64,000 bases of DNA from Flavobacteriaceae bacterium (GTDB lineage: Bacteria > Bacteroidota > Bacteroidia > Flavobacteriales > Flavobacteriaceae). The notes below the pieces were generated by a model. The model was not told where the DNA came from and did not search any database. It saw only the letters and a list, made by a program, of their open reading frames with translations. Both the position numbers and the translations under genes were made by a program. Positions within the stretch are counted from its first letter, which is position 1. Each line of letters begins with the position of its first letter. The stretch is from positions 497 through 64,496 of the forward strand of contig JANSXF010000018.1 of NCBI GenBank assembly GCA_024743095.1, read 5' to 3'. Positions 1-64,000 of the stretch are shown here, one piece after another.

Positions 1-1227
1 TTCCGAACCTGTAAAGCCCAGAGCCAATAGGACCAAATCGCAGTCCCATTCTTTTTCTGTGCCCTCTACTTCTTTTAGCATGGGTCGTTGACCAGGTTGC
101 TTGATCCATTCAACTTCTACAGTTACCAAGCCTGTTAAATTTCCTTTGTCATCAGTGTTGAATCTTTTGGTGGAGATGCTGAATACTCGGTCCGCACCTT
201 CTTTATGTGAGGAACTGGTACGCAAACGCATTGGCCAAAATGGCCAAGGTTCGCCTTCGGGGCGATCTGGTGTTCCTTTCGGCATAATCTCAAAATTGGT
301 TACGGATACAGCCCCTTGCCTTATTGAAGTTCCGATACAATCCGAACCAGTGTCACCACCCCCAATTACGATTACTTTTTTGCCTTTTGCGGAAATCTCT
401 TCACCTTTGAAGGGGATGCCATCCACTTTCCTGTTGTTCTGTGGTAAAAAGTCCATCGCTTGAACCACACCTTTGGCGTCAGCCCCGGGAATAGGGAGGT
501 TACGCCTGACCGTGGCTCCTCCACACAAGACAATGGAGTCGTATTCTTTTTGAAGTTCTTCTGCGGTTATGTCAACACCAACATGGACACCTGTCTTAAA
601 CTCAATACCTTCCTTCTCCATCACTTCCAATCGTCTGTCTATGATGTTTTTCTCCATTTTAAAGTCTGGAATCCCATATCTTAAAAGTCCACCGAGCTTT
701 TCATCTCTCTCTAAAAGGGTAACTGTGTGCCCCGCACGATTCAACTGTTGGGCGGCTGCCAAGCCGGCTGGTCCAGAACCCACTACAGCAACTTTTTTCC
801 CTGTTCGAATGGTTGGGACTTCAGGTTTTACCCATCCGTTTTTAAAGGCGGTCTCTACTATATTTTTTTCAATATTTTCAATGGAGACCGCAGGTTCGTT
901 GATTCCCAATACGCAAGCTTCTTCGCAGGGTGCGGGGCACAATCTTCCTGTAAACTCTGGAAAATTATTGGTAGAATGAAGTATCTCGGCTGCTTTCTCC
1001 CATTTTCCTTTATAAACCGCATCGTTAAAGTCGGGAATTAAATTGCCAAGTGGGCAACCGCTATGGCAAAAGGGAATTCCACAGTCCATACAACGGGCGC
1101 CTTGGTTCTTTAATTCATCTTCTTTTAGAGGTTTTGTAAATTCCTTATAGTTTTTGATGCGTTCTTTGACAGGGGCGTATGCTTCGTCCTTCCTGTCAAA
1201 TTCCAAAAATCCTGTAATCTTTCCCAT
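1..1227 (-). CDS. gltD: Glutamate synthase (NADPH) small subunit. Only the N-terminal part is present; the C-terminus runs off the left edge.
   Basis: Absent from the ORF track because no stop lies in the window. My reverse-strand translation from the ATG at 1227 gives MGKITGFLEFDRKDEAYAPVKERIKNYKEF..GARCMDCGIPFCHSGCPLGN..KKVAVVGSGPAGLAAAQQLNRAGH. That is the Cys cluster plus the GxGxxG Rossmann motif typical of GltD. It starts 8 bp downstream of the gltB stop. Confidence 0.9.
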   Translation of the reverse strand, partial: MGKITGFLEFDRKDEAYAPVKERIKNYKEFTKPLKEDELKNQGARCMDCGIPFCHSGCPLGNLIPDFNDAVYKGKWEKAAEILHSTNNFPEFTGRLCPAPCEEACVLGINEPAVSIENIEKNIVETAFKNGWVKPEVPTIRTGKKVAVVGSGPAGLAAAQQLNRAGHTVTLLERDEKLGGLLRYGIPDFKMEKNIIDRRLEVMEKEGIEFKTGVHVGVDITAEELQKEYDSIVLCGGATVRRNLPIPGADAKGVVQAMDFLPQNNRKVDGIPFKGEEISAKGKKVIVIGGGDTGSDCIGTSIRQGAVSVTNFEIMPKGTPDRPEGEPWPFWPMRLRTSSSHKEGADRVFSISTKRFNTDDKGNLTGLVTVEVEWIKQPGQRPMLKEVEGTEKEWDCDLVLLALGFTGSE

Positions 1228-1235
1228 GTCTCAAA

Positions 1236-4200
1236 TTATAAGGTTTGCATTTTTTCTTCTTCTAATCGGATAAGTGCCTGGCGGTATTCTTCTGGGAATA
1301 CTTTAATGAATTTGGGAAGACATTTTTCCCAATTTTCAAGGATATGCTGGCCCAAAGGACTTAATGTGGCATTATAATGGCTTTCAATCAAGTCTCTCAA
1401 CTGCTGAATGTCGTTGTCTTCGTCAACAGGGAGCAGATTTAAGTGATCTCCATTGCAGTTGCGTCTAAATGTATTGTCCTTATCGTAGATGTAGGCAATT
1501 CCACCGCTCATACCGGCACCGAAATTTCTTCCTACAGAACCAAGGATTACGGCGACGCCACCTGTCATGTATTCGCAACCATGATCGCCAATACCCTCGA
1601 CCACTGCTTTGACCCCGGAGTTTCTTACACAGAAACGCTCACCGGCCTTACCGTTGATATAAGCTTCTCCAGAAGTGGCCCCATATAGGGTAACGTTTCC
1701 GGTGATCACATTCTCTTCGGGTTTTATGGTAGATTTAAAGGGCACTTTAACGATAAGTTTGGCTCCTGAGAGCCCTTTTCCTAAATAATCGTTGGTATTT
1801 CCATTGACTACCATGGTAAGTCCTTTGGTGGCAAATGCCCCAAAGCTTTGTCCTGCAGAGCCTGTAAAATTTAGCTTGAGGGTATTTTCAGGTAATCCTT
1901 CCTCTCCATAAATTTTTGAAATCTCATTACTAATGATAGCTCCAACGGCTCTGTCCGTGTTCTTGATAGGGAAATCCAATGTGGTTTTCTCTTTCCTGAA
2001 CAGAGCGGGGTGCGCCTTTCCTATAATCTCAAATTCAATGGACTTATCTATTTCGTGATATTGTTTTTCCGTGTTGTGCAGCTTTGTGCCCTCTGGAACA
2101 TCTATGCGATAGAGTATGGGCGTTAAATCGATACCGGCCGCTTTATAATGTTCGATTGCTTTTTTTCTGTCCAGTTTTTGTACCTGACCGACCATTTCGT
2201 TCAAGGTTCTAAAACCTAGTTTGGCCATAATTTCGCGTAGTTCTTGTGCAACAAAGTACATATAGTTGACAACGTGTTCCGGTTTTCCCTGGAACTTTTT
2301 GCGCAATTCGGGGTTTTGGGTGGCAATACCTACCGGACAGGTGTTAAGATGGCAGACGCGCATCATAATACAGCCCGACGCCACTAACGGAGCTGTAGCA
2401 AAACCGAATTCCTCTGCTCCCAATAGACAAGCAATGGCCACATCCCGTCCTGTCTTCAACTGTCCATCACACTCCAGAACCACCCTATTTCTTAAGTCGT
2501 TCAATACTAAAGTCTGTTGGGCTTCAGCGATTCCTAGTTCCCAAGGTAGTCCAGCATGTTTTAAAGATGTTAGTGGTGATGCTCCCGTTCCCCCATCAAA
2601 TCCAGAGATCAATATGACATCTGCCTTTGCTTTTGCCACACCTGCGGCTACTGTACCCACACCAACTTCTGACACGAGCTTTACATTTACGCGAGCTTCT
2701 CGGTTTGCAGACTTCAAATCATATATCAACTGTGACAAATCTTCAATCGAATAAATATCGTGGTGCGGAGGTGGTGAAATCAATCCCACGTAAGGTGTGG
2801 AGTTTCTTGTCTTAGCGATGGCCGGGTTGACTTTTGGTCCAGGTAATTGCCCGCCTTCACCGGGTTTGGCCCCTTGTGCCATTTTGATCTGTATCTCTTG
2901 GGCACTTGTCAAATAATTGGATGTTACCCCGAACCTACCTGATGCGACCTGTTTTATGGCACTGTTCTTCCAGTCCCCTGTTTGACTTTTATAAAAACGA
3001 GCCGAATCCTCTCCGCCTTCGCCCGAATTGCTCTTGCCCCCGATTCGGTTCATGGCAACCGCAAGGTTTTCGTGTGCCTCCTTACTGATACTTCCGTAGG
3101 ACATGGCCCCAGTTTTGAACCTTTTTACAATTTCTGTCCAAGGTTCGACTTCTTCAATGGGAATTGGGTCGTAGTTCGAAAATTCGAAAAGTCCACGGAT
3201 AGTCATCAAGTGTTTGGATTGCTCATTGACCAGTTTGGAATACTCTTTATAGGTTTCCGGCTCATTGTTGCGTACCGATTTTTGAAGCATGGCGACACTT
3301 AATGGATTGAACATGTGCTTCTCGCCATTTCTTCTCCAGCGGTACTCCCCGCCGACCTCTATGTCGAGATTGGCGGATATATTTTGTGATAGAAATGCCT
3401 TTTTATGGCGTTTGGTCACTTCTTTTTCTATTTCGTAAAGTCCAATTCCTTGGATTCGAGTAGGGGTGTTGGGGAAATATCTGTCCACAACAGTAGTATT
3501 GATTCCGATACACTCGAACAATTGGGAACCCCGATAGGAGTTAAGCGTGGATATTCCGATTTTGTTCATCACCTTCAATATCCCTTTCCCAATAGCCTTG
3601 TTGTAATTTTTAACGGCTTCCTCGAAAGTGTAATCGGTAATATTGTTTTCCTCGATTTGCTCACCAATGATTTCGTTTACCAAATATGGGTTGATGGCAC
3701 TTGCGCCAAAACCAAAAAGAAGGGCAAAATGATGAACTTCTCTAGGTTCAGCGGATTCTATAATAATGCTCAGCTTGGAACGCTTTCCTAATTTTCTAAG
3801 GCCGCTATTTACATAGGAACAGGCTAAAAGAGCAGGGATAGGTGCCATTTCGGTGCTTACCATTCTATCGGATAGGATAATGATGTTTGCGTCCTGGTCA
3901 ATGGCATTTGATGCCTGCTGCAATATACCGTCCAAGGCCTCCTCCAGTCCATTATGCCCTTTGTTGATCTCATAGAGCATGGAAATGGAGACGACTTTAT
4001 AGTCTGGACTGGCATCGTAATTTTTGATTTTGTCCAAATCTTCCTTGGAAATAACCGGGTTTTGGATTTTCAGCTTTCGACAATGCAATTCTGAAAAATC
4101 AAAAATGTTATGGTCGCTGCCCAAGGTCAAACTAATATCGGTAATCAATTCCTCACGGATACCGTCCAAAGGGGGATTGGTTACCTGGGCAAAGAGTTGT

Positions 4201-5744
4201 TTAAAGTAATTGTATATCAATTGTGGGCGCTCGGACAACACGGCAATTGGAGTATCGGAGCCCATGGAACCAATGGGTTCCTTACCATTTTCTGCCATGG
4301 GCATTATAATGGTATTGATGTCTTCTTGGGTGTACCCGAATGCAGTTCGTCTGGTCTGGAGCGGGAATTCTCCAAAGAAAACCGGGCAATCGTTATAAGG
4401 AATATCCCTCAAGTGCACCAAATTGTTCTTTAACCATTCTTTGTAAGGATGCTTTTTGGCAATGGCCTCCTTGATTTCTTCGTCGTTCACGATTCTTCCT
4501 TCCTCCATGTTCACCAAGAACATTTTTCCGGGCTCCAATCGTCCGTGGAATTCGATATCCTCCGGTTCCAATTCAACCACTCCAGTTTCTGAGGACATGA
4601 TCACATATCCTTTTTTGGTTACGGAGTATCTGGATGGGCGGAGCCCATTTCTATCAAGTACGGCTCCTATATAGTTTCCATCAGTGAACGGAATGGATGC
4701 GGGCCCGTCCCAAGGTTCCATCAGGCATGAGTTGTATTCATAAAATGCTCTTTTGGCTTCGGACATGTCCGGGTTCTTTTCCCATGCTTCCGGAACCAAC
4801 ATCATCATTACTTCGGGTAAAGAGCGACCGGTCATCAATAACAGTTCAACTACCATATCCATACTGGCGGAATCGGATTTTGCCGGCAATACAATGGGAA
4901 GTATTTTTTTGATGTCCTCGCCAAACCAATCACTTTGCATAAGTTCTTCGCGCGAACGCATGCGTGATACATTTCCTCGTAAAGTGTTTATTTCTCCATT
5001 GTGGCACATATACCTAAAGGGCTGTGCCAAATCCCACATGGGGAAAGTGTTGGTGGAAAATCTTTGGTGTACCAGTGCCAAGCGGGTAACTACGCGCGGG
5101 TCCAAAAGGTCTTCGTAATATCTGCTGATGTCCTTGGGGACCAAGAGTCCCTTAAAAATGATGATCTTTGTAGATAGACTGGGCAAATAGAAAAACTCAC
5201 TTTCCGACAGTTTGCTCTCTATAACGGTATGTTCCGTGACCTTACGTGCGATGAATAGTTTAAGGTTGAACTGAAATTCGTCCAGGTCTTCTCCCTTTCC
5301 AACAAAAACCTGCATAACATAAGGCTCGGTCTCTGCCGCTATCCTTCCGGGAACAGAACGATTAACGGGAACCTGTCGCCACCCTAGGAGTTTGAGTCCC
5401 TGCTTTTCTATATTTTCCTCAAAGACCTTTATGCAAAAGTTACGTTGGTTTTCTTTTTGTGGCAGAAATACGTTTCCGACTGCATATTCTCCAGCTTCCG
5501 GTATATCAAACGCGCAGGCGTCCTTGAAGAAGGCGTGGGGTATATCTATCAAGATACCTGCACCATCCCCTGTTTTTCCATCTGAACTTACAGCTCCCCT
5601 ATGCTCCAGTTTATCAAGAATTTCGAGGGCTTTGTGTATTATGTCATTGGACTTAATTCCTTTTAGGCTACATATGAAGCCTGCACCGCAGTTGTCATGC
5701 TCAAATTCCGGTAAATATAAACCTTGTTTCTTCAATCCCATCAT
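1236..5744 (-). CDS. gltB: Glutamate synthase large subunit (1502 aa)
   Basis: The N-terminal Ntn amidotransferase start ([10 protein letters not shown]) is followed by the central, FMN (GEGGQLPG) and GXGXG-repeat C-terminal domains. Length and layout are typical of GltB. Confidence 0.97.
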
Positions 5745-5796
5745 TAACGTATTTCCTCAAAAATATCAAAACTGATGTATAAATAACAAGGTTTTT

Positions 5797-5821
5797 GTTG
5801 ATTATCAGATAAATAATCAAC
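5797..5821. promoter_or_regulatory. 9-bp perfect inverted repeat gttgattat-N7-ataatcaac upstream of gltB; candidate operator
   Basis: Read directly from the sequence. Arms are 5797-5805 and 5813-5821, about 55-75 bp upstream of the gltB start codon on the minus strand. No cognate regulator was identified. Confidence 0.25.
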
Positions 5822-6049
5822 GTATTGCTTATGGGGTTAAAAAAAATTTAATTTAGGAATTAAGAGAATGTTAAATTATCATTATCTCAAATTGAGTTCT
5901 AAAAATAGGTAGCTCCCCGCTATTAAAAGAGTGTTTCGTCTTATTTGGATGTGTTTTGAGTAAATATGGCTGTTGAAAACAAGGGGGTGTAAGTAGTGTG
6001 TGTTATTTTTTGATTAGAGCCCCCTCTTTTTGGGAGGGGTGGATGTTGT

Positions 6050-7192
6050 TTAGTCTTTTAAGATGCTTCTAGAGATAACAATTTTCTGGATTTCGGAGGT
6101 GCCTTCATAAATCTGAGTGATTTTGGCATCCCTCATCAAGCGTTCCACGTGATAGTCTTTAACATATCCATTTCCACCATGTATTTGGACGGCTTCGACC
6201 GCTGTTTCCATAGCAATTTCGGAAGCGTACAGTTTGGCCATGGCCCCGGAGAGAGTGTAATCGTTTCCGGCATCCTTATCGCAGGCCGCCTGATAAACTA
6301 AGTGACGGGCCGCCTGTATTTTTGTATGCATATCCGCCAATTTGAATGCAATTGCTTGATGGTTTGCTATTTCTGTACCGAAGGCCTTACGTTCTTTGGA
6401 ATATTTAAGTGCCAATTCGTAAGCTCCAGCAGCAATGCCGAGTGCTTGTGCGGCAATTCCGATTCGCCCGCCTGCCAAGGTCTTCATAGCGAACTTAAAA
6501 CCGAAACCGTCATCGCCGATACGGTTTTCTTTTGGAACCTTAACGTCATTGAACATCAAGGAGTGGGTGTCGCTTCCCCGAATGCCCAATTTGTTCTCTT
6601 TGGGGCCAATATCAAAACCTTCCATGTCTTTTTCAATGATCAAAGCATTGATGCCGTGGTGGCCTTTCTCCCTGTCTGTTTGTGCAATGACTAGATACAC
6701 TTCGGCTTGGTTTCCATTTGTGATCCAGTTTTTTGTACCGTTTAATATATAGTGGTCACCGTTGTCTATGGCCGTTGTTTTCTGGGAAGTTGCATCACTT
6801 CCGGCCTCGGGCTCGGAAAGACAGAAGGCGCCAATGATCTCACCTGTTGCCAAGCGGGTAAGGTATTTTTGTTTTTGCTCCTCGCTTCCGTAGGTTTCCA
6901 GTCCCCAGCAGACCAAAGAATTGTTTACGGATACCATTACCGAAGCTGAGGCATCTATTTTGGACAGTTCTTCCATGGCAATTACATAGGAAAGGGTGCC
7001 AAGGCCACTGCCTCCATATTTCTCATTGACCATCATGCCCATAAACCCAAGGTCTCCCATTTTTTTAACAAGCTCACTTGGAAACTTTTGGGCTTCGTCG
7101 CGTTCAATGACCCCTGGTAAAAGTTCATTTTGGGCAAAATCTTTTGCCGCTTGTTGTATCATTAACTGTTCTTCGGAAAGTGTGAAATCCAT
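6050..7192 (-). CDS. Acyl-CoA dehydrogenase (short/branched-chain type, 380 aa)
   Basis: Full-length match to the ACAD fold as I recall it. Motifs include GAFCLSEPEAGSD and the C-terminal QIYEGTSEIQ with the catalytic Glu. Confidence 0.9.
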   Translation of the reverse strand: MDFTLSEEQLMIQQAAKDFAQNELLPGVIERDEAQKFPSELVKKMGDLGFMGMMVNEKYGGSGLGTLSYVIAMEELSKIDASASVMVSVNNSLVCWGLETYGSEEQKQKYLTRLATGEIIGAFCLSEPEAGSDATSQKTTAIDNGDHYILNGTKNWITNGNQAEVYLVIAQTDREKGHHGINALIIEKDMEGFDIGPKENKLGIRGSDTHSLMFNDVKVPKENRIGDDGFGFKFAMKTLAGGRIGIAAQALGIAAGAYELALKYSKERKAFGTEIANHQAIAFKLADMHTKIQAARHLVYQAACDKDAGNDYTLSGAMAKLYASEIAMETAVEAVQIHGGNGYVKDYHVERLMRDAKITQIYEGTSEIQKIVISRSILKD

Positions 7193-7428
7193 AAAACTGA
7201 ATAATATTTAAAAACCACCCGCAAATATAGTCTTCTGGTGTTAATTTTATATAAAAAACATCAGTTAAATGAGAATGATTAAAATTTCATCTCATTTTTT
7301 GAAATCTATCTATTCTTGTCTCTTTATTTTTATACCAATTAGATTATGCGGAAATATTCATTTTGAATATCTTTAGCCACACAGATAACTGCTCAAAAAT
7401 ATTATTCCTTAATTAAACCAAACTTAAC

Positions 7429-8814
7429 ATGGAAACCCTTTTAGTTGTCATTTTTGTAATTGGATATTTGGCAATTACCCTAGAACATAATTTAAAAATC
7501 GATAAACTTATTCCGGCATTGGCGATGATGGCCATTTTGTGGGCCCTAATGGCTTTTGGTATCGACGGTTTCACAACTTGGTTCGACTCTGGAAACCATG
7601 CACTGTTGGAAAACTTTGGGTCTTTTGGCCATGAAGAGAAAATGGAACTGATGGAAGAGACCCTTCTTCATCACTTGGGAAAGACCGCCGAGATATTGGT
7701 ATTCCTTTTAGGTGCGATGACCATTGTTGAGATTATTGATTACTTTGATGGTTTTGCCACCATAAAATCTTTTGTAAAGACAAGGAGCAAAAAGAAGATC
7801 CTTTGGATATTCTCCTTCTTGGCCTTTATCCTTTCTGCTATCATAGATAACTTAACAGCGACCATTGTACTTATTTCCATCCTTCAAAAAATTGTTAAGG
7901 ACAGGGATGTTAGGCTTTGGTATGCCGGTTTGATCATTATTGCCGCAAATGCTGGTGGAGCTTGGTCGCCGATCGGGGACGTGACCACTACCATGTTATG
8001 GATTGGGGACAAAGTTTCAACTGCCATGCTTATAGAACATTTGTTGGTTCCATCTTTGGTATGCATGTTATTGCCTTCTTTCATTGCATCTTTTCTTCCT
8101 GCCTTTAAAGGAGAGATAGATATGGAGGAAGATGGGGGGACAGCTTCAAAGTATGGACCCAGAATGCTTTATTTGGGTCTAGGAGCAATTGTTTTTGTCC
8201 CTATTTTTAAAACAGTAACGCATTTGCCACCATATGTGGGGATGATGTTGTCTTTGGCCGTTGTGGCAACTTTTGCCGAAATTTACAGTAATAAAAAGAT
8301 TGCAATTTCTTCCGTGGACCAAGAAAGTGATGAGCATGCTCACCATAGCCCGGTGCATAGTGCCTTGACAAAAATTGAACTTCCCAGTATTCTGTTTTTC
8401 TTGGGTATTTTGATGGCCGTGGCCGCATTGGAATCCTTGGGGCTGTTGTTCAATTTTGCAGAAGGATTAAAACAAGGAATGCCGTTGATCGGAACGGAAA
8501 TGGCAGGTACTCGAGTGTCGGATTTGGTTGTGGTGCTATTGGGTATAGGTTCTGCTGTGATCGATAATGTTCCTTTGGTGGCAGCAAGTTTGGGGATGTT
8601 CTCCGAGCCAATGGATGACCAATTATGGCACTTTATCGCCTATTCCGCGGGAACTGGAGGGAGTATGTTGATTATTGGTTCAGCAGCTGGAGTTGTTGCC
8701 ATGGGAATGGAAAAAATCGACTTTTTCTGGTATCTTAAAAAGATATCTTGGTTGGCCTTTGTAGGCTTCATTGCCGGGGCAATTGTATTTATGGTGATGC
8801 GATATTTGTTCTAA
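7429..8814 (+). CDS. nhaD: NhaD-type Na+/H+ antiporter (ArsB/NhaD superfamily, 461 aa)
   Basis: Polytopic membrane protein with the repeated AIIDN / AVIDNVPL motifs typical of NhaD/ArsB-fold transporters. Confidence 0.75.
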   Translation: METLLVVIFVIGYLAITLEHNLKIDKLIPALAMMAILWALMAFGIDGFTTWFDSGNHALLENFGSFGHEEKMELMEETLLHHLGKTAEILVFLLGAMTIVEIIDYFDGFATIKSFVKTRSKKKILWIFSFLAFILSAIIDNLTATIVLISILQKIVKDRDVRLWYAGLIIIAANAGGAWSPIGDVTTTMLWIGDKVSTAMLIEHLLVPSLVCMLLPSFIASFLPAFKGEIDMEEDGGTASKYGPRMLYLGLGAIVFVPIFKTVTHLPPYVGMMLSLAVVATFAEIYSNKKIAISSVDQESDEHAHHSPVHSALTKIELPSILFFLGILMAVAALESLGLLFNFAEGLKQGMPLIGTEMAGTRVSDLVVVLLGIGSAVIDNVPLVAASLGMFSEPMDDQLWHFIAYSAGTGGSMLIIGSAAGVVAMGMEKIDFFWYLKKISWLAFVGFIAGAIVFMVMRYLF

Positions 8815-8870
8815 AAAATACTTTAGTTCAAAAATCTCCGTTATTATTGCAAATAAATTGGGGATTTTAT

Positions 8871-9563
8871 ATGAATATTTTACAAGAAGTAACGGAAGGC
8901 GCTGAGGCAACAGCCTCAATTTCCGAAGAAAAGACCTTATCCGTAATCGATCTTATTGTCAATGGAGGAACAGGGAGTGTCATAATAATTGTGGTACTCT
9001 TTGTTCTTCTTTTTGTTGCTATGTACATTTATTTTGAACGGATTTTTGCCATAAAGGCAGCGTCCAAGATAGATAAGAATTTCATGAACCAGATTCGTGA
9101 TCATATCAGCAACGGCAAACTGGAGGCTGCAAAATTGTTATGTGCGCAAACGGATTCTCCTGTAGCACGACTTACCGAAAAGGGTGTTGCCCGAATTGGA
9201 AAACCTTTGGATGACATCAACACCGCCATCGAAAATGCAGGTACGTTAGAAGTTTACAAACTGGAGAAGAACGTTAGCGTATTGGCTACCGTTGCGGGTG
9301 CTGCTCCAATGATCGGTTTCTTGGGAACCGTAATAGGTATGATTTTGGCATTCCACGAGATGGCAAGTAGCGGTGGACAGGCAGAAATGGGTTCTTTGGC
9401 ATCCGGTATCTATACTGCTATGACAACGACCGTAGCCGGTTTGGTAGTTGGTATTATTGCCTATATCGGTTACAACCATTTGGTAAACCGAACCGATAAA
9501 GTGGTACATCAGATGGAGGCCAATGCCGTTGAGTTTTTGGACCTTTTGAACGAACCAGTATAA
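8871..9563 (+). CDS. exbB: MotA/TolQ/ExbB proton-channel protein
   Basis: C-terminal conserved region APMIGFLGTVIGMILAF..TAMTTTVAGL. I moved the start to the ATG at 8871 (MNILQEV) because the track ORF start at 8748 overlaps the end of nhaD. Confidence 0.85.
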   Translation: MNILQEVTEGAEATASISEEKTLSVIDLIVNGGTGSVIIIVVLFVLLFVAMYIYFERIFAIKAASKIDKNFMNQIRDHISNGKLEAAKLLCAQTDSPVARLTEKGVARIGKPLDDINTAIENAGTLEVYKLEKNVSVLATVAGAAPMIGFLGTVIGMILAFHEMASSGGQAEMGSLASGIYTAMTTTVAGLVVGIIAYIGYNHLVNRTDKVVHQMEANAVEFLDLLNEPV

Positions 9564-9572
9564 CCCTTAGCT

Positions 9573-9959
9573 ATGAAACTGAAGGGAAGAAACAAAATAA
9601 GCCCGGAGTTCAGTATGTCGTCAATGACGGATATCGTTTTTCTGTTATTGGTGTTTTTTATGCTGACCTCCAATGCGCCCAATGCTCTGGATTTGCTCTT
9701 GCCAAAGGCAAAGGGTAAATCCACGAACACACAGAATGTCTCGGTGACCATTGATAAAAACCTGAAGTATTTTGTGAACAACGAGCAGATCAACAAAGAA
9801 TACATTGAAATTGAATTAAAAAAGGCACTTGAAGGTCAAGAAAAGCCGACAATCATCCTCAGAGCAGAAGAAAACGTGGCCATTAAAGAAGCGGTCAATG
9901 TAATGGACATTGCAAACAGGAACAGTTACAAGGTTATCTTGGCGGTGCGGCCAAAATAA
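9573..9959 (+). CDS. exbD: ExbD/TolR biopolymer transport protein (128 aa)
   Basis: N-terminal motif SMTDIVFLLLVFFM with a single TM helix. It lies immediately after exbB. Confidence 0.85.
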   Translation: MKLKGRNKISPEFSMSSMTDIVFLLLVFFMLTSNAPNALDLLLPKAKGKSTNTQNVSVTIDKNLKYFVNNEQINKEYIEIELKKALEGQEKPTIILRAEENVAIKEAVNVMDIANRNSYKVILAVRPK

Positions 9960-10837
9960 TGTCCTTTTTAGATACGAGACACAAGAAAAAATCCTTTACG
10001 CTCACAACACTTTTGTTGAGTGCACTCCTTCTATTGCTTTTTTATATCGGATTGACCTATCTCGACCCGCCTATTGAAAATGGTATTGCCGTTAATTTTG
10101 GAACCATGGAATATGGGAGTGGGGAAGTACAGCCAACGGAGCCAGTGCGTTCCGAACCTAGGGAAGTGGAAAGTCAACCTGAACCTCAAGAAGTGGCTGA
10201 GCCTGCTGAGCCTGAGCAAACTGTAGTCGAAGAAGCTCCGGTTGAAGAGGTTTTAACAAGTAATGATGAGGAAACCATAAAACTTAGGCAACAACAAGAA
10301 GCCAAGCGTAAGGCGGAAGAGGAAGCAGAAAAGGCCAAAGCGGAAGAGGAACGCATAGCCAAAGAAAAGCGTGATGCTGAAGAGCGTAAACGACAAGAGC
10401 AGGAAGCGAAGAAAAAGAGCGTGGATGCACTTATCGGAGGAATAGGTAAATCAGACGGAACAACTACAGGAAGTGAAGGTAACGATGATCGCGCTGGCGA
10501 CAAGGGACAGCCAGATGGAGATCCTTATGCATCATCCTATTATGGTTCCCCGGGAAGTGGGACCGGTGGTTATGGATTAAGTGGAAGGTCTTTGGCCAAC
10601 AAAGGAAAAGTTCAACAAGATTGTAATGAAGAAGGTAGGGTTGTTGTTAGAATCACTGTTGATAGGTCCGGGAAAGTCATAAAGGCCGAGCCCGGTGTAA
10701 AAGGCACCACAAACAACGCTCCATGTCTGTTGGAACCTGCCCGTAAAACGGCACTGCTCCATAAATGGAATTCAGATTCGAATGCTCCAGCGCAACAGAT
10801 AGGTTTTGTGGTTGTCAATTTTAAACTAGGGCAATAG
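9959..10837 (+). CDS. tonB: TonB-family energy transducer (292 aa)
   Basis: N-terminal TM anchor, then a Pro/Glu-rich and Glu/Lys-rich linker, then a C-terminal TonB-like domain (GRVVVRITVDRSGKV..). Its start overlaps the exbD stop. Confidence 0.75.
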   Translation: MSFLDTRHKKKSFTLTTLLLSALLLLLFYIGLTYLDPPIENGIAVNFGTMEYGSGEVQPTEPVRSEPREVESQPEPQEVAEPAEPEQTVVEEAPVEEVLTSNDEETIKLRQQQEAKRKAEEEAEKAKAEEERIAKEKRDAEERKRQEQEAKKKSVDALIGGIGKSDGTTTGSEGNDDRAGDKGQPDGDPYASSYYGSPGSGTGGYGLSGRSLANKGKVQQDCNEEGRVVVRITVDRSGKVIKAEPGVKGTTNNAPCLLEPARKTALLHKWNSDSNAPAQQIGFVVVNFKLGQ

Positions 10838-12048
10838 TGACCTACCAAGAAACGTTGGACTGGATGTTCGGACAACTTCCGATGTACCAGCAAAAAGGTG
10901 CTGCGGCGCTAAATGCGAAGCTGGATCACATTATCAGCTTGTGCAATGTGCTGGACAATCCTGAGAAAAAATTTAAAAGTATCCACGTTGCGGGAACCAA
11001 TGGCAAAGGTTCCAGTAGCCATATGTTGGCCTCCATTCTTCAAGAGGCAGGTTATAAGGTCGGATTATATACTTCTCCCCACCTGAAGGATTTTAGGGAG
11101 CGCATCAAAATAAATGGAAAGGTTGTCGGTGAACAGTTTGTAATCGATTTTATAGAAAAACATCAACCATTTTTTGAATACCACAGGCTTTCTTTCTTTG
11201 AAATGACGGTTGGCATGGCCTTTAGTTATTTTGCAGAGGAACAGGTGGATATAGCTGTAATTGAGGTTGGATTGGGAGGGAGATTGGATTCTACCAACAT
11301 AATAACCCCTGAAGTTTCCTTGATTACAAATATCGGGATGGATCATACCCAGTTTTTGGGCGATACCCTGGAAAAAATAGCGTTGGAAAAGGCGGGGATC
11401 ATAAAACCAAAGGTTCCTGTTGTAATCAGTGAGACGCAACCAGAGACGAAGATGATTTTTAACCTGATTGCTCATCAGTTAAAATCGGATATTATTTTTG
11501 CCGATGAAGAACCCTCCATGGGATATGCAACTGATCTGCTTGGAGAATATCAGCAAAAAAACATCAATGGGGTGATGGCGACCATACATCAACTGAAAAG
11601 TTTTGGTGTTCCGGAAGAAGCAATTTCCATGGGACTGAAAAATGTTGTTGCCAATACCGGACTTTTGGGCAGATGGCAAATTTTGCAACAGAATCCGTTG
11701 GTGGTCTGTGATACGGCCCATAACAAAGAAGGGCTTCAATTGGTATTGAAGCAAGTCGAAAAACAATCCTATAAAAAACTCCACATTGTACTTGGCTTTG
11801 TAAGCGACAAAGATGTGAAGTCTGTATTGACCCTTTTTCCGAAAAATGCTCATTATTATTTTGTGAGGCCGGCTATTCCAAGGGGAATGGATACAAATGT
11901 TCTAGAGGAAATGGCTAAGGAACAGGAGCTTATGGGCGAAAAATACGGGTCGGTGCAAGAGGGTTTTCAAAAAGCTTTAAATAATGCTGAGGCTGTTGAT
12001 ATGATTTATGTGGGGGGGAGTACTTTTGTTGTGGCAGAAGTTGTGTAA
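10837..12048 (+). CDS. folC: Bifunctional folylpolyglutamate synthase / dihydrofolate synthase
   Basis: P-loop HVAGTNGKGS and Mur-ligase-like middle and C-terminal domains. The GTG start shares one base with the tonB stop. Confidence 0.9.
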   Translation: MTYQETLDWMFGQLPMYQQKGAAALNAKLDHIISLCNVLDNPEKKFKSIHVAGTNGKGSSSHMLASILQEAGYKVGLYTSPHLKDFRERIKINGKVVGEQFVIDFIEKHQPFFEYHRLSFFEMTVGMAFSYFAEEQVDIAVIEVGLGGRLDSTNIITPEVSLITNIGMDHTQFLGDTLEKIALEKAGIIKPKVPVVISETQPETKMIFNLIAHQLKSDIIFADEEPSMGYATDLLGEYQQKNINGVMATIHQLKSFGVPEEAISMGLKNVVANTGLLGRWQILQQNPLVVCDTAHNKEGLQLVLKQVEKQSYKKLHIVLGFVSDKDVKSVLTLFPKNAHYYFVRPAIPRGMDTNVLEEMAKEQELMGEKYGSVQEGFQKALNNAEAVDMIYVGGSTFVVAEVV

Positions 12049-12087
12049 TTTTTTTCATTTTTTTGTTTTTTAAATCAAAAACAGTCT

Positions 12088-12095
12088 TATATTTG
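12088..12095 (+). promoter_or_regulatory. Bacteroidota-type -7 promoter element TATATTTG (TAnnTTTG) upstream of tRNA-Val
   Basis: The motif lies 24 nt upstream of the tRNA 5' end. A TTTG at 12062-12065 sits about 22 nt further upstream and could be the -33 element. Confidence 0.35.
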
Positions 12096-12118
12096 CACTC
12101 CCATTTAGGAAATTGAAT

Positions 12119-12193
12119 GGGCGCTTAGCTCAGTTGGTTCAGAGCACCTCGTTTACACCGAGGGGGTCGGGGGTTCGAATCCCTCAGCGCCCA
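12119..12193 (+). tRNA. tRNA-Val, anticodon UAC (75 nt, no encoded CCA)
   Basis: Hand-folded cloverleaf. Acceptor GGGCGCT/AGCGCCC, D arm GCTC..GAGC, anticodon stem CCTCG/CGAGG with loop TTTACAC, and T arm GGGGG-TTCGAAT-CCCTC. Confidence 0.93.
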
Positions 12194-12215
12194 CGTTTAG
12201 AGTTCAAACAAAAAC

Positions 12216-12250
12216 AAAACCTTGCAAATCAATAAGATTTGCAAGGTTTT
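12216..12250 (+). terminator. Perfect 15-bp stem hairpin downstream of tRNA-Val
   Basis: aaaaccttgcaaatc-aataa-gatttgcaaggtttt, read directly. The 3' arm ends in a T run. Confidence 0.6.
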
Positions 12251-12266
12251 GACGTTTTAGGACATT

Positions 12267-12345
12267 CCTGAATAGGAAGAATTCGGATCAGGAACAATTG
12301 TTGTGTTTATGCAAATATCGTAGTTAGCCTGAATAGGAAGAATTC
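12267..12345. repeat. 18-bp direct repeat cctgaataggaagaattc (12267-12284 and 12328-12345)
   Basis: On the reverse strand both copies encode EFFLFR, the extreme C-terminus of the transposase fragment. This points to two overlapping IS 3'-end remnants. Confidence 0.7.
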
Positions 12346-12642
12346 TGTGTTTTTGACTCCTCTGAATTGCGCTCTAAAAGCCTTTATTTTTGCATTAAAA
12401 GATTCTGCTGAAGCGTTCGTGCTTCTGTTTATAAAATAGTTCAGGATAGATCTGTAGTTGAGGGATATCGTGTTTGCAATGGTGTTGAATGCCCTAAATC
12501 CCGTATTTTCCACATCCTTGTACCAATGTGCCAGTTTTGTGTAGGCGGTCTCTATGGAGGTTGCCGTGTCGAATATGCTCCTTTTCATTAAAAATGTTAA
12601 CCGAATAAGTGTGTGAACAACTATATTACAATCACTTATCAT
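12307..12642 (-). pseudogene. Truncated transposase; only the C-terminal ~110 aa remain (ISL3-like / ISAon1-like family as I recall it)
   Basis: The ORF ends ..NRSTNASAESFNAKIKAFRAQFRGVKNTEFFLFRL, a C-terminal signature I recognise from Bacteroidota IS transposases. No DDE catalytic region or N-terminal part exists upstream. The family assignment is from memory. Confidence 0.6.
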
Positions 12643-12956
12643 TTAACTTTCGTAGGCAATTTTCGTTCAGTTCAACACAAAACCTATGAGAGCACGGTCT
12701 ACATTTTTCAATTGGTTTTTGGATAAGCACTTCCCAGTAGAATGGCGGCAACGCAAGATATATACTCCAACAACCGTTGACACAAGACGGGTGACTTTAC
12801 ACACTTGATCTCAATTCATTATTAGGATACTATTTTAAATAGCAAAAAGATTATACTTTGATATTGTGTCTTTGTGGGTTTTAATATAAATATTTTATCA
12901 AATTGTTATTTTTTAAATAAAATCTTTAGCTTTATGGTATTTTCAAACGATTTGCA

Positions 12957-13529
12957 ATGTCATATAGCGATCAAGAATTACTTTCTCGAATGGGTAGGGA
13001 TGATGAAGTTGCCTATCATGAAATTTATAAGAAATATGCGGAAAAACTGTTTGCGTATGCATTGAACATATGTAAGCAAAGGGAAACATGCGAGGACATT
13101 GTTCAGAACGTTTTTATATCCCTTTGGGAAAAAAGAAAAAAGAATACGATTACCTACCTCAAACCATATCTTTATCAGGCTACCAAGTTTCAGGTTGTTA
13201 AAACACTAAGAAAGCACGATTTTTCACATGAAGAGTTGACTCGTCTGAATTTGGTTGACGCATCATTGAGCATCTCAAAAAAGATGGAGTTTGATGAGCT
13301 ACTTTCACTGACCAACAGCTTGGTCAATAATTTAACTCCAAGGTGCAGACAAATTTTTATTATGAGCAGGTTTGAGGATAAATCAAACTTAGAAATTTCC
13401 CAAGAGCTTGGATTGTCGATACAATCTGTAAAAAACCAAATTACTAAAGCCACAAAACGCTTAAAGGAACAAGTCTCACCTGAACAATTGGCAATCTACC
13501 AACTTCTACTTTTTGTATTTTCTCTTTAG
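12957..13529 (+). CDS. ECF-type RNA polymerase sigma-70 factor (190 aa)
   Basis: Region 2 (..CEDIVQNVFISLWEKR..) and region 4 HTH (NLEISQELGLSIQSVKNQITKATKRL). It sits next to a FecR-type gene. Confidence 0.9.
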   Translation: MSYSDQELLSRMGRDDEVAYHEIYKKYAEKLFAYALNICKQRETCEDIVQNVFISLWEKRKKNTITYLKPYLYQATKFQVVKTLRKHDFSHEELTRLNLVDASLSISKKMEFDELLSLTNSLVNNLTPRCRQIFIMSRFEDKSNLEISQELGLSIQSVKNQITKATKRLKEQVSPEQLAIYQLLLFVFSL

Positions 13530-13734
13530 GAAAATATCTTGTAAGATTTTATTTATTGGATGATTTGGTATGAATACGAAAATCATTATTTGGGTCATGT
13601 TATTTTGATATGTATTCATTTTTAGCATTGAATTTTTGCTTCATTATTAAAAAAAATCAAAAAAACACAGGTACTAATTTTGAAATTTTGGTACTTAGTT
13701 TGTACAAGGAGATTTTTAGCTCTTTTCTAAGCAC

Positions 13735-14865
13735 ATGAAATACTTAAAAAACAAACAGGCCAAAAGCTTAATGGAAAAGTACCTCAATGGGAAGTGTACC
13801 GTTGAGGAGAAGAAGCTTGTTGAGAGCTATCTTGATTCATTTCAAGGAGATACAGGTCGGAATGCTGATATTGACTTTAAACTGGATATCGAGCAGCAGT
13901 TATGGGAGAAAATCAAGGCTAAGACACTCCAAACGAAAAAGACGAAAGTTTTACCGTTGGTATACAGGAATATGATGAAATATGCTGCAGTTTTTATTGG
14001 GGCAGGATTTCTATTGTTCTGGGGCTATAATGCATATAAAACCGACCAAGATATCTTGAATGCTGATAAGAAAGAGATTGTTTTACAAACGGGCCAGGAC
14101 CAAAAGTCGATAGATGAACATACGGTCGATGAGATTGTGGACGAGTCTGGAAATGTTATCGCATCGATACAAAACGGTATTCTCCAATACAGACAAAATA
14201 CTAAAAATGGTGACTTTGCCTTTAACGAAGTTATAGTGCCTTCGGGCAAAACATTTCAAATAGTCCTTGCAGATGGTACATTGGTTCATCTCAATGCAGG
14301 ATCTCATTTTCGATTTCCAGTGGGTTTTCACCCAAGTAAGGGGAGGGAGGTCTATCTATCTGGAGAGGGATATTTCGAGGTTGCAAAAGATGATTCAAGC
14401 CCATTTGTTGTCCAAGCAAACGATATGGAAGTTACGGTATTGGGGACACATTTCAATGTTAGCGCCTATTTGGGGGAGCCCCAGCATACGGTATTGGTCG
14501 AAGGGAGTGTTTCAGTGAATAACCAAAAGACGGATTCACATGAAATCATAAAACCGGGGCAAAAAGCAGTGATAAAGGGCAATGGTATGGTTGTCAATAC
14601 AGTAGATGTAAAAGATTATACCGGTTGGACACAAAATGTACTGACCTTTAGAGATGAACTGTTTCCGAACATTATTAAAAAAATTGAGCGAAGGTATAAT
14701 GTAACCATTGTGAACAACTACCCGGAGTTGGACAACGCTCGTTTCAATGGTAAGTTCAAAAACGAATCGATACTAAGTTTGATGAATACATTCAAGGAAA
14801 GTGCAAACTTTGAATACAAAATAGAAAAGGGAAAAATTGTAATCAATAAAAAAACCAGCCTATGA
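13735..14865 (+). CDS. FecR-family anti-sigma factor / transmembrane sensor (376 aa)
   Basis: N-terminal cytoplasmic segment, one TM helix (AAVFIGAGFLLFWGY), and a periplasmic FecR domain (LADGTLVHLNAGSHFRF..). It lies between the ECF sigma and an STN-domain SusC. Confidence 0.9.
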   Translation: MKYLKNKQAKSLMEKYLNGKCTVEEKKLVESYLDSFQGDTGRNADIDFKLDIEQQLWEKIKAKTLQTKKTKVLPLVYRNMMKYAAVFIGAGFLLFWGYNAYKTDQDILNADKKEIVLQTGQDQKSIDEHTVDEIVDESGNVIASIQNGILQYRQNTKNGDFAFNEVIVPSGKTFQIVLADGTLVHLNAGSHFRFPVGFHPSKGREVYLSGEGYFEVAKDDSSPFVVQANDMEVTVLGTHFNVSAYLGEPQHTVLVEGSVSVNNQKTDSHEIIKPGQKAVIKGNGMVVNTVDVKDYTGWTQNVLTFRDELFPNIIKKIERRYNVTIVNNYPELDNARFNGKFKNESILSLMNTFKESANFEYKIEKGKIVINKKTSL

Positions 14866-14887
14866 TTAAAATCTCGGATAAATAAAA

Positions 14888-14915
14888 ATCGGGAAGTGGT
14901 GCAACACTTCCCGAT
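14888..14915 (+). terminator. Perfect 11-bp stem hairpin between fecR and susC (terminator or insulator candidate)
   Basis: atcgggaagtg-gtgcaa-cacttcccgat, read directly, 23 nt after the fecR stop. No clean T tract follows, so function is uncertain. Confidence 0.45.
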
Positions 14916-14968
14916 ATGAGTTGATTTTAAATAGAAACGTTACTAACTAATCAAAACCATTCAAAATT

Positions 14969-17900
14969 ATGCAAAAAAAGGATTGGTTCCCAGCAATGCT
15001 TGGGAATATTCTTAACAAGAATCGAACTATGAAGGTTTCATTTGTTCTTTTGGTATTTGCTTTGCTAAATGTTCAAGCAAATTCATTTTCGCAGAATGCC
15101 AAAATAAATTTGAACATAGAAAATGAGACTGTCCAGAGTGTTTTGGAACAAATAGAGTCTAAAAGTGATTTTAGATTTTTCTATAGAAGCGGGGAAATAG
15201 ATGGTACCAGAACCGTGACCTTCAACGTAAAGAACAAGAAAATATCATATGTTCTAAACCTGATGTTCAAGGGAAGGCCTGTCACATATTCTCTAGTTGA
15301 TAATCAAATTGTATTAAAACGAACTACTTCTAGGAAAATAGATGAAGAGGTTGCAAAAAACGTAATCAAAAGCCCTTTGCGGGAAAAGCCCTCTGATCAA
15401 TTTACCGTTAGCGGTACTGTTACAGATAACCAAGGGGTTCCCATTCCTGGGGTCAATATATTGGAGCAGGGAACTACAAATGGTGTGGCGGCGGATTTTG
15501 ATGGCAATTATTCAATTGAAGTCCCTGGGCCTGGAACGGTACTTGTTTTCAGTTCAATTGGATTTGCAGCCCAACAAATTGAGGTTGGGGAATCTTCCAC
15601 ACTTAATGTTGTTTTACAGGAAGATTCACAAGCACTCGATGAGGTGGTGATTACCGCTCTTGGAATCAAGCGGGAGAAAAAGGCATTGACCTATTCTGTC
15701 TCTGAAGTTGATGGTGATAATTTCACCAAAGCAAGGGAAATTAATGTCGGAAATGCTTTAGCGGGGAGAGTAGCTGGGGTAACAGCGTCAGCAACATCAG
15801 GTGGCCCTGCAGCATCCAGTCGTGTTATAATCAGGGGAAATGGATCGCTAAATGGAGATAATCAGCCATTATATGTTGTTAACGGAATGCCGATCACCAA
15901 TACCAACCAATCATCACCCGGTACTTATGGAGGCGTGGATAGAGGGGATGGACTCTCAAGTATCAACCCCGATGATATAGAAAGTATATCAGTTTTAAAA
16001 GGAGGTACTGCAGCTGCTCTATATGGTGCTCGCGCAGCCAATGGTGTGATTTTGATCACTACCAAATCAGGTAGCGCACAACAGGGAATAGGGGTGGAAT
16101 ATCGTACCAATGTCACATTTGAACAACCGATGAACTTTCTGGATTGGCAGTATAGATATGGTTCAGGTTCTTTGGGTGTGGCCCCTTCAAACCAAGAGGA
16201 GGCGATAGCTTTCGGACGCACCTCGTGGGGCGCGCCACTGGACGGCTCAATGGTCATACAACCAGATGGTGAATTAAGACCTTATTCACCTCAGAAAAAA
16301 AATGTCGAGAATTTTTATCAAATAGGGACGACCGTTACGAACAGTATTGCTTTTTCAGGAGGGAGTGAAGCCATTAATTTCCGGTTTGGAGCTTCCAATA
16401 TGGACAATAAATCCATAGTTCCCAATAGTAGCATAAATCGGAAGACCTTTAATTTAAGCACTAATGCAACCCTAGCAGAAAAAATTCAGTTCACGGGGAA
16501 TGCACAATACACCATTGAAGACGTTGAGAATCGGCCCTTTTTGGCTGATTTTCCCAGAAACCCCAATGCGGGAACACAATTGATAGCTACCAACATAGAT
16601 GTAAGGACCCTTTCTCCTGGGTATCTCGAAAATGGTAATGAAATGCCATGGAGCGACTATATTTATGCTACTAACCCCTACTTCGCCGTAAATAAATATA
16701 GAAATGGGGATAAACGGGAACGATTTATTGGTTCCTTTACTACAAGATACAATTTTACCGACCACCTATATGCCCGAGTCCGTTTTGGAATGGACAAGAT
16801 TAATGTGGATGGCTATCAGATAGACCCTACAGGTATTGCATTCAATGCACCAGGGAGCATGACCACTGATCAAAGTGTTCAGACCGAAACCAATATTGAA
16901 GGGGTTTTAGGTTTTAATCAAGAGTTTGGGAAATTTACGGTCAATGCCATGGCCGGGGGAAACCAAATGCGAAACACATTTGATGGCATTACTCTTTCAA
17001 GTGGGCAGTTCAACATCCCTTTTCGTTATTTTATTGGGAATGGAAGCAGCCAAAATTTTGATATCAACTACGGAAAGTTTGGAATTAATTCGCTGTTTGG
17101 ATCATTGGACCTTGATTTCAATAACTACCTCTACCTAACGCTAACAGGTAGAAACGATTGGTTTTCAACCTTGGATATTGCGGATAATAATTTGTTCTAC
17201 CCATCTGTGGGTTTGAGTTTCCTATTGACGGAGGCTTGGAAAAGCAAACCAAGTTGGCTTGATTATGCCAAAGTTAGAACTTCATGGGCTCAAGTAGGGG
17301 GGGGCGCACCAACACCCTACAATATTCTTACCACCTATTCTGCAGAATCAATTCCGCATTTAGGGCAAACATTGACCGAGGTGACCAGTGCAACCATTCC
17401 TACAAAATTGGTGCCCTATACATCAACAACTACCGAGGCAGGAATAGAACTAAGAATGTTGAACAGTAGATTGGGAATAGATTTTACGGTATATAATAGA
17501 ACCACCACCGATGATATAGTAAATGCTTCCATAGCACCTTCCAGTGGTTATGATGATGTAGCCCTTAATGCTGGTAAAATGGAAAATAAGGGTGTTGAAT
17601 TAATGGTTTCGGGAACTCCAATTACTTCTGAAAATGGTCTTACTTGGGATGCGATGGTCAATACGGCCTATAATGATAATACCGTTATCAAAATAGCAGA
17701 TGACCTTACAACATTGCAATTGCCAGGGGCAACCACAAGGACCTTGAACGGTGGAATATACCATTTTGAGGGTCAGCCTTTTGGTATGATTGCTGGAAAT
17801 CGAAAATTGACCAATGAAAGTGGGGAAATCGTGTACAACAGTTTGAGCGGACTGCCTATCGCAGGGCCGAACGAGGCGTTGGGAAGAGGTGTTCCTCCAC

Positions 17901-18415
17901 TGTCTATAGGGTTCAATAACAGTTTTACATACAAAAATTTTAATTTAAATTTTTTGCTTGATAGTAGGTGGGGCGGGAGTATTTATTCTGCCACCAGCGC
18001 TTATGGAACCGATTTCGGTTTGGATAAACGTACCGTTAGGGATAATGTGCGTGAAACAGGGGTCAGTGTCAATGGAGTTGATCAAGATGGTAATGCATAT
18101 TCGGCCACGGTCCCTGCCCAGACTTATTACAGAGGCATAGCTTACACGATTACGGAGGAATTTGTCCAAAAAGCAGACTTTATCAAGTTGCGGTCTTTTA
18201 GTCTTGGATATAACCTACCCAAATCTATGCTGTCCAGAACTCCCATAAAATCAGCCAGTATTTCATTGGTGGGGAGAAATCTTTGGTTGATTTATACAAC
18301 TACGGAAAACATTGACCCAGAATCAAATTACAGTAGTTCCAATGCACAGGGGCTCGAGAATTTTGGTTTACCAACTTCCAGAAGTTTCGGTATTGACTTT
18401 AACGTCACTTTTTAA
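14969..18415 (+). CDS. susC: SusC/RagA-family TonB-dependent outer-membrane transporter with an N-terminal STN signalling domain
   Basis: STN domain (ETVQSVLEQIESKSDFRFFY), CarboxypepD_reg-like domain (VSGTVTDNQGVPIPGVNI), plug (VVITALGIKREKK) and a long beta-barrel ending in F. The start may be the ATG at 15029 (MKVSFVLLVF signal peptide). Confidence 0.93.
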   Translation: MQKKDWFPAMLGNILNKNRTMKVSFVLLVFALLNVQANSFSQNAKINLNIENETVQSVLEQIESKSDFRFFYRSGEIDGTRTVTFNVKNKKISYVLNLMFKGRPVTYSLVDNQIVLKRTTSRKIDEEVAKNVIKSPLREKPSDQFTVSGTVTDNQGVPIPGVNILEQGTTNGVAADFDGNYSIEVPGPGTVLVFSSIGFAAQQIEVGESSTLNVVLQEDSQALDEVVITALGIKREKKALTYSVSEVDGDNFTKAREINVGNALAGRVAGVTASATSGGPAASSRVIIRGNGSLNGDNQPLYVVNGMPITNTNQSSPGTYGGVDRGDGLSSINPDDIESISVLKGGTAAALYGARAANGVILITTKSGSAQQGIGVEYRTNVTFEQPMNFLDWQYRYGSGSLGVAPSNQEEAIAFGRTSWGAPLDGSMVIQPDGELRPYSPQKKNVENFYQIGTTVTNSIAFSGGSEAINFRFGASNMDNKSIVPNSSINRKTFNLSTNATLAEKIQFTGNAQYTIEDVENRPFLADFPRNPNAGTQLIATNIDVRTLSPGYLENGNEMPWSDYIYATNPYFAVNKYRNGDKRERFIGSFTTRYNFTDHLYARVRFGMDKINVDGYQIDPTGIAFNAPGSMTTDQSVQTETNIEGVLGFNQEFGKFTVNAMAGGNQMRNTFDGITLSSGQFNIPFRYFIGNGSSQNFDINYGKFGINSLFGSLDLDFNNYLYLTLTGRNDWFSTLDIADNNLFYPSVGLSFLLTEAWKSKPSWLDYAKVRTSWAQVGGGAPTPYNILTTYSAESIPHLGQTLTEVTSATIPTKLVPYTSTTTEAGIELRMLNSRLGIDFTVYNRTTTDDIVNASIAPSSGYDDVALNAGKMENKGVELMVSGTPITSENGLTWDAMVNTAYNDNTVIKIADDLTTLQLPGATTRTLNGGIYHFEGQPFGMIAGNRKLTNESGEIVYNSLSGLPIAGPNEALGRGVPPLSIGFNNSFTYKNFNLNFLLDSRWGGSIYSATSAYGTDFGLDKRTVRDNVRETGVSVNGVDQDGNAYSATVPAQTYYRGIAYTITEEFVQKADFIKLRSFSLGYNLPKSMLSRTPIKSASISLVGRNLWLIYTTTENIDPESNYSSSNAQGLENFGLPTSRSFGIDFNVTF

Positions 18416-18449
18416 AAGGAATTTTAATTCTTCAATTAAACAAAATATT

Positions 18450-20057
18450 ATGAAACCTATAAAACATCAACACAAGGTCGCTCCTTTCTATGTAGTGATC
18501 ATGATGACATTTTTCTTAACTGGATGTGATTCTGGTTTTGAGGAACTTAACCAAAATCCAAATGCGTACACAGAACCCGATTTTCAAAGCTTGTTCACTA
18601 CGAGTTTGATCCGGACTGTAGGCACTGGTACCACGGATAGAAATCGGACGAATATGAAATACCTATCAGGAGCAATGCAATTTCATGCTACCCTTCAAAC
18701 TTTTTGGTATGGGGAGAAGGGGATTGTGCACCAACAGACAGGAAATTTTTTTGAAACCGTGTATACCTCCCATCTTAGGGAACTATCAGTGATTCTTAAT
18801 GAGACTGAAGGAATTCCTGAGTTATCGAATCAAAATGCAATAGCAAAAATTTGGAAGGTCTTTGCGCTCCATCGGGTAACGGATGCTTATGGGGATGTGC
18901 CCTATAAAGAGGCCGTAAAAGGAAATTCAGATTTGATTTTTAAACCAGTTTATGACAAACAATCCGATATCTACCCATGGATGCTTCAAGATTTGGAATC
19001 GGCCATTGGCCAGTTGGATAACTCATCAGGCTCTTTTGGTGGTGCGGACGTGATTTATGGAGGAGATGTAGCTAGTTGGAGAACATTTGGCTATTCCCTT
19101 ATGCTGCGCTTGGCCATGAGATTGACAAAGGTAGATCCAGGTATGGCCCAAGAATGGGCCCAAAAGGCAATAGAGGGAGGGGTTATGCAAAGCAATGATG
19201 ATTTGGCCAAATTGGAACATACCCCAACAAGTGGAAATACATGGAATTGGGACGGCAGAGAGCTGAAAAGGGAAAGCCTTCCCGAAGGAAATCAAGGTAT
19301 GGGACTCGTGAAAATGGGAAAGACGTTTATTGATCTTTTAAAAGAGAACAATGATCCCAGACTGCCTTTTTACGCTACTCTATGGGAAGGGAACATTAAT
19401 GCAATGCAGTTACAGGTTATTGCAGAAACCACAGTTCCCGAACTACAACAGGGGTTACCCAATGGTTATGACCCAGGGACCATAAGTGAAGCCATTCCCG
19501 GTTGGAGCAATGCCCAATTGGTGGACTATTCAGAACCCAATACGGCTACCATAGCCAATTTCTCCTCTCCATCAATAATCCTTAGTTATTCTGAGGTTGA
19601 ATTTCTATTGGCAGAAGCGGCCATTCGAGGATGGGCACCTGGAACCCCTGAAGAACACTACCAGAATGCTATCCGGGCCAATATGGAATCCTCAATGCTA
19701 TATCCCAACAATGGTATTGCCCCCATGACTATTACCGAGGATGAAATATCAGATTACTTGGCCGCCCATTCCCTTAGCGGAAGTGATGAGCAAATGATGG
19801 AACAGATTTACACACAGTTTTATCTGGCCCACTATATGTATTTGGACTTTTTTGAAGCTTGGTCAACATGGAGACGTACAGGTGTCCCAGAACTAGCACC
19901 TGTCACTTATCCATTGAATACAACGGGAGGGGTTCCTATCCGACGTTTAATGTATTCTTTTGAAGAACGTGCATTGAATCTTGAAAATGTCGAAGCGGCA
20001 ATCGCCAACCAGGGAGCAGATACGTATATCACCCGAGTATGGTGGGACGAAGAATAA
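18450..20057 (+). CDS. susD: SusD/RagB-family nutrient-binding outer-membrane lipoprotein (535 aa)
   Basis: Lipobox FFLTGC, directly downstream of susC, with a size and alpha-helical TPR-like composition typical of SusD. I set the start at ATG 18450 because the track ORF start at 18312 overlaps susC. Confidence 0.88.
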   Translation: MKPIKHQHKVAPFYVVIMMTFFLTGCDSGFEELNQNPNAYTEPDFQSLFTTSLIRTVGTGTTDRNRTNMKYLSGAMQFHATLQTFWYGEKGIVHQQTGNFFETVYTSHLRELSVILNETEGIPELSNQNAIAKIWKVFALHRVTDAYGDVPYKEAVKGNSDLIFKPVYDKQSDIYPWMLQDLESAIGQLDNSSGSFGGADVIYGGDVASWRTFGYSLMLRLAMRLTKVDPGMAQEWAQKAIEGGVMQSNDDLAKLEHTPTSGNTWNWDGRELKRESLPEGNQGMGLVKMGKTFIDLLKENNDPRLPFYATLWEGNINAMQLQVIAETTVPELQQGLPNGYDPGTISEAIPGWSNAQLVDYSEPNTATIANFSSPSIILSYSEVEFLLAEAAIRGWAPGTPEEHYQNAIRANMESSMLYPNNGIAPMTITEDEISDYLAAHSLSGSDEQMMEQIYTQFYLAHYMYLDFFEAWSTWRRTGVPELAPVTYPLNTTGGVPIRRLMYSFEERALNLENVEAAIANQGADTYITRVWWDEE

Positions 20058-20087
20058 TAGTGCTATCAAGCTTTAATAGAAAAGGAC

Positions 20088-21242
20088 ATGAAAGACAACC
20101 GTAGAAGTTTTATAAAGAAAAGTACTGCACTTGCTGCAGGGACTTCCCTGATAGGCCTAACGGCTGCGTGTAAAGAAATATCCGAAAAGGATGAGAAAGT
20201 TGCACAAAAGGAAGATGAAAAAATAGAAAGGGAATGGCCCATTAAAGAAAATAATGGAAGACCGAAAATTTGTGTAGGTACCTCGAGAAACTCGGATAGG
20301 GATACCATGAGAAAAATCAAGCAAATAGGTGTTGACTATGTTTTGATGGGCGGACCTCCCATTCCTTGGACAGTAGAAAGTCTAAGGGAAATAATGGACG
20401 CTTTTAAAGAAGAAGGGCTTACTGTTATAAATATGATGATAGGGGGGCATCCCAATACAATTTATGGCAGGGAAGGAAGGGATGATGAGATTGAAAAAAT
20501 AAAACAATCCCTAATAGCGGCAGGTGAAGCGGATCTTCCGGTAGTTGAGTATAATTTCTATGCCCACAGATTGATGGAAGGATACTATGAAAAGTTAGGT
20601 AGGGGAGGTGCAGGCCACACTGCATTTGATTACGAACCAGTAAAAGACCTTCCAGCAGATGCAGAAAGAGGGGAGCATCGTGCAGAGGATTTGTGGAAAA
20701 ACCTCACTTATTTTCTTAATGAAGTGATTCCGGTTGCAGAGAAAGCAGGGGTTCGAATGGCTTTACATCCTAATGACCCTCCTATCCCTGTAAGTCATGG
20801 TTCGGACCAAATTATGGCTACATTGGAAGATTGGAAAAGACTAATAGAACTAGTGGACAGTCCATCAAATGGTATCACATTTGATTGCGGAGTCACCCGT
20901 GAATTAGGGGAAGACCCACTGGAAGTTCTTCAATATTTCGGATCTAGGGATCGCATAAACCATATGCATTACCGGAATGTGATCTCCGATAAACCTTATG
21001 TGAAATACAGCGAGGTATTCTTGGATGAGGGCCAAGTAAATATGTATGCCGTTATGCGGGATATAATAGGATTGGGATATACCCACGGTATTTACCCGGA
21101 GCATCCCAGAGCTTTAGATTATGACAAAGAACACCCAGAAGGGATAAGAAATCAATATCCCGGAGGTGGTGGATATACGGGTATGACCTACAATATAGGT
21201 TTTACCAGAGCGATGGAATTGGCTGTATTGTCATCAAAATGA
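20088..21242 (+). CDS. UxuA-family (mannonate dehydratase-like, xylose-isomerase-like TIM barrel) protein with a twin-arginine leader; divergent paralog 1
   Basis: N-terminus MKDNRRSFIKKSTALAAGTSLIGLTAAC (Tat motif RRxFxK, h-region, possible lipobox Cys). The body aligns by eye with E. coli UxuA, for example FLNEVIPVAEKAGVRMALHPNDPP versus [24 protein letters not shown], and EGQVNMYAVM versus NGDVDMYEVV. Confidence 0.8.
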   Translation: MKDNRRSFIKKSTALAAGTSLIGLTAACKEISEKDEKVAQKEDEKIEREWPIKENNGRPKICVGTSRNSDRDTMRKIKQIGVDYVLMGGPPIPWTVESLREIMDAFKEEGLTVINMMIGGHPNTIYGREGRDDEIEKIKQSLIAAGEADLPVVEYNFYAHRLMEGYYEKLGRGGAGHTAFDYEPVKDLPADAERGEHRAEDLWKNLTYFLNEVIPVAEKAGVRMALHPNDPPIPVSHGSDQIMATLEDWKRLIELVDSPSNGITFDCGVTRELGEDPLEVLQYFGSRDRINHMHYRNVISDKPYVKYSEVFLDEGQVNMYAVMRDIIGLGYTHGIYPEHPRALDYDKEHPEGIRNQYPGGGGYTGMTYNIGFTRAMELAVLSSK

Positions 21243-21276
21243 TTAAGAAGCAGCAACACACAAAAATCACAAAGCG

Positions 21277-22401
21277 ATGAAAGACAATAGAAGAAGTTTT
21301 ATAAAAAAAAGTGCGACAATGGCCACGGCATTCTCAATGGGTGGGGTAGGCATTTCTATGGCAGGTACGTCTAAGAAAAGCAACAAATCAGCTTATATCA
21401 GGGATGCAGGAATGAAGTTTGCTTTAGCGATGAGACCAGATTCCCCACGTGTACCGTATGCCAAACAAATGGATGTTATGCACGCTGTATCCGGTATTGT
21501 CAGAGACAAGGATTTAAAACCTTGGGAACCCAAGGCCATACTCGCGACAAAGGAAGCATGGGACAAACTTGGCATAAAATGGACGGTTGTGGAAGGCCCT
21601 CCATCTTTGGGGTCTGAGACCAAACTGGCCTTAAAGGGAAGGGATGAAGAAATAGACAACTTTATAACGTTCATGAAAAACCTTAAACAGTATGGAAATG
21701 TCGATACTATCTGTTACAACTGGATGCCGGTAATAAGTTGGGCCAGAACTGATAAAAATACTAAAGCTAGGGGCGGGGCAATCGTGTCGTCTTTTGATTA
21801 CGAAGATATAAAGGATGCTGAGTATACCGAATATGGAGAGGTTACAAAAGATGAACTATGGAAAAATCTTGAATACTTTCTTAAAGCAGTTGTGCCGGAA
21901 GCAGAAAAGATAGGAATGAACCTGTCCCTTCATCCGGACGATCCACAAGTACACAGTATTAAAGGCATATCAAGAATCATGAATACGGTAGAAAACTTTG
22001 ATAGAATGTTAGAGCTGTACCCCAGTAAATATAGTGGATTGACTATGTGCCAAGGTAATTTTTCACTAATGGGGGTCAATATTCCAGACTTGATTAGGAG
22101 ATGGGGCAAAAAAGGAGCGATCAATTTCGTTCACTTTAGAAATATTCAAGAACTCAGTGGACAACTTCCAAGTACAAAGTTCACAGAAACCTTCCATGAT
22201 GAAGGTGATATTGATATGTATGAAGCTATGAAAGCATATTATGATATAGGGTTTAAGGGAACTATTAGACCAGATCACGTAGCAACACTTTATGGTGAAA
22301 CTAACGAACATCAAGGATATATGACATTGGGCGCATTATATGCGATGGGATATATACGCGGCCTTGCAGAATCAGTTTCTAAGAATACAATGAATGGTTA
22401 A
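21277..22401 (+). CDS. UxuA-family mannonate dehydratase-like protein with a twin-arginine leader; paralog 2
   Basis: N-terminus MKDNRRSFIKKSATMATAFSMGGVGISMAG. UxuA signatures CYNWMPVISWARTD (E. coli CYNFMPVLDWTRTD), LHPDDPQ, HDEGDIDMYEAM and IRPDH. Confidence 0.85.
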   Translation: MKDNRRSFIKKSATMATAFSMGGVGISMAGTSKKSNKSAYIRDAGMKFALAMRPDSPRVPYAKQMDVMHAVSGIVRDKDLKPWEPKAILATKEAWDKLGIKWTVVEGPPSLGSETKLALKGRDEEIDNFITFMKNLKQYGNVDTICYNWMPVISWARTDKNTKARGGAIVSSFDYEDIKDAEYTEYGEVTKDELWKNLEYFLKAVVPEAEKIGMNLSLHPDDPQVHSIKGISRIMNTVENFDRMLELYPSKYSGLTMCQGNFSLMGVNIPDLIRRWGKKGAINFVHFRNIQELSGQLPSTKFTETFHDEGDIDMYEAMKAYYDIGFKGTIRPDHVATLYGETNEHQGYMTLGALYAMGYIRGLAESVSKNTMNG

Positions 22402-22414
22402 TTAAGATATAGAG

Positions 22415-23581
22415 ATGAAAGAAAATCGTAGAGACTTTATAAAGAAAAGCGCCTCAATGGCAGCAATGGCTTCTATTGGAGGAGTAATGTATTCTTGTTC
22501 TGATAGTCAGGTCAAAAAAACAATTACTCAAACTGCAAAACTGAATGAACTTTCAAAAGATGCAGGTATAGAAATGAGTAATGCTTTCTTCTGGGGAATG
22601 AAAGATCATGCTTATTTAATAGAATTGGCAAAACAGATGGGTGCCTATGGCGCTGTTGCGGGGATTGACAAACGACTCTTTAAAGATTCAGAGGGAAAGC
22701 CTTGGGCATATGAATCCATTAAAAATGTGGTGGATGCATGGAAATCCGTAGGTCTTAACTACAATGTGGTCGAAGGGCCTCCCTCGCTGTATAATAAAAC
22801 AAAACTAGGTCTTGAAGGGAGGGATGAAGAAATTGAAAACTTTATCACTTTCATGAGTAATCTTAAAAGAGCAGGTGTCGATGTCATTTGTTACAATTGG
22901 ATGCCGGTAATAAGTTGGGCCAGAACCGATATGGCAAAACCTGGCAGAGGAGGGGCATTGATGACAGCATTCGATTATGACGAGGTAAAGGATAAACCGA
23001 TAACTGAATATGGGGAGTTTACTAAAGAGGCGCTTTGGGATAACCTAGAGTATTTCTTAAAGGCAGTAGTGCCCGAAGCTGAACAAATTGGAATGAAGTT
23101 GGCATTACATCCTGATGACCCCCAGGTTCATAGTATACAGGGTATTCCTAGGATAATGAATACTATAGAAAACTTTGACCGAATGTTGGAAATTGTTCCC
23201 AGCGATTTTAATGGTATTACAATGTGTCAAGGCAATTTTTCTTTAATGGGTACAGATATTCCCAACTTAATTCGACGTTGGGGTAAGGCGGGTAAAATTC
23301 ATTTTGTTCATTTTAGAAACATTAAGGAACTCAGTGGGCAGCTTCCAAGTACCAAATTCACAGAAACTTTTCATGATGAAGGCGATATAGATATGTATGA
23401 GGCTATGAGGGCTTATTATGATATTGGCTTTAAAGGAGCAATGCGTCCAGATCATGTCCCAACAATGGCAGGTGAAGAAAATATAAGACCAGGTTATATG
23501 GATTTAGGGAATCTTTATGCCATTGGGTACATGCGAGGATTAGCTGAATCTGTCAGTAAGGAGAATAGAGAAATTACTTAG
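22415..23581 (+). CDS. UxuA-family mannonate dehydratase-like protein with a twin-arginine leader; paralog 3
   Basis: N-terminus MKENRRDFIKKSASMAAMASIGGVMYSC. It has the same UxuA signatures as paralog 2 and shares long identical runs with it (ELSGQLPSTKFTETFHDEGDIDMYEAM). Confidence 0.85.
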   Translation: MKENRRDFIKKSASMAAMASIGGVMYSCSDSQVKKTITQTAKLNELSKDAGIEMSNAFFWGMKDHAYLIELAKQMGAYGAVAGIDKRLFKDSEGKPWAYESIKNVVDAWKSVGLNYNVVEGPPSLYNKTKLGLEGRDEEIENFITFMSNLKRAGVDVICYNWMPVISWARTDMAKPGRGGALMTAFDYDEVKDKPITEYGEFTKEALWDNLEYFLKAVVPEAEQIGMKLALHPDDPQVHSIQGIPRIMNTIENFDRMLEIVPSDFNGITMCQGNFSLMGTDIPNLIRRWGKAGKIHFVHFRNIKELSGQLPSTKFTETFHDEGDIDMYEAMRAYYDIGFKGAMRPDHVPTMAGEENIRPGYMDLGNLYAIGYMRGLAESVSKENREIT

Positions 23582-23694
23582 ACCATACTGATAAATGATA
23601 ATCAAAAGATTAAAACATCGGAATAAAAACAAAATGAAGGAGTCCTATCCTTATTTCGGGAATGTTTTAGTATAAAACCAATAAGAACCATAAA

Positions 23695-25194
23695 ATGAAA
23701 TCAGTATTAAAAGAAATAATAGCAAAGAGCAAGAAGGAAGAAAGCACCTATAAATTAACTAGAGAGGCGGAAATCAATAGCCCAAAAACAACAGATGCCA
23801 GGCGCGATTTTTTGAAGAAAACGGCACTTGGCGGAATTGCGATGACCGGAATGGTGGGTCTTGGCATAGAGGAGACGGTGGCCCAGACGACATCAAAGGT
23901 GGGCAGGGCCTCAGCCCCTTCCGAGCTTAAGATCACCGATATGCGATATGCATTGACCAATGTAATGGGGGGGACTGCTATCATCAAAATAGAAACCAAT
24001 CAAGGTATCTATGGATTGGGAGAAGTTAGGGATGCGGCCGATGTGCGCTATGCGCTATTCCTTAAAAGTAGAATATTGGGAAAAAACCCTTGCAATGTTG
24101 AAAAAATATTCAAGAGCATAAAACAATTTGGGGGCCCGGCAAGACAAGCTGGAGGTGTATGCGCTGTAGAGATGGCATTATGGGACCTTTGTGGAAAAGC
24201 ATATAATGTTCCAGCTTGGCAATTATTGGGAGGAAGATATAGGGACAAAGTCAGGTTGTATGCCGACACGCCCCAGGCCGAAACAGCTGCCGAGCAAAAG
24301 AGACTGATCGACTATCGGATGAACGACCAGGGCTACACCTGGTTGAAGATGGATGTGGCCATCTCCTCCCTGCCCCCGAATTCGGGAACCTTGGTAAACG
24401 ATAAATTCTGGAGAAATGAACAAGGTCGTTTGGCACAATGGGGCGACCGCAGAAATTACATGTCTTATGGGAACACAATGCACCCCTTTACACAGATCCA
24501 GATTACCGAGAAAGGGCTCGATATGTTGGCCCAACGTGTTGCGGATGTAAGGGAAATGGTAGGTTGGGAAATCCCAATCTCTACCGATCATTATGGACAC
24601 TTTGACCTGAACAATGGAATCCGACTTGGAAAAGCATTGGACAAGTATAGATTGGCATGGTTGGAGGATATGGTGCCATGGCAGTACACTGAGCAGTGGA
24701 GAACTATCTCCGAAGCACTTGAAACACCGACCACAACAGGCGAGGATATCCATTTCCTGGAAAATTTCAAGCCTATCATACACAATAGGTCGGTGGATAT
24801 TGTTCATCCAGACTTAGCCTCATCAGGAGGTCTGTTGGAAACAAAAAGGATAGGGGATTATGCAGAGGAATTTGGAATGGGAATGGCCATGCACCAAGCT
24901 GGCACACCTGTATCTTTTATGGCCAATGTACATTGTGCGGCCGCAACGCAGAATTTCTTGGCTTTGGAGCACCACTCTGTAGATGTGCCATGGTGGGAAG
25001 ACTTGGTAACTACGGTCGGTGGTTTCAAGATGATCGATAAAGGATTTGCCACCGTGCCCCTTACCGCACCAGGATTAGGAATTGAGTTGAACGAGGAAGT
25101 GGTCAAGGGTCATTTGCATCCAAGTGACAAGAGCTTTTTTAAATCAACCAAGGAGTGGGATGAACTAAGGTCCCACGATAGAAGTTATAGTTAA
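23695..25194 (+). CDS. Enolase-superfamily protein (mandelate racemase / acid-sugar dehydratase type) with a twin-arginine leader (499 aa)
   Basis: A Tat motif DARRDFLKKTALGGIAMTGMVGLG follows a 35-aa n-region. The capping domain is LKITDMRY..IIKIETNQGIYGLGEV and AVEMALWDLCGKAYNVPAWQLLGG. The barrel shows acidic metal-ligand contexts (LWLKMD-like WLKMD, AWLED, GED..). Confidence 0.8.
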   Translation: MKSVLKEIIAKSKKEESTYKLTREAEINSPKTTDARRDFLKKTALGGIAMTGMVGLGIEETVAQTTSKVGRASAPSELKITDMRYALTNVMGGTAIIKIETNQGIYGLGEVRDAADVRYALFLKSRILGKNPCNVEKIFKSIKQFGGPARQAGGVCAVEMALWDLCGKAYNVPAWQLLGGRYRDKVRLYADTPQAETAAEQKRLIDYRMNDQGYTWLKMDVAISSLPPNSGTLVNDKFWRNEQGRLAQWGDRRNYMSYGNTMHPFTQIQITEKGLDMLAQRVADVREMVGWEIPISTDHYGHFDLNNGIRLGKALDKYRLAWLEDMVPWQYTEQWRTISEALETPTTTGEDIHFLENFKPIIHNRSVDIVHPDLASSGGLLETKRIGDYAEEFGMGMAMHQAGTPVSFMANVHCAAATQNFLALEHHSVDVPWWEDLVTTVGGFKMIDKGFATVPLTAPGLGIELNEEVVKGHLHPSDKSFFKSTKEWDELRSHDRSYS

Positions 25195-25222
25195 TTAATA
25201 GTAGTGGCTATTGTTTAGTTAA

Positions 25223-25257
25223 GGTAGTCCATGATAGAATACCCGTCATGGGCTACC
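25223..25257 (+). terminator. 12-bp stem hairpin (one G-U pair) after the enolase-family gene
   Basis: ggtagtccatga-N11-tcatgggctacc, read directly, about 30 nt after the stop at 25194. It has no strong T tract. Confidence 0.4.
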
Positions 25258-25292
25258 ATAAAACATTTGTTGAATCAATACAGAATTTAAAT

Positions 25293-26234
25293 ATGAAAAA
25301 ATCTAGCATGTTTTTGGTGTTATTTATTTGTTTAATGGGCCAATCGGGCATAAAGGCCCAAAAAGTGGGTTCATCGCCAGAATATATAAAGGCACTTACA
25401 CAAGAATGGGAGGGAGAACGTTTCAATGACGGAAGGCCCAAGGTTTCCGATGCACTATTGGAGCGCTTAAAAAAGATCAGGATCGAGGAGGCCTGGGGCT
25501 ATCTACGGGGCAAAGGGTATAACAACCAATATGAAGGTGGTTGGAAAATCATTCACCCGGAGGGAGTAATGACCGGTCGTATTGTCACGGCGCAATATAT
25601 GCCGCTCAGGCCAGATCTCGACCAATATATAAAGTTGCAGGGCGCCAAAGAAAAAAGGGATACCATAGGAGGGAGCAATTCCTGGCCTATTGAAATTTTG
25701 GTCAAAGGAGATGTTTATGTAGCGGATGGTTACGGAAGAATCATCGATGGAACACTGATCGGTTCCAATTTAGGGAATGCTATATATGCAAATTCCCAAA
25801 ATGGAGTTGTTTTTGACGGTGGCGTCAGGGATTTGGGAGGATTACTGGAAATTGAAGGGTTCAATGGATGGTACCGTGACGAAGATCCTTCTTACTTGCA
25901 AGAGCAAATGCTGACATCCATTAATGCCCCCATTCGCATAGGAAGGGCAACCGTACTGCCAGGTGATGTAGTTTTGGCCAATAGGCACGGAACTATTTTT
26001 ATACCATCCCACCATGTTGCGGAACTGGTAATTTCTTCGGAAGTAGTTGCTTTGAGGGATGAATTTGGGTTTCAGAGGTTACGGGAAAAAACGTATACCG
26101 CCGGTCAAATAGATACTAAATGGACTTCAGATATAAAATCGGATTTTATAGGCTGGTTGAAGGATTACCCGGATAGTAAACTACCCATGACCAGAAAAGA
26201 ACTGGACGCTCATTTAAAAAAGAAAGATTACTAA
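25293..26234 (+). CDS. RraA-family (RraA / HMG-CHA aldolase fold) protein with a Sec signal peptide
   Basis: Signal MKKSSMFLVLFICLMGQSGIKAQ. The core VKGDVYVADGYGRIIDGTLIGSNLGNAIYANSQNGVVFDGGVRD..VLPGDVVLANRHGTIFIP matches the RraA-like GDV..D..G..G..RD pattern. I set the start at ATG 25293. Confidence 0.65.
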   Translation: MKKSSMFLVLFICLMGQSGIKAQKVGSSPEYIKALTQEWEGERFNDGRPKVSDALLERLKKIRIEEAWGYLRGKGYNNQYEGGWKIIHPEGVMTGRIVTAQYMPLRPDLDQYIKLQGAKEKRDTIGGSNSWPIEILVKGDVYVADGYGRIIDGTLIGSNLGNAIYANSQNGVVFDGGVRDLGGLLEIEGFNGWYRDEDPSYLQEQMLTSINAPIRIGRATVLPGDVVLANRHGTIFIPSHHVAELVISSEVVALRDEFGFQRLREKTYTAGQIDTKWTSDIKSDFIGWLKDYPDSKLPMTRKELDAHLKKKDY

Positions 26235-26243
26235 TTTTTTAAT

Positions 26244-26687
26244 ATGAAGAAGTTGTTTTTACCCATCCTTCTGGTCAGTATTTCTGTTATGTCCTGTACC
26301 ACTTCAACAAAAGGTCAAAAACTAAATAAGGATATGGTACTGGATATTCTGGAACAATTTGATGGGGCCATTATAACAAGGGATGCTGAGGTTTTGTCAT
26401 CACTAGCATCTGAAGACTTGACTTACGGACATTCCAGTGGTAAAATACAGGACAAAGAAGAATTTGTCAATGATGTGGTGAACGGGCCCTTTCAATTTTT
26501 GTCCATTACCAATAGGGACCAACGAATCAAGGTTTCGGGCAATGTGGCGATCGTACGGCACATTTTATTGGCCGATGCGATGGACGATGGCATGCCCGCC
26601 CAAGTTCGGATCGGGGTGGTCATGGTCTTCCAACTTGGGGAGAGTGGTCGTATATCGCTACTTGCCCGTCAGGCCTTTAAGATATGA
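26244..26687 (+). CDS. SnoaL/NTF2-like (DUF4440-type) small lipoprotein (147 aa)
   Basis: Lipobox VMSC. Size and pattern (..AIITRDAEVLSSLASEDLTYGHSSG..) fit NTF2-fold proteins. Function is unknown. Confidence 0.55.
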   Translation: MKKLFLPILLVSISVMSCTTSTKGQKLNKDMVLDILEQFDGAIITRDAEVLSSLASEDLTYGHSSGKIQDKEEFVNDVVNGPFQFLSITNRDQRIKVSGNVAIVRHILLADAMDDGMPAQVRIGVVMVFQLGESGRISLLARQAFKI

Positions 26688-26712
26688 GCATGGACTTGAA
26701 GGATGGGAAAAG

Positions 26713-28983
26713 ATGATGGGGACCAATTATTGCCGTAATGGCGATCAGGGTGGCCGGACCCAGGTACTTCTCCTGTTCCTGACCATTTCCCATGTGTTTT
26801 TGGTAGGTTGTACCGGCAAGGACAGGGTTTACCGGGACAATGGGGGGGACCATTTGGTGACGGGCAAGGATTGGCCTGTTTATGGTGGGAGTAGAAAATC
26901 AAAAAGATACTCCCCGTTGACAGGGATCGGCAAGGAAAATGTAAGTGACCTGGAGGTGGCCTGGGTATATGATGCAAGGGACCGGGTCGAGGGGTCCGGA
27001 GGTTCAAAACCCAAGGCCATCCAGTGCCAGCCGATCGTGAAGGATGGGATTTTGTACGGTACAACACCGGAATTGCAATTGTTCGCCCTTCGTGCGGCAA
27101 CGGGGGAGGAGCTCTGGCGGTTCAAGCCGGTCCAAGACCCCCGTAAATACAATATTAGTGCAAGTAGGGGAGTCACCTATTGGCAGAATGGCGATGATTG
27201 TCGAATTCTTTACACATCGGGCACATACCTATATGCAGTTAACGCAAAAACAGGTGAGCCCATCCCTAGTTTTGGGGAGTCGGGCAGGGTGGATCTCCAC
27301 GAAGGCCTGGACGATGGACTGGATATGGATATGGCGCATGTCGGCATCAATGCGACAAGTCCGGGAATTGTCTATAGGGATATATTCATCATCGGTTCCA
27401 GCGTTTCGGAGAAAGGGGATGCCCCGCCGGGAAACATCCGGGCGTTCGATACCAGGACGGGGAAGTTAAAATGGGTCTTCCATACCGTACCGCACCCGGG
27501 CGAGGAAGGATATGGTACCTGGCCCAAGGATGCCTATAAGGAGCATGGGGGCGTCAATAGCTGGGGCGGCATGTCATTGGATGTGGAAAGGGGCATGGTA
27601 TTTTTTGGCACCGGATCACCGTCCTCGGATTTCTATGGGGGCAACCGTAAAGGAAGAAACCTGTTTGCCAATTGCGTGGTGGCCCTGGATGCCGAAACGG
27701 GGGAGCTGGAATGGTATTTCCAGACCATACGTCACGACCTATGGGACCGGGATTTTCCTTGTGCCCCAAACCTCGCTACCATTACTGTAGATGGGAAGGA
27801 GAGGGACGTTGTGGTACAGGCTGGTAAAGACGGATATGTATATGTGCTGGATAGGGACAATGGCAAGTCAATTTTTCCAATTGAGGAGCATAAGGTCCCT
27901 ACAAAGAATGGTCTTCCGGGAGAACAGCCCTACCCTACTCAAATTTTTCCCACAAAACCTGAACCGTTGTCACATCAATTTTTTCAGGAAGACATGATAA
28001 CGGACTTGACACCTGAATCTTGGGCTTATGTTAAAGGAATAGCTGATAAATATGAAATTGGAAACAAGTATGGTCTACCCAGTGAAAAGGGTACGTTGAT
28101 GTTCGGATATAGCGGGGGTGCGGAATGGGGTGGCAATGCCACGGACCTGGATGGGATTTTCTATCAAAATTCCAACAACGACCCTTGGATATTGGAGATG
28201 GAGGATGTGGAATCCAGAAACAAAAAGATGCAAAATGTACAGACTGGGGCCGATATCTATAGGATAAATTGTGCCATGTGTCATGGCGATGACAAAAAGG
28301 GAACAACAGAATTTCCAAGCTTGGTCAATATTGGGGATAGATTTTCTGCCCCAAATATCATATCGATTCTTGAGTCTGGTGTGGGCCGGATGCCAGCCTT
28401 TCAACACCTTTCAGAAAGCAACAGAAAAGCCGTTACGGCTTTTCTGCTGGACTTACCATCTGGAATGCATCCTAAAATGGCAAGTAATTCTAATAAGCCT
28501 GAAACAGATGAAAGGGACGATGTGCCAACATTTGGCTATGAGCCTCGATATGTTCCGAAGGTTTGGAAAAAATTGGTGGATCAAAATGGCTACCCGGGGA
28601 TCAAACCACCGTGGGGGACATTAAATGCTATTGACCTCAATACTGGGGAGTATCTCTGGAAAGTTCCTTTGGGTGAATATCCTGAGTTAACAAAAAAAGG
28701 TGTGCCCATAACTGGAACAGAAAGTTATGGAGGGCCTATTGTAACTGCTAGTGGGCTTCTGTTTATTGCAGGAACAAAGGATGAAAAAATCAGGGCTTTT
28801 GATAAAAAAACGGGAAAGGTACTATGGGAGTACCAATTGCCGGCCGGTGGCTTTGCCACACCTATTACCTATGAAGTGGATAACAAGCAATATGTGGTCA
28901 TTGCTGCAGGTGGGGGAAGAGGACAAAAATCAGGAGGATATTATATAGCGTTTACTTTACAGGAAAGCACAAAGAATAATTAA
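26713..28983 (+). CDS. PQQ-dependent dehydrogenase-like beta-propeller lipoprotein with an inserted mono-haem cytochrome c module (756 aa)
   Basis: Lipobox FLVGC. Propeller repeats include DGILYGTTPE.., YLYAVNAKTGEPI, IRAFDTRTGKLKWVF, VALDAETGELEWYF, GYVYVLDRDNGKSIF and IRAFDKKTGKVLWEY. CAMCH (CxxCH) lies at 28270-28284 and is followed by GVGRMPAF. More propeller sequence follows the haem module. I set the start at ATG 26713. Confidence 0.8.
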   Translation: MMGTNYCRNGDQGGRTQVLLLFLTISHVFLVGCTGKDRVYRDNGGDHLVTGKDWPVYGGSRKSKRYSPLTGIGKENVSDLEVAWVYDARDRVEGSGGSKPKAIQCQPIVKDGILYGTTPELQLFALRAATGEELWRFKPVQDPRKYNISASRGVTYWQNGDDCRILYTSGTYLYAVNAKTGEPIPSFGESGRVDLHEGLDDGLDMDMAHVGINATSPGIVYRDIFIIGSSVSEKGDAPPGNIRAFDTRTGKLKWVFHTVPHPGEEGYGTWPKDAYKEHGGVNSWGGMSLDVERGMVFFGTGSPSSDFYGGNRKGRNLFANCVVALDAETGELEWYFQTIRHDLWDRDFPCAPNLATITVDGKERDVVVQAGKDGYVYVLDRDNGKSIFPIEEHKVPTKNGLPGEQPYPTQIFPTKPEPLSHQFFQEDMITDLTPESWAYVKGIADKYEIGNKYGLPSEKGTLMFGYSGGAEWGGNATDLDGIFYQNSNNDPWILEMEDVESRNKKMQNVQTGADIYRINCAMCHGDDKKGTTEFPSLVNIGDRFSAPNIISILESGVGRMPAFQHLSESNRKAVTAFLLDLPSGMHPKMASNSNKPETDERDDVPTFGYEPRYVPKVWKKLVDQNGYPGIKPPWGTLNAIDLNTGEYLWKVPLGEYPELTKKGVPITGTESYGGPIVTASGLLFIAGTKDEKIRAFDKKTGKVLWEYQLPAGGFATPITYEVDNKQYVVIAAGGGRGQKSGGYYIAFTLQESTKNN

Positions 28984-28999
28984 CCATAAAACAAGAATT

Positions 29000-30121
29000 T
29001 TGAAAAAACCAATAATATATAAAATAAGCCTGGGCCTAGCGATTTTGGCCTTGTTGATTTTCATTGCAACAGCTACTATGGGTAAACTATCGGAGGCAGG
29101 TCCGTTCATAGTACTGTTCTTTGTGTTTTTGGGTCTTGGGTTCAGTGGCTACAAAGCTTTGAAGGGCTATGTTTTCGCGGTACTGATATTTGCAGGGGTC
29201 TGCCTGTCATTGTACTGGCCCGAATATTTTGTTGGAATAGGTGAATTTAAATTGACCAACCTGATCATCCCGTTGATCCAGATCATCATGTTCGGTATGG
29301 GTACTTCTATGAGCATCAAGGATTTTACAGGTGTCATTAAATCACCGAAAGGCGTCCTGGTGGGCGTTGTGGCCCAGTTGGCGATCATGCCTTTGGTGGG
29401 GTACGGGCTGGCAAACCTGAGCGGTTTCCCGCCGGAGATCGCCGCGGGGATCATCCTTATCGGCTGTTCCCCAAGCGGGGTAGCCTCCAATGTTATGGCC
29501 TATCTGGCCAAGGCGAATTTGGCGCTCTCGATCACGATTACCTCTATAGCGACGCTTCTGGCACCGTTTGTGACGCCGCTTCTGATGAAGCTTTTGGCAG
29601 GGCAGTTCGTGGAGATCGATGTACTGGCCATGATGTGGAGCATCACCAAGATGATCATCCTTCCGATCGGTGCGGGGCTGTTGTTCAACCACCTGCTGCA
29701 CGGTAGGACCAAATGGTTGGACAAAGCTATGCCCCTGGTGTCCATGCTGGCCATAGGGCTGATCATCATCGTGATCACGGCAGCGGGCAGGGACAGCTTA
29801 CTGGAGATAGGCGCGCTGCTTCTGCTGTTGGTACTGGTGCACAATCTTTTCGGGTATACCCTGGGGTATTGGTTCGCGAGGCTTGTGGGCATGGACGAGC
29901 GCGATTCCAGGACGATCTCCATCGAGGTCGGGATGCAGAACGGGGGGCTCGCCTCGGGAATAGCGAACACCCTGGGGAAGATAGCGACCATGGGGCTTGC
30001 CCCCGCGGTGTTCGGTCCGTTGATGAACATCACGGGATCGATATTGGCCTCGTACTGGCACAGGGACATACCCGGTGACGGTGCGCAGACCACTGAAAGT
30101 TTAGGGAAAAAAGAGCAATAA
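29000..30121 (+). CDS. Bile acid:sodium symporter (BASS/SBF) family transporter (373 aa if the TTG start is used)
   Basis: About 10 TM helices with the SBF core GCSPSGVASNVMAYLAKANLALSITITSIATLLAPFVTPLL. The track start at 29000 is TTG. An internal ATG at about 29078 is an alternative start. Confidence 0.8.
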   Translation: MKKPIIYKISLGLAILALLIFIATATMGKLSEAGPFIVLFFVFLGLGFSGYKALKGYVFAVLIFAGVCLSLYWPEYFVGIGEFKLTNLIIPLIQIIMFGMGTSMSIKDFTGVIKSPKGVLVGVVAQLAIMPLVGYGLANLSGFPPEIAAGIILIGCSPSGVASNVMAYLAKANLALSITITSIATLLAPFVTPLLMKLLAGQFVEIDVLAMMWSITKMIILPIGAGLLFNHLLHGRTKWLDKAMPLVSMLAIGLIIIVITAAGRDSLLEIGALLLLLVLVHNLFGYTLGYWFARLVGMDERDSRTISIEVGMQNGGLASGIANTLGKIATMGLAPAVFGPLMNITGSILASYWHRDIPGDGAQTTESLGKKEQ

Positions 30122-30222
30122 TGTTAGTTGTTTGGTTTAGTTGACCGGGAAGGACGTGCAAGCTCTTGAGGGTACGTTCTTCCTTTTTTACAAGGACAAG
30201 GGATTAAAACTAAAATTAAAGA

Positions 30223-31284
30223 ATGGAAAATATAGGGAAGAAAAAAGTAGTAACGTTCGGCGAGATCATGTTGAGGTTGGCCCCTTCGGGGTTCCTCCGG
30301 TTCTCGCAGGCCAACAGTTTCGATGCGGTGTACGGGGGCGGGGAGTCCAATGTAGCGGTGTCCCTTGCGAACTATGGTGTCGCGGTGGACTTTGTGACGC
30401 GCCTTCCGAGGAACGATATCGGTGAGTGCGCGCTGATGGAGATGCGCAAGCGCGGGGTGGGCACGGACAATATCATCTATGGCGGGGACCGTCTGGGGAT
30501 CTATTTTCTGGAGACGGGTGCGGTAAGCCGTGGGAGCAAGGTGGTCTACGACCGGGCGCATTCGGCCATGGCGGAGATGGAGAAGGGCATGGTTGACTGG
30601 GAATCGGTCTTCAAGGGCGTGGAATGGTTCCATTGGACCGGTATTACCCCGGCGATATCGCAGGGAGCTGCGGACGCCTGTCTTGAAGCCGTAAAAGCGG
30701 CCAGCGATATGGGGGTGACCATATCCACCGACCTGAACTACCGGGCCAAGCTTTGGCAATACTGTGATGAGGCCGAACGGGAGGAGATCATGTCGGGGCT
30801 CACCTCGTACTGTGATATTGTCCTGGGCAACGAGGAGGACGCGGAAAAGCACTTTGGGATCAAGCCAGGGGGGCTTGACATCACCACGCAGGGGGAACAT
30901 GTGAAGGCGGAGGCCTTTCTTTCGGTCTGCAAGCAGATGATGGAGCGTTTTCCAAGGGCGAAGAAAGTGATCACGACCCTGAGGGGATCGCTATCCGCCT
31001 CGCACAATACCTGGGCCGGAGTGCTGTATGACGGAAGGACGATGTACAAGTCCCGTGAGTACCAGATCACGCACATCGTGGACCGCGTGGGCGGCGGGGA
31101 TTCCTTTATGGGCGGATTGATCTACGGGCTGCTCAAATACCCCGGAGAGGACCAGCGTGCACTGGACTTCGCCGTGGCTGCCTCGTGCCTGAAGCATACC
31201 ATAAAGGGCGATGCGAACCTGGCGACGGTGGCGGAGGTTGAAAAATTGATGGGGGGCGATGCCTCCGGAAGAGTGTCCCGATAG
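30223..31284 (+). CDS. kdgK: 2-dehydro-3-deoxygluconokinase (PfkB family)
   Basis: VVTFGEIMLRLAP..GGGESNVAVSLANYG.. and the C-terminal VDRVGGGDSFMGGLIYGL anion-hole/ATP motif are typical of Bacteroidota KdgK. eda lies immediately downstream. Confidence 0.88.
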   Translation: MENIGKKKVVTFGEIMLRLAPSGFLRFSQANSFDAVYGGGESNVAVSLANYGVAVDFVTRLPRNDIGECALMEMRKRGVGTDNIIYGGDRLGIYFLETGAVSRGSKVVYDRAHSAMAEMEKGMVDWESVFKGVEWFHWTGITPAISQGAADACLEAVKAASDMGVTISTDLNYRAKLWQYCDEAEREEIMSGLTSYCDIVLGNEEDAEKHFGIKPGGLDITTQGEHVKAEAFLSVCKQMMERFPRAKKVITTLRGSLSASHNTWAGVLYDGRTMYKSREYQITHIVDRVGGGDSFMGGLIYGLLKYPGEDQRALDFAVAASCLKHTIKGDANLATVAEVEKLMGGDASGRVSR

Positions 31285-31354
31285 ATAGCGGGCGAGTTTG
31301 GTTTAATCCCCATGGGGCCGGAGGACCTGGCCCCATGGTCAATGGCAAAATGAT

Positions 31355-32035
31355 ATGGCAGGATATACAAGATTGGAAGTGGCAGGAACCATGGGTGATA
31401 CCGGGATGGTGCCGTTGTTCTACCATCCAGATATTGGAGTAGGTAAAAAAGTACTAAGGGCATGCTACGATGGCGGGGCCCGTTTGATGGAGTTCACGGC
31501 AAGGGGGGACTTTGCCCTTGAGGTGTTCTCTGAGCTGAACAGATATGCCCTGAAGGAACTTCCCGGGATGATCATGGGGGTAGGTTCCATTACAGATGCG
31601 GGGGCAGCGTCCCTGTACATGCAGATGGGGGCGAACTTCATAGTTACGCCGTCCCTTAGGGAGGACATAGCGCTGGTGTGCAACCGCAGGAAGGTGATGT
31701 ACAGCCCCGGTTGCGGGAGCCTGACGGAGATCAACAGGGCGGAGGAGCTGGGCTGTGAGGTCATAAAGCTGTTCCCCGGGTCGATTTATGGCCCCGGTTT
31801 TGTGAAGGCCATAAAGGGCCCCCAGCCATGGACGAGCATCATGCCCACGGGAGGGGTAAGCACGGAGAGGGGGAACCTGGAGGCCTGGTTCGGTGCAGGT
31901 GTCACCTGCGTGGGCATGGGCTCCAAGCTGATCTCCAGGGAGATCTTGGACAATGGGGACTATACCGCTCTGGAGAATAAGGTAAGGCAGACCATGGGCG
32001 TCATTGATTCTATCAGGAAGCATTTAATGAATTAA
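31355..32035 (+). CDS. eda: KDPG / 4-hydroxy-2-oxoglutarate aldolase
   Basis: Class I aldolase TIM barrel with ..EFTARGD.., VIKLFPG (the Schiff-base Lys context) and PTGGV. It lies downstream of kdgK. Confidence 0.85.
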   Translation: MAGYTRLEVAGTMGDTGMVPLFYHPDIGVGKKVLRACYDGGARLMEFTARGDFALEVFSELNRYALKELPGMIMGVGSITDAGAASLYMQMGANFIVTPSLREDIALVCNRRKVMYSPGCGSLTEINRAEELGCEVIKLFPGSIYGPGFVKAIKGPQPWTSIMPTGGVSTERGNLEAWFGAGVTCVGMGSKLISREILDNGDYTALENKVRQTMGVIDSIRKHLMN

Positions 32036-32180
32036 GTTGACTTCAAATGAGGTAGTTGATATGATTTTGTTGTTTTTGACAAAGGTTGATTTTTACGGTT
32101 AGATTTGTGATATCTAGGAGAGAAGATTGTCTAAAAGGGTCTGTAATTCAGTTAGTAATAAAAAATAAGAGTTGGAGAAA

Positions 32181-32206
32181 GGGGTTCGAATCCCTCAGCG
32201 TCCGCA
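32181..32206 (+). other. Orphan tRNA-Val 3' fragment (T arm plus 3' acceptor strand); candidate att-type direct repeat
   Basis: ggggttcgaatccctcagcg (32181-32200) is identical to 12170-12189 of the intact tRNA-Val(UAC). The next bases tcc differ from ccc at one position, so T stem, T loop and acceptor strand are all recognisable. I could not fold a 5' half upstream. Confidence 0.7.
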
Positions 32207-32209
32207 ACA

Positions 32210-32236
32210 AAAAGCCTTCGTTTTTAGAAGGCTTTT
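32210..32236. terminator. Bidirectional rho-independent terminator between eda and the convergent hydrolase gene
   Basis: aaaagccttc-gttttta-gaaggctttt, with an A run before and a T run after the stem, read directly. Confidence 0.75.
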
Positions 32237-32242
32237 TTGTTT

Positions 32243-32926
32243 TTATATGGTGATGGATTCTCCAATACTGGGGAGAATCAATTTCTTGCCTTTTTTCTCG
32301 AAATATTCCACAGCTTTGGGTTTATCCAGTTTAATGGGAGGGAAGGTGTCGTAATGACAACCGATTACTTGGTCACATTCAATAAAGTCACTTGCTATGG
32401 TGGCATCCTCATAGCCCATGGTAAAATTGTCACCAATAGGTAAGATTGCGATATCGAGTTTCGGGCAGGTCATTGGAATCAACTCCATATCCTTGGTCAG
32501 TGCGGTATCTCCCGCAATATAAATACATTTCGAATCATCCCATAGAACAAACCCTCCCGGATTTCCCCCATTGCTCCCATCGGGCAGCATGCTGGAATGA
32601 ATGGCGGTCACGTATTTGGCCGTTCCAAAATCAAAGGTGTATTTTCCTCCATGGTTCATTCCATGTCCTTCAATACCTTTGTTTCCAAACCAGCTGACCA
32701 CTTCAAAATTAGAAACCAATAAAGCGTCAGGATTGTTCTTGGCTACGGCTTCTACATCAAGAACATGGTCCTGGTGACCATGTGTCAAAAAAATATAGTC
32801 GACTTTAAGGTCATCAATATTAATATCGGATGTCATCTCATTGCCAGTGATAAACGGGTCGACCAAAATATGTTTTCCGTTCATCTCGATGAGAAAAGTA
32901 GCGTGTCCTAGAAAGGTGATTTTCAT
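32243..32926 (-). CDS. Metal-dependent hydrolase, MBL fold (UPF0173-type, 227 aa)
   Basis: MKITFLGHATFLIE.. and the HGHQDH metal-binding motif. Confidence 0.8.
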   Translation of the reverse strand: MKITFLGHATFLIEMNGKHILVDPFITGNEMTSDINIDDLKVDYIFLTHGHQDHVLDVEAVAKNNPDALLVSNFEVVSWFGNKGIEGHGMNHGGKYTFDFGTAKYVTAIHSSMLPDGSNGGNPGGFVLWDDSKCIYIAGDTALTKDMELIPMTCPKLDIAILPIGDNFTMGYEDATIASDFIECDQVIGCHYDTFPPIKLDKPKAVEYFEKKGKKLILPSIGESITI

Positions 32927-33091
32927 AGTATTTTATTTTGTGTTATTATTTTGAAGGCCTATTTGCCTATTGTATAAAGTTAACAAGAACAAGGTTGAAT
33001 TTCAATTTGAAATGGAAACGTTCAGGTCTCTTTTGCACATTTTTTTGAATCAATAAAATATGATTGCAGAAAAAGAACTTAACTTTGCAGC

Positions 33092-33505
33092 ATGATTGCC
33101 ACGATTTGTAGAAAAGCACATTTTAATGCCGCGCATAGGCTCCATAACCCAAAATGGAGCAAGGAAAAGAACATAGAGGTGTTCGGCAAATGTAACAGTC
33201 CCAGTTTTCACGGTCATAATTTTGACCTTGAGGTACGGATAAAGGGCAAGGTAGACCCTGACACCGGGTTTGTAATGGATCTTGCCGTGCTGGGCGCATT
33301 GATTCAGGATGAAGTAGAGGAGCGATTTGACCATAAGAATCTGAACGAGGATTGTCCGGAATTTGAGAATTTGCTTCCGACAACGGAATATTTTGTTAAA
33401 GTCATCTACGATATCCTAAAACCCAAGCTCAAAAAGGGGCAATTGCTGCATATTACCTTGCATGAGACATCAAAGAACTCCGCAGAGTATGGAGATTGGG
33501 ATTAA
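33092..33505 (+). CDS. 6-pyruvoyltetrahydropterin / 6-carboxytetrahydropterin synthase (PTPS/QueD family, 137 aa)
   Basis: FNAAHRL.. and the CNSPSFHGHNF motif (Cys plus HGH zinc and catalytic residues). Confidence 0.85.
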   Translation: MIATICRKAHFNAAHRLHNPKWSKEKNIEVFGKCNSPSFHGHNFDLEVRIKGKVDPDTGFVMDLAVLGALIQDEVEERFDHKNLNEDCPEFENLLPTTEYFVKVIYDILKPKLKKGQLLHITLHETSKNSAEYGDWD

Positions 33506-33532
33506 TTTCCGATATTGCACCCCGTTTTCAAA

Positions 33533-33607
33533 GGGATATTAGCTCAGTTGGTTTAGAGCGCTGCCTTGACAGGGCAGAGGTCACTGGTTCGAATCCAGTA
33601 TATCCCA
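33533..33607 (+). tRNA. tRNA-Val, anticodon GAC (75 nt)
   Basis: Hand-folded. Acceptor GGGATAT/ATATCCC, anticodon stem CTGCC/GGCAG with loop TTGACAG, and T arm ACTGG-TTCGAAT-CCAGT. Confidence 0.92.
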
Positions 33608-33621
33608 CTTTTCTTTTCCGC

Positions 33622-34890
33622 TTACAATATATCCAAAACCCGTTCCAGGGCCATTCCCCGAGAACCTTTTATGAGCATTGATGCTTTTTTCAAAGGATTT
33701 TTCATCAAGTGTTCCTTTAAGGCATCAAACGATTTAAATTTGTCCAAGGTCGTGTTGGTACCATAGAAATTTTCGCCCACCAAGTAGATTTCATCAAACT
33801 GAAGTTTTTTAGCAAACTCGACAATGGCCTGATGCTCTTCTGCAGCGGTACTTCCTAGCTCGAACATATCGCCGATTATCAGAGTTTTTCTCTTGGCCTG
33901 CATTAGGTTAAAGTTTTCCAAGGCAGCTTTCATGCTTGTGGGATTTGCATTGTATGCATCGAGTATGATGTCGAAACCATTTTTTGAAAGCAACTGCGAC
34001 CTGTTGTTCTCTGGTCGATAGCCCTCAATGGCCGATTTAATATCCCCCAGTGGGACATTAAAGTATTTGCCCATTAAAATTGCTGCACAGCAATTGGTAA
34101 AGTTGTATTTGCCGACCAATTGTGTGTGTATTTGAGTTCCTTTCACCTCTAGAGAAACGTATGGGTCGGCCCCAAGTAACGTTATAGTGTAATATTGATG
34201 GTCACTGGTGCTGAAGCCCATTTTCTTGGTATAGCCCCCTAATTTTTCTTTCTGAATATGATCATCGGCATTTAAGAAAACATAGTTGTTGTGGCCTATT
34301 AAATAATCGTAGAGTTCGCTTTTTCCTTGTATAACACCTTCCACACCTCCGAAACCTTCTAAATGGGCCTTCCCAAAATTGGTGATATAACCAAAATCGG
34401 GCTGGGCAATGCTACATAGGAACTCAATTTCTTTTTTGTGGTTCGCACCCATTTCCACAATGGCAATTTCGGTGTCCTCTTTTATGGATAAAAGGGTCAA
34501 AGGAACTCCAATATGGTTGTTAAGGTTGCCCTTGGTTGCTATAGTGCTATATTTTTTAGATAGAACGGCATTGATGAGTTCTTTGGTAGTGGTCTTACCG
34601 TTACTTCCCGTAAGCGATACGATTCTGGCCGAGGAATAATTTCGATGATAGGTTGCCAATCGTTGCAAGGTGCCCAATACGTCATCGAACAGAAGAAGCC
34701 TATCCGAAGTTTTAAATTCCTCTTCATCGATAATGGCATAAGCCGCTCCTTTGTCCAATGCATCTTTTGCAAAAGCATTGCCATTAAAGTTTGGGCCTTT
34801 TAAGGCAAAGAACAGACAGTTTTCGGTAATTTTCCGTGTGTCGGTACATATGGTGGGATGCTCTAAAAATAGAGCGTGCAACTCTTTCAT
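33622..34890 (-). CDS. murF: UDP-N-acetylmuramoyl-tripeptide--D-alanyl-D-alanine ligase
   Basis: TDTRKI.., the P-loop TGSNGKTTTKE, and Mur ligase middle and C-terminal domains. The start is the ATG at 34890 or 34896. The longer track ORF overlaps gldJ and its terminator. Confidence 0.9.
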   Translation of the reverse strand: MKELHALFLEHPTICTDTRKITENCLFFALKGPNFNGNAFAKDALDKGAAYAIIDEEEFKTSDRLLLFDDVLGTLQRLATYHRNYSSARIVSLTGSNGKTTTKELINAVLSKKYSTIATKGNLNNHIGVPLTLLSIKEDTEIAIVEMGANHKKEIEFLCSIAQPDFGYITNFGKAHLEGFGGVEGVIQGKSELYDYLIGHNNYVFLNADDHIQKEKLGGYTKKMGFSTSDHQYYTITLLGADPYVSLEVKGTQIHTQLVGKYNFTNCCAAILMGKYFNVPLGDIKSAIEGYRPENNRSQLLSKNGFDIILDAYNANPTSMKAALENFNLMQAKRKTLIIGDMFELGSTAAEEHQAIVEFAKKLQFDEIYLVGENFYGTNTTLDKFKSFDALKEHLMKNPLKKASMLIKGSRGMALERVLDIL

Positions 34891-34911
34891 TGTCATAAAT
34901 CGAAGATAAAA

Positions 34912-34942
34912 AAAAGCCCCGACCTTTTTGGCCGGGGCTTTT
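34912..34942 (-). terminator. Rho-independent terminator after gldJ
   Basis: Minus-strand RNA aaaagccccggccaaaaaggtcggggcuuuuuuu has a GC-rich stem followed by a U run. It lies 19 nt after the gldJ stop. Confidence 0.75.
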
Positions 34943-34960
34943 AAAATACTCAAGAAGTTT

Positions 34961-36613
34961 TTATCTCGCCTTTTTGTGGCGTACGGTCTTTTTAGATCTT
35001 GATTTAGATCCAACCCTGGACATGGCACATCTAAAGCCGATATCGTCTGTAGCCATATATTGTGGCAAGTATCTACGTTGTGCAGGATCTAACCAGTATG
35101 CACGGTCTCTCCATGACCCACCCTTGTATACACGAACTTCGTTATTGATCAAAGATGTTCTGTAGTTGGATTCGTCATATTGGCGCACAATATCACCATC
35201 TTCATTGCGCTCAACCTTGTGCTTAGGTGAATCGTACATTTTTTGGTTTTCCCCATCCTCTTCGCTAAAGCGGCTAAAGAACCTTGAAGACCCTGGGTCT
35301 CCATCCCTAAAACCTCTGTTGTCACTTTTGTCGAAGTTGGTTCTTAGGTAGGTTTCTTCCTCTGTTACCGCCACTTCTTTGATTTCTCCGGGAAGATTGA
35401 TGGCTACGATTTTACCGTTTGGTAGGGTGTCATATACAATTTCATCCCTCAATATTTCCACTTTTCCGTCCTCGCCAATGGCTTTTTTCATGAAAACGTT
35501 TCCTCGATAATAGTTGAAGTCACTTATTTCATCATCAACAATGGGGCGGTACACATCGGCAACCCATTCGTTTACGTTACCGGCCATATCGTATAGGCCA
35601 AAATCGTTGGGTTTGTATGATTTTACTTGACCTGTGATATCGGCACCATCATCGGACCATCCGGCAATACCGCCGTAATCACCTTTTCCTTGTTTAAAGT
35701 TGGCCAATTGGTCCCCTCTGCCCACACGTTGACCGTTTCGGGTATAATCACCTTCCCAAGGATATTTTTTTCTACCTCTGTAGTTGTTATATTCTCTTGT
35801 TCCTACAAGTGCCTGAGCAGCATATTCCCATTCGGTTTCAGTAGGTAATCTATACTCTGGCATGATTACACCGCTACTTCTCTTGGCAAAAGAGTTTATA
35901 GAATCTTTCTTTTGTTTTCCTTGAAGAGAGTCGATTTCACCTCCATAAACAGATTCTGGGTTGTTCAAATAGGCCTCGGTACTAAAGGTGCCTTCAAGGT
36001 CGCCGTTCAATACTTTGTATTTGGTATCGTCGGCAAGGTAGCCCTCTCTTTCCAACATTACTTCGTTTACCCTATCCGTTCTCCATTCGGCATATTGGGT
36101 GGCCTGTACCCAGTTAACACCCACAACCGGATATTCGGCATAAGCAGGGTGTCTTAAGTAGTTGTTGGTCATTGTCTCATTAAAGCCCAATCGGTTTCTC
36201 CATACCAAGGTATCTGGAAGGGCTCCTTGGTAAATATTGGCATATTTTGGGTCATCTGGAGGATATACCGCCTTTAGATAATCCAAATATTCTAAGTACA
36301 TTACATTGGTTACTTCGGTCTCATCCATATAGAATGATTGGACGTGTTGCTGGGTCGGAGTGTTGTTCCAATCGTGCATAATGTCGTCCTGGACTTTACC
36401 TTTGGTAAAAGTTCCACCCTCTACAAATACGGTTCCTGGAGGAGTTTCTTGCTCTTTAAAATCCGAATTGTATTGAAAGCCTCCTTCTTTGGCATTGATT
36501 TTCCAACCTGTGGCTCTGGAGACGTTCTTTGATGAGGAAGAGTTTTTACAACTGGAAAAACTTCCCATCACTACGGCGCAAGAAAGTACAACTTTAATTA
36601 AGTGTTTTTTCAT
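34961..36613 (-). CDS. gldJ: Gliding-motility lipoprotein GldJ (sulfatase-modifying-factor-like fold, 550 aa)
   Basis: Lipobox FSSC. The N-terminal ATGWKINAKEGGFQYN and the FGE/SUMF1-like repeats are as in Flavobacterium GldJ. The gldJ-murF neighbourhood is as I recall from F. johnsoniae. Confidence 0.88.
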   Translation of the reverse strand: MKKHLIKVVLSCAVVMGSFSSCKNSSSSKNVSRATGWKINAKEGGFQYNSDFKEQETPPGTVFVEGGTFTKGKVQDDIMHDWNNTPTQQHVQSFYMDETEVTNVMYLEYLDYLKAVYPPDDPKYANIYQGALPDTLVWRNRLGFNETMTNNYLRHPAYAEYPVVGVNWVQATQYAEWRTDRVNEVMLEREGYLADDTKYKVLNGDLEGTFSTEAYLNNPESVYGGEIDSLQGKQKKDSINSFAKRSSGVIMPEYRLPTETEWEYAAQALVGTREYNNYRGRKKYPWEGDYTRNGQRVGRGDQLANFKQGKGDYGGIAGWSDDGADITGQVKSYKPNDFGLYDMAGNVNEWVADVYRPIVDDEISDFNYYRGNVFMKKAIGEDGKVEILRDEIVYDTLPNGKIVAINLPGEIKEVAVTEEETYLRTNFDKSDNRGFRDGDPGSSRFFSRFSEEDGENQKMYDSPKHKVERNEDGDIVRQYDESNYRTSLINNEVRVYKGGSWRDRAYWLDPAQRRYLPQYMATDDIGFRCAMSRVGSKSRSKKTVRHKKAR

Positions 36614-37007
36614 AATTTGGGCTTGAGTACTTTAAATCTCAGGGTTTTTACCCTCAGTATCTTCGACTTGTTTTGATTCTTTTAGATCTTTCGATGGCAT
36701 TAGAACGGTGTTTTTACCATTATATTTTGTGCTCATCAAATATTTATGACATGCAAAAATTGCAGCATGCCACATTTCTGTAACGGAGAAGGTTCCAAAA
36801 TAGTATGGAGCAATCGGTTTTTAACGGTAGGGAAAGTAAGTATGCATATTTTTTTGTCCTTTTATCAAAAATGGATGCGATTTGGACATTGGGTAATTAG
36901 AAATATGTACTTCTATATAAGAATTTCCCCAAAAGACCGTTAATGTGTAATAAGTCCAAAGGAATTATTTTGGATTCAATAACTTTACTAAACGCTAAAT
37001 ACTTAGA

Positions 37008-38156
37008 ATGAGAAAGTTACTCGTATTGGTGTTGCTGGTCGTCGTAGGTGCCACATCGATGAACGCACAACAAGAAAGGGCGATTACTACAGCAGTTCCG
37101 TTTTTGACCATTGCAGCCGATGCGCGGGCATCCGGAATGGGGGATATGGGTGTTGCCACTTCCTTTGATGCGTATTCCCAGCAGTGGAACCCTGCCAAAT
37201 ATGCTTTTGCCAATAAAAAATCAGGGGTAGGGATAAGTTATACCCCGTACTTGGAAACTATTGTTAACGATGTCTCCTTGTTAAATGCCAATTATTACAA
37301 CAAGCTTAACGACCAAAGTGCTTTTGCATTTGGATTGCGTTATTTTGGATTGGGTGAAATAGAATTAAGGCAAACCATAGACCAAGATCCAACTTTGGTA
37401 AAACCAAACGAGTTTGCTTTGGATGGTTCTTATTCCCTAAAACTGAGCCCAACATTTTCCATGGCCGTAGGGGGTAGGTTTATAAGTTCAAATCTAAGAT
37501 TCCAGGATGGCGTGCAAGATTCACAGGCGGCCAATGCATTTGCTGTGGATGTTGCAGGTTTTTATAGGTCCAGGGAAATCGCATACAGTAACTATGATGG
37601 ACGTTGGAGGGCTGGGTTCAATATTTCCAATTTGGGAGGTTCGCTTCAATATGATCAGGGAGGGCAAGAAAACTTTTTGCCTACCAACCTGAAATTGGGC
37701 GGAGGTTTCGATTTTATTTTTGATCAAGACAATATATTGGCCATCAATACAGAGTTCAACAAATTATTGGTCCCGACACCAAGAGATTTTAATGGGGACG
37801 GTCAGATTACCACGGAAGACAACGATGAATATCAGAATATAAGTTTCTTTAACGGGGTTTTCGAATCTTTTGGAGATGCCCCAGATGGTTTCAGCGAGGA
37901 ATTGAAAGAGGTGACTTGGGCACTTGGCGCAGAGTATCGGTTTAGGGAAGCCTTTATGTTGCGAAGTGGTTACTTTAACGAAAGTGAGGAAAAAGGTTCC
38001 CGTAAGTTTTTTACGTTGGGAGCAGGTTTCAAATTCAAATCTGCCCAAATAGACCTTTCCTATCTGTTCTCGACCTCACAGGTCAGGAACCCATTGGAAA
38101 ATACATTGCGCTTCTCCCTTAGCTTTGATTTTGGAGAGGAATTCTTCAACGATTAA
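37008..38156 (+). CDS. porV: Type IX secretion system outer-membrane protein PorV (LptO)
   Basis: Signal peptide followed by TTAVPFLTIAADARASGMGDMGVATS..YSQQWNPAKYAF, the conserved PorV N-terminus. It is a beta-barrel of 382 aa. Confidence 0.88.
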   Translation: MRKLLVLVLLVVVGATSMNAQQERAITTAVPFLTIAADARASGMGDMGVATSFDAYSQQWNPAKYAFANKKSGVGISYTPYLETIVNDVSLLNANYYNKLNDQSAFAFGLRYFGLGEIELRQTIDQDPTLVKPNEFALDGSYSLKLSPTFSMAVGGRFISSNLRFQDGVQDSQAANAFAVDVAGFYRSREIAYSNYDGRWRAGFNISNLGGSLQYDQGGQENFLPTNLKLGGGFDFIFDQDNILAINTEFNKLLVPTPRDFNGDGQITTEDNDEYQNISFFNGVFESFGDAPDGFSEELKEVTWALGAEYRFREAFMLRSGYFNESEEKGSRKFFTLGAGFKFKSAQIDLSYLFSTSQVRNPLENTLRFSLSFDFGEEFFND

Positions 38157-38178
38157 AGAAGATTAAAATATATATTTG

Positions 38179-38207
38179 AAAACCTGTCCGTTGGGGCAGG
38201 TTTTTTT
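38179..38207 (+). terminator. Rho-independent terminator after porV
   Basis: aaaacctgtcc-gttg-gggcaggtttttttt, a stem with one G-U pair followed by a T run. Confidence 0.7.
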
Positions 38208-38233
38208 ATTTTTGGGTATATCCAAAAGATTAG

Positions 38234-38725
38234 ATGGAAAAAAGGAAAATCGGTTTTGAATTGCTAGTCTTTGATGATGCATCGGAGTTGTCACAAAACG
38301 AACAAAAATTGTTATATGAAGCTTCCAAGGCTAGGGAGAATGCCTATGCTCCCTATTCCAAATTTAGGGTAGGGGCCGCGGTATTGCTGGAAAATGGGGA
38401 AGTGATTATTGGAAGTAATCAGGAGAATGCCTCATATCCTGCCGGTCTTTGTGCCGAGCGTGTGGCCATTTTTCATGCGGGAGCAAAATATCCCGGTATG
38501 GCCGTAAAAACTATTGCTATCTGTGCTTCATCGTCCAAGGATGGGGTAAGTTCGCCCGCAGCTCCCTGTGGTAACTGCAGACAATCTATAATTGAATACG
38601 AGCAAAAACAGCAATCACCAATCTCATTATTGTTAAGTTCGGAAACCGGACCTGTTTACAAATGTAATTCTATGGCCGATATTCTACCATTGGCATTCAA
38701 TAGCTCATTTTTGGGCGATTCTTAA
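38234..38725 (+). CDS. cdd: Cytidine deaminase
   Basis: Zinc motifs CAERVAIF and PCGNCRQ. Confidence 0.9.
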   Translation: MEKRKIGFELLVFDDASELSQNEQKLLYEASKARENAYAPYSKFRVGAAVLLENGEVIIGSNQENASYPAGLCAERVAIFHAGAKYPGMAVKTIAICASSSKDGVSSPAAPCGNCRQSIIEYEQKQQSPISLLLSSETGPVYKCNSMADILPLAFNSSFLGDS

Positions 38726-38805
38726 TTCAATTCTTTTTCCAAAACAGATATATATGTATTTTTGCTCTTCCCTACGCAGGGGAAATTCATTTAATACAAC
38801 AGTAG

Positions 38806-39804
38806 ATGAAAAAAATCACCAAAGAAGTTTACCTTAAATGGTACGAGGACATGTATTTCTGGAGAAAGTTCGAGGATAAACTGGCCGCCGTATATATTCA
38901 ACAAAAAGTTAGAGGTTTCTTGCACCTCTACAATGGTCAAGAAGCGGTACTTGCAGGTGCATTGCACGCCATGGACCTCGAAAAGGACAGGATGATCACC
39001 GCTTACCGAAATCACGTTCAGCCGATTGGAATGGGAGTAGATCCTAGACGAGTCATGGCCGAGCTTTACGGCAAGGTTACCGGAACCTCGAAAGGTATGG
39101 GTGGTTCCATGCATATTTTCTCCAAAGAACACCGTTTTTATGGTGGACACGGAATCGTAGGGGGACAAATTCCATTGGGTGCCGGGTTGGCATTTGGCGA
39201 CAAGTACTTTAAAAGGGATTCTGTGACCCTATGTTATATGGGTGATGGTGCCGTAAGACAAGGTTCGCTTCACGAGGCCTTCAATTTGGCCATGTTGTGG
39301 CAATTGCCGGTGGTTTTTATTTGTGAGAACAACGGATATGCCATGGGAACCTCTGTGGCTCGTACTTCACATTCCACGGAAATCTGGAAATTGGGTCTTG
39401 GTTATGAAATGCCTTGTAGTCCCGTGGATGGAATGGATCCTGCCATAGTTGCAAAGGAAATGGACAAGGCGATTGAGCGCGCCCGTACAGGAGGAGGGCC
39501 AACCTTCTTGGAGATGAAGACCTACAGGTACCGAGGACATTCCATGTCAGATGCACAGCATTACCGAACTAAAGAAGAAGTTGAAGAGTATAAAAAGATA
39601 GATCCAATCACTCAGGTCAAAGATGTGATCCTTGAGAAAGGATATGCATCCGAGGACGATTTAAAACAAATCGATAAAAAGGTGAAGGACCTTGTGAAAG
39701 AATGTGAGAAGTTCGCTGAAGAATCTGATTTCCCACCAAAAGAGCAATTGTACGACACCGTTTACGAGCAAGAAGACTATCCATTTTTACAACATAAATT
39801 ATAA
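38806..39804 (+). CDS. pdhA: Pyruvate dehydrogenase E1 component, alpha subunit
   Basis: ThDP-binding motif GDGAVRQGSLHEAFNLAMLWQLPVVFICENNGYAMGT and the phospho-loop-like YRYRGHSMSD. Confidence 0.92.
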   Translation: MKKITKEVYLKWYEDMYFWRKFEDKLAAVYIQQKVRGFLHLYNGQEAVLAGALHAMDLEKDRMITAYRNHVQPIGMGVDPRRVMAELYGKVTGTSKGMGGSMHIFSKEHRFYGGHGIVGGQIPLGAGLAFGDKYFKRDSVTLCYMGDGAVRQGSLHEAFNLAMLWQLPVVFICENNGYAMGTSVARTSHSTEIWKLGLGYEMPCSPVDGMDPAIVAKEMDKAIERARTGGGPTFLEMKTYRYRGHSMSDAQHYRTKEEVEEYKKIDPITQVKDVILEKGYASEDDLKQIDKKVKDLVKECEKFAEESDFPPKEQLYDTVYEQEDYPFLQHKL

Positions 39805-39808
39805 TTAG

Positions 39809-41446
39809 ATGGCAGAAGTAATCAACATGCCTAGATTGAGCGATACCATGGAAGAAGGAACCGTGGCAAAATGGCTCAAGAAAGTAGGGGACAAGGTAGA
39901 AGAAGGAGATATTTTGGCTGAAATCGAAACGGACAAAGCCACCATGGAATTCGAATCTTTTCATGAAGGAACTTTGCTCCACATAGGAATCGAGGAAGGT
40001 GATGGTGCCCCGGTTGATTCACTTTTGGCCATAATCGGTGAAGAAGGTGAGGACATTTCCGGTCTGTTGAACGGCTCTGGAAGCTCTTCGGAAGCTCCAA
40101 AAGAGCAAAGTTCACCAGAACCAGACGATACAGCATCAGAAACTGAAACTAGTGAGCCGGCAGATATTCCCGAAGGAGTGGAAATCGTGACCATGCCCCG
40201 ATTGAGTGATACCATGGAGGAAGGAACGGTTGCCAGCTGGTTGAAGAGTGTTGGGGACAAAGTGGAAGAAGGAGATATCTTGGCCGAAATCGAAACGGAC
40301 AAGGCCACTATGGAATTCGAATCGTTCTACTCGGGAACTTTGCTGCATATCGGTATCCAAGAGGGCGAAGGTGCTCCTGTGGATTCCCTATTGGCCATCA
40401 TTGGCCCAGAGGGAACCGATGTAGATGCCGTGTTGAACGCACAATCATCAGGTGGTTCGCCTAAGAAGAGTGCTTCCAATAAAGAAGCGTCCAAAGATGA
40501 TGCCCCTAAAGCAGAGGAATCTTCCAAAAAAGAAGAAACCGCACCGGCGACCCAAGACGGTCAGCGCATATTTGCTTCGCCATTGGCCAAAAAGATCGCC
40601 GATGAAAAAGGCATCAATTTGGCAGATGTAAAGGGAACCGGTGATAACGGAAGAATTGTTAAGAAGGACATAGAAAACTTTAAACCATCATCACAAGCAG
40701 CTCCTGCTGCAGAAAAAACCGAAGCTGCCCCTGCAGTGGCACCGGTTGCACTTCCAGTTGGAGAAGAAAGTGTGGAAGAAGTGAAAAACTCTACAATGCG
40801 TAAGGTTATTGCCAAGCGTTTGGGAGAATCCAAATTCTCTGCACCACATTATTACTTGACCATTGAGGTGGATATGGACAATGCCAAGGCATCCCGCGCA
40901 CAGATCAACAGTTTGCCGGATACCAAGGTATCTTTCAACGATATGGTTTTGAAAGCATGTGCCATGGCCCTTAAAAAACATCCGCAGGTAAATACATCGT
41001 GGAATGGTGACTCCATGATATACAAGCACCACATTCACATGGGGGTTGCCGTTGCCGTAGATGAAGGACTTGTGGTTCCCGTAATCAAATTTGCAGATCA
41101 GATGAGTTTGACCCAATTGGGAACTTCAGTAAAGGATTTGGCAGGAAGGGCAAGAAACAAGAAGATCAAACCAGATGAAATGGAAGGAAGTACCTTTACG
41201 GTTTCCAACTTGGGAATGTTCGGTATTCAAGAGTTTACCTCCATTATCAATCAGCCTAACTCTGCCATTTTATCCGTAGGGGCAATCGTTGATAAACCTG
41301 TGGTTAAAAATGGCGAGATTGTAGCTGGAAGCACCATGAAGGTAACTTTGGCCTGTGATCACAGAACGGTTGATGGAGCCACTGGTGCCCAGTTCTTACA
41401 GACTTTGAGAGCTTACTTGGAGAATCCGGTTACCATGTTGGCCTAG
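39809..41446 (+). CDS. Dihydrolipoamide acetyltransferase (E2) with two lipoyl domains
   Basis: Two lipoyl-Lys motifs (EIETDKATMEFES), a peripheral subunit-binding domain (ASPLAKKIADEKGINL), and a catalytic domain with DHRTVDGA. Confidence 0.92.
   Translation: MAEVINMPRLSDTMEEGTVAKWLKKVGDKVEEGDILAEIETDKATMEFESFHEGTLLHIGIEEGDGAPVDSLLAIIGEEGEDISGLLNGSGSSSEAPKEQSSPEPDDTASETETSEPADIPEGVEIVTMPRLSDTMEEGTVASWLKSVGDKVEEGDILAEIETDKATMEFESFYSGTLLHIGIQEGEGAPVDSLLAIIGPEGTDVDAVLNAQSSGGSPKKSASNKEASKDDAPKAEESSKKEETAPATQDGQRIFASPLAKKIADEKGINLADVKGTGDNGRIVKKDIENFKPSSQAAPAAEKTEAAPAVAPVALPVGEESVEEVKNSTMRKVIAKRLGESKFSAPHYYLTIEVDMDNAKASRAQINSLPDTKVSFNDMVLKACAMALKKHPQVNTSWNGDSMIYKHHIHMGVAVAVDEGLVVPVIKFADQMSLTQLGTSVKDLAGRARNKKIKPDEMEGSTFTVSNLGMFGIQEFTSIINQPNSAILSVGAIVDKPVVKNGEIVAGSTMKVTLACDHRTVDGATGAQFLQTLRAYLENPVTMLA
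39827..40411 (+). repeat. Intragenic tandem duplication; two ~219-nt lipoyl-domain units (39827-40045 and 40193-40411)
   Basis: Both units encode MPRLSDTMEEGTVA.WLK.VGDKVEEGDILAEIETDKATMEFESF..GTLLHIGI. The nucleotide sequences are clearly similar by eye. Confidence 0.85.
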
Positions 41447-41484
41447 ATTTGTCGATACAAGCATATTCGATAATACATATATTT

Positions 41485-41512
41485 AAAAGCATCCTTTTTT
41501 CGGGATGCTTTT
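41485..41512 (+). terminator. Rho-independent terminator after the E2 gene
   Basis: aaaagcatcc-ttttttcg-ggatgctttt followed by more T residues. Confidence 0.75.
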
Positions 41513-41544
41513 TTTATCTTTAAAAAAATCAAAAAAGAACAAAA

Positions 41545-42522
41545 ATGAGAGTACTATTATATGTTATCGTTTCACTTTTTGTGATGGGCTGTGGTTCTGC
41601 AAAAATTGTTCAAACCACTGATGTTGATCCTCAAACAACAAAATCAAGCGGAACTTTTACCGATGCCGAACGTATAGGTGAAATGATGAATTATTTGGCG
41701 AGCGATGACCTTAAGGGAAGGGAAGCCGGAGACCAGGGCATTGAAATTGCGGCTAGGTATATTGAGAATTATTTTAAGTCCTATCAGCTCAAGCCCTATT
41801 TTGAAACGTACCGAGACACACTTTCAAATTTTAAAAAACCTGCCTACAATATTGTGGGTGTTGTGGAGGGCAACGATCCTGATTTAAAAGATGAATTTAT
41901 TTTGATAGGTGCCCATTACGACCATATCGGGACCATAAAGCCACAAAATGGAGATTATATTGCCAATGGAGCCAACGATAATGCATCGGGTACCACGTCG
42001 GTTTTGGAAATGGCACGGTATTTTGGAACAAACAAAACAAACAAGCGTACTCTTATTTTTGCTTTGTTCAGTGCCGAGGAGAAAGGCTTGTTGGGTTCCA
42101 AGCACCTGGCCCAAAAATTAAAAGAGCAGGATCTTAACCTGTACACCATGCTCAATTTTGAAATGACTGGTGTTCCTTTACAGGGGAAGGACTATTTTGT
42201 ATACATCACGGGGTACGATATGTCCAACTTGGCAGAGGTAAGCAATAGGTATGCTAAAGAAAACTTGGTAGGATTTTTGCCAACTGCCAAGGAATTTAAC
42301 TTGTACCAAAGATCGGACAATTATCCGTTCCATGAAGAATTTGGAGTGCCGTCACATACATTTTGTACGTTTGACTTTACCAACTTTAATCATTATCATA
42401 AGGTCGGTGATGAGAACAGTCTCATGGATTTTGGTCATATGGCCACATTGGTAAACAAAGCAATTCCAGTGATTGAAAGTATCGCCAATGCTCCATTGCA
42501 AGAAATCAAATTAAAAGAGTAG
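41545..42522 (+). CDS. M28-family aminopeptidase lipoprotein
   Basis: Lipobox VMGC. Motifs GAHYDH, GANDNASG and FSAEEKGLLGS are the M28 zinc ligands. Confidence 0.85.
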   Translation: MRVLLYVIVSLFVMGCGSAKIVQTTDVDPQTTKSSGTFTDAERIGEMMNYLASDDLKGREAGDQGIEIAARYIENYFKSYQLKPYFETYRDTLSNFKKPAYNIVGVVEGNDPDLKDEFILIGAHYDHIGTIKPQNGDYIANGANDNASGTTSVLEMARYFGTNKTNKRTLIFALFSAEEKGLLGSKHLAQKLKEQDLNLYTMLNFEMTGVPLQGKDYFVYITGYDMSNLAEVSNRYAKENLVGFLPTAKEFNLYQRSDNYPFHEEFGVPSHTFCTFDFTNFNHYHKVGDENSLMDFGHMATLVNKAIPVIESIANAPLQEIKLKE

Positions 42523-42577
42523 CATATTGTTTCAAACTGCCCGATGACTATCAGGAGAAAGAACTCTTAACTATATT

Positions 42578-43255
42578 ATGGCAAACATTATTATTACAGG
42601 CACAAGTAGGGGAATAGGATTTGAGTTGGTGAAACTTTTTGCGAGGGAAGGACATCAGGTTTTGGCACTTTCACGAAATAGTGAGCCTGTGCAAAGCCTG
42701 AATTTGCCCAATGTGCAAACGTTGCCCTTTGATTTGGGCGATCCTGCCGATTTTGAAAAGCTAACTGAATTTTTGAACGAGTGGCATGTAGTGGATGTGC
42801 TTATTAACAATGCGGGTCGGTTTTTGGGCAAACCATTTGCAGAAACCACGACAGAGGAATTTGAGAACGTCTACAAAGTAAACGTGTTCGGAGTTGCTGA
42901 AATCACAAAGACCGTACTTCCAATGATGGGACAGGAAGGTCATGTTCTAACCATAAGCTCCATGGGAGGCGTGCAAGGAAGCCTTAAGTTTCCAGGACTT
43001 TCGGCATATAGTTCAAGTAAAGGTGCTGTGATTACGTTGACCGAACTCTTGGCCGAAGAGTACAAGGAAACAGGACCGAGTTTTAACGTATTGGCTTTGG
43101 GTGCCGTGCAAACGGAAATGTTGGAAGAGGCCTTTCCAGGGTACAAAGCTCCCGTAACTGCATTGGAGATGGCCACATATATTAAGGAGTTTGCTTTGAC
43201 AGGTCAAAAACTCTACAATGGAAAAATGTTGCAGGTAAGCAATAGTACACCGTAG
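42578..43255 (+). CDS. SDR-family oxidoreductase (225 aa)
   Basis: TGTSRGIG cofactor motif, NNAG, and the S..YSSSK catalytic triad context. Confidence 0.85.
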   Translation: MANIIITGTSRGIGFELVKLFAREGHQVLALSRNSEPVQSLNLPNVQTLPFDLGDPADFEKLTEFLNEWHVVDVLINNAGRFLGKPFAETTTEEFENVYKVNVFGVAEITKTVLPMMGQEGHVLTISSMGGVQGSLKFPGLSAYSSSKGAVITLTELLAEEYKETGPSFNVLALGAVQTEMLEEAFPGYKAPVTALEMATYIKEFALTGQKLYNGKMLQVSNSTP

Positions 43256-43274
43256 ATATCTTTATCGAAAATCT

Positions 43275-43919
43275 TTGGATAAATCTGTACCTTTATTCCT
43301 AGTGAGCGATACCCTACAAAAATACCTTCCCGAGCTTGCAGTAGTTCCTTGCTTTGAACTTATCAAAACCCATGGGGTACATTTAAAAATTGTCGACCAC
43401 CGTGTTACTCGCCATGGTGATTACCGCAGATTGCCGAACGGATTGCATCTTATAACCGTCAATGCATCGCTCAACAAATACCGGTTCCTCATTACACTCG
43501 TCCACGAAATAGCGCATTTGGTGGCCTTTGAAACGTATGGTCGTCGAATAAAACCCCATGGAGAGGAATGGAAGCGTACCTTTCAGCACTTAATGGTTCC
43601 ATTTATTAGGCCAGAGGTGTTTCCAACGCAACTGTTGCCCATAATTGCAAATCATTTTAAAAACCCAAAAGCCAGTAGTAGCACCGACGCTAGGTTGTCC
43701 ATTGCACTTAAAGCTTTTGATGAGGAAGAACGACGACACAGTTATGTCTACGAATTACCTGCGGGCAGTGTTTTTAGACTGTACAATGGCAAGTTGTTCA
43801 AAAAAGGAAATAAAAAAGTAAAGCGGTACGAATGTGTGGAGTTATCAACCGGGAGATTATATTTGTTTCAACCAAACGCGGAGGTTGAGTTGGTTCAGGA
43901 TAACCAGCATTCTAATTAG
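43275..43919 (+). CDS. SprT-like zinc metalloprotease-domain protein
   Basis: HEIAH motif (LVHEIAHLVAF). The track start is TTG, so the true start is uncertain. Confidence 0.6.
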   Translation: MDKSVPLFLVSDTLQKYLPELAVVPCFELIKTHGVHLKIVDHRVTRHGDYRRLPNGLHLITVNASLNKYRFLITLVHEIAHLVAFETYGRRIKPHGEEWKRTFQHLMVPFIRPEVFPTQLLPIIANHFKNPKASSSTDARLSIALKAFDEEERRHSYVYELPAGSVFRLYNGKLFKKGNKKVKRYECVELSTGRLYLFQPNAEVELVQDNQHSN

Positions 43920-43931
43920 AAAAACAGCAAA

Positions 43932-45011
43932 ATGAACAAGAATTATTACGCAGTTTTAATGGCAGGAGGAGTTGGCTCTAGGTTTTGGCCCATAAGTACA
44001 TCATCCAATCCAAAACAGTTTCACGATATGTTGGGAACTGGCAAAACCTTGATTCAAAAAACCTTTGATCGTTTGAACAAGTTTATTCCGACTGAGAATA
44101 TTCTGATTTTGACCAATGAGCACTACAACGACTTGGTGTTGGAGCAATTGCCCATGGTAAAACAAGGCCAAGTGGTTCTGGAACCTGCCATGCGAAATAC
44201 GGCACCCTGTATTTTGTATGCATCCTTAAAGATTCAGAAAATGAACCCCGATGCGGTAATGATCGTAGCCCCAAGTGATCATTGGATTGAGGATGAAGAT
44301 GCATTTGAAAAGGATGTGACCGCTTGTTTCAGTAAATGTGAAGAAGAAAACGCACTATGTACTTTAGGTGTTCATCCAACTTTTCCCAATACTGGATTTG
44401 GTTATATCGAATTTGAAAAAGGAAGTGACCAAAACATTAAAAGGGTGTCACAGTTCAGGGAAAAGCCGGATTATGAAACCGCAAAGGAATTTTTGGCACA
44501 GGGAAATTTTCTATGGAATGCAGGTATTTTTATGTGGAGCGTGGAAACGATAGTGAAAGCCTTCAAGAAATACCAGCCAGATCAATATGAACTATTCGGA
44601 GGAGGTATTTCCTGTTACAATACAAGCGAAGAAAAAGCTTTTATCCAAGAAAACTACGCCAAGGCAGAAAACATATCCATTGATTATGCTATCTTGGAAC
44701 AATCCCAATCCATTTATACCCTGCCAGCAACCTTTGATTGGAACGATTTAGGTACATGGGGCGCTCTTTATGATAAATTGGAGAAAGACGAAAACGAGAA
44801 CGCAGTGGTAAATGCCCAAACCCTATTGGAGGATTCCAGGGGAAATATGATACGATCTCCCAAAGGAAAGGTAGTTGTAGTTGATGGTTTGGAGGATTAC
44901 ATCATTGTGGATAAAGAGGAGGTGCTGCTAATTTATCCAAAGGACAAACAACAGGATATTAAAAAAGTATTGACCCAAGTGAAGGAGAAATTTGGTGATC
45001 AATTTGCATAA
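43932..45011 (+). CDS. Mannose-1-phosphate guanylyltransferase
   Basis: N-terminal LMAGGVGSRFWP nucleotidyltransferase motif. At 359 aa it has no C-terminal isomerase domain. Confidence 0.85.
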   Translation: MNKNYYAVLMAGGVGSRFWPISTSSNPKQFHDMLGTGKTLIQKTFDRLNKFIPTENILILTNEHYNDLVLEQLPMVKQGQVVLEPAMRNTAPCILYASLKIQKMNPDAVMIVAPSDHWIEDEDAFEKDVTACFSKCEEENALCTLGVHPTFPNTGFGYIEFEKGSDQNIKRVSQFREKPDYETAKEFLAQGNFLWNAGIFMWSVETIVKAFKKYQPDQYELFGGGISCYNTSEEKAFIQENYAKAENISIDYAILEQSQSIYTLPATFDWNDLGTWGALYDKLEKDENENAVVNAQTLLEDSRGNMIRSPKGKVVVVDGLEDYIIVDKEEVLLIYPKDKQQDIKKVLTQVKEKFGDQFA

Positions 45012-45014
45012 CAT

Positions 45015-46475
45015 ATGACCGAAGAACAAAAAAAGGAAGCAGAAACGACACCTCCCAATCAAGATAGTGGAGATGAGGTAAAAAAGGATTTTAAAGGGCT
45101 TTTGGGCAGCGTGCGCAAATTCCTCTCGGATTTATTGGAAATCCGTTCCAATACGGACGCCGCCGCCACAAAGGAATCCATCATTGCGGATATTCCCTTT
45201 AAGAACCACACCACATGGATTTTGGTGTGCTCCATTTTCATTGCATCCATTGGGTTGAACGCAAACTCAACAGCGGTGGTTATTGGCGCAATGCTTATCT
45301 CCCCACTGATGGGCCCTATTTTGGGAATGGGCATGTCATTGGCCATAAATGATATTGATACGTTGCGTAGGTCGCTCAAGAATTTCACCGTAATGGTGGT
45401 TTTGAGTGTGATAACAGCATTCCTGTTTTTCTACTTTTTTCCTTTGCGTGATGAATCTTCGGAATTGTTGGCACGTACCAAACCCGATATTCGGGACGTG
45501 TTGATAGCTTTCTTTGGTGGATTGGCGCTAGTGATTGCCCGGGCAAAAAAGGGTACCATTGCCAGTGTTATTTTTGGGGTGGCCATTGCTACCGCCTTGA
45601 TGCCTCCTCTTTGTACGGTAGGCTTTGGTTTGGCCATAGGTAAACCGTGGTATGCCGCTGGGGCCATGTATTTGTTCATCATCAACACGATTTTCATCGG
45701 CTTGGCTACCTTCTTGGTGATCAAGTTCTTGAGATTTCCCATGGTGCGGTATGCCAATTCCCAACGCAGGAGGTTGATTGCCCGTTTGGCTTCCATTACG
45801 GGAATTTTGGTGATGATTCCGGCCGGATTTACGTTTTACAATGTATTTCAGGAATCACTTTTTATGAAACAGGCACAAGAGTTTTTACAAGGTACAGTAG
45901 AGGTATATCAGTTTGATGGTGCCGGAAGGTATGTGGACAATCTCACCAAATTGGAATATGTGGATGATGGAACCTCAATGATCGAAGTGGTTTTTATGGG
46001 CGATGAATTGGTTCCGGAGAATATCATCAATACATGGAGAACACAGAAGAATGAATACAACAGGCTTAAGGACGCCGAACTCCATATTATTCAAGGAGGA
46101 AGGGATGATTCAGAAGAAAAGTTCAATTATGTAAGCGAACTTTATGAGAAAAACAAAGCCGAACTGTTGAACAAGGACGAACAGATAAGATTACTTGAAG
46201 AAGAATTGGCATTGTTGACCAGAAATGTGGGTAGGCGGGTTCCTTTTCAAAATATAAGTGCAGAAGCTAAGGCGAATTATGAGAATATTGATGCCCTAGG
46301 GTTCTCTTATCAAATACGCACCGATTTTAAAAAATTGGATACCGTGCCAGTATTTGAGGTGAATTGGAAAAGCGGCTTGAGCTCAAGTCAAAAAGAAGCG
46401 GATACCAAAAAAATGTTGGCATGGTTAAAGTTGAGACTTCAGGATTCCACCTTGGTAATTAAAGAGGCAGATTAA
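45015..46475 (+). CDS. DUF389-family integral membrane protein with a C-terminal soluble extension
   Basis: AVVIGAMLISPLMGPILGMG and ATALMPPLCTVGFGL are characteristic DUF389 repeats as I recall them. The C-terminal ~200 aa are hydrophilic. Confidence 0.65.
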   Translation: MTEEQKKEAETTPPNQDSGDEVKKDFKGLLGSVRKFLSDLLEIRSNTDAAATKESIIADIPFKNHTTWILVCSIFIASIGLNANSTAVVIGAMLISPLMGPILGMGMSLAINDIDTLRRSLKNFTVMVVLSVITAFLFFYFFPLRDESSELLARTKPDIRDVLIAFFGGLALVIARAKKGTIASVIFGVAIATALMPPLCTVGFGLAIGKPWYAAGAMYLFIINTIFIGLATFLVIKFLRFPMVRYANSQRRRLIARLASITGILVMIPAGFTFYNVFQESLFMKQAQEFLQGTVEVYQFDGAGRYVDNLTKLEYVDDGTSMIEVVFMGDELVPENIINTWRTQKNEYNRLKDAELHIIQGGRDDSEEKFNYVSELYEKNKAELLNKDEQIRLLEEELALLTRNVGRRVPFQNISAEAKANYENIDALGFSYQIRTDFKKLDTVPVFEVNWKSGLSSSQKEADTKKMLAWLKLRLQDSTLVIKEAD

Positions 46476-46483
46476 TTTATTTA

Positions 46484-46520
46484 GATGTTCTGATGTCTGA
46501 TGTCTGATGTCTGATGTCTG
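46484..46520. repeat. Heptanucleotide microsatellite (tgatgtc) x4 plus one degenerate unit
   Basis: Read directly as gatgttc tgatgtc tgatgtc tgatgtc tgatgtc tgg. It lies between two convergent stop codons. Confidence 0.9.
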
Positions 46521-46522
46521 GA

Positions 46523-47290
46523 TCAATTCCGTTCCTCGATATACATTTGCCGAACCTTTTTGAACAATTCGGAGGAGTACACAAAATCTGTCACTGCTTG
46601 GTTGTCGGTCTTAAAGATTTCCTTATTGGTGCCTTCCCATTCTTTGAGTCCGTTTTTTAGAAAAATTATTTTTTCCCCTATTTCCATTACCGAGTTCATA
46701 TCGTGTGTGTTGATAATGGTCGTAATGTCATATTCTTGGGTGATCTCGTGAATCAGGTTGTCGATTAGAATGGCCGTTTTGGGGTCAAGTCCAGAGTTGG
46801 GTTCATCACAGAACAGGTATTTTGGATTCATTACAATGGCTCTTGCAATGGCAACACGTTTTTGCATGCCCCCGGATATTTCGGCAGGAAATCGTTTGTG
46901 TGCATCCACTAGGTTGACCCGTTTCAAAACAAAATCCACACGATCTTGCTTTTCCGATTGCGACTGTTTGGAGAACATGTCCAAAGGAAACATTACATTG
47001 CCCTCTACCGTCATGGAATCAAAAAGAGCACTCCCTTGAAAAACCATTCCCATTTCTTGTCTTAGGTTCCTTTTTTCTTTTACCGAAAGCTCGGAATAGA
47101 CTTGGCCATTGTAGCAAATACTTCCATCATCGGGCTCAAAAAGGCCCAAGAGACATTTTAAGAAGACCGTTTTTCCTGAACCACTTTGGCCAATTATAAG
47201 ATTGGTCTTTCCTTTTTCGAATGTTGTTGAAATTCCTTTAAGTACGTGATTGTCCCCAAACGATTTGTGTATGTTTTCTACCTCTATCAT
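46523..47290 (-). CDS. ABC transporter ATP-binding protein (MlaF-like)
   Basis: Walker A GQSGSGKT, signature ISGGMQKR and Walker B LFCDEP. I set the start at ATG 47290 (MIEVENIHKSF), which overlaps the permease stop by 1 nt. Confidence 0.88.
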   Translation of the reverse strand: MIEVENIHKSFGDNHVLKGISTTFEKGKTNLIIGQSGSGKTVFLKCLLGLFEPDDGSICYNGQVYSELSVKEKRNLRQEMGMVFQGSALFDSMTVEGNVMFPLDMFSKQSQSEKQDRVDFVLKRVNLVDAHKRFPAEISGGMQKRVAIARAIVMNPKYLFCDEPNSGLDPKTAILIDNLIHEITQEYDITTIINTHDMNSVMEIGEKIIFLKNGLKEWEGTNKEIFKTDNQAVTDFVYSSELFKKVRQMYIEERN

Positions 47291-48027
47291 TAGCCCAACA
47301 ATAATTGTGTTAAAATATAATTCACGATAATAATAACAACACTGGTCCAAACAAACGATGTGGTACTGGCCTTGCCCACTTCTAAAGCTCCACCTGTCAT
47401 GTAATACCCATGATAAGAGGGCACTGTGGCGATTACAAAAGCAAAAACCACCGATTTAATGAGGGCATAGGTGACGTGGTATGAATTAAAATCCATTTGA
47501 AGTCCTTGTATAAAATCGCCGCTTGGTGCAAAGCCACCGAATACGGCGGCCACCCATCCCCCTAAAATACCTACGAACATCGAAATTGTAACCGCAAAGG
47601 GATACAACATAATGGCCACGATTTTAGGGAATACAAGATAATTCAAGGAGTTTATCCCCATGACCTCTAGAGCATCTATTTGTTCTGTGACACGCATGGT
47701 ACCAATGCTCGAAGTAATGTATGACCCCACTTTTCCTGCCATTATTATAGAAGTGAAGGTCGGGGCAAATTCCAATATTACGGATTGCCTTGCTGCGAAC
47801 CCAATAAGACTTTTGGGCAAAAGTGGATTGGTTAGGTTAAGGGCGGTCTGTATGGTGACAACTCCCCCAATAAAAAAGGAGATGAATATAATGATGCCCA
47901 TGGCCCCAAAGACCAACTCATCAACTTCCTTGAGAATCAGGGTTTTCATAATACGCCACTTGGTAGGCTTTTTAAATACTTCCCAAACCATGATGAAGTA
48001 TTTTCCAATCGCTTCTAGGTATTTCAT
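47290..48027 (-). CDS. MlaE-family ABC transporter permease
   Basis: 245-aa polytopic protein with the MlaE-type EQIDALEVMGIN motif, immediately upstream of the ATPase. Confidence 0.85.
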   Translation of the reverse strand: MKYLEAIGKYFIMVWEVFKKPTKWRIMKTLILKEVDELVFGAMGIIIFISFFIGGVVTIQTALNLTNPLLPKSLIGFAARQSVILEFAPTFTSIIMAGKVGSYITSSIGTMRVTEQIDALEVMGINSLNYLVFPKIVAIMLYPFAVTISMFVGILGGWVAAVFGGFAPSGDFIQGLQMDFNSYHVTYALIKSVVFAFVIATVPSYHGYYMTGGALEVGKASTTSFVWTSVVIIIVNYILTQLLLG

Positions 48028-48143
48028 GCGTTTTTTGGACTTGAGATGATAAAAATAAGAATATTGTGCAGCTTTTAACCTTCATTTAAATTTTAAAACC
48101 GGATAAATCAATAGTTTTGCCCTAATTTGATTAAACCCATAAC

Positions 48144-49823
48144 ATGAGAACAACCAACCTTATAGTTTCCATTTTAGCATTGTGCATGATCAGTATGTCT
48201 TATGGTCAGCGAAGAAAAAAGAACGATGCGGAAGTACAACCACCAGCACCTATTGCCCAAACCCCTAAATTGGTCGTGGGCATTGTGGTAGACCAGATGA
48301 GATACGATTATCTCACCCGTTTTTGGAATCAGTACGGAGAAGGGGGCTTTAAGCGATTGGTAAACGAAGGGTTCAACTGTAAAAACAACCATTTTAACTA
48401 TGCGCCCACTAGCACTGGACCGGGCCATACCTCGGTGTATACGGGAACTACGCCAGCTACGCACGGTATTATCGGAAACGATTGGTTCGATAAGGAATCA
48501 GGCGAAGATGTGTATTGTGCGGGAGACGATAGTTACGTTTCTGTAGGAACTTCATCGGATGCCGGGAAAATGTCGCCGCACCGTATGCTTACCACTACCA
48601 TTACGGACCAATTGCGTTTACACACCCAAAAAAGGGGAAAGGTTATAGGTATAGCCCTTAAAGATAGGGGAGCCATCCTTCCGGCAGGCCACGCTGCAAA
48701 TGCAGCATACTGGTTCGAGGGAGGGCAAGATGGCAACTGGATAACAAGTACCTATTATATGGATGAATTGCCCCAATGGGTCGTGGACTTTAATAGTTCG
48801 GATATTGTAGAGTCGTACAAAAAGCCATGGAATACGCTAAAGCCTATTGAAACGTATGTGGAAAGTGGTTTGGATGCCAATAATTACGAAGGGTTGCAAA
48901 AAGGGGAGACCAGCAATACTTTTCCTCATAATCTTCCCGCCATTTGGGATCAAAACGGCCAGTACGATTTGATAAGAAGGAGCCCTTATGGAAATAGCAT
49001 TACCGCTGATTTTGCCTTGGCCGCTTTGGAAGGTGAAGACCTTGGAGCAGATACCATCACGGATTTCTTGGCCATTAGTTTTTCCAGCACGGATTATGTA
49101 GGTCATTTTTTTGGGGTTAACTCTAAGGAGGTTGAGGATACTTACATAAGATTAGATCAAGATTTGGCCCGTATTTTCTCTACTTTGGATGAGAAGGTGG
49201 GAGAAGGCGAGTATACGGTGTTCCTTACAGCGGACCATGCTGCCATTGATGTTCCTTCTTATTTGATGGACTCCAAGATTCCTGCCGGTTATTTGGATAT
49301 GAACGGTATGAAAGCAAAGTTTGGAGAGTTTCTTCAATACAAATATGGGACCACGGATGTGGTACGAGACCTTTCCAACTATCAATTGTTTTTGGACCAT
49401 AAAATATTGGCTAATTTGGATATCAAGCTAGAAGATGCCCAAGAGGATATCGCAAGAGAATTATTGACTTATGAGGGTATTGGTCAAGTCTATACGGCCA
49501 GTCAAATGTGGAAAAACGAATATAACGAAGGGATACCATACATTTTGCAGAATGGCTATAACCAAAAGCGTTCCGGTGATATTCTTTTGGTTCCCAATGT
49601 GGGCTATATCTCATACAGTAGAACAGGCTCTACACATGGTTCGCCTCAAATCTACGATACTCATGTGCCATTGTTGTTGTATGGTAAAGGCATTAAACAG
49701 GGAAGTACGGTAAAACGCACGGAGATTCCCGATATCGCACCGACCATAGCAGCGTTGCTTGGCATTGCGTTCCCAAGTGGAACCACGGGCCAGCCCATTG
49801 GGGAGGTTTTGGAGTTTAAATAG
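48144..49823 (+). CDS. pafA: PafA-type alkaline phosphatase / nucleotide pyrophosphatase family protein
   Basis: Signal peptide, VVDQMRYDYL, and APTSTGPGHTSVYTG (the nucleophile Thr context). The size is typical of flavobacterial PafA. Confidence 0.8.
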   Translation: MRTTNLIVSILALCMISMSYGQRRKKNDAEVQPPAPIAQTPKLVVGIVVDQMRYDYLTRFWNQYGEGGFKRLVNEGFNCKNNHFNYAPTSTGPGHTSVYTGTTPATHGIIGNDWFDKESGEDVYCAGDDSYVSVGTSSDAGKMSPHRMLTTTITDQLRLHTQKRGKVIGIALKDRGAILPAGHAANAAYWFEGGQDGNWITSTYYMDELPQWVVDFNSSDIVESYKKPWNTLKPIETYVESGLDANNYEGLQKGETSNTFPHNLPAIWDQNGQYDLIRRSPYGNSITADFALAALEGEDLGADTITDFLAISFSSTDYVGHFFGVNSKEVEDTYIRLDQDLARIFSTLDEKVGEGEYTVFLTADHAAIDVPSYLMDSKIPAGYLDMNGMKAKFGEFLQYKYGTTDVVRDLSNYQLFLDHKILANLDIKLEDAQEDIARELLTYEGIGQVYTASQMWKNEYNEGIPYILQNGYNQKRSGDILLVPNVGYISYSRTGSTHGSPQIYDTHVPLLLYGKGIKQGSTVKRTEIPDIAPTIAALLGIAFPSGTTGQPIGEVLEFK

Positions 49824-50667
49824 AATGAAGTTTGGACAGAATTCCCCTCCAACGATAGTTCCTTATAGACTTTCCTTCTTTTTTGGAAACGTATTTAGGC
49901 TCTTTTCGGAAAAAAGCTTGGAGATAGCCGAACATAGCTTGGAAGTATAACCCCGGACTTTTAGCCTGCCAGGCCATTTTTAATGCGGCGATTTTGGTGA
50001 GTATTGGTCCATAGCCCATTTTGTACATTGCCACACCCTTGGATTGATAGTTTTTGGTGCTGTATCCATGCCCTGTTGGGCGAAGATGTTTTACCTTGAG
50101 TTCAGGAACCGTCATTGTGTCAAAACCGTGGTATTTGGCCAAAAGTGTATCCACAGTATCCCAACCCACTCCCGGACGTAGACCGCCGATTTTGTTAAAG
50201 CAGGCTTTATGGTATAGTTTGATTGGTCCTCGGATATGATTTTGGTCCGCGATGTTTTCATAAACCCACTCATCACTTTTTTTGATGTACAATAGGCCTG
50301 AGCACATTCCGAGTTTCCAATTGGCCTGAAATTGATTAACGATGAGTTCAAAATAATTTTCGGGCAGAATAATGTCCGCATCAAACTTTCCAACAAGGTC
50401 AAAATCTGAAGTTTGTTCTAACCCAAAATTGAAGGTGTCCACTACTTTTTTGCCCGGAATATGTTCGTTGGACGAGCTGCGCTGAACGGCTTTTATCCAG
50501 TTGTATTTTTGTGCGTAGTCTTTTGCAATGTTAAAAGTATTGTCGGAAGAATTGTCGTCCACAACAAGCAATTCATTGGGCAAGTAGGTCTGGGCCACAA
50601 AGGAATCTAGGCAATCTTGTAAAAAAATTGCTTCATTGTGAGCTGGAATAACAATACTGATGCGCAT
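49816..50667 (-). CDS. Family 2 glycosyltransferase (283 aa)
   Basis: ISIVIPAHNE..LVVDDNSSD is the GT2 N-terminal signature. Its 3' end overlaps the pafA 3' end by 8 bp (convergent genes). Confidence 0.8.
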   Translation of the reverse strand: MRISIVIPAHNEAIFLQDCLDSFVAQTYLPNELLVVDDNSSDNTFNIAKDYAQKYNWIKAVQRSSSNEHIPGKKVVDTFNFGLEQTSDFDLVGKFDADIILPENYFELIVNQFQANWKLGMCSGLLYIKKSDEWVYENIADQNHIRGPIKLYHKACFNKIGGLRPGVGWDTVDTLLAKYHGFDTMTVPELKVKHLRPTGHGYSTKNYQSKGVAMYKMGYGPILTKIAALKMAWQAKSPGLYFQAMFGYLQAFFRKEPKYVSKKEGKSIRNYRWRGILSKLHSI

Positions 50668-50704
50668 TGGTTAAAAATCCAAAAATCTCGGGACTTATCC
50701 CAAA

Positions 50705-51232
50705 TTAGTTTTTTGTTCTTTCTGCATATACGATATAGTATCGATTTGTGAAGTACCGGAGAATGGGGCGAAGACCTATTTTTTTTGTGGGGTTGGTCCA
50801 TTTAGCGGAATCTTTTATCGTCCATCCAGCTTTTTCCAAGAGCCAGTCAAACTGCCAATCCTCAAATTCATGATAGTGCCTGTCCCATGGGTCGGTTTTA
50901 CTTCGGTAGGCAGGTGCGAACCATAGCCGCATTGGTATGCTTGCGACCAATTTATCCGCTTTTATTTCTTTTAGGATATTAAATGGGGCTATTAAATGCT
51001 CAAAGATTTCAAAGGCGGTTACCACATCGGCATCGGATTGTGCAACGCTTTCAAAATCCACATCTAAATCCTCTCCAGAGGTATTGGTAACACTGTACCC
51101 ATTGGATTCCATTATTTCTGAAAAGGGATTTTTAACCCCTAGGTCTATAATGGTCTGTGAGGTATCAATGTGTTTTTGCAAGAACGCCAAGGTATGTTTG
51201 TAGCGTTTGTTGGGAAAGTTGTTTTCGTACAT
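50705..51232 (-). CDS. Small class I SAM-dependent methyltransferase (175 aa)
   Basis: Motif I-like IIDLGVKNP, followed by an acidic loop and AFEIFEHL. Confidence 0.6.
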   Translation of the reverse strand: MYENNFPNKRYKHTLAFLQKHIDTSQTIIDLGVKNPFSEIMESNGYSVTNTSGEDLDVDFESVAQSDADVVTAFEIFEHLIAPFNILKEIKADKLVASIPMRLWFAPAYRSKTDPWDRHYHEFEDWQFDWLLEKAGWTIKDSAKWTNPTKKIGLRPILRYFTNRYYIVYAERTKN

Positions 51233-52291
51233 TTAATATCGATATACAATGGCATTGATGTTCATTCCGGCACCAACACTTGCAAATATAACAACGTCTC
51301 CCTTTTTTACTTCATGTTCTGGTAGTTTTCCTTTAAGCACCATGTCATAAAGTGTGGGCACCGTAGCGACCGAACTGTTGCCCAGGTCATGTATGCTCAT
51401 CGGCATCACATTTTGGGGTACGTTTTTTCCGTAGATTTTATAGAATCTTTTTATAATGGCCTCGTCCATTTTTTCGTTGGCTTGATGGATGAAAATCTTT
51501 TTGACATCATCAATAGTGACACCACTATCATTTAGGCAAGAAGCCATTGCCTTGGGCACGTTGATGCAGGCGAATTCATATATTTTTCTCCCCTGCATTT
51601 TGATGTACCGGGTGTCCTTCGGTTCCAAAGGGCTGTTCGATTTATCAAAATAAAGATAGTAAGCCTCTTCATTGGCGTACGTTTCCGATGCATGGGATAA
51701 TATCTCCCCATTGGGGGAATTGGCCTCAAGGATAGCAGCTCCTGCTCCATCGGAAAAAATCATGCTGTCGCGGTCATGCGGATCCACTACCCTGGATAAC
51801 GTTTCGGCTCCGATGACCAAACACTTTTTGGCCATACCACTTTTGATAAATGCGGTAGCTTGAATCATACCTTCTATCCAGCCGGGGCAACCGAAGATAA
51901 GGTCGTAGGCAACACATTTGGGATTTTGTATGCGTAATAAATGCTTAACGCGAGTGGCAAGGCTCGGTAGTGTGTCCCCTTGTATTCTTCCCTGGGTAAG
52001 ATCTCCAAAATTGTGGGCAAAGACAATGTAATCCAGTTCTTCCTTTTCCACTCGGGCACTGGCAATGGCTTCTTCAGCGGCCAAAAAACCTATGTCCGAT
52101 GTTTTCAGGTCCGGTTGAGCATACCTTCGGTTCGAAATACCTGTGATGGCTTCAAATTTTTCAATGATCACATTGTTCTGTTGTTCAAAGGTGGACCCAT
52201 CGGTTTCCATGAACTCATGATTCAAAAAATCTTCATTTTTGGTAATTATGGAAGGGATGTGGCTTCCAGTTCCTGTTATGCCAATTTTCAT
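51233..52291 (-). CDS. 3-oxoacyl-ACP synthase III (FabH-like) family protein
   Basis: Thiolase-fold KAS III layout with the Cys context FGCPGW, HQAN and GNSS motifs. Its stop abuts the methyltransferase start. Confidence 0.8.
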   Translation of the reverse strand: MKIGITGTGSHIPSIITKNEDFLNHEFMETDGSTFEQQNNVIIEKFEAITGISNRRYAQPDLKTSDIGFLAAEEAIASARVEKEELDYIVFAHNFGDLTQGRIQGDTLPSLATRVKHLLRIQNPKCVAYDLIFGCPGWIEGMIQATAFIKSGMAKKCLVIGAETLSRVVDPHDRDSMIFSDGAGAAILEANSPNGEILSHASETYANEEAYYLYFDKSNSPLEPKDTRYIKMQGRKIYEFACINVPKAMASCLNDSGVTIDDVKKIFIHQANEKMDEAIIKRFYKIYGKNVPQNVMPMSIHDLGNSSVATVPTLYDMVLKGKLPEHEVKKGDVVIFASVGAGMNINAIVYRY

Positions 52292-52340
52292 GTCGTGCGG
52301 AGGTTTGTTATCAATACAAGGTAAGGTGTTGAATTGAATA

Positions 52341-52358
52341 TATTATGCATGCATAATA
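52341..52358. promoter_or_regulatory. Perfect 18-bp palindrome tattatgcatgcataata upstream of the KAS III gene; candidate operator
   Basis: Read directly, 50-67 bp upstream of the start at 52291 on the minus strand. Confidence 0.3.
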
Positions 52359-52405
52359 AAATATACAATGCTCAAAAGGTAGCTTATATATTGCTGGATA
52401 CGAAA

Positions 52406-52438
52406 AAAGCCTTGGTCTATTTCTAGAATCAAGGCTTT
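52406..52438 (-). terminator. Rho-independent terminator after gcvP
   Basis: The 9-bp stem aaagccttg/caaggcttt reads on the minus strand as a stem followed by a U run. It lies 23 nt after the gcvP stop. Confidence 0.7.
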
Positions 52439-52460
52439 CATCTAATGTTTATAATGGTTT

Positions 52461-55313
<2,853 letters not shown>

Positions 55314-55439
55314 GTTCAATCCAATAAAGTGCACAAAATTAGGGATTAATTCAATGAAAATAGCCAATTTTGATGGACTCTGGAGCAAAGTTGTTAACCA
55401 CCGATCAACCTTAGTGCCCAAGCATAATTTTTTATCTCC

Positions 55440-56264
55440 ATGCGGACCCTAAAAGCCATATTTGATTTTTACTTGGATGCCAGTATTCATGTGGCCATTG
55501 CGGTAATTTCTATGGCGGGCGTCACCTTCCATTTGTTGGGAAGTTCATCGGAGATCAATCTAATGGGTTTTATTTTTTTCAGTGTTATCGTTTGCTACAA
55601 TTTCATTAAGTATGGCGTTGAGGCATACAAGTATCTCATCGTATCGAATGCCTATCACAGAGTAATCCAAATGTTCAGTTTTGTTTGTTTTGTTTTTGCC
55701 ATTTATTTTTTACTTCGGTTGAATAGCGATATCTGGATAGCGACAGCTGTTTTGGGGATGTTGTCCGCGCTGTATGCGGCGCCTTTGTTGCCCAGAGCCA
55801 AAAACTTGAGGAATTTAGCAGGGTTGAAAATTTATATCGTAGCCTTTGTCTGGGCTGGGTTTTCGGTCTTATTGCCTGTTTTAGATGCAAAAATGACCTT
55901 GGACTGGGATTTTGCCGTAACCTTTATGCAAAGAATGCTTTTGGTTCTGGTATTAATTTTGCCTTTTGAAATAAGGGATTTACAATGGGACGACAAAAGT
56001 TTACGGACATTGCCGCAGGTTTTGGGGATAAAAAATACCTCCCGATTGGGGATTGGGCTTATCTTGATTTTTTTCTTGATCACGTTTTTGAAAGACGAAA
56101 TCCGTCAAAATGAAATCATATTGCGACTGATTTTGTCCGTAGCACTTATTTTAGTGCTGGTTTCAAAAAAGCGAATGCAATCCAAATATTTTGTGATGTT
56201 CTGGGTGGAGGCGATACCGATTTTTTGGTTTTGTCTATTTTGGTGGACCGAGAATTATTTTTAG
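55440..56264 (+). CDS. Integral membrane protein of unknown function (about 8 TM; possibly a UbiA-like fold)
   Basis: Hydrophobicity pattern only. One acidic motif (EIRDLQWDD) is reminiscent of prenyltransferases, but I cannot confirm that. Confidence 0.45.
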
Positions 56265-56491
56265 AGTTTCTCTTCCAATTCCCTCTTCATTTTCTTTTTG
56301 TCGTCTTCCGAGAGCATGGTCAGTCCGGCTCGGTCGCACAATGAGGTTAACTCGCCATTCTTTTTGGAATAGCCACGACAAACTTTGCAATACAGAAGGT
56401 GGAAGCGAAGTTTTACAATGTCCAAAAAACTAGCTTCCTTGTACTGGGATTTGTCACAAATACATGATGCATCTTTACATGAAATCTTCAT
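56261..56491 (-). CDS. Small Cys-rich putative zinc-binding anti-sigma factor (76 aa, no TM segment)
   Basis: HLLYCKVC is HxxxCxxC (H31, C35, C38), with extra Cys at positions 5, 10 and 12. It starts 3 nt after the ECF sigma stop. I set the start at ATG 56491. Confidence 0.55.
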   Translation of the reverse strand: MKISCKDASCICDKSQYKEASFLDIVKLRFHLLYCKVCRGYSKKNGELTSLCDRAGLTMLSEDDKKKMKRELEEKL

Positions 56492-56493
56492 AC

Positions 56494-57048
56494 CTAAAAC
56501 CAATTTTCGTTTAAACAACCCATAAGCGATGTCCTTGCCCTATGGATCATTACCCAAAGGTTGGACGGATTTATGTCCAGTTCATTACAAATATCCTCGG
56601 TACCCATGCCTTGAATAGTCTTTAATTTAAAAGCCAAGGCCTGTTTTTGTGGCAATTTGGAGATACAATCTTGAATGGCTGAACCCAGTTCTTCATTTTC
56701 CAAAATATTGTCGCCATCCTTGCTGAAGGGGTCTGCAACCTGTTGTTCAAGCCAATCGCCTTCTGCTTCGGAATCGGAACTGTAATTAATGTGTACCTCT
56801 GCCTTTCCTTTTTTGGAATTGATTTTTCGATAATGATCTATAACCTTTCTCTTGAGTATGGATACCAACCATGTTCTTTCGGCGGCGTCACCTTTAAAAT
56901 TCTTGGCGGAATTTAAACCTGCAAAAAAAGTTTCCTGTACCAAATCCTTGGCAATTTCGGCATCGCTTACACGCGACACTGCATAATTGAACAGGTAGTC
57001 CGCATACAGGTCGACCCAATTGTCCGGTTGAAGTTTGTGATTGGCCAT
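56494..57048 (-). CDS. ECF-type RNA polymerase sigma factor (184 aa)
   Basis: Region 2 (AKDLVQETFFAG..ERTWLVSILKRKVIDHYR) and region 4 (GMGTEDICNELDINPSNLWVMIHRAR). Confidence 0.88.
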   Translation of the reverse strand: MANHKLQPDNWVDLYADYLFNYAVSRVSDAEIAKDLVQETFFAGLNSAKNFKGDAAERTWLVSILKRKVIDHYRKINSKKGKAEVHINYSSDSEAEGDWLEQQVADPFSKDGDNILENEELGSAIQDCISKLPQKQALAFKLKTIQGMGTEDICNELDINPSNLWVMIHRARTSLMGCLNENWF

Positions 57049-57180
57049 ATTCTTATCGAATTACCAAATGTAATGGTTTTTTGGACATATATTTTCCAGG
57101 TTAAAACGAGTTGGACGTGTCCTTGATAGCAGACTGACAGGGAACATTTTGTATTAACTTTTTTTAGTATTCAATCAATT

Positions 57181-59208
57181 TTAATTATTGGTCTCCAAAA
57201 GTCCAGCACGTTCCAACAATGCGTTGACGTTCGGTTCGGCCCCACGGAATTTTATGTAGAGATCCATTGGATTCTCGGTACCTCCCTTGGAAAGTACGTT
57301 CTCCTTGAACTTATCTGCGACCATTTTGCTGAAAATTCCATTTTCCTTAAAATAGGCAAAGGCATCTGCATCCAAGACCTCGGCCCATTTGTAACTATAG
57401 TAGCCAGAGGAATAACCTCCTTGAAAAATATGTGCAAAAGAGGTGCTCATACATGTTTCCGGCGTTTCGGGGAACAAGTTTGTGCTTTCAAAGGCTTGCT
57501 CTTCATAGGCTTTTACATCCTTGATGCCCGATGGGTCTTTTTCGTGCCATGCCATGTCCAATAAACCAAAGCTCAATTGGCGAACGGTAGCCATTCCCTC
57601 TTGAAAAGTAGCGGATTCCTTGATTTTTTCTACCAATTCCATAGGGATTGATTCCCCAGTTTCGTAATGATGGGCAAAAAGCTCCAATGCCTCTTTTTCG
57701 TAACACCAATTTTCCATCACTTGGCTGGGCAGTTCCACAAAATCCCAATACACCGAAGTACCTGATAGGCTAGGGTAGGTGGTGTTGGCTAGCATGCCGT
57801 GAAGTCCGTGACCAAATTCATGGAAAAGTGTTGTAACCTCATTAAAGGTAAGCAGTGAGGGTTTTGAACTTGTCGGTTTTGTAAAATTGCATACATTGGA
57901 AATATGCGGTCTGCTGTTTTTTCCCTTCAGCGTGTATTGTGGTTTGTAGGAGGTCATCCAGGCACCGCCACGTTTTCCTGCCCTAGGATGGAAATCGGCA
58001 TAGAACAAGGAAATAAATTCATCGTTATCATATACTTCAAAAGTCTTGACCTCTGGATGATATTTGTCCACGTTGTCCACTTCTTTAAACGTAAGCCCAA
58101 AGAGTTTTTCAGCAACTTTGAAAACCCCGTTGATGACATTTTCCAGCTTGAAGTACGGTTTCAATTTTTCATCATCCAGATTGAAAAGCTTTTGCTTCAA
58201 TTTCTCGGAATAGTAGGCACTGTCCCACTTTTCCAAACGGTCAATGTTGTCCGATTCTTTAGCGTAGGCTTCTAACTCGCGGAACTCTCTTTCTGCAGCA
58301 GGTTTGGCCTTTTCCAAAAGTTCGTTCAAAAAGTCTTTTACTTTTTCGGGAGTCTCTGCCATGCGCTCTTCCAGAACAAAATCTGCATGGGTTTTATACC
58401 CCAAAAGATTGGCTCTCTCGTGACGAAGATTTACGATGCGTTTAACATTTTCCTGATTGTCCAGTTCATTACCGTGGAAACCCTTGCTGGCGAATGCCAT
58501 GGAAAGTTCCTTTCGCAATTCCCGATTCTTGGCATACTTCATAAAGGGGATGTAGCTTGGATAATCCAAGGTAATCATCCAGCCTTCTTTGCCTTTGGAT
58601 TCTGCCAATTGGGTTGCTGCCTCTTTGGTTCCTTCTGGTAATCCGTCCACATCTTCTTCATCGGTCAGCAACATTTGGTAGTTGTTGGTCTCTGCCAATA
58701 CATTTTCTCCGAATGTGAGCTTCAACTTGGATAGCTCGGCATCGATTTCACGTAGGCGCTTTTTGTTTTCTTCCTTTAGGTTGGCCCCGTTTCTACTGAA
58801 ATTCTTGTATTTCTTTTCAAGAAGTGTCAGCTGCTCGGTTGTCAAATCCAAGGAATCGCGTTGTTCGTAAATGGTTTTGATACGAGAAAAAAGACCTTCG
58901 TTTAACGTAATATCATTGCTGAACTCTGATAAAATTGGTGATACTTCTTGGGCTATCTTTTGAATTTCCTCATTGGTCTCTGCAGAATTCAAATTGAAAA
59001 ATATGCTGGAGATACGGTCCAATTGTTGTCCGGAAAAATCCAAGGCTTCCAAAGTATTTTCGAAAGTCGGGGGTTCCAGGTTGTTTACAATGTCATCGAT
59101 TTCCTTTTTGGTATCCCCGATGGCCTGAAGAAAAGCAGGCATGAAATGTTCGTTCTTTATTTTGGAGAAAGGAGCTTGATTAAAGGGCTCCAATAATGGA
59201 TTGTTCAT
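57181..59208 (-). CDS. dcp: M3-family metallopeptidase (peptidyl-dipeptidase Dcp / oligopeptidase A-like)
   Basis: HEFGHGLH zinc motif, and a 675-aa length and layout typical of the M3A family. Confidence 0.88.
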   Translation of the reverse strand: MNNPLLEPFNQAPFSKIKNEHFMPAFLQAIGDTKKEIDDIVNNLEPPTFENTLEALDFSGQQLDRISSIFFNLNSAETNEEIQKIAQEVSPILSEFSNDITLNEGLFSRIKTIYEQRDSLDLTTEQLTLLEKKYKNFSRNGANLKEENKKRLREIDAELSKLKLTFGENVLAETNNYQMLLTDEEDVDGLPEGTKEAATQLAESKGKEGWMITLDYPSYIPFMKYAKNRELRKELSMAFASKGFHGNELDNQENVKRIVNLRHERANLLGYKTHADFVLEERMAETPEKVKDFLNELLEKAKPAAEREFRELEAYAKESDNIDRLEKWDSAYYSEKLKQKLFNLDDEKLKPYFKLENVINGVFKVAEKLFGLTFKEVDNVDKYHPEVKTFEVYDNDEFISLFYADFHPRAGKRGGAWMTSYKPQYTLKGKNSRPHISNVCNFTKPTSSKPSLLTFNEVTTLFHEFGHGLHGMLANTTYPSLSGTSVYWDFVELPSQVMENWCYEKEALELFAHHYETGESIPMELVEKIKESATFQEGMATVRQLSFGLLDMAWHEKDPSGIKDVKAYEEQAFESTNLFPETPETCMSTSFAHIFQGGYSSGYYSYKWAEVLDADAFAYFKENGIFSKMVADKFKENVLSKGGTENPMDLYIKFRGAEPNVNALLERAGLLETNN

Positions 59209-59612
59209 AGTTGTTTCTTCTGTTCTTTGTTTTTAAAACGAGTTACGGCCCAATCGCTCAACAAATAGGCAAAACCGATAATGGATGAAATTACGGCCAT
59301 GGTAAGTGGAGCGTAACTCCTGATGGTTGAACCATAGGTTTTTCTGTTCATGGCAGCAATGGCTTCCTCAGAATATTCATTGAGATCAACAAAGCCATTT
59401 CCGTTTAAATCGTACGTACTGGCATAATCCGAAATGAATTGCCAGCGTGTTTCAATAAAAATCAATAGTGCGGCATACATGATAAACACCAAGAGACCAC
59501 TTTTCCATAGTCCTCTTATGTATGGATTTCGAACTTTTGGCAGCGTGAAGCCAAAAAAGGCAATGCCGCAAATCCCCAACAATATGCCAATTTGATTATA
59601 GTCCATAACCAA
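59205..59612 (-). CDS. Small membrane protein with a canonical EF-hand loop (135 aa)
   Basis: Three predicted TM helices. DLNGNGFVDLNE (59376-59411) fits Dx[DN]x[DN]Gx[ILV]DxxE. Its stop overlaps the dcp start by 4 nt. Confidence 0.5.
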   Translation of the reverse strand: MVMDYNQIGILLGICGIAFFGFTLPKVRNPYIRGLWKSGLLVFIMYAALLIFIETRWQFISDYASTYDLNGNGFVDLNEYSEEAIAAMNRKTYGSTIRSYAPLTMAVISSIIGFAYLLSDWAVTRFKNKEQKKQL

Positions 59613-59624
59613 ACATGATTTTTT

Positions 59625-60116
59625 CTAAAAGGTTTTCTTTACCTCTTCTGCACCTTTGATGACTTTTTCCTTGAGTCCCTCTTTATAGGAAATTATGTTG
59701 TCCATAATCTCACTGTCGGAACTTCCTATGATCTGTGCGGCAAGGATACCGGCATTTTTGGCCCCATTCAAGGCCACTGTGGCCACAGGAACACCGCCCG
59801 GCATTTGGAGAATGGACAAAACGGAATCCCAACCATCAATGGAATTGCTGCTTTTTACGGGTACTCCGATAACGGGGAGTGGCGATAACGATGCCACCAT
59901 TCCCGGTAAATGTGCTGCTCCACCTGCTCCGGCAATAATTGCAGAATAGCCATTGGTATGGGCACTCTTGCTAAAACTGAAGAGCTTTTCGGGTGTTCTG
60001 TGGGCGGAAACAATGTCCACGTCCACCTCCACACCTAGTTCCTTTAATATATCGATGGCGTCCTGCATAACGGGAAGGTCACTCGTACTTCCCATGATTA
60101 CTGCTACTTTGCTCAT
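59625..60116 (-). CDS. purE: 5-(carboxyamino)imidazole ribonucleotide mutase
   Basis: VAVIMGSTSDLPVM..SAHRTP..AGGAAHLPGMVAS. Confidence 0.95.
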   Translation of the reverse strand: MSKVAVIMGSTSDLPVMQDAIDILKELGVEVDVDIVSAHRTPEKLFSFSKSAHTNGYSAIIAGAGGAAHLPGMVASLSPLPVIGVPVKSSNSIDGWDSVLSILQMPGGVPVATVALNGAKNAGILAAQIIGSSDSEIMDNIISYKEGLKEKVIKGAEEVKKTF

Positions 60117-60119
60117 ATC

Positions 60120-61274
60120 TTATTTGCTTATTACTTTAATGGTTTCTTTTACCTGCTGTGCCACTTCTCGGGCCCTGGCCATATCCTCGTCCACAATGGT
60201 TACATGTCCCATCTTACGGAAAGGTCTTGTTTTCTTTTTACCATAAATGTGCGGTGTAACCCCTTCCATCTCCAGTATTTTTTCAATGTTTTTATAAACC
60301 ACATCGCCCGTATGGCCTTCCGCACCTACCAAGTTAACCATAATTCCTGCTACTTTGCTGTCGGTTTTTCCAAGTGGTAGACCTAAAATAGCGCGGATGT
60401 GTTGTTCAAACTGGTTGGTGTAAGCAGCTTCAATACTGTAGTGGCCACTGTTATGGGGTCTTGGTGCAGATTCGTTGACCAAAATTTGGTCGTCCTTGGT
60501 TTGGAACATCTCCACGGCCAGCAGTCCTACGTGCTTCATGTGATGCGAAACCTTTAAAGCAATTTCTTGTGCTTTTTTGGCTATGGCATCATCAATCCGT
60601 GCAGGACAGATTACGTATTCCACTTGATTGGCTTCTGGATGAAACTCCATTTCCACCACAGGATATGTTTTAACCTCACCTTTTGAGTTGCGTGCCACCA
60701 CGACCGCCAATTCATTTTTAAAATCGATCATCTTTTCAGCAATACACTCCACATTGGACAGTTCTTTGAGGTCTTCCATCTTCCGGACAACTTTTACCCC
60801 TTGGCCATCATACCCAAATTGTGCGCTCTTCCAAACAAATGGTAAGGAAAGTCCGCCATTTTTTATGCTGTCCTCGATTTCCGATGTGTAGGCAAAGCGG
60901 GTAAAAGGAGCCGTTGGGATTCCATGGTCGGTATAGAACAATTTTTGAACGGCCTTGTTCTGGATGGTCCTTAAGGTTTTGGTCGGTGGATAAACTGTTT
61001 TTCCTTCATGCTCCAATTTTTCAAGAGCATCGAGGTTCACATTTTCAATCTCGATGGTGAGTACATCAACATCTTTCCCAAAGGCATACACCGTGTCAAA
61101 ATCCATCAAACTGCCCAGCACAAATTCGTTGCATGCTATTTTGCATGGAGCTTCGGGAGAGGCATCCATTACCTTGGTTCGTATATCCCATTTTCTGGTT
61201 TCGTAGAGCATCATTTTGCCCAGTTGCCCACCACCTAAAATTCCCAGTTTAAAGTCGGAAGAGAAAAATTGCAT
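60120..61274 (-). CDS. purK: 5-(carboxyamino)imidazole ribonucleotide synthase
   Basis: ILGGGQLGKMM ATP-grasp N-terminus and ..NESAPRPHNSGHY... I set the start at ATG 61274; the longer track ORF is an upstream extension. Confidence 0.92.
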   Translation of the reverse strand: MQFFSSDFKLGILGGGQLGKMMLYETRKWDIRTKVMDASPEAPCKIACNEFVLGSLMDFDTVYAFGKDVDVLTIEIENVNLDALEKLEHEGKTVYPPTKTLRTIQNKAVQKLFYTDHGIPTAPFTRFAYTSEIEDSIKNGGLSLPFVWKSAQFGYDGQGVKVVRKMEDLKELSNVECIAEKMIDFKNELAVVVARNSKGEVKTYPVVEMEFHPEANQVEYVICPARIDDAIAKKAQEIALKVSHHMKHVGLLAVEMFQTKDDQILVNESAPRPHNSGHYSIEAAYTNQFEQHIRAILGLPLGKTDSKVAGIMVNLVGAEGHTGDVVYKNIEKILEMEGVTPHIYGKKKTRPFRKMGHVTIVDEDMARAREVAQQVKETIKVISK

Positions 61275-61382
61275 TGATTTGTAAATTGAATGTGGGCAAA
61301 AATACATGAAATCCACGAGGGTATAAAAGATGTAAGGTTTTAGCAGCTTTAAAAATAGTATCTTTGCCAACCTGACCATAAC

Positions 61383-62498
61383 TTGAACACATTGATTAAG
61401 CTCCACGATAAAGTTTTTAAGCCGTATTTAAAGGAAGGACAAATCCTTGCGGCCATTGATAAAATGGCCAAGGAAATTGCAGCTGATTATAAGGGTGAAA
61501 CACCCTTGTTTGTGGGTGTGCTCAATGGGGCCTTTATGTTTGTTGCCGATTTTCTCAAGGCTTATCAATACCCGTGCGAGGTTTCATTTGTGCGTTTAAG
61601 TTCTTATCAAGGTCTAACGTCGACCGGGATTGTGGAAACGCTCTTGGATGTACCGGAGGAGCTGGAAGGAAAGAGTGTGATAATCTTGGAAGATGTGGTG
61701 GATACGGGCCGTACATTGAAGGAGTTGGTCCACTTGTTTTCCAATACCAATGTAAAGGAGTTTAAAATCGGCACGCTCTTTTATAAATCCGATATTTATA
61801 ACGGTGAATATGCCATAGACTACGTGGGTCTTGAGATTCCAGACCATTTTATTGTAGGGTATGGGCTTGATTATAACGAGCTGGGCCGAAACCTTAGAGA
61901 AGTATACCAATTAAATCAAACAGATATGATCAACCTAGTGCTTTTTGGAAAGCCAGGAGCAGGGAAGGGGACCCAAGCAGGTTTCCTAAAGGAAAAGTAT
62001 AATTTGAAACATATTTCCACAGGGGATGTTTTTCGTTATAACATCAAAAACGGAACAGACCTTGGAAATTTGGCCAAGTCTTACATCGATAAAGGGGATT
62101 TGGTTCCCGATGAGGTGACCATCGATATGTTGAAGGACGAGGTCGAAAAGAATCCGGATGCCGCAGGTTTTATTTTTGATGGTTTCCCACGAACTGCTGC
62201 CCAAGCAGAAGCATTGGACAACTTCTTGGAATCCAAGGATATGAAAGTCAATGCAACCATTGCTTTGGAAGCTGAGGATGATATTTTGGTTGCTCGCCTT
62301 TTGGAGCGTGGTAAAAGTAGCGGTCGTTCCGATGATCAGGATGAAAACAAAATCCGTAACCGTTTTGATGAATACAATGAAAAAACAGCTCCCTTAAAAG
62401 CCTACTACGAAAAGCAGGGAAAATTCCATTCAGTAAACGGTATAGGTGATATTGATGAGATTACAGGTCGCTTGAGCAAGGTGATCGATTCCCTTTAA
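61383..62498 (+). CDS. Single ORF encoding hypoxanthine phosphoribosyltransferase (residues 1-181) fused in frame to adenylate kinase (residues 182-371)
   Basis: Hpt PRPP motif VIILEDVVDTGRT. Then, with no stop, comes MINLVLFGKPGAGKGTQ (the Adk P-loop) starting at 61926, followed by FDGFPRT and the short-LID region. I checked the frame codon by codon across 61860-61940. The start codon is TTG. Confidence 0.8.
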   Translation: MNTLIKLHDKVFKPYLKEGQILAAIDKMAKEIAADYKGETPLFVGVLNGAFMFVADFLKAYQYPCEVSFVRLSSYQGLTSTGIVETLLDVPEELEGKSVIILEDVVDTGRTLKELVHLFSNTNVKEFKIGTLFYKSDIYNGEYAIDYVGLEIPDHFIVGYGLDYNELGRNLREVYQLNQTDMINLVLFGKPGAGKGTQAGFLKEKYNLKHISTGDVFRYNIKNGTDLGNLAKSYIDKGDLVPDEVTIDMLKDEVEKNPDAAGFIFDGFPRTAAQAEALDNFLESKDMKVNATIALEAEDDILVARLLERGKSSGRSDDQDENKIRNRFDEYNEKTAPLKAYYEKQGKFHSVNGIGDIDEITGRLSKVIDSL

Positions 62499-62532
62499 TT
62501 GATTTCCTCAAAGACTTTTTTATATTTAGAAT

Positions 62533-63534
62533 ATGACCGAAGGAAATTTTGTCGATTATGTAAAGGTGCACATTTCTTCCGGAAACGGGGGCAAGGGATC
62601 TGCGCATTTACGTCGTGAAAAGTATGTTGCCAAAGGAGGTCCCGATGGTGGTGATGGTGGTCGAGGAGGTCATGTTATAGTCAAAGGGAACAAAAACTTG
62701 TGGACACTGGTCCATTTTAAGTTCAAAAAGCACTTTAAGGCCGGCCACGGCGAACACGGAAGCAAAAGCCGAAGTACTGGTGCAGACGGGGAGGATGTGT
62801 ATATGGAAGTGCCGTTGGGCACAGTAGTGCGGGACACCGAAACCAACGAGATACTTTTTGAGATTACCGAAGACGGGGAAGAGAAAATTGTGCTTGAAGG
62901 AGGTATGGGCGGACTCGGGAACTGGCACTTTAAAAGTGCGACCAACCAGACCCCCAGATATGCACAGCCAGGAATAAAAGGGCAAGAAGGACATTTGACA
63001 CTTGAACTTAAGGTATTGGCCGATGTAGGCTTGGTCGGTTTTCCCAATGCTGGAAAATCAACATTACTTTCGGTAATGACTTCGGCCAAGCCAAAAATTG
63101 CCAATTACGAGTTTACCACGCTAAAACCAAACCTGGGTATTGTGGAATACCGTGATTTTCAAAGTTTTGTGATGGCGGATATTCCAGGTATTATAGAGGG
63201 CGCCGCAGAAGGAAAGGGACTGGGACATTATTTTTTGAGACATATTGAACGTAACGCCACACTGTTATTTTTGATACCCGCCGATAGTAAGGATATCAGC
63301 CAAGAGTACAATATTCTTTTGGATGAGTTAAGAAGGTACAATTCCGAATTGTTGGACAAAGGGCGCTTGGTGGTCATTTCCAAATGCGATATGTTGGACC
63401 AAGAACTTATCGCCGAAATGGACAAGGACATGAAAGAAGACTTCAAGGATGTTCCCTACATGTTTATATCTTCTGTGAGCGGATTGGGAATTCAACAGCT
63501 TAAAGATAGACTTTGGAAGTTGTTGAACGAATAA
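62533..63534 (+). CDS. obgE: GTPase Obg/CgtA
   Basis: Gly-rich Obg fold ([24 protein letters not shown]) and G domain ([17 protein letters not shown]). Confidence 0.95.
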
Positions 63535-63588
63535 CAACCTGTCATCTTCCTTCCAATCAATATATTGATTAAATTTAGGAGGATCCAA

Positions 63589-64000
63589 ATGTTCATTATG
63601 CGTTATTTACTTTCCTTAATTTTGGTTGTTCTGTTGGTATCGTGTAGTTCCGTTAAGGTCAACTATGATTATGATAGTACGGTTGATTTTGCAAGCTACT
63701 CCACGTACAATTATTATTCCGATATGCAATCTGGATTGAGCCAACTGGATGAAAAAAGATTGCTCAATGCGTTGGATTCGACCCTAAAAGCCAGAGGCTA
63801 TCGATTGGCCGAAGAACCTGAGCTCTTGATCAACATCATGAGCAATGAATACAGGAGTGCGCCCAATAACAATGTAGGTGTTGGACTTGGTGGCGGCGGT
63901 AGAAATGTCGGCGGTGGCATTTCTGTTGGGTTGCCATTGGGAGGTCCCGACATGCAGCGCAGTATCCAAATCGATTTGGTGGATGCCCAACGTGATGCCT
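63589..64000 (+). CDS. Lipoprotein (DUF4136-like), N-terminal part; it continues beyond the right edge
   Basis: My translation from ATG 63589 gives MFIMRYLLSLILVVLLVSCSSVKVNYDYDSTVDFASYSTYNYY.., with a lipobox and a DUF4136-like beginning. It is not in the ORF track because no stop lies in the window. Confidence 0.55.
   Translation, partial: MFIMRYLLSLILVVLLVSCSSVKVNYDYDSTVDFASYSTYNYYSDMQSGLSQLDEKRLLNALDSTLKARGYRLAEEPELLINIMSNEYRSAPNNNVGVGLGGGGRNVGGGISVGLPLGGPDMQRSIQIDLVDAQRDA

Follow-up and report, generated by a model that had tools for sequence, protein, structure and literature searches.

We found that a 64,000-nucleotide stretch of DNA from a Flavobacteriaceae bacterium (GCA_024743095.1 JANSXF010000018.1:497-64496; hereafter the window) contains a SusC/D locus that lacks glycan-cutting enzymes and encodes four sugar-acid dehydratase homologues with export signals, a gene content suggesting that an oxidative sugar pathway, normally cytoplasmic, runs outside the cytoplasm. 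Our preferred reading, to which we assign a probability of roughly 0.55, is that this locus is regulated across the envelope and encodes a periplasmic counterpart of the oxidative, non-phosphorylative pathways for sugars and sugar acids, ending in the uptake of a 2-oxo acid. Most likely the substrates are sugar acids of the uronic, aldonic or aldaric type, together with the corresponding aldoses, that derive from acidic glycans; gene neighbors in other lineages indicate uronic or aldonic acids. A first-pass annotation of the window had proposed a related scheme built on UxuA-family proteins, a PQQ dehydrogenase and KdgK/Eda, with import of a 2-keto-3-deoxy acid; our comparison supports its account of export, of the order of reactions and of KdgK/Eda following BASS, but places the core of the system elsewhere.

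The locus (positions 12957-32035) comprises 14 closely packed genes, all on the + strand and separated by 9-205 nt, which confirms the co-directional block of the first-pass annotation at its stated coordinates. It begins with genes for an ECF sigma factor (12957..13529; Sigma70_r2 and Sigma70_r4_2), a FecR-type anti-sigma factor (13735..14865; FecR and FecR_C), a SusC-type TonB-dependent transducer with an N-terminal STN signaling domain (14969..18415; STN, CarboxypepD_reg and Plug) and a SusD-like lipoprotein (18450..20057; SusD-like_2 and SusD-like, lipobox LTGC). These are followed by genes for three UxuA-family proteins (Uxu1-3), an enolase-superfamily protein (hereafter the enolase), an RraA-like protein, a DUF4440/SnoaL protein, a PQQ-cytochrome c protein, a BASS transporter, KdgK and Eda. 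Three starts were revised: that of SusD to 18450, which replaces a TTG ORF at 18312 after a check of the start codon, that of the RraA-like protein from 25248 to 25293 (orthologues are 309-318 amino acids long), and that of the PQQ protein from 26542 to 26713. A hairpin scan found no strong + strand terminator inside the block; the only strong + strand terminator-like structure was a bidirectional hairpin with an 11-bp stem after eda (32209..32237), and the other + strand matches were weaker and lay within coding sequence. The arrangement is not a product of chance, as the same gene sets are syntenic across five Bacteroidota classes (Flavobacteriia, Cytophagia, Sphingobacteriia, Chitinophagia and Bacteroidia).

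The four putative dehydratases are predicted to leave the cytoplasm. Their N-terminal leaders read MKDNRRSFIKK in Uxu1 and Uxu2 and MKENRRDFIKK in Uxu3, and the enolase carries DARRDFLKK at residue 36, behind a conserved pre-region of about 33 amino acids. An RR motif with an uncharged h-region was present in 8/8 UxuA-like orthologues (MKDNRRxFIKK) and 62/62 enolase orthologues (pre-region followed by RRNFLKK) from the five classes, compared with 1/12 KdgK and 0/9 Eda control proteins, which bears out the RRxF[IL]KK leaders noted in the first-pass annotation. The TIGR01409 Tat signal scored above its cut-off of 16.7 in Uxu3 (18.5 bits), and the enolase also passed. That annotation had raised the possibility that orthologues share start codons downstream of the motifs; in orthologue alignments the leader peptide itself is conserved, and canonical UxuA paralogues that begin MEQTWRWYGP and lack a leader coexist in the same loci. 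Uxu1 is a probable Tat lipoprotein, judging from a conserved Cys past the h-region (LTAAC, AATAC or LSGC among orthologues), and the RraA-like protein has the predicted Sec signal MKKSSMFLVLFICLMGQSGIKA|Q. Taken together, these features support export of the dehydratases, as far as sequence can tell.

A search with the RraA-like protein matched sequences from at least 597 species of Bacteroidota. The approximately 80 loci that we analyzed were the best-scoring of these and form a biased subset, to which the percentages refer. Within it we counted 82 RraA, 77 enolase, 42 BASS, 35 SusC, 28 DUF4440, 14 PQQ, 12 KdgK and 9 Eda genes, and the enolase gene adjoined the RraA-like gene in 77/82 loci. 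By this measure of gene neighborhood, the invariant core is the Tat-enolase and the RraA-like protein, usually with DUF4440 and BASS behind sigma, FecR, SusC and SusD, rather than the UxuA, PQQ and KdgK/Eda set previously proposed. The low PQQ count in these loci indicates that the core can do without oxidation. In the nearest relative found, Flagellimonas oceanensis, the order is sigma-FecR-SusC-SusD-enolase-RraA-DUF4440-PQQ-BASS-PfkB-Eda, with 79.7% nucleotide identity to the window over 8.4 kb. A full-text literature search of limited coverage found no published description of such loci, and the earlier statement that the system is undescribed stands.

The enolase (23695..25194; MR_MLE_N and MR_MLE_C) resembles acid-sugar dehydratases. 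Its best NCBIfam matches were GalD (177 against a cut-off of 311), gluconate/galactonate dehydratase and ManD, all under cut-off, and none of the block's dehydratases reached an NCBIfam equivalog cut-off. Aligned with its nearest PDB entry, 2QQ6, it matches at positions typical of Asp-Glu-Glu metal ligands and an Asp/His pair. The RraA-like protein (25293..26234; PF03737) has the HMG-aldolase fold, and its R179-D180 align with R123-D124 of 3NOJ, an HMG/CHA aldolase, so that it retains the catalytic Arg-Asp pair found in 2-oxo-acid enzymes of the family; the aldolase's D102 is replaced by Ser. It shares 25% identity (E 6e-11) with FlDet, the only characterized flavobacterial RraA-family enzyme, which converts 2-keto-3-deoxy-glucarate to alpha-ketoglutarate semialdehyde (PMC8563752). 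Its predicted role is ambiguous. The protein probably consumes a keto-deoxy acid in the periplasm, in which case the product taken up may be something other than KDG; if it cleaves the acid there, KdgK and Eda, encoded in the same operon, would be redundant to some extent.

The UxuA-family genes and the gene for the periplasmic dehydrogenase form an accessory module. Uxu2 (21277..22401; PF03786 E 5e-76) and Uxu3 (22415..23581; PF03786 E 3e-87) scored 233 bits (above the cut-off of 191) and 266 bits, respectively, with NF003027, and Uxu3 narrowly missed an NCBIfam equivalog cut-off (197.1 against 199.55). By alignment, both retain the His of HPDD, the Cys, the His of HxRN, the Asp-His of RPDH and the Tyr of PGY, the metal and catalytic set reported for S. 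suis UxuA, with the numbering checked against 3BAN, to which Uxu3 can be aligned. Uxu1 (20088..21242; PF03786 E 1.7e-42, AP_endonuc_2 E 3e-16) is divergent: it scored under the NCBIfam UxuA cut-offs, and its metal site departs from that of UxuA by Cys to Asp and Asp to Glu changes. Uxu3 has more than 6900 homologues, the best 120 of which are nearly all about 370-390 amino acids long. Tat-UxuA genes adjoined a periplasmic dehydrogenase gene in 7/8 contexts examined (PQQ-cytochrome c in five, GMC with Gluconate_2-dh3 in two), and the eighth contig stops right past the gene; the UxuA-like and dehydrogenase genes travel together. In Parapedobacter, a gene for a Sec-exported lactonase lies directly 3' of the UxuA-like gene; only two loci were found to carry a lactonase. 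The dehydrogenase linkage and the Parapedobacter lactonase lend support to the earlier proposal that aldose is converted to aldonate and then keto-deoxy acid outside the cytoplasm.

The PQQ protein (26713..28983; PF01011 E 2e-179, lipobox LVGC) is predicted to be an eight-bladed propeller lipoprotein with a Cytochrome_CBB3 domain inserted at residues 565-635 (CAMCH), a quinohaemoprotein architecture; its PDB relatives are quinohaemoprotein alcohol dehydrogenases, and among NCBIfam subfamilies it fits membrane glucose/quinate/shikimate dehydrogenase best (422 bits, under cut-off). The BASS/SBF inner-membrane transporter (29000..30121; PF01758 E 2e-40) scored 243 bits with TIGR00841 and 228 bits with PanS, both under cut-off. 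The PfkB kinase (KdgK; 30223..31284; PF00294) is KDG/KDGal-kinase-like, its match to NF041633 (485 bits) covering the kinase part of that model (NF041332, 199 bits), and Eda (31355..32035) exceeded the NF005499 cut-off for KDPG/4-hydroxy-2-oxoglutarate aldolase (368 bits against 275). The exported DUF4440/SnoaL (NTF2-like) lipoprotein (26244..26687; PF14534 E 3.5e-13, lipobox VMSC) had no PDB relative by sequence search.

From these components we propose that substrate would be sensed by the STN domain of SusC and signaled through FecR to the ECF sigma factor, while SusC/D would deliver to the periplasm an aldose, a sugar acid or a short acidic oligosaccharide that is dilute in the surroundings. 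The quinohaemoprotein would oxidize the aldose (or an aldehyde) and pass electrons to the respiratory chain. The dehydratases, exported by Tat already folded and probably already metal-loaded, would abstract the alpha-proton next to the carboxylate and eliminate the hydroxyl at the beta position, yielding 2-keto-3-deoxy acids. The RraA-like enzyme would handle at least the enolase product, either by aldol cleavage to pyruvate and an aldehyde or by FlDet-like dehydration and decarboxylation to alpha-ketoglutarate semialdehyde. BASS would take in the resulting 2-oxo acid, and any keto-deoxy-hexonate that enters intact would pass to KdgK and Eda.

Other readings of the same genes are less probable. 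One that we regard as unlikely is depolymerization from the reducing end by a GH-free route, in which the PQQ enzyme oxidizes C1 and an enzyme of the UxuA-like or enolase type removes H2 and, where a hydroxyl would normally leave, eliminates the rest of the 3-O-linked chain (or, with uronates, removes H5 and eliminates at O4 in lyase-like chemistry), each cycle freeing one keto-deoxy acid for BASS, KdgK and Eda. Such a route would account for an oligosaccharide importer without CAZymes, for several dehydratase paralogues and for the coupling of Tat-UxuA to dehydrogenases; a domain search that covered the block and the 10 kb to its left and right found no GH, PL, CE or sulfatase domain. Enolase-superfamily enzymes such as 3,6-anhydro-galactonate cycloisomerase and galactarolactone cycloisomerase can eliminate ether or ester oxygens, the enolase matches the former (5OLC, E 3e-22), and GH16 is a recurrent neighbor in Bacteroidales loci. 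However, we know of no precedent for glycoside elimination by the UxuA family; this route also leaves the invariant RraA-like partner without a role, and most enolase-RraA loci have no dehydrogenase. The earlier observation that the locus lacks CAZymes applies to this window but fails elsewhere: in Bacteroidales MAGs the enolase-RraA pair shares an operon with GH28, and in a Maribacter MAG it lies directly behind GH67. Both are ordinary exo-acting uronidase families, which better fit a pathway at the level of monomers.

We give slightly less credence to a non-carbohydrate substrate, whereby a (de)hydratase and an RraA-type aldolase would degrade some other hydroxy- or oxo-carboxylate, for example an aromatic meta-cleavage product or a hydroxycarboxylate metal chelator brought in via a FecIRA-like transducer. 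Protocatechuate degradation is the best-known setting of RraA-family aldolases, and the ECF sigma/FecR/STN-transducer architecture is common to the window and ferric-citrate-type systems. The adjacency of UxuA and RraA genes was noted independently in Paenibacillus, where a hydratase and an aldolase acting on a lignin-derived dienoate were proposed (PMC12673573); this adjacency also speaks for the periplasmic pathway that we prefer. Against this reading, no ring-cleavage or aromatic-pathway genes were seen among the loci compared, the enolase is nearest to aldonate dehydratases, and the neighbors in other lineages follow a uronic-acid theme (GH28, GH67, GH2, AXE1, Hepar_II_III, UxaC, canonical UxuA and KdgK/Eda).

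Less probable again is the alternative raised in the first-pass annotation, a 3-keto-glycoside route in which the dehydrogenase oxidizes C3 of a glycoside and beta-elimination falls to the UxuA-like TIM barrels, in the manner of the xylose-isomerase-like lyases of the LacABC, BT2157-2160 and C-glycoside systems. UxuA falls within the xylose-isomerase-like TIM-barrel clan, and both Uxu1 and Uxu3 exceed the AP_endonuc_2 gathering score. The Tat-UxuA genes of Olivibacter and Muricauda lie beside GMC and Gluconate_2-dh3 pairs, the families to which the flavoprotein and the small subunit of LacABC, a lactose 3-dehydrogenase of three components, belong (PMC9007349), and the Muricauda gene is also beside ThuA, AP_endonuc_2 and Gfo/Idh/MocA genes. 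In contrast, the window has no GMC, Gfo/Idh/MocA or DUF1080 gene, and the block has no NAD/FAD 3-dehydrogenase. The best subfamily of its PQQ protein is C1-oxidizing, the UxuA catalytic residues are all present in Uxu2 and Uxu3, a lactonase gene follows the UxuA-like gene in Parapedobacter, and the chemistry of the enolase and RraA-like protein requires a carboxylate or 2-oxo acid, which leaves this alternative unsupported. The least credible reading is that these are ordinary cytoplasmic hexuronate-pathway enzymes with non-functional RR motifs or starts downstream of them: the conserved Met of a DAGM motif lines up with Met1 of canonical UxuA, which formally allows an internal start, and sources label Uxu3 homologues plainly 'mannonate dehydratase', but the protein-level conservation of the leader, the TIGR01409 scores, the leaderless paralogues and the Sec or lipoprotein signals of companion proteins all argue against it.

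Returning to the periplasmic pathway that we favor, its genes in this genome appear to have more than one origin. The locus is carried on an island of about 20 kb bordered on the left by tRNA-Val(TAC) (12119..12194, + strand; ARAGORN and Rfam) and on the right by a direct repeat of the tRNA 3' end (32181..32203; 22/23 nt identical by repeat search and alignment), a repeat that was missing in all related loci compared. The window SusC is orthologous, at 1400-1680 bits, to SusC of three UxuA-type loci (L004, L005 and L014), compared with only about 700 bits for SusC of the common enolase-type locus. We conclude that this island, flanked by tRNA-Val, carries a chimeric locus made up of two PUL types, best explained by grafting of a head of SusC/D and three UxuA genes, in this genome, onto an ancestral, widespread module of enolase, RraA-like, DUF4440 and BASS genes. 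Several Flavobacteriaceae, F. oceanensis among them, also have KdgK-Eda immediately behind BASS, which upholds that part of the first-pass annotation, but the pair adjoins only about 15% of loci in the best-scoring subset, and BASS, KdgK and Eda form a compositional outlier (GC3 0.69-0.75; for KdgK/Eda 0.70-0.75 against about 0.45, with 0.75 for the PfkB gene). The 10-kb flanks encode GltB, an acyl-CoA dehydrogenase, CitMHS, ExbB/D, a FolC-like ligase, an MBL-fold protein, PTPS, a Mur ligase, a GldJ-like protein, PorV and others. Between the tRNA and the sigma gene lies a truncated ISL3-family transposase remnant (12307..12642, - strand; Pfam DDE_Tnp_ISL3, E 3.9e-16) that matches only positions 156-239 of the 240-position profile.

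The gene block at 12957-32035 that the first-pass annotation had picked out was recovered in our domain searches (Pfam, NCBIfam) with the domains described there, as 14 ORFs that all lie on the + strand and are 9-205 nt apart. Its upstream part encodes an ECF sigma factor (Sigma70_r2/r4_2) and a FecR/FecR_C anti-sigma factor, directly upstream of genes for SusC (14969-18415, + strand; STN, CarboxypepD_reg and Plug domains) and an adjoining SusD-like_2 lipoprotein (18450-20057, + strand). The locus thereby shows the PUL hallmarks of adjacent susC and susD genes and a linked regulator, here of the ECF sigma/anti-sigma type. The block continues with three UxuA-family proteins (Uxu1, 20088-21242; Uxu2, 21277-22401; Uxu3, 22415-23581; Pfam E 2e-42 to 3e-87), an enolase-superfamily protein (MR_MLE_N/C, 23695-25194), an RraA-like protein (25293-26234), a DUF4440/SnoaL protein, a PQQ-cytochrome c protein, a BASS transporter, a PfkB kinase and Eda; corrected gene starts are 18450 for SusD, 26713 for the PQQ protein and 25293 for the RraA-like protein. 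In agreement with the first-pass annotation, domain search detected no CAZyme (GH, PL or CE) in the block, and it detected none in the adjoining 10 kb at either end. Those flanks hold housekeeping, transport and gliding/T9SS-type genes. ExbB/ExbD (TonB-energising) at 8748-9959 upstream, and a GldJ-like protein (FGE-sulfatase domain) with PorV (gliding/T9SS) at 34961-38156 downstream, lie near the locus and are probably unrelated to it.

A strong terminator-like hairpin, the only strong one on the + strand, lies just past eda (32209-32237). Two tRNAs were the only RNA elements that an Rfam scan of the window detected, with no riboswitch among its matches, and a scan with a sigma-70 promoter model, which is ill-suited to Bacteroidota, returned sites no more frequently than in shuffled sequence. 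Four ORFs of 189-258 aa on the - strand, at 24223-24807, 29500-30093, 30124-30900 and 31454-32023, are antisense to the genes for the enolase, BASS, KdgK and Eda and were rejected as shadow ORFs; three of the four fall in the GC-rich BASS-Eda part.

We examined the putative dehydratases by family tests and by alignment to structural relatives. All three UxuA-family proteins passed PF03786. Uxu2 and Uxu3 scored over the NF003027 subfamily cut-off of 191 (233 and 266) and Uxu1 under it (122), and all three fell under the TIGR00695 equivalog cut-off of 199.55 (92, 157 and 197 for Uxu1, Uxu2 and Uxu3, respectively). Alignments indicated that Uxu2 and Uxu3 retain the His of HPDD, the Cys, the His of HxRN, the Asp-His of RPDH and the Tyr of PGY. 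In S. suis UxuA, the metal ligands are His, Cys, His and Asp and the catalytic residues are His and Tyr; their numbering (H311, Y325), though not their roles, was checked against the alignment to the PDB entry 3BAN and agreed with it after its 20-residue tag. Uxu1, which is under both NCBIfam UxuA cut-offs, has an altered metal site with Asp for Cys and Glu for Asp. The enolase-superfamily protein contains both the N-terminal capping domain and the C-terminal barrel domain, and in its alignment to 2QQ6 the positions usual for the Asp/Glu/Glu ligands and the Asp...His pair correspond, with roles assigned by analogy to the family. Its nearest models are galactonate, gluconate and mannonate dehydratases, yet it scored far under every equivalog cut-off (GalD, 177 against 311; ManD, 155 against 550; TalrD/GalrD, 91 against 500; GlucD, 26 against 829). 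Sequence-level PDB matches placed each protein in its fold, and none of the matched structures was a relative with a relevant assigned function.

All three UxuA-family proteins begin with leaders of the form MK(D/E)NRRxFIKK (MKDNRRSFIKK in Uxu1 and Uxu2, MKENRRDFIKK in Uxu3), which would set them apart from UxuA as the cytoplasmic enzyme of the hexuronate isomerase pathway. The enolase-superfamily protein carries ...DARRDFLKK, and in each of the four the motif is followed by at least 10 uncharged residues. This pattern of an (S/T)RRxFLK-type motif and an uncharged h-region predicts export by the Tat system, and both Uxu3 (18.5) and the enolase (17.4) exceeded the cut-off of the Tat signal HMM TIGR01409. 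Among orthologues in public genomes, the RR motif and h-region are present in 62 of 62 full-length enolases (median RR position, 36) and in all eight Tat-UxuA proteins, and leaderless canonical UxuA proteins in the same loci start with MEQTWRWYGP. A crude signal test on cytoplasmic controls was positive for 1 of 12 KdgK and none of nine Eda proteins, and Sec or lipoprotein signals were found in most orthologues of the RraA-like, DUF4440 and PQQ proteins. An internal translation start is formally possible, because a conserved Met in the UxuA-like proteins aligns to Met1 of canonical UxuA. However, protein-level conservation of the leader in five classes is an argument for its translation, and start codons conserved downstream of the RR motif, named in the first-pass annotation as a sign of cytoplasmic proteins, were not found in the orthologues. 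Each pathway step ahead of the inner-membrane transporter is thus predicted to bear an export signal.

Two of the leaders have further features. The n-region of the enolase is unusually long, with ~33 aa before the RR (MKSxLxQIIxxNKxxE...EIxNPxT; 23695-23800), and is conserved in ~60 orthologues (loci L005-L086 of our set of related loci); it recalls, by analogy, Tat substrates with leaders bound by dedicated chaperones. In every Uxu1 orthologue (7404 in L004 and 6438 in L014, both UxuA-type loci) the h-region ends with a Cys (LTAAC, AATAC, LSGC), and in Uxu1 itself (20088-20180) the h-region Cys is followed by the acidic stretch CKEISEKDEKVAQKEDEK. Uxu1 may therefore be a Tat-exported lipoprotein that is possibly surface-sorted.

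The RraA-like protein matched PF03737 at 58 bits against a cut-off of 24.5. Its R179-D180 pair aligns to R123-D124 of the HMG/CHA aldolase 3NOJ and is invariant in nine orthologues, whereas the second acidic residue, which is D102 in 3NOJ and also Asp in FlDet, is Ser158 in this protein and its orthologues; a second paralogue family, RraA2, has Asp at this position. FlDet is an RraA-family enzyme of Flavobacterium sp. UMI-01 that converts 2-keto-3-deoxy-glucarate to alpha-ketoglutarate semialdehyde (PMC8563752). It is evidence that a flavobacterial RraA-family protein can perform the second step of the oxidative uronate/aldarate route but differs in being cytoplasmic and 237 aa long, and it is just 25% identical to the RraA-like protein over 222 aa (pairwise E 6e-11; FlDet sequence OCR-read from the supplement of that paper). 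In Paenibacillus, a UxuA-RraA gene pair has been proposed to encode a hydratase and an aldolase (PMC12673573). Among the remaining components, residues 565-635 of the PQQ propeller form an inserted cytochrome c domain, and DUF4440 had no meaningful match in a sequence search of the PDB. Eda scored 368 bits with NF005499, above the equivalog cut-off of 275, and the best matches of the PfkB kinase were KDG/KDGal-kinase models, each below its own cut-off. The block therefore includes both a KDPG aldolase and a KDG-kinase-like PfkB protein, the module of semi-phosphorylative Entner-Doudoroff/KDG metabolism.

Relatives of the RraA-like protein were found in at least 597 representative species, the best match being in Flagellimonas oceanensis (92%), which indicates that the window comes from a flavobacterium of Flagellimonas/Muricauda type. 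For synteny, we matched the ORFs of 86 loci to the window proteins; 80 of these loci were drawn from the RraA scan as the best 80 of at least 597. In this set, which consists mostly of those best 80, RraA was present in 82 loci, the enolase in 77, BASS in 42, SusC in 35, SusD in 32, FecR and DUF4440 in 28 each, UxuA-like proteins in 17, PQQ in 14, KdgK in 12 and Eda in nine. The most frequent architecture was sigma-FecR-SusC-SusD-enolase-RraA-DUF4440-BASS, often with a second, divergent enolase-RraA pair (an enolase at ~200 bits, whose Tat leader is short, and an RraA-like protein at ~300 bits) that adjoins the primary pair (L011, L015, L016, L045, L051, L055, L069, L072, L073 and others); in three Flavobacteriaceae loci this pair is accompanied by a bicupin and another PQQ protein in addition to the first. 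The inner-membrane transporter differs among loci and can be a BASS, MFS or Gate-domain protein. The Tat-UxuA genes form a second module, which has a periplasmic dehydrogenase alongside in seven of eight contexts examined: PQQ-cytochrome c in the window, Adhaeribacter, Leeuwenhoekiella, Zunongwangia and Parapedobacter, and GMC with Gluconate_2-dh3 in Olivibacter and Muricauda. In the eighth, Sinomicrobium, the contig stops directly after the gene. A Sec-exported lactonase lies immediately 3' of the UxuA-like gene in Parapedobacter; a lactonase search across all loci gave only two matches, which indicates that this enzyme is not a regular component. A 326-aa protein of the Adhaeribacter locus L004 was rejected as an RraA homologue (28% identity with many gaps). 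It is a separate conserved exported protein of ~325 aa with no Pfam match that lies between the UxuA-like or RraA-like gene and the PQQ-cytochrome c gene (L004, 11723-12700; L042, 10951-11922; also L032 and L033), is 46% identical between Adhaeribacter and a Chitinophagaceae MAG, and is absent from the window.

We also considered the genes that neighbor the module. The RraA-enolase pair of Bacteroidales MAGs shares an operon with a gene for a GH28-like protein, and genes of the GH2, AXE1, GH16, heparinase II/III-like and sulfatase families adjoin it. The gene directly upstream of the module in a Maribacter MAG encodes a GH67 alpha-glucuronidase, and in several Flavobacteriaceae the module is adjoined by KdgK-Eda, UxaC and canonical UxuA. 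Uronic acid is a recurring theme of these neighbors, and in some lineages the module is clearly used beside ordinary acidic-glycan enzymes. Such enzymes do not always accompany it, a pattern that the first-pass annotation had raised as a challenge to its proposal, since most loci of Flavobacteriaceae and Algoriphagus lack any CAZyme. Seven Bacteroidales MAG loci (L041, L049, L050, L053, L057, L059, L075) contain, upstream of RraA-enolase, a conserved and apparently cytoplasmic run of genes for HAD, class II aldolase, PHP-domain, class II aldolase-SDR fusion, two Zn-ADH and PfkB kinase proteins, with ADP-ribosylglycohydrolase-like proteins downstream; this run looks like a larger uncharacterized sugar pathway. 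One locus labelled as from a Planctomycetota MAG (L063) has the same architecture as, and N-termini nearly identical to, the Algoriphagus loci L045 and L055, and its contig is probably misbinned.

Based on the genes, which mirror oxidative sugar pathways, and on the predicted export signals of the steps ahead of the transporter, we favor a periplasmic oxidative and dehydrative sugar-acid pathway that ends with uptake of a 2-oxo acid, to which we assign a probability of roughly 0.55. The chemistry would proceed from a dehydrogenase, through a lactonase in some cases, to an acid-sugar dehydratase and then to either a keto-deoxy-acid aldolase or dehydratase or the kinase and Eda. The RraA-like protein may act as an aldolase or as a FlDet-like dehydratase/decarboxylase.

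The favored pathway resembles several known systems. With canonical Bacteroidota PULs of the Sus-like, ECF-sigma/anti-sigma type, the locus shares a single co-directional cluster in which the susC/susD pair and the STN transducer with FecR and ECF sigma are joined by genes for exported catabolic enzymes, for an inner-membrane transporter and for enzymes that complete the pathway in the cytoplasm. In contrast to those PULs, it lacks a glycoside hydrolase, lyase, esterase or sulfatase, and the enzymes that it is predicted to export are a quinohaemoprotein, an enzyme of RraA fold and acid-sugar dehydratases that would depend on Tat. Pseudomonas and Gluconobacter oxidize glucose with a periplasmic PQQ glucose dehydrogenase, take up gluconate or 2-ketogluconate and use the Entner-Doudoroff pathway; common to both would be PQQ oxidation outside the cytoplasm that feeds the respiratory chain, followed by import of an acid and the action of a kinase and Eda. 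The window locus differs in that dehydration, and probably the next step too, are predicted to be periplasmic, that outer-membrane uptake uses SusC/D, and that a lipoprotein into which a cytochrome c domain is inserted serves as the quinoprotein. Cytoplasmic oxidative pathways (De Ley-Doudoroff, Weimberg/Dahms and non-phosphorylative Entner-Doudoroff) have an identical order of chemistry, whereas the window pathway is predicted to reach the periplasm via Tat and Sec, to use PQQ/cytochrome c rather than NAD(P) as acceptor, and to employ an RraA fold rather than DHDPS, HpcH or FAH for the keto-deoxy acid. The oxidative uronate/aldarate route that includes FlDet likewise pairs an enolase-superfamily dehydratase/cycloisomerase with conversion of a 2-keto-3-deoxy-aldarate to alpha-ketoglutarate semialdehyde (PMC8563752), but the window block has no alpha-ketoglutarate semialdehyde dehydrogenase gene, and its enolase is nearer to aldonate dehydratases than to glucarate dehydratase.

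We weighed four other explanations. In the first, which we consider unlikely, imported oligosaccharides are peeled without glycoside hydrolases: the quinohaemoprotein oxidizes the reducing end to an aldonic acid, and a Tat-exported UxuA- or enolase-type enzyme abstracts the alpha-proton and beta-eliminates the rest of the chain, linked at O3 (O4 in uronates), such that each cycle yields one keto-deoxy acid for BASS, KdgK and Eda. This scheme is chemically plausible and, if true, would represent a new enzymatic principle of glycan breakdown and a new use for two classical dehydratase superfamilies, but it leaves the RraA-like protein without explanation. A non-carbohydrate substrate is distinctly improbable, as the neighboring genes speak against it. 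Another explanation is the 3-keto-glycoside route that the first-pass annotation had offered as its alternative. The periplasmic systems of this type, namely LacABC with DUF1080, the 3-keto-disaccharide genes of B. thetaiotaomicron and the gut 'alternative glycosidase' cluster (PMC9007349, PMC8121099, bioRxiv 10.1101/2024.03.25.586180), would share with the window locus a periplasmic breakdown begun by oxidation, no Koshland-type hydrolysis and TIM-barrel metal enzymes that bear export signals. However, they use FAD/NAD 3-dehydrogenases, AP_endonuc_2 lyases and DUF1080 hydrolases, none of which was detected by domain search in the block; it offers only UxuA-family barrels and the PQQ enzyme, and its dehydratases retain carboxylate-directed catalytic sets, so we regard this route as very unlikely. 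Finally, a cytoplasmic location of the enzymes is contradicted by the conserved leaders and seems highly improbable.

Many predicted SusC/D loci lack CAZymes and have no established explanation. A full-text literature search returned no account of UxuA or enolase-superfamily dehydratases that are exported by Tat, nor of a SusC/D locus of this type. Proteomics in Maribacter detected expression of a PUL-encoded 'mannonate dehydratase' on arabinogalactan, and sugar-acid conversion by that PUL was treated as cytosolic (PMC11036162). All part families, SusC/D loci and oxidative pathways are already known; the predicted compartment, the combination of parts and the absence of CAZymes are new. The window locus defines a large, testable class that is represented in at least 597 representative species and ranges from marine Flavobacteriaceae through soil Chitinophagaceae to anaerobic Bacteroidales, and the logic of this class appears to be that sugar-acid dehydration, and probably keto-deoxy-acid conversion as well, have moved to the periplasm. 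If confirmed, Tat-exported enolase-superfamily and UxuA-family enzymes would join the known set of periplasmic enzymes, and Bacteroidota would be shown to be able to scavenge oxidized sugars by TonB-dependent systems, which would bear on how carboxyl-rich dissolved organic matter and algal and plant glycans rich in uronic acids are turned over. Confirmation would also correct the blanket labels 'mannonate dehydratase' and 'RraA family protein' (>6900 UxuA-like and 8000 RraA-like homologues scored) and assign a function to a DUF4440 subfamily.

The window locus itself is a recombined cassette on a tRNA-flanked island. The segment from the enolase to eda (23676-32026) aligns in a single 8.4 kb alignment at 79.7% identity to the F. 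oceanensis locus, which has the order sigma-FecR-SusC-SusD-enolase-RraA-DUF4440-PQQ-BASS-PfkB-Eda. In contrast, the head from SusC to Uxu2 does not match that locus except for 128 nt within susC and is instead ~70% identical to a locus of Leeuwenhoekiella sp. A16. GC3 rises in three steps, from 0.32-0.41 (sigma to Uxu3) through 0.43-0.49 (enolase to PQQ) to 0.69-0.75 (BASS-KdgK-Eda); GC-rich KdgK and Eda genes occur in Allomuricauda sp. CP2A (L008) as well, which indicates that this bias is not unique to the window genome. On the left border lies tRNA-Val(TAC) (12119-12194), and a copy of its 3' end (GGGGTTCGAATCCCTCAGCGCCC; 22 of 23 nt) occurs at 32181-32203, just after eda, which indicates that the whole locus is carried by an island of ~20 kb with the tRNA at its flank. 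The interval from the tRNA to the sigma gene contains a truncated ISL3-family transposase (12307-12642, - strand) that matches the Pfam profile over no more than its final ~85 positions. At the 3' end of this remnant, a direct repeat of 18 nt (CCTGAATAGGAAGAATTC) occurs in two perfect copies, at 12267 and 12328. The locus thus shows a border tRNA, a 3'-end repeat and a trace of a mobility gene together with a compositional mosaic; no integrase is present. Neither the tRNA-Val repeat nor any tRNA was found in the related loci, which suggests that the borders are specific to the window genome. This chimeric locus illustrates recombination of such modules. A second tRNA, tRNA-Val(GAC), is located at 33533-33608.

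Follow-up and report, generated by a model that had tools for sequence, protein, structure and literature searches.

Three tandem UxuA-family proteins with predicted twin-arginine leaders in a SusC/SusD locus of a Flavobacteriaceae bacterium

Canonical UxuA proteins, with structures from Escherichia coli (4EAC), Streptococcus suis (3BAN), and Enterococcus faecalis (1TZ9), are cytoplasmic, metal-dependent TIM-barrels of the xylose-isomerase-like type that lack a leader and are encoded in hexuronate operons. The histidine of the RPDH motif in the S. suis enzyme is presumably the catalytic His311, and the tyrosine of the PGY motif is taken to be Tyr325. The same overall reaction type is found among the ManD/GalD dehydratases of the enolase superfamily, which require a carboxylate substrate and whose characterised members, to our knowledge, are all cytoplasmic. 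SusC/SusD systems usually import oligosaccharides, and Tat export reportedly serves MncA of Synechocystis as a means of loading the correct metal before export. The ManD of Thermoplasma acidophilum is assumed here to be of the UxuA type. Enzymes of this organism (AldT, ManD, and KDG aldolase) have been assembled into an oxidative non-phosphorylative mannose route (PMC6901390). The components of the Bacteroides AL/BT route carry Sec, lipoprotein, and Tat signals, and a cluster related to it is stimulated in its activity by Mn2+/Co2+ (bioRxiv 10.1101/2024.03.25.586180). No description of a pathway with Tat-exported UxuA dehydratases was found in the open-access literature searched.

The window, a 64,000-nucleotide stretch of DNA from a Flavobacteriaceae bacterium, contains three adjoining UxuA-family genes, P1, P2, and P3, encoding proteins of 384, 374, and 388 residues and separated by gaps of 34 and 13 nucleotides (Table 1). 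An initial sequence-only reading had described them as tandem open reading frames with twin-arginine leaders, and PF03786 matches all three. The preferred reading, to which we assign a probability of about 0.6, is that P1–P3 are metal-dependent, Tat-exported sugar-acid dehydratases in an extracytoplasmic oxidative sugar pathway of a SusC/SusD locus. If true, enzymes resembling the normally cytoplasmic mannonate dehydratases have been moved outside the cytoplasm in a widespread Bacteroidota nutrient-uptake locus.

Table 1. Features of the locus, in window coordinates.
Feature	Coordinates	Strand	Basis or detail
ECF-type sigma factor, locus regulator	12957..13529	+	Pfam Sigma70_r2, Sigma70_r4_2
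FecR-type anti-sigma factor	13735..14865	+	Pfam FecR, FecR_C
SusC/RagA TonB-dependent outer-membrane transporter, STN signalling domain	14969..18415	+	Pfam STN, CarboxypepD_reg, Plug
SusD-like lipoprotein	18450..20057	+	Pfam SusD-like_2, SusD-like
P1, Tat-leader UxuA-like, divergent P1 subfamily	20088..21242	+	PF03786, E = 1.7e-42
P1 twin-arginine leader, aa 1–27, ends before Cys28	20088..20168	+	MKDNRRSFIKKSTALAAGTSLIGLTAA, then C
P2, Tat-leader UxuA-like, P2 orthogroup of P2/P3 clade	21277..22401	+	PF03786, E = 5.3e-76
P2 twin-arginine leader, ~aa 1–29	21277..21363	+	MKDNRRSFIKKSATMATAFSMGGVGISMA, then G
P3, Tat-leader UxuA-like, P3 orthogroup	22415..23581	+	PF03786, E = 2.9e-87
P3 twin-arginine leader, aa 1–27	22415..22495	+	MKENRRDFIKKSASMAAMASIGGVMYS, then C
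Enolase-superfamily acid-sugar dehydratase (ManD/GalD-like)	23695..25194	+	Pfam MR_MLE_N, MR_MLE_C
RraA-like protein, HMG/CHA-type class II pyruvate aldolase/decarboxylase family	25293..26234	+	Pfam RraA-like
DUF4440/SnoaL-like lipoprotein	26244..26687	+	Pfam DUF4440; leader MKKLFLPILLVSISVMSC
PQQ-dependent dehydrogenase with cytochrome c domain	26713..28983	+	Pfam PQQ, Cytochrome_CBB3
BASS (bile acid:sodium symporter) inner-membrane transporter	29000..30121	+	Pfam SBF; NCBIfam bass, PanS
PfkB-family sugar kinase, without signal peptide	30223..31284	+	Pfam PfkB
KDPG/KHG aldolase (Eda)	31355..32035	+	Pfam Aldolase PF01081
Terminator-like hairpin closing the operon	32209..32237	+	11-bp stem, then T-run

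The NCBIfam model NF003027 (cut-off 191 bits) is passed by P2 (233 bits) and P3 (266 bits), and P3 scores 197.1 bits on TIGR00695, slightly below the cut-off of 199.55. P1 falls below both NCBIfam UxuA cut-offs, including that of the subfamily, and all three proteins are below the equivalog cut-off for true mannonate dehydratase. The close similarity of P2 and P3 that had been judged by eye amounts to 65.4% identity, with the 27-residue run ELSGQLPSTKFTETFHDEGDIDMYEAM common to both, and P1 shares 32% identity with P2 and 35% with P3. The UxuA signatures first ascribed to all three hold throughout only for LHP[ND]DP; CYNWMPVISWARTD and GD[IV][DN]MY are confined to P2 and P3, with VEYNFYAHRLMEGY and GQVNMY as the P1 counterparts. 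P1 has YPEH, and P2 and P3 have RPDH rather than the [IY]PDH originally given. In the phylogenetic tree, P1-type and P2/P3-type proteins form two separate clades, each uniformly Tat-bearing, and canonical UxuA forms a distinct leaderless clade. P1, P2, and P3 are therefore not a recent triplication but two old lineages, P1 and P2/P3. The divergence of P1 noted at the outset is real, yet P1 is not merely a diverged copy: it is a member of another, deeply branching subfamily in which active-site positions are changed.

Each of the three proteins begins with the pattern MK[DE]NRR[SD]FIKKS, after which comes a stretch of weak hydrophobicity. The leaders of P1 and P2 (MKDNRRSFIKKS) are identical over 12 residues, and that of P3 reads MKENRRDFIKKS. 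As isolated peptides, the leaders score 17.6 (P1), 18.8 (P2), and 22.4 (P3) bits on TIGR01409 (NCBIfam, cut-off 16.7), and that of the neighbouring enolase-type protein scores 20.7. The hydrophobicity of their h-regions is 1.35–1.53, versus 2.2–2.7 for the Sec leaders found elsewhere in the operon. Among the 91 ORFs of at least 100 residues in the window (25,245 residues), RRxF[LIVM][KR] occurs only four times, at the N-termini of P1, P2, P3, and the enolase-type dehydratase; the leader pattern is thus not due to chance. In the enolase-type protein, the motif is preceded by an extension of about 35 residues (MKxxLxxIIxKxKxEE...RRDFLKK) that is conserved in its homologues. P1 and P3 each have a cysteine at position 28 (..LTAAC and ..VMYSC), as had been pointed out; P2 has none and may be cleaved after ..ISMA. 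P1 may be a Tat-dependent lipoprotein through Cys28, and Cys28 of P3 may likewise be a lipobox cysteine. A loose lipobox-like pattern ending in cysteine is present in 52 of the 120 best P1 homologues.

That P1–P3 are ordinary cytoplasmic mannonate dehydratases, with the RR leader a start-codon artefact or a chance motif, is highly improbable, even though their homologues are all publicly annotated plainly as "mannonate dehydratase". Across many Bacteroidota genera, the RR leader is kept in 109 of the 120 best P3 homologues and 118 of the 120 best P1 homologues (~95% of 240), and RRxF[LI] is found in 40 of 40 P2-type ORFs of related loci. The leaderless homologues are fragments or start at an internal methionine within the h-region, resembling truncated start calls. 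The leader peptide stays the same while its codons change synonymously. Such conservation removes the start-codon objection. Additionally, the leaders pass TIGR01409, the twin-arginine motif is limited to Tat N-termini in the window, and the barrel of P1–P3 begins at about residue 50–60, whereas canonical UxuA starts straight at the barrel (MxxxFRWYG). Profile annotation of the window also identified neither uxaC nor uxuB. From their leaders, P1–P3 are predicted to be Tat-exported to the periplasm.

Structures were modelled for P1 and P3 with AlphaFold2 and are confident from about residue 50 on. The P1 model has a pLDDT of 81 (below 50 for residues 1–46) and that of P3 a pLDDT of 83.6 (below 50 for residues 17–48); the best fold match of both is 3BAN, with E = 1e-24 and 5e-27, respectively. 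The UxuA structures 3BAN, 1TZ9, and 4EAC head the PDB matches with E-values between 1e-27 and 1e-20, and the tier ranked next lies near 1e-10 to 1e-12. The family-invariant His, Asp, His, Arg, Glu, and His are retained in the alignment of P1–P3, comprising the histidine and aspartate of HPxDP, an HxR motif, a glutamate, and the histidine of [DE]H. The latter aligns with the RPDH histidine of S. suis UxuA, and the PGY tyrosine aligns in all three proteins. In P1, several residues of the active-site strands that are conserved elsewhere are replaced: the glutamate of VVEG/IES is lost, a cysteine column lines up with Asp266-Cys267, and PDH is changed to PEH.

An exported protein catalysing another xylose-isomerase-like reaction, such as the epimerisation, isomerisation, or hydration of keto-sugars or inosose-like compounds, would accommodate these alterations in P1 and the position of all three proteins below the equivalog cut-off. 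The Pfam gathering score of AP_endonuc_2 (31 bits) is exceeded by P1 (60 bits) and P3 (34 bits), and IolE and sugar epimerases appear as weak NCBIfam matches. However, the UxuA-invariant residues are kept, including the aligned histidine and tyrosine, UxuA is the best fold match, with E-values over 10 orders of magnitude ahead of the rest, and the enolase-type dehydratase, KDG kinase, and KDPG aldolase of the locus fit the production of keto-deoxy acids. This possibility is hence considered distinctly unlikely. The core of the sequence-only reading, that P1–P3 are exported and functionally diversified UxuA-family TIM-barrels, is supported in silico by leaders, residues, folds, and clades. It can be widened, since the three genes belong to a larger, conserved locus for an export-dependent pathway.

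Gaps within the operon measure 9–113 nucleotides, and a single strong terminator lies 3' of Eda; this hairpin is the strongest plus-strand candidate, with nothing comparable from SusC to Eda. The SusC gene scores 660 bits on TIGR04056 (cut-off 368). Translation of the SusD-like protein likely begins with the ATG at 18450, within an ORF that in its longest form opens at 18312, and the leader MKPIKHQHKVAPFYVVIMMTFFLTGC is similar to a Sec/SPII signal. The best hits of the enolase-type protein are to the NCBIfam models for galactonate and mannonate dehydratases, all below their cut-offs. The RraA-like protein aligns to the aldolase 3NOJ, keeps the GVRD motif, and has a hydrophobic, Sec-type leader (MKKSSMFLVLFICLMG). 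The PQQ-dependent dehydrogenase scores 422 bits on TIGR03074 (glucose/quinate/shikimate family) and likely starts at the ATG at 26713; its homologues open with lipoprotein leaders, and it is probably a lipoprotein. The PfkB-family kinase is probably a 2-keto-3-deoxygluconate kinase. No lactonase was recognisable within the window.

Comparison with 79 species-level related loci, spanning Flavobacteriia, Sphingobacteriia, Cytophagia, and Chitinophagia, revealed recurrent partners, namely RraA-like (50), enolase-type (39), PQQ (32), and SusC/SusD (30–31) genes. The sigma/FecR pair precedes SusC in 17–18 of the 79, DUF4440 is found in 7, PfkB in 6, and Eda in 2, and the transporter is of the BASS, MFS, or Gate-domain type. 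Of the 71 loci with sufficient downstream sequence, 36 have an RraA-like gene directly 3' of the last UxuA-like gene. About 10 of the 79 have a UxuA-like gene without any of the window's partner genes nearby; in two of these that were examined, it resides among unrelated genes.

In the proposed pathway, a sugar or small glycan would enter via SusC/SusD and be sensed through the SusC STN domain by the ECF sigma/anti-sigma pair. Its periplasmic oxidation by the PQQ/cytochrome c dehydrogenase would yield a sugar acid and supply the respiratory chain with electrons. The UxuA-type and enolase-type enzymes would fold and take up metal in the cytoplasm before Tat export and then remove water across C2–C3 in the periplasm, with different paralogs accepting different stereoisomers, to form 2-keto-3-deoxy sugar acids. 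Part of these products would be cleaved in the periplasm by the RraA-like aldolase, while the remainder would be imported by the BASS transporter for KDG kinase and KDPG aldolase. Periplasmic dehydration would thereby funnel many aldonates into few keto-deoxy acids, for which one importer is enough. Because the enolase type needs a carboxylate and the operon encodes KDG kinase and KDPG aldolase, chemistry from aldonate to keto-deoxy acid is indicated, and aldonate-type carboxylate substrates are favoured. Of the two chemistries offered by the sequence-only reading, dehydration of aldonates and elimination on oxidised glycosides, either may apply. As a counterpoint, the locus has SusC/SusD, yet no glycoside hydrolase for the release of monosaccharides.

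It has also been considered that the locus performs an "oxidative peeling", in which an imported oligosaccharide is first oxidised by the dehydrogenase, either at its reducing end to give an aldonate or at a ring carbon to give a ketone, and the UxuA and enolase types then eliminate a glycosidic substituent instead of water. Abstraction of the alpha proton would release a keto-deoxy acid and a shortened chain. As the chain would be freed by elimination, no glycoside hydrolase would be needed, consistent with a SusC/SusD importer in a locus where Pfam annotation of the neighbours and related loci shows no GH, PL, or CE gene; the pair would also be accounted for if small sugars or acids were taken up in a TonB-dependent manner. 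Canonical UxuA harbors an insertion of 30–70 residues that is absent from P1–P3, and their active site could be more open. Several paralogs are retained adjacently in distant lineages, the P1-P2-P3 triad standing side by side in L006, L011, L029, and L065, and oxidation–elimination by Bacteroides AL1–AL3 employs a TIM-barrel lyase of the same clan (bioRxiv 10.1101/2024.03.25.586180). In some relatives, a GMC flavoprotein with a hitch-hiker subunit takes the place of the PQQ dehydrogenase. In the closest cultured relative, the P3 orthologue adjoins genes for a GMC oxidoreductase, ThuA, Gfo/Idh/MocA, and another xylose-isomerase-like protein, a neighbourhood that differs from the window and resembles 3-keto-sugar pathways. 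Nevertheless, P1–P3 are much nearer in sequence and fold to UxuA than to known 3-keto-glycoside lyases or hydratases, of which 8RO4 ranks about 49th (E ~1e-8 versus 1e-27 for UxuA), and DUF1080 and Gfo/Idh/MocA partners are absent from the window. The elimination of a glycosidic substituent is accordingly judged rather unlikely.

Read as exported dehydratases, P1–P3 share with canonical UxuA the Pfam family, the fold (TM-scores 0.70–0.84), and the invariant residues and aligned tyrosine at about 26–37% sequence identity. They differ in their Tat leaders, in lacking two features of characterised UxuA, the insertion after the fourth strand and the RW[YF]G motif at the N-terminus, and in residing in a SusC/SusD locus alongside periplasmic oxidoreductases. 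The Thermoplasma acidophilum route shares the logic of C1 oxidation of an aldose, mannonate dehydratase, and an aldolase acting on the keto-deoxy acid (PMC6901390). That route is cytoplasmic and NAD-dependent, whereas the window encodes a PQQ/cytochrome c dehydrogenase, Tat dehydratases, and a Sec aldolase-like protein, such that the steps would be extracytoplasmic. The 23695–25194 gene belongs to the ManD/GalD dehydratases but is set apart by its Tat motif after the conserved extension and by scores below all equivalog cut-offs. By analogy with MncA, P1–P3 and the enolase-type enzyme would be preloaded with metal, which would explain the use of Tat for Mn/Fe- and Mg-dependent dehydratases; in contrast, Sec is the predicted route for the PQQ dehydrogenase of this operon as well as for its RraA-like and DUF4440 proteins. 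In the AL/BT 3-keto-glycoside route of gut Bacteroides, periplasmic oxidation is likewise followed by elimination (bioRxiv 10.1101/2024.03.25.586180). Its Tat substrate, however, is a Gfo/Idh/MocA oxidoreductase, its lyase belongs to a family other than UxuA, and it requires a DUF1080 protein, none of which occur in the window, where carboxylate substrates are suggested by the co-exported enolase-type enzyme together with the KDG kinase and aldolase.

Three UxuA-like genes, here called P1, P2, and P3, lie head to tail, with intergenic gaps of 34 and 13 nt (see the table). The sequence-only reading, which took them for three consecutive UxuA-family reading frames with twin-arginine (Tat) leaders, agrees with their coordinates, their PF03786 matches, and their scores against the Tat-signal model TIGR01409. 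P1 and P2 open with MKDNRRSFIKKS, 12 residues that are identical in the two, and P3 opens with MKENRRDFIKKS; in all three proteins, the N-terminal motif is followed by a stretch rich in Ala, Gly, Ser, and Thr. The identity of P2 to P3 is 65%, and the 27-residue run ascribed to this pair is present in both, whereas P1 is indeed much more divergent, with 32-35% identity to the other two. A cysteine follows the leader in two of the three, as anticipated (Cys28 in both P1 and P3; none in P2). The UxuA signatures that had been read in all three proteins are more restricted, CYNWMPVISWARTD and GDIDMY being confined to P2 and P3. Likewise, the [IY]PDH/EH signature is found in P1 as YPEH, but P2 and P3 have RPDH instead.

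Genes of the apparent operon in their order of occurrence, and its terminator-like hairpin
Order	Feature	Coordinates	Strand	Remarks
1	ECF sigma factor and FecR anti-sigma factor
2	SusC with STN domain, and SusD			5′ of P1-P3
3	P1	20088-21242	+	384 aa, PF03786 match
3	P2	21277-22401	+	374 aa, PF03786 match
3	P3	22415-23581	+	388 aa, PF03786 match
4	Enolase-superfamily (acid-sugar) dehydratase	23695-25194	+	Tat motif
5	RraA-like protein			Sec-exported by its leader; GVRD motif of HMG/CHA aldolase retained
6	DUF4440 lipoprotein
7	PQQ dehydrogenase with cytochrome c domain			Closest to glucose/quinate/shikimate family
8	BASS transporter
9	PfkB kinase
10	KDPG aldolase			Last gene
	Terminator-like hairpin	32209-32237		Sole strong one

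P1-P3 belong to Pfam family UxuA and share its fold, as judged from structural models for P1 and P3 and from sequence for P2. Their PF03786 scores are 145.9 (P1), 256.1 (P2), and 293.1 (P3) bits, with a gathering score of 23.7 bits. All three stay under the 199.55-bit cut-off of the equivalog TIGR00695, P3 narrowly (91.7, 156.8, and 197.1 bits, respectively), while the subfamily NF003027 (cut-off 191 bits) accepts P2 (233) and P3 (266) and rejects P1 (122). The PDB relatives detected by sequence are solely the three solved UxuA proteins. One of these, the Streptococcus suis enzyme (3BAN), is the best fold match of both the P3 model (E = 4.8e-27, TM 0.75/0.83) and the P1 model (E = 1.2e-24, TM 0.75/0.82), followed by xylose-isomerase-like barrels with E values of ~1e-10 to 1e-12.

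In an alignment of 122 diverse UxuA-family members, the columns that are 80-100% conserved comprise the His and the second Asp of HPxDP, the Cys in xCxG, HxR, a Glu, and the His of PDH. The conserved UxuA residues are presumed to act as the metal ligands or acid/base catalysts reported for the S. suis enzyme. By counting along the alignment with the S. suis enzyme, the PDH His and the PGY Tyr fall at RPDH and PGY; they are presumably His311 and Tyr325, the reported catalytic residues of that enzyme. P2 and P3 retain every conserved column as well as the Tyr of PGY. P1 keeps the conserved columns except that the Cys column is occupied by Asp266 (followed by Cys267) and PDH is changed to PEH; a further residue missing from it is the Glu of the VVEG/IES strand. 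As to whether the metal and catalytic residues are kept in each paralog, the UxuA fold is seen in the P1 and P3 models and the residues are retained in P2 and P3, with P1 altered at two of these positions. Another reaction of the superfamily, such as epimerization or hydration, is conceivable mainly for P1 and has a slim likelihood.

Several features distinguish P1-P3 from canonical UxuA. In the latter, strand 4 is followed by an insertion of 30-70 aa and strand 1 bears an N-terminal RW[YF]G motif; both are missing from P1-P3, where strand 1 reads ICVGTSR (P1), FALAMRP (P2), or AFFWGMK (P3). Moreover, canonical UxuA is leaderless, cytoplasmic, and embedded in a hexuronate (uxaC/uxuB) context, in contrast to the Tat-tagged P1-P3. 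The window contains no uxaC or uxuB gene and shares with the hexuronate context only kdgK-like and eda genes. Public annotation labels all homologs "mannonate dehydratase", a name that is not justified for P1-P3, and an ordinary cytoplasmic UxuA is essentially excluded.

Searched exhaustively, 1.84 billion cluster representatives yield 3,718 relatives, many of which are short (320-350 aa), leaderless, and uncharacterized. In a neighbor-joining tree of the family, the deep nodes of which are unreliable yet which agrees with the pairwise identities, the P2/P3-type proteins form one tight clade, Tat-tagged throughout, and the P1-type proteins form a second all-Tat clade elsewhere. Canonical UxuA occupies a separate clade that is leaderless except for P0361, a probable false positive of the crude Tat test. 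On the question of whether Tat-bearing members stand apart, the P1-type and P2/P3-type proteins are distinct from canonical UxuA in this tree but make up two clades and not one. A recent tandem triplication is rejected, as P1 is nearer to the Tat-bearing homologs P0301 and P0377 (38-42% identity) than to P2 and P3 (30-35%), and P3 is nearer to the leaderless P0244 (48%) than to P1.

Orthogroups of P1, P2, and P3 occur together in a Flavobacteriaceae MAG (L006), Leeuwenhoekiella (L065), Ginsengibacter (L029), and Adhaeribacter (L011, four copies). This co-recurrence in distant genomes argues for a long-standing functional specialization of the three. Further Tat-tagged UxuA-like lineages are present in Acidobacteriota, namely in a Bryobacteraceae MAG (P0241) and in Terriglobia (the P0246 cluster). 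A Tat-tagged Bryobacteraceae protein of 692 aa was matched by the search in two separate stretches and may harbor two UxuA-like domains behind one RR leader.

Scored alone against NCBIfam TIGR01409 (cut-off 16.7 bits), the leaders of P1, P2, and P3 reach 17.6, 18.8, and 22.4 bits, bearing out the predicted Tat signals, and that of the enolase-type gene 3′ of P3 reaches 20.7 bits. The motif in P1-P3 is N-R-R-[SD]-F-I-K-K, as compared with the consensus (S/T)-R-R-x-F-L-K. The h-regions of the four Tat leaders are weakly hydrophobic (maximum 12-aa Kyte-Doolittle mean of 1.35-1.69, versus 2.23-2.68 for the operon's Sec/lipoprotein leaders, namely those of SusD, the RraA-like protein, the DUF4440 protein, and the PQQ enzyme). 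In the 64-kb window, ORFs 100 aa or longer contain RRxF[LIVM][KR] four times, at the N-termini of P1-P3 and of the enolase-type gene. No tat gene was recognized among the scanned window ORFs of at least 150 aa, a set that covers all but about eight ORFs beyond 52,300.

The leader is also conserved among homologs. It is present in 118 of the 120 best database homologs of P1 and in 109 of the 120 best of P3; P3 homologs devoid of it are mostly fragments or start at an internal Met of the h-region, and one carries the motif farther in, behind a longer called N-terminus. The genera represented among the homologs are Muricauda, Sinomicrobium, Zunongwangia/Autumnicola, Adhaeribacter, Olivibacter, and Parapedobacter, alongside many uncultured Bacteroidota. 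In the related loci, RRxF[LI] is found in 14 of 15 P1-type, 40 of 40 P2-type, and 53 of 55 P3-type ORFs. The AlphaFold models of P1 and P3 place the start of the barrel at about residue 50-60; most of their first 46-48 residues have low confidence, a short predicted helix at the N-terminus excepted. A start-codon artifact is excluded by the leader scores, the h-regions, the rarity of the motif, the conservation among homologs (the leaderless ones mostly looking like truncated calls), and the start of the barrel. On this evidence, P1-P3 are very probably exported proteins.

The 12 leader codons common to P1 and P2 show three synonymous differences, indicating that the peptide sequence of the leader is under preservation. 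The first 12 residues (20088-20123 and 21277-21312) are identical even though the mature proteins share only 32% identity and come from separate deep clades, which may reflect either a strong Bacteroidota constraint on the Tat consensus or leader exchange between paralogs. Cleavage could occur between LTAA and C in P1, MYS and C in P3, and SMA and G in P2. A loose lipobox-like pattern ending in Cys fits 52 of the 120 P1 homologs, which suggests that some of them are probably Tat-dependent lipoproteins. The RR motif of the enolase-type protein is preceded by ~35 aa (MKSVLKEIIAKSKKEESTYKLTREAEINSPKTTDA-RRDFLKK; 23695-23805) that are conserved in homologs of other genera; this unusually long n-region might serve to bind a chaperone or a factor for proofreading.

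P1-P3 and the genes around them form an apparent single operon with gaps of 9-113 nt. It contains the adjacent susC-like/susD-like pair expected of a polysaccharide utilization locus (PUL), with no GH, PL, or CE gene within 12957-32035; Gfo/Idh/MocA and DUF1080 genes are absent from the window. A scan for sigma-70 promoters was uninformative, with 38 sites observed versus 43 expected. The G+C content amounts to 51-59% at 29200-32200 (the second half of the BASS gene, the PfkB gene, and the KDPG aldolase gene) as opposed to 35-45% in the UxuA-like genes and ~42% in the window overall, with a second, smaller rise in the PQQ gene (52% at 26800-28000); the downstream part of the operon could be mosaic or horizontally acquired. 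Downstream of a MotA/ExbB-type gene, a 292-aa ORF without a Pfam match lies directly 5′ of a Mur-ligase-like gene (10837-12048), the pair occupying 9959-12048 and sharing one base.

A scan of one genome per species found 350 stretches encoding a relative, the best 79 of which were analyzed as loci. All but one of the 79 bear a Bacteroidota label; the exception, a MAG labeled Janthinobacterium lividum, is probably mis-binned. The recurrent partners are an RraA-like gene (50 of 79), an enolase-type gene (39), a PQQ enzyme (32), SusC/SusD (30-31), and a BASS or MFS transporter (29). Of the 71 loci whose downstream sequence is long enough, 36 have the RraA-like gene directly 3′ of their last UxuA-like gene. 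The pattern is confirmed by independent, Pfam-labeled gene calls in Adhaeribacter, Olivibacter, and Autumnicola, and the operons of L001, L002, and L004 contain no GH, PL, or CE genes. In Olivibacter, a GMC flavoprotein and a Gluconate_2-dh3 subunit take the place of the PQQ enzyme. In Muricauda sp. MAR_2010_75 (L084), the closest cultured relative, the P3 ortholog (86% identical) lies outside any SusC/SusD operon, near a divergently oriented GMC oxidoreductase/Gluconate_2-dh3 pair as well as ThuA, Gfo/Idh/MocA, FG-GAP/ASPIC genes, and another xylose-isomerase-like TIM barrel; this neighborhood has the appearance of a distinct island for oxidizing sugars in the periplasm. The theme constant across loci, as predicted from gene content, is extracytoplasmic sugar oxidation.

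Four loci from Daejeonella, Sphingobacterium, and Pedobacter MAGs (L013, L014, L017, and L018) harbor 5-7 tandem enolase-superfamily genes, several of them Tat-tagged, ahead of a single P3-type gene and an RraA-like gene, a striking expansion of putatively exported acid-sugar dehydratases. A Sec-exported protein of ~325 aa is encoded in L001/L011 (11723-12703) and 14 other loci (e.g., L038, L054, L063, L070, and L072), in many related loci immediately upstream of the PQQ dehydrogenase. Sequence comparison with Pfam, NCBIfam, and the PDB gives no match for it, and the window lacks a homolog, having DUF4440 instead beside the PQQ gene; rarely does one locus have both accessory genes next to its PQQ gene. 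Annotation of L007 and L030, two loci in which no partner gene is recognizable, for substrate clues returned only unrelated or mobile genes. In Maribacter sp. MAR_2009_72, a SusC/SusD pair shows induction with arabinose and with arabinogalactan, and a gene annotated "mannonate dehydratase" is located five locus tags downstream of it (PMC11036162).

The most economical model, with a probability of roughly 0.58, is extracytoplasmic oxidation and dehydration of a sugar, followed by aldol cleavage or import. The sugar would be taken up via SusC/SusD and oxidized in the periplasm by the quinohemoprotein to a sugar acid. The UxuA-type and enolase-type enzymes, folded and metal-loaded in the cytoplasm and exported by the Tat pathway, would dehydrate this acid in the periplasm. 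The RraA-like protein would then act by a periplasmic aldol cleavage, or the keto-deoxy acid would be imported and processed by KdgK and Eda; a KDG-type kinase and a KDPG aldolase are encoded at the 3′ end of the operon. Enolase-superfamily dehydratases employ carboxylate substrates, and the substrate of characterized UxuA (D-mannonate dehydratase, EC 4.2.1.8) is an aldonate, D-mannonate, which it turns into 2-keto-3-deoxy-D-gluconate. A protein exported by Tat can take up its metal while still in the cytoplasm, a principle that fits the split within the operon, with Tat apparently reserved for the metal-dependent dehydratases and Sec for the other exported proteins. Because dehydration destroys the C2 and C3 stereocenters, dehydration before import would funnel many aldonates into few keto-deoxy acids, for which one transporter could be enough.

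Alternatively, the UxuA-type enzymes could catalyze elimination on oxidized glycosides, expelling the glycosidic substituent from an oxidized oligosaccharide. The lack of a glycoside hydrolase beside the SusC/SusD pair, the missing canonical insertion, and the retention of several paralogs are in keeping with such a role, and periplasmic oxidation followed by elimination with a related TIM barrel is documented for the Bacteroides 3-keto-glycoside pathway AL1-AL3 (bioRxiv 10.1101/2024.03.25.586180). However, the modeled proteins are far nearer in fold to UxuA than to the AL-type lyases/hydratases, and the partner genes differ from those of AL1-AL3; this reading is unlikely. Distinctly unlikely is degradation of a glycan from its reducing end without glycoside hydrolases. 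In that scheme, an imported oligosaccharide would have its reducing-end sugar turned into an aldonate by the periplasmic PQQ/cytochrome c dehydrogenase. The UxuA-type and enolase-type enzymes would then remove the C2 proton and eliminate the glycosidic substituent, at O3 directly or, once dehydration has occurred, at O4. One 2-keto-3-deoxy acid would be freed per cycle, leaving a chain shorter by one residue, with the paralogs divided by linkage or by sugar. If true, this would add a mechanism to those by which glycans are known to be broken down, an enzymatic counterpart of alkaline "peeling" and a second non-Koshland route.

To our knowledge, the sugar-acid dehydratases of the UxuA and enolase families have been treated as cytoplasmic enzymes of central sugar-acid catabolism. 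Both kinds are found here with conserved Tat leaders, in GH-free SusC/SusD loci that also encode periplasmic oxidoreductases, across several Bacteroidota classes and in 350 matches among species-representative genomes. The enzyme family is known; the relocation predicted from the leaders, the subfamily features, and the pathway context are new, and in the open-access full-text literature, to which the search was confined, no paper was found that describes a Tat-bearing UxuA, a sugar-acid dehydratase of the periplasm, or a locus of this type. If the enzymes are exported, part of Entner-Doudoroff-type chemistry would take place outside the cytoplasm, changing the interpretation of CAZyme-free PULs in marine and soil carbon-cycling surveys, the reading of genes blanket-annotated "mannonate dehydratase", and the view of how Tat is used to deliver metal-loaded enzymes. 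The locus can be tested as a possible second way of breaking down glycans or sugars without hydrolysis.

A cytoplasmic analog of the oxidation, dehydration, and cleavage steps of the preferred model is the route assembled from Thermoplasma acidophilum enzymes, which comprises an aldohexose dehydrogenase, a mannonate dehydratase, and a KDG aldolase (PMC6901390). The AL1-AL3 type relies on a Tat-exported Gfo/Idh/MocA oxidoreductase, a lyase of the "sugar phosphate isomerase" type, and DUF1080, whereas the TIM barrels of the window are UxuA-type.
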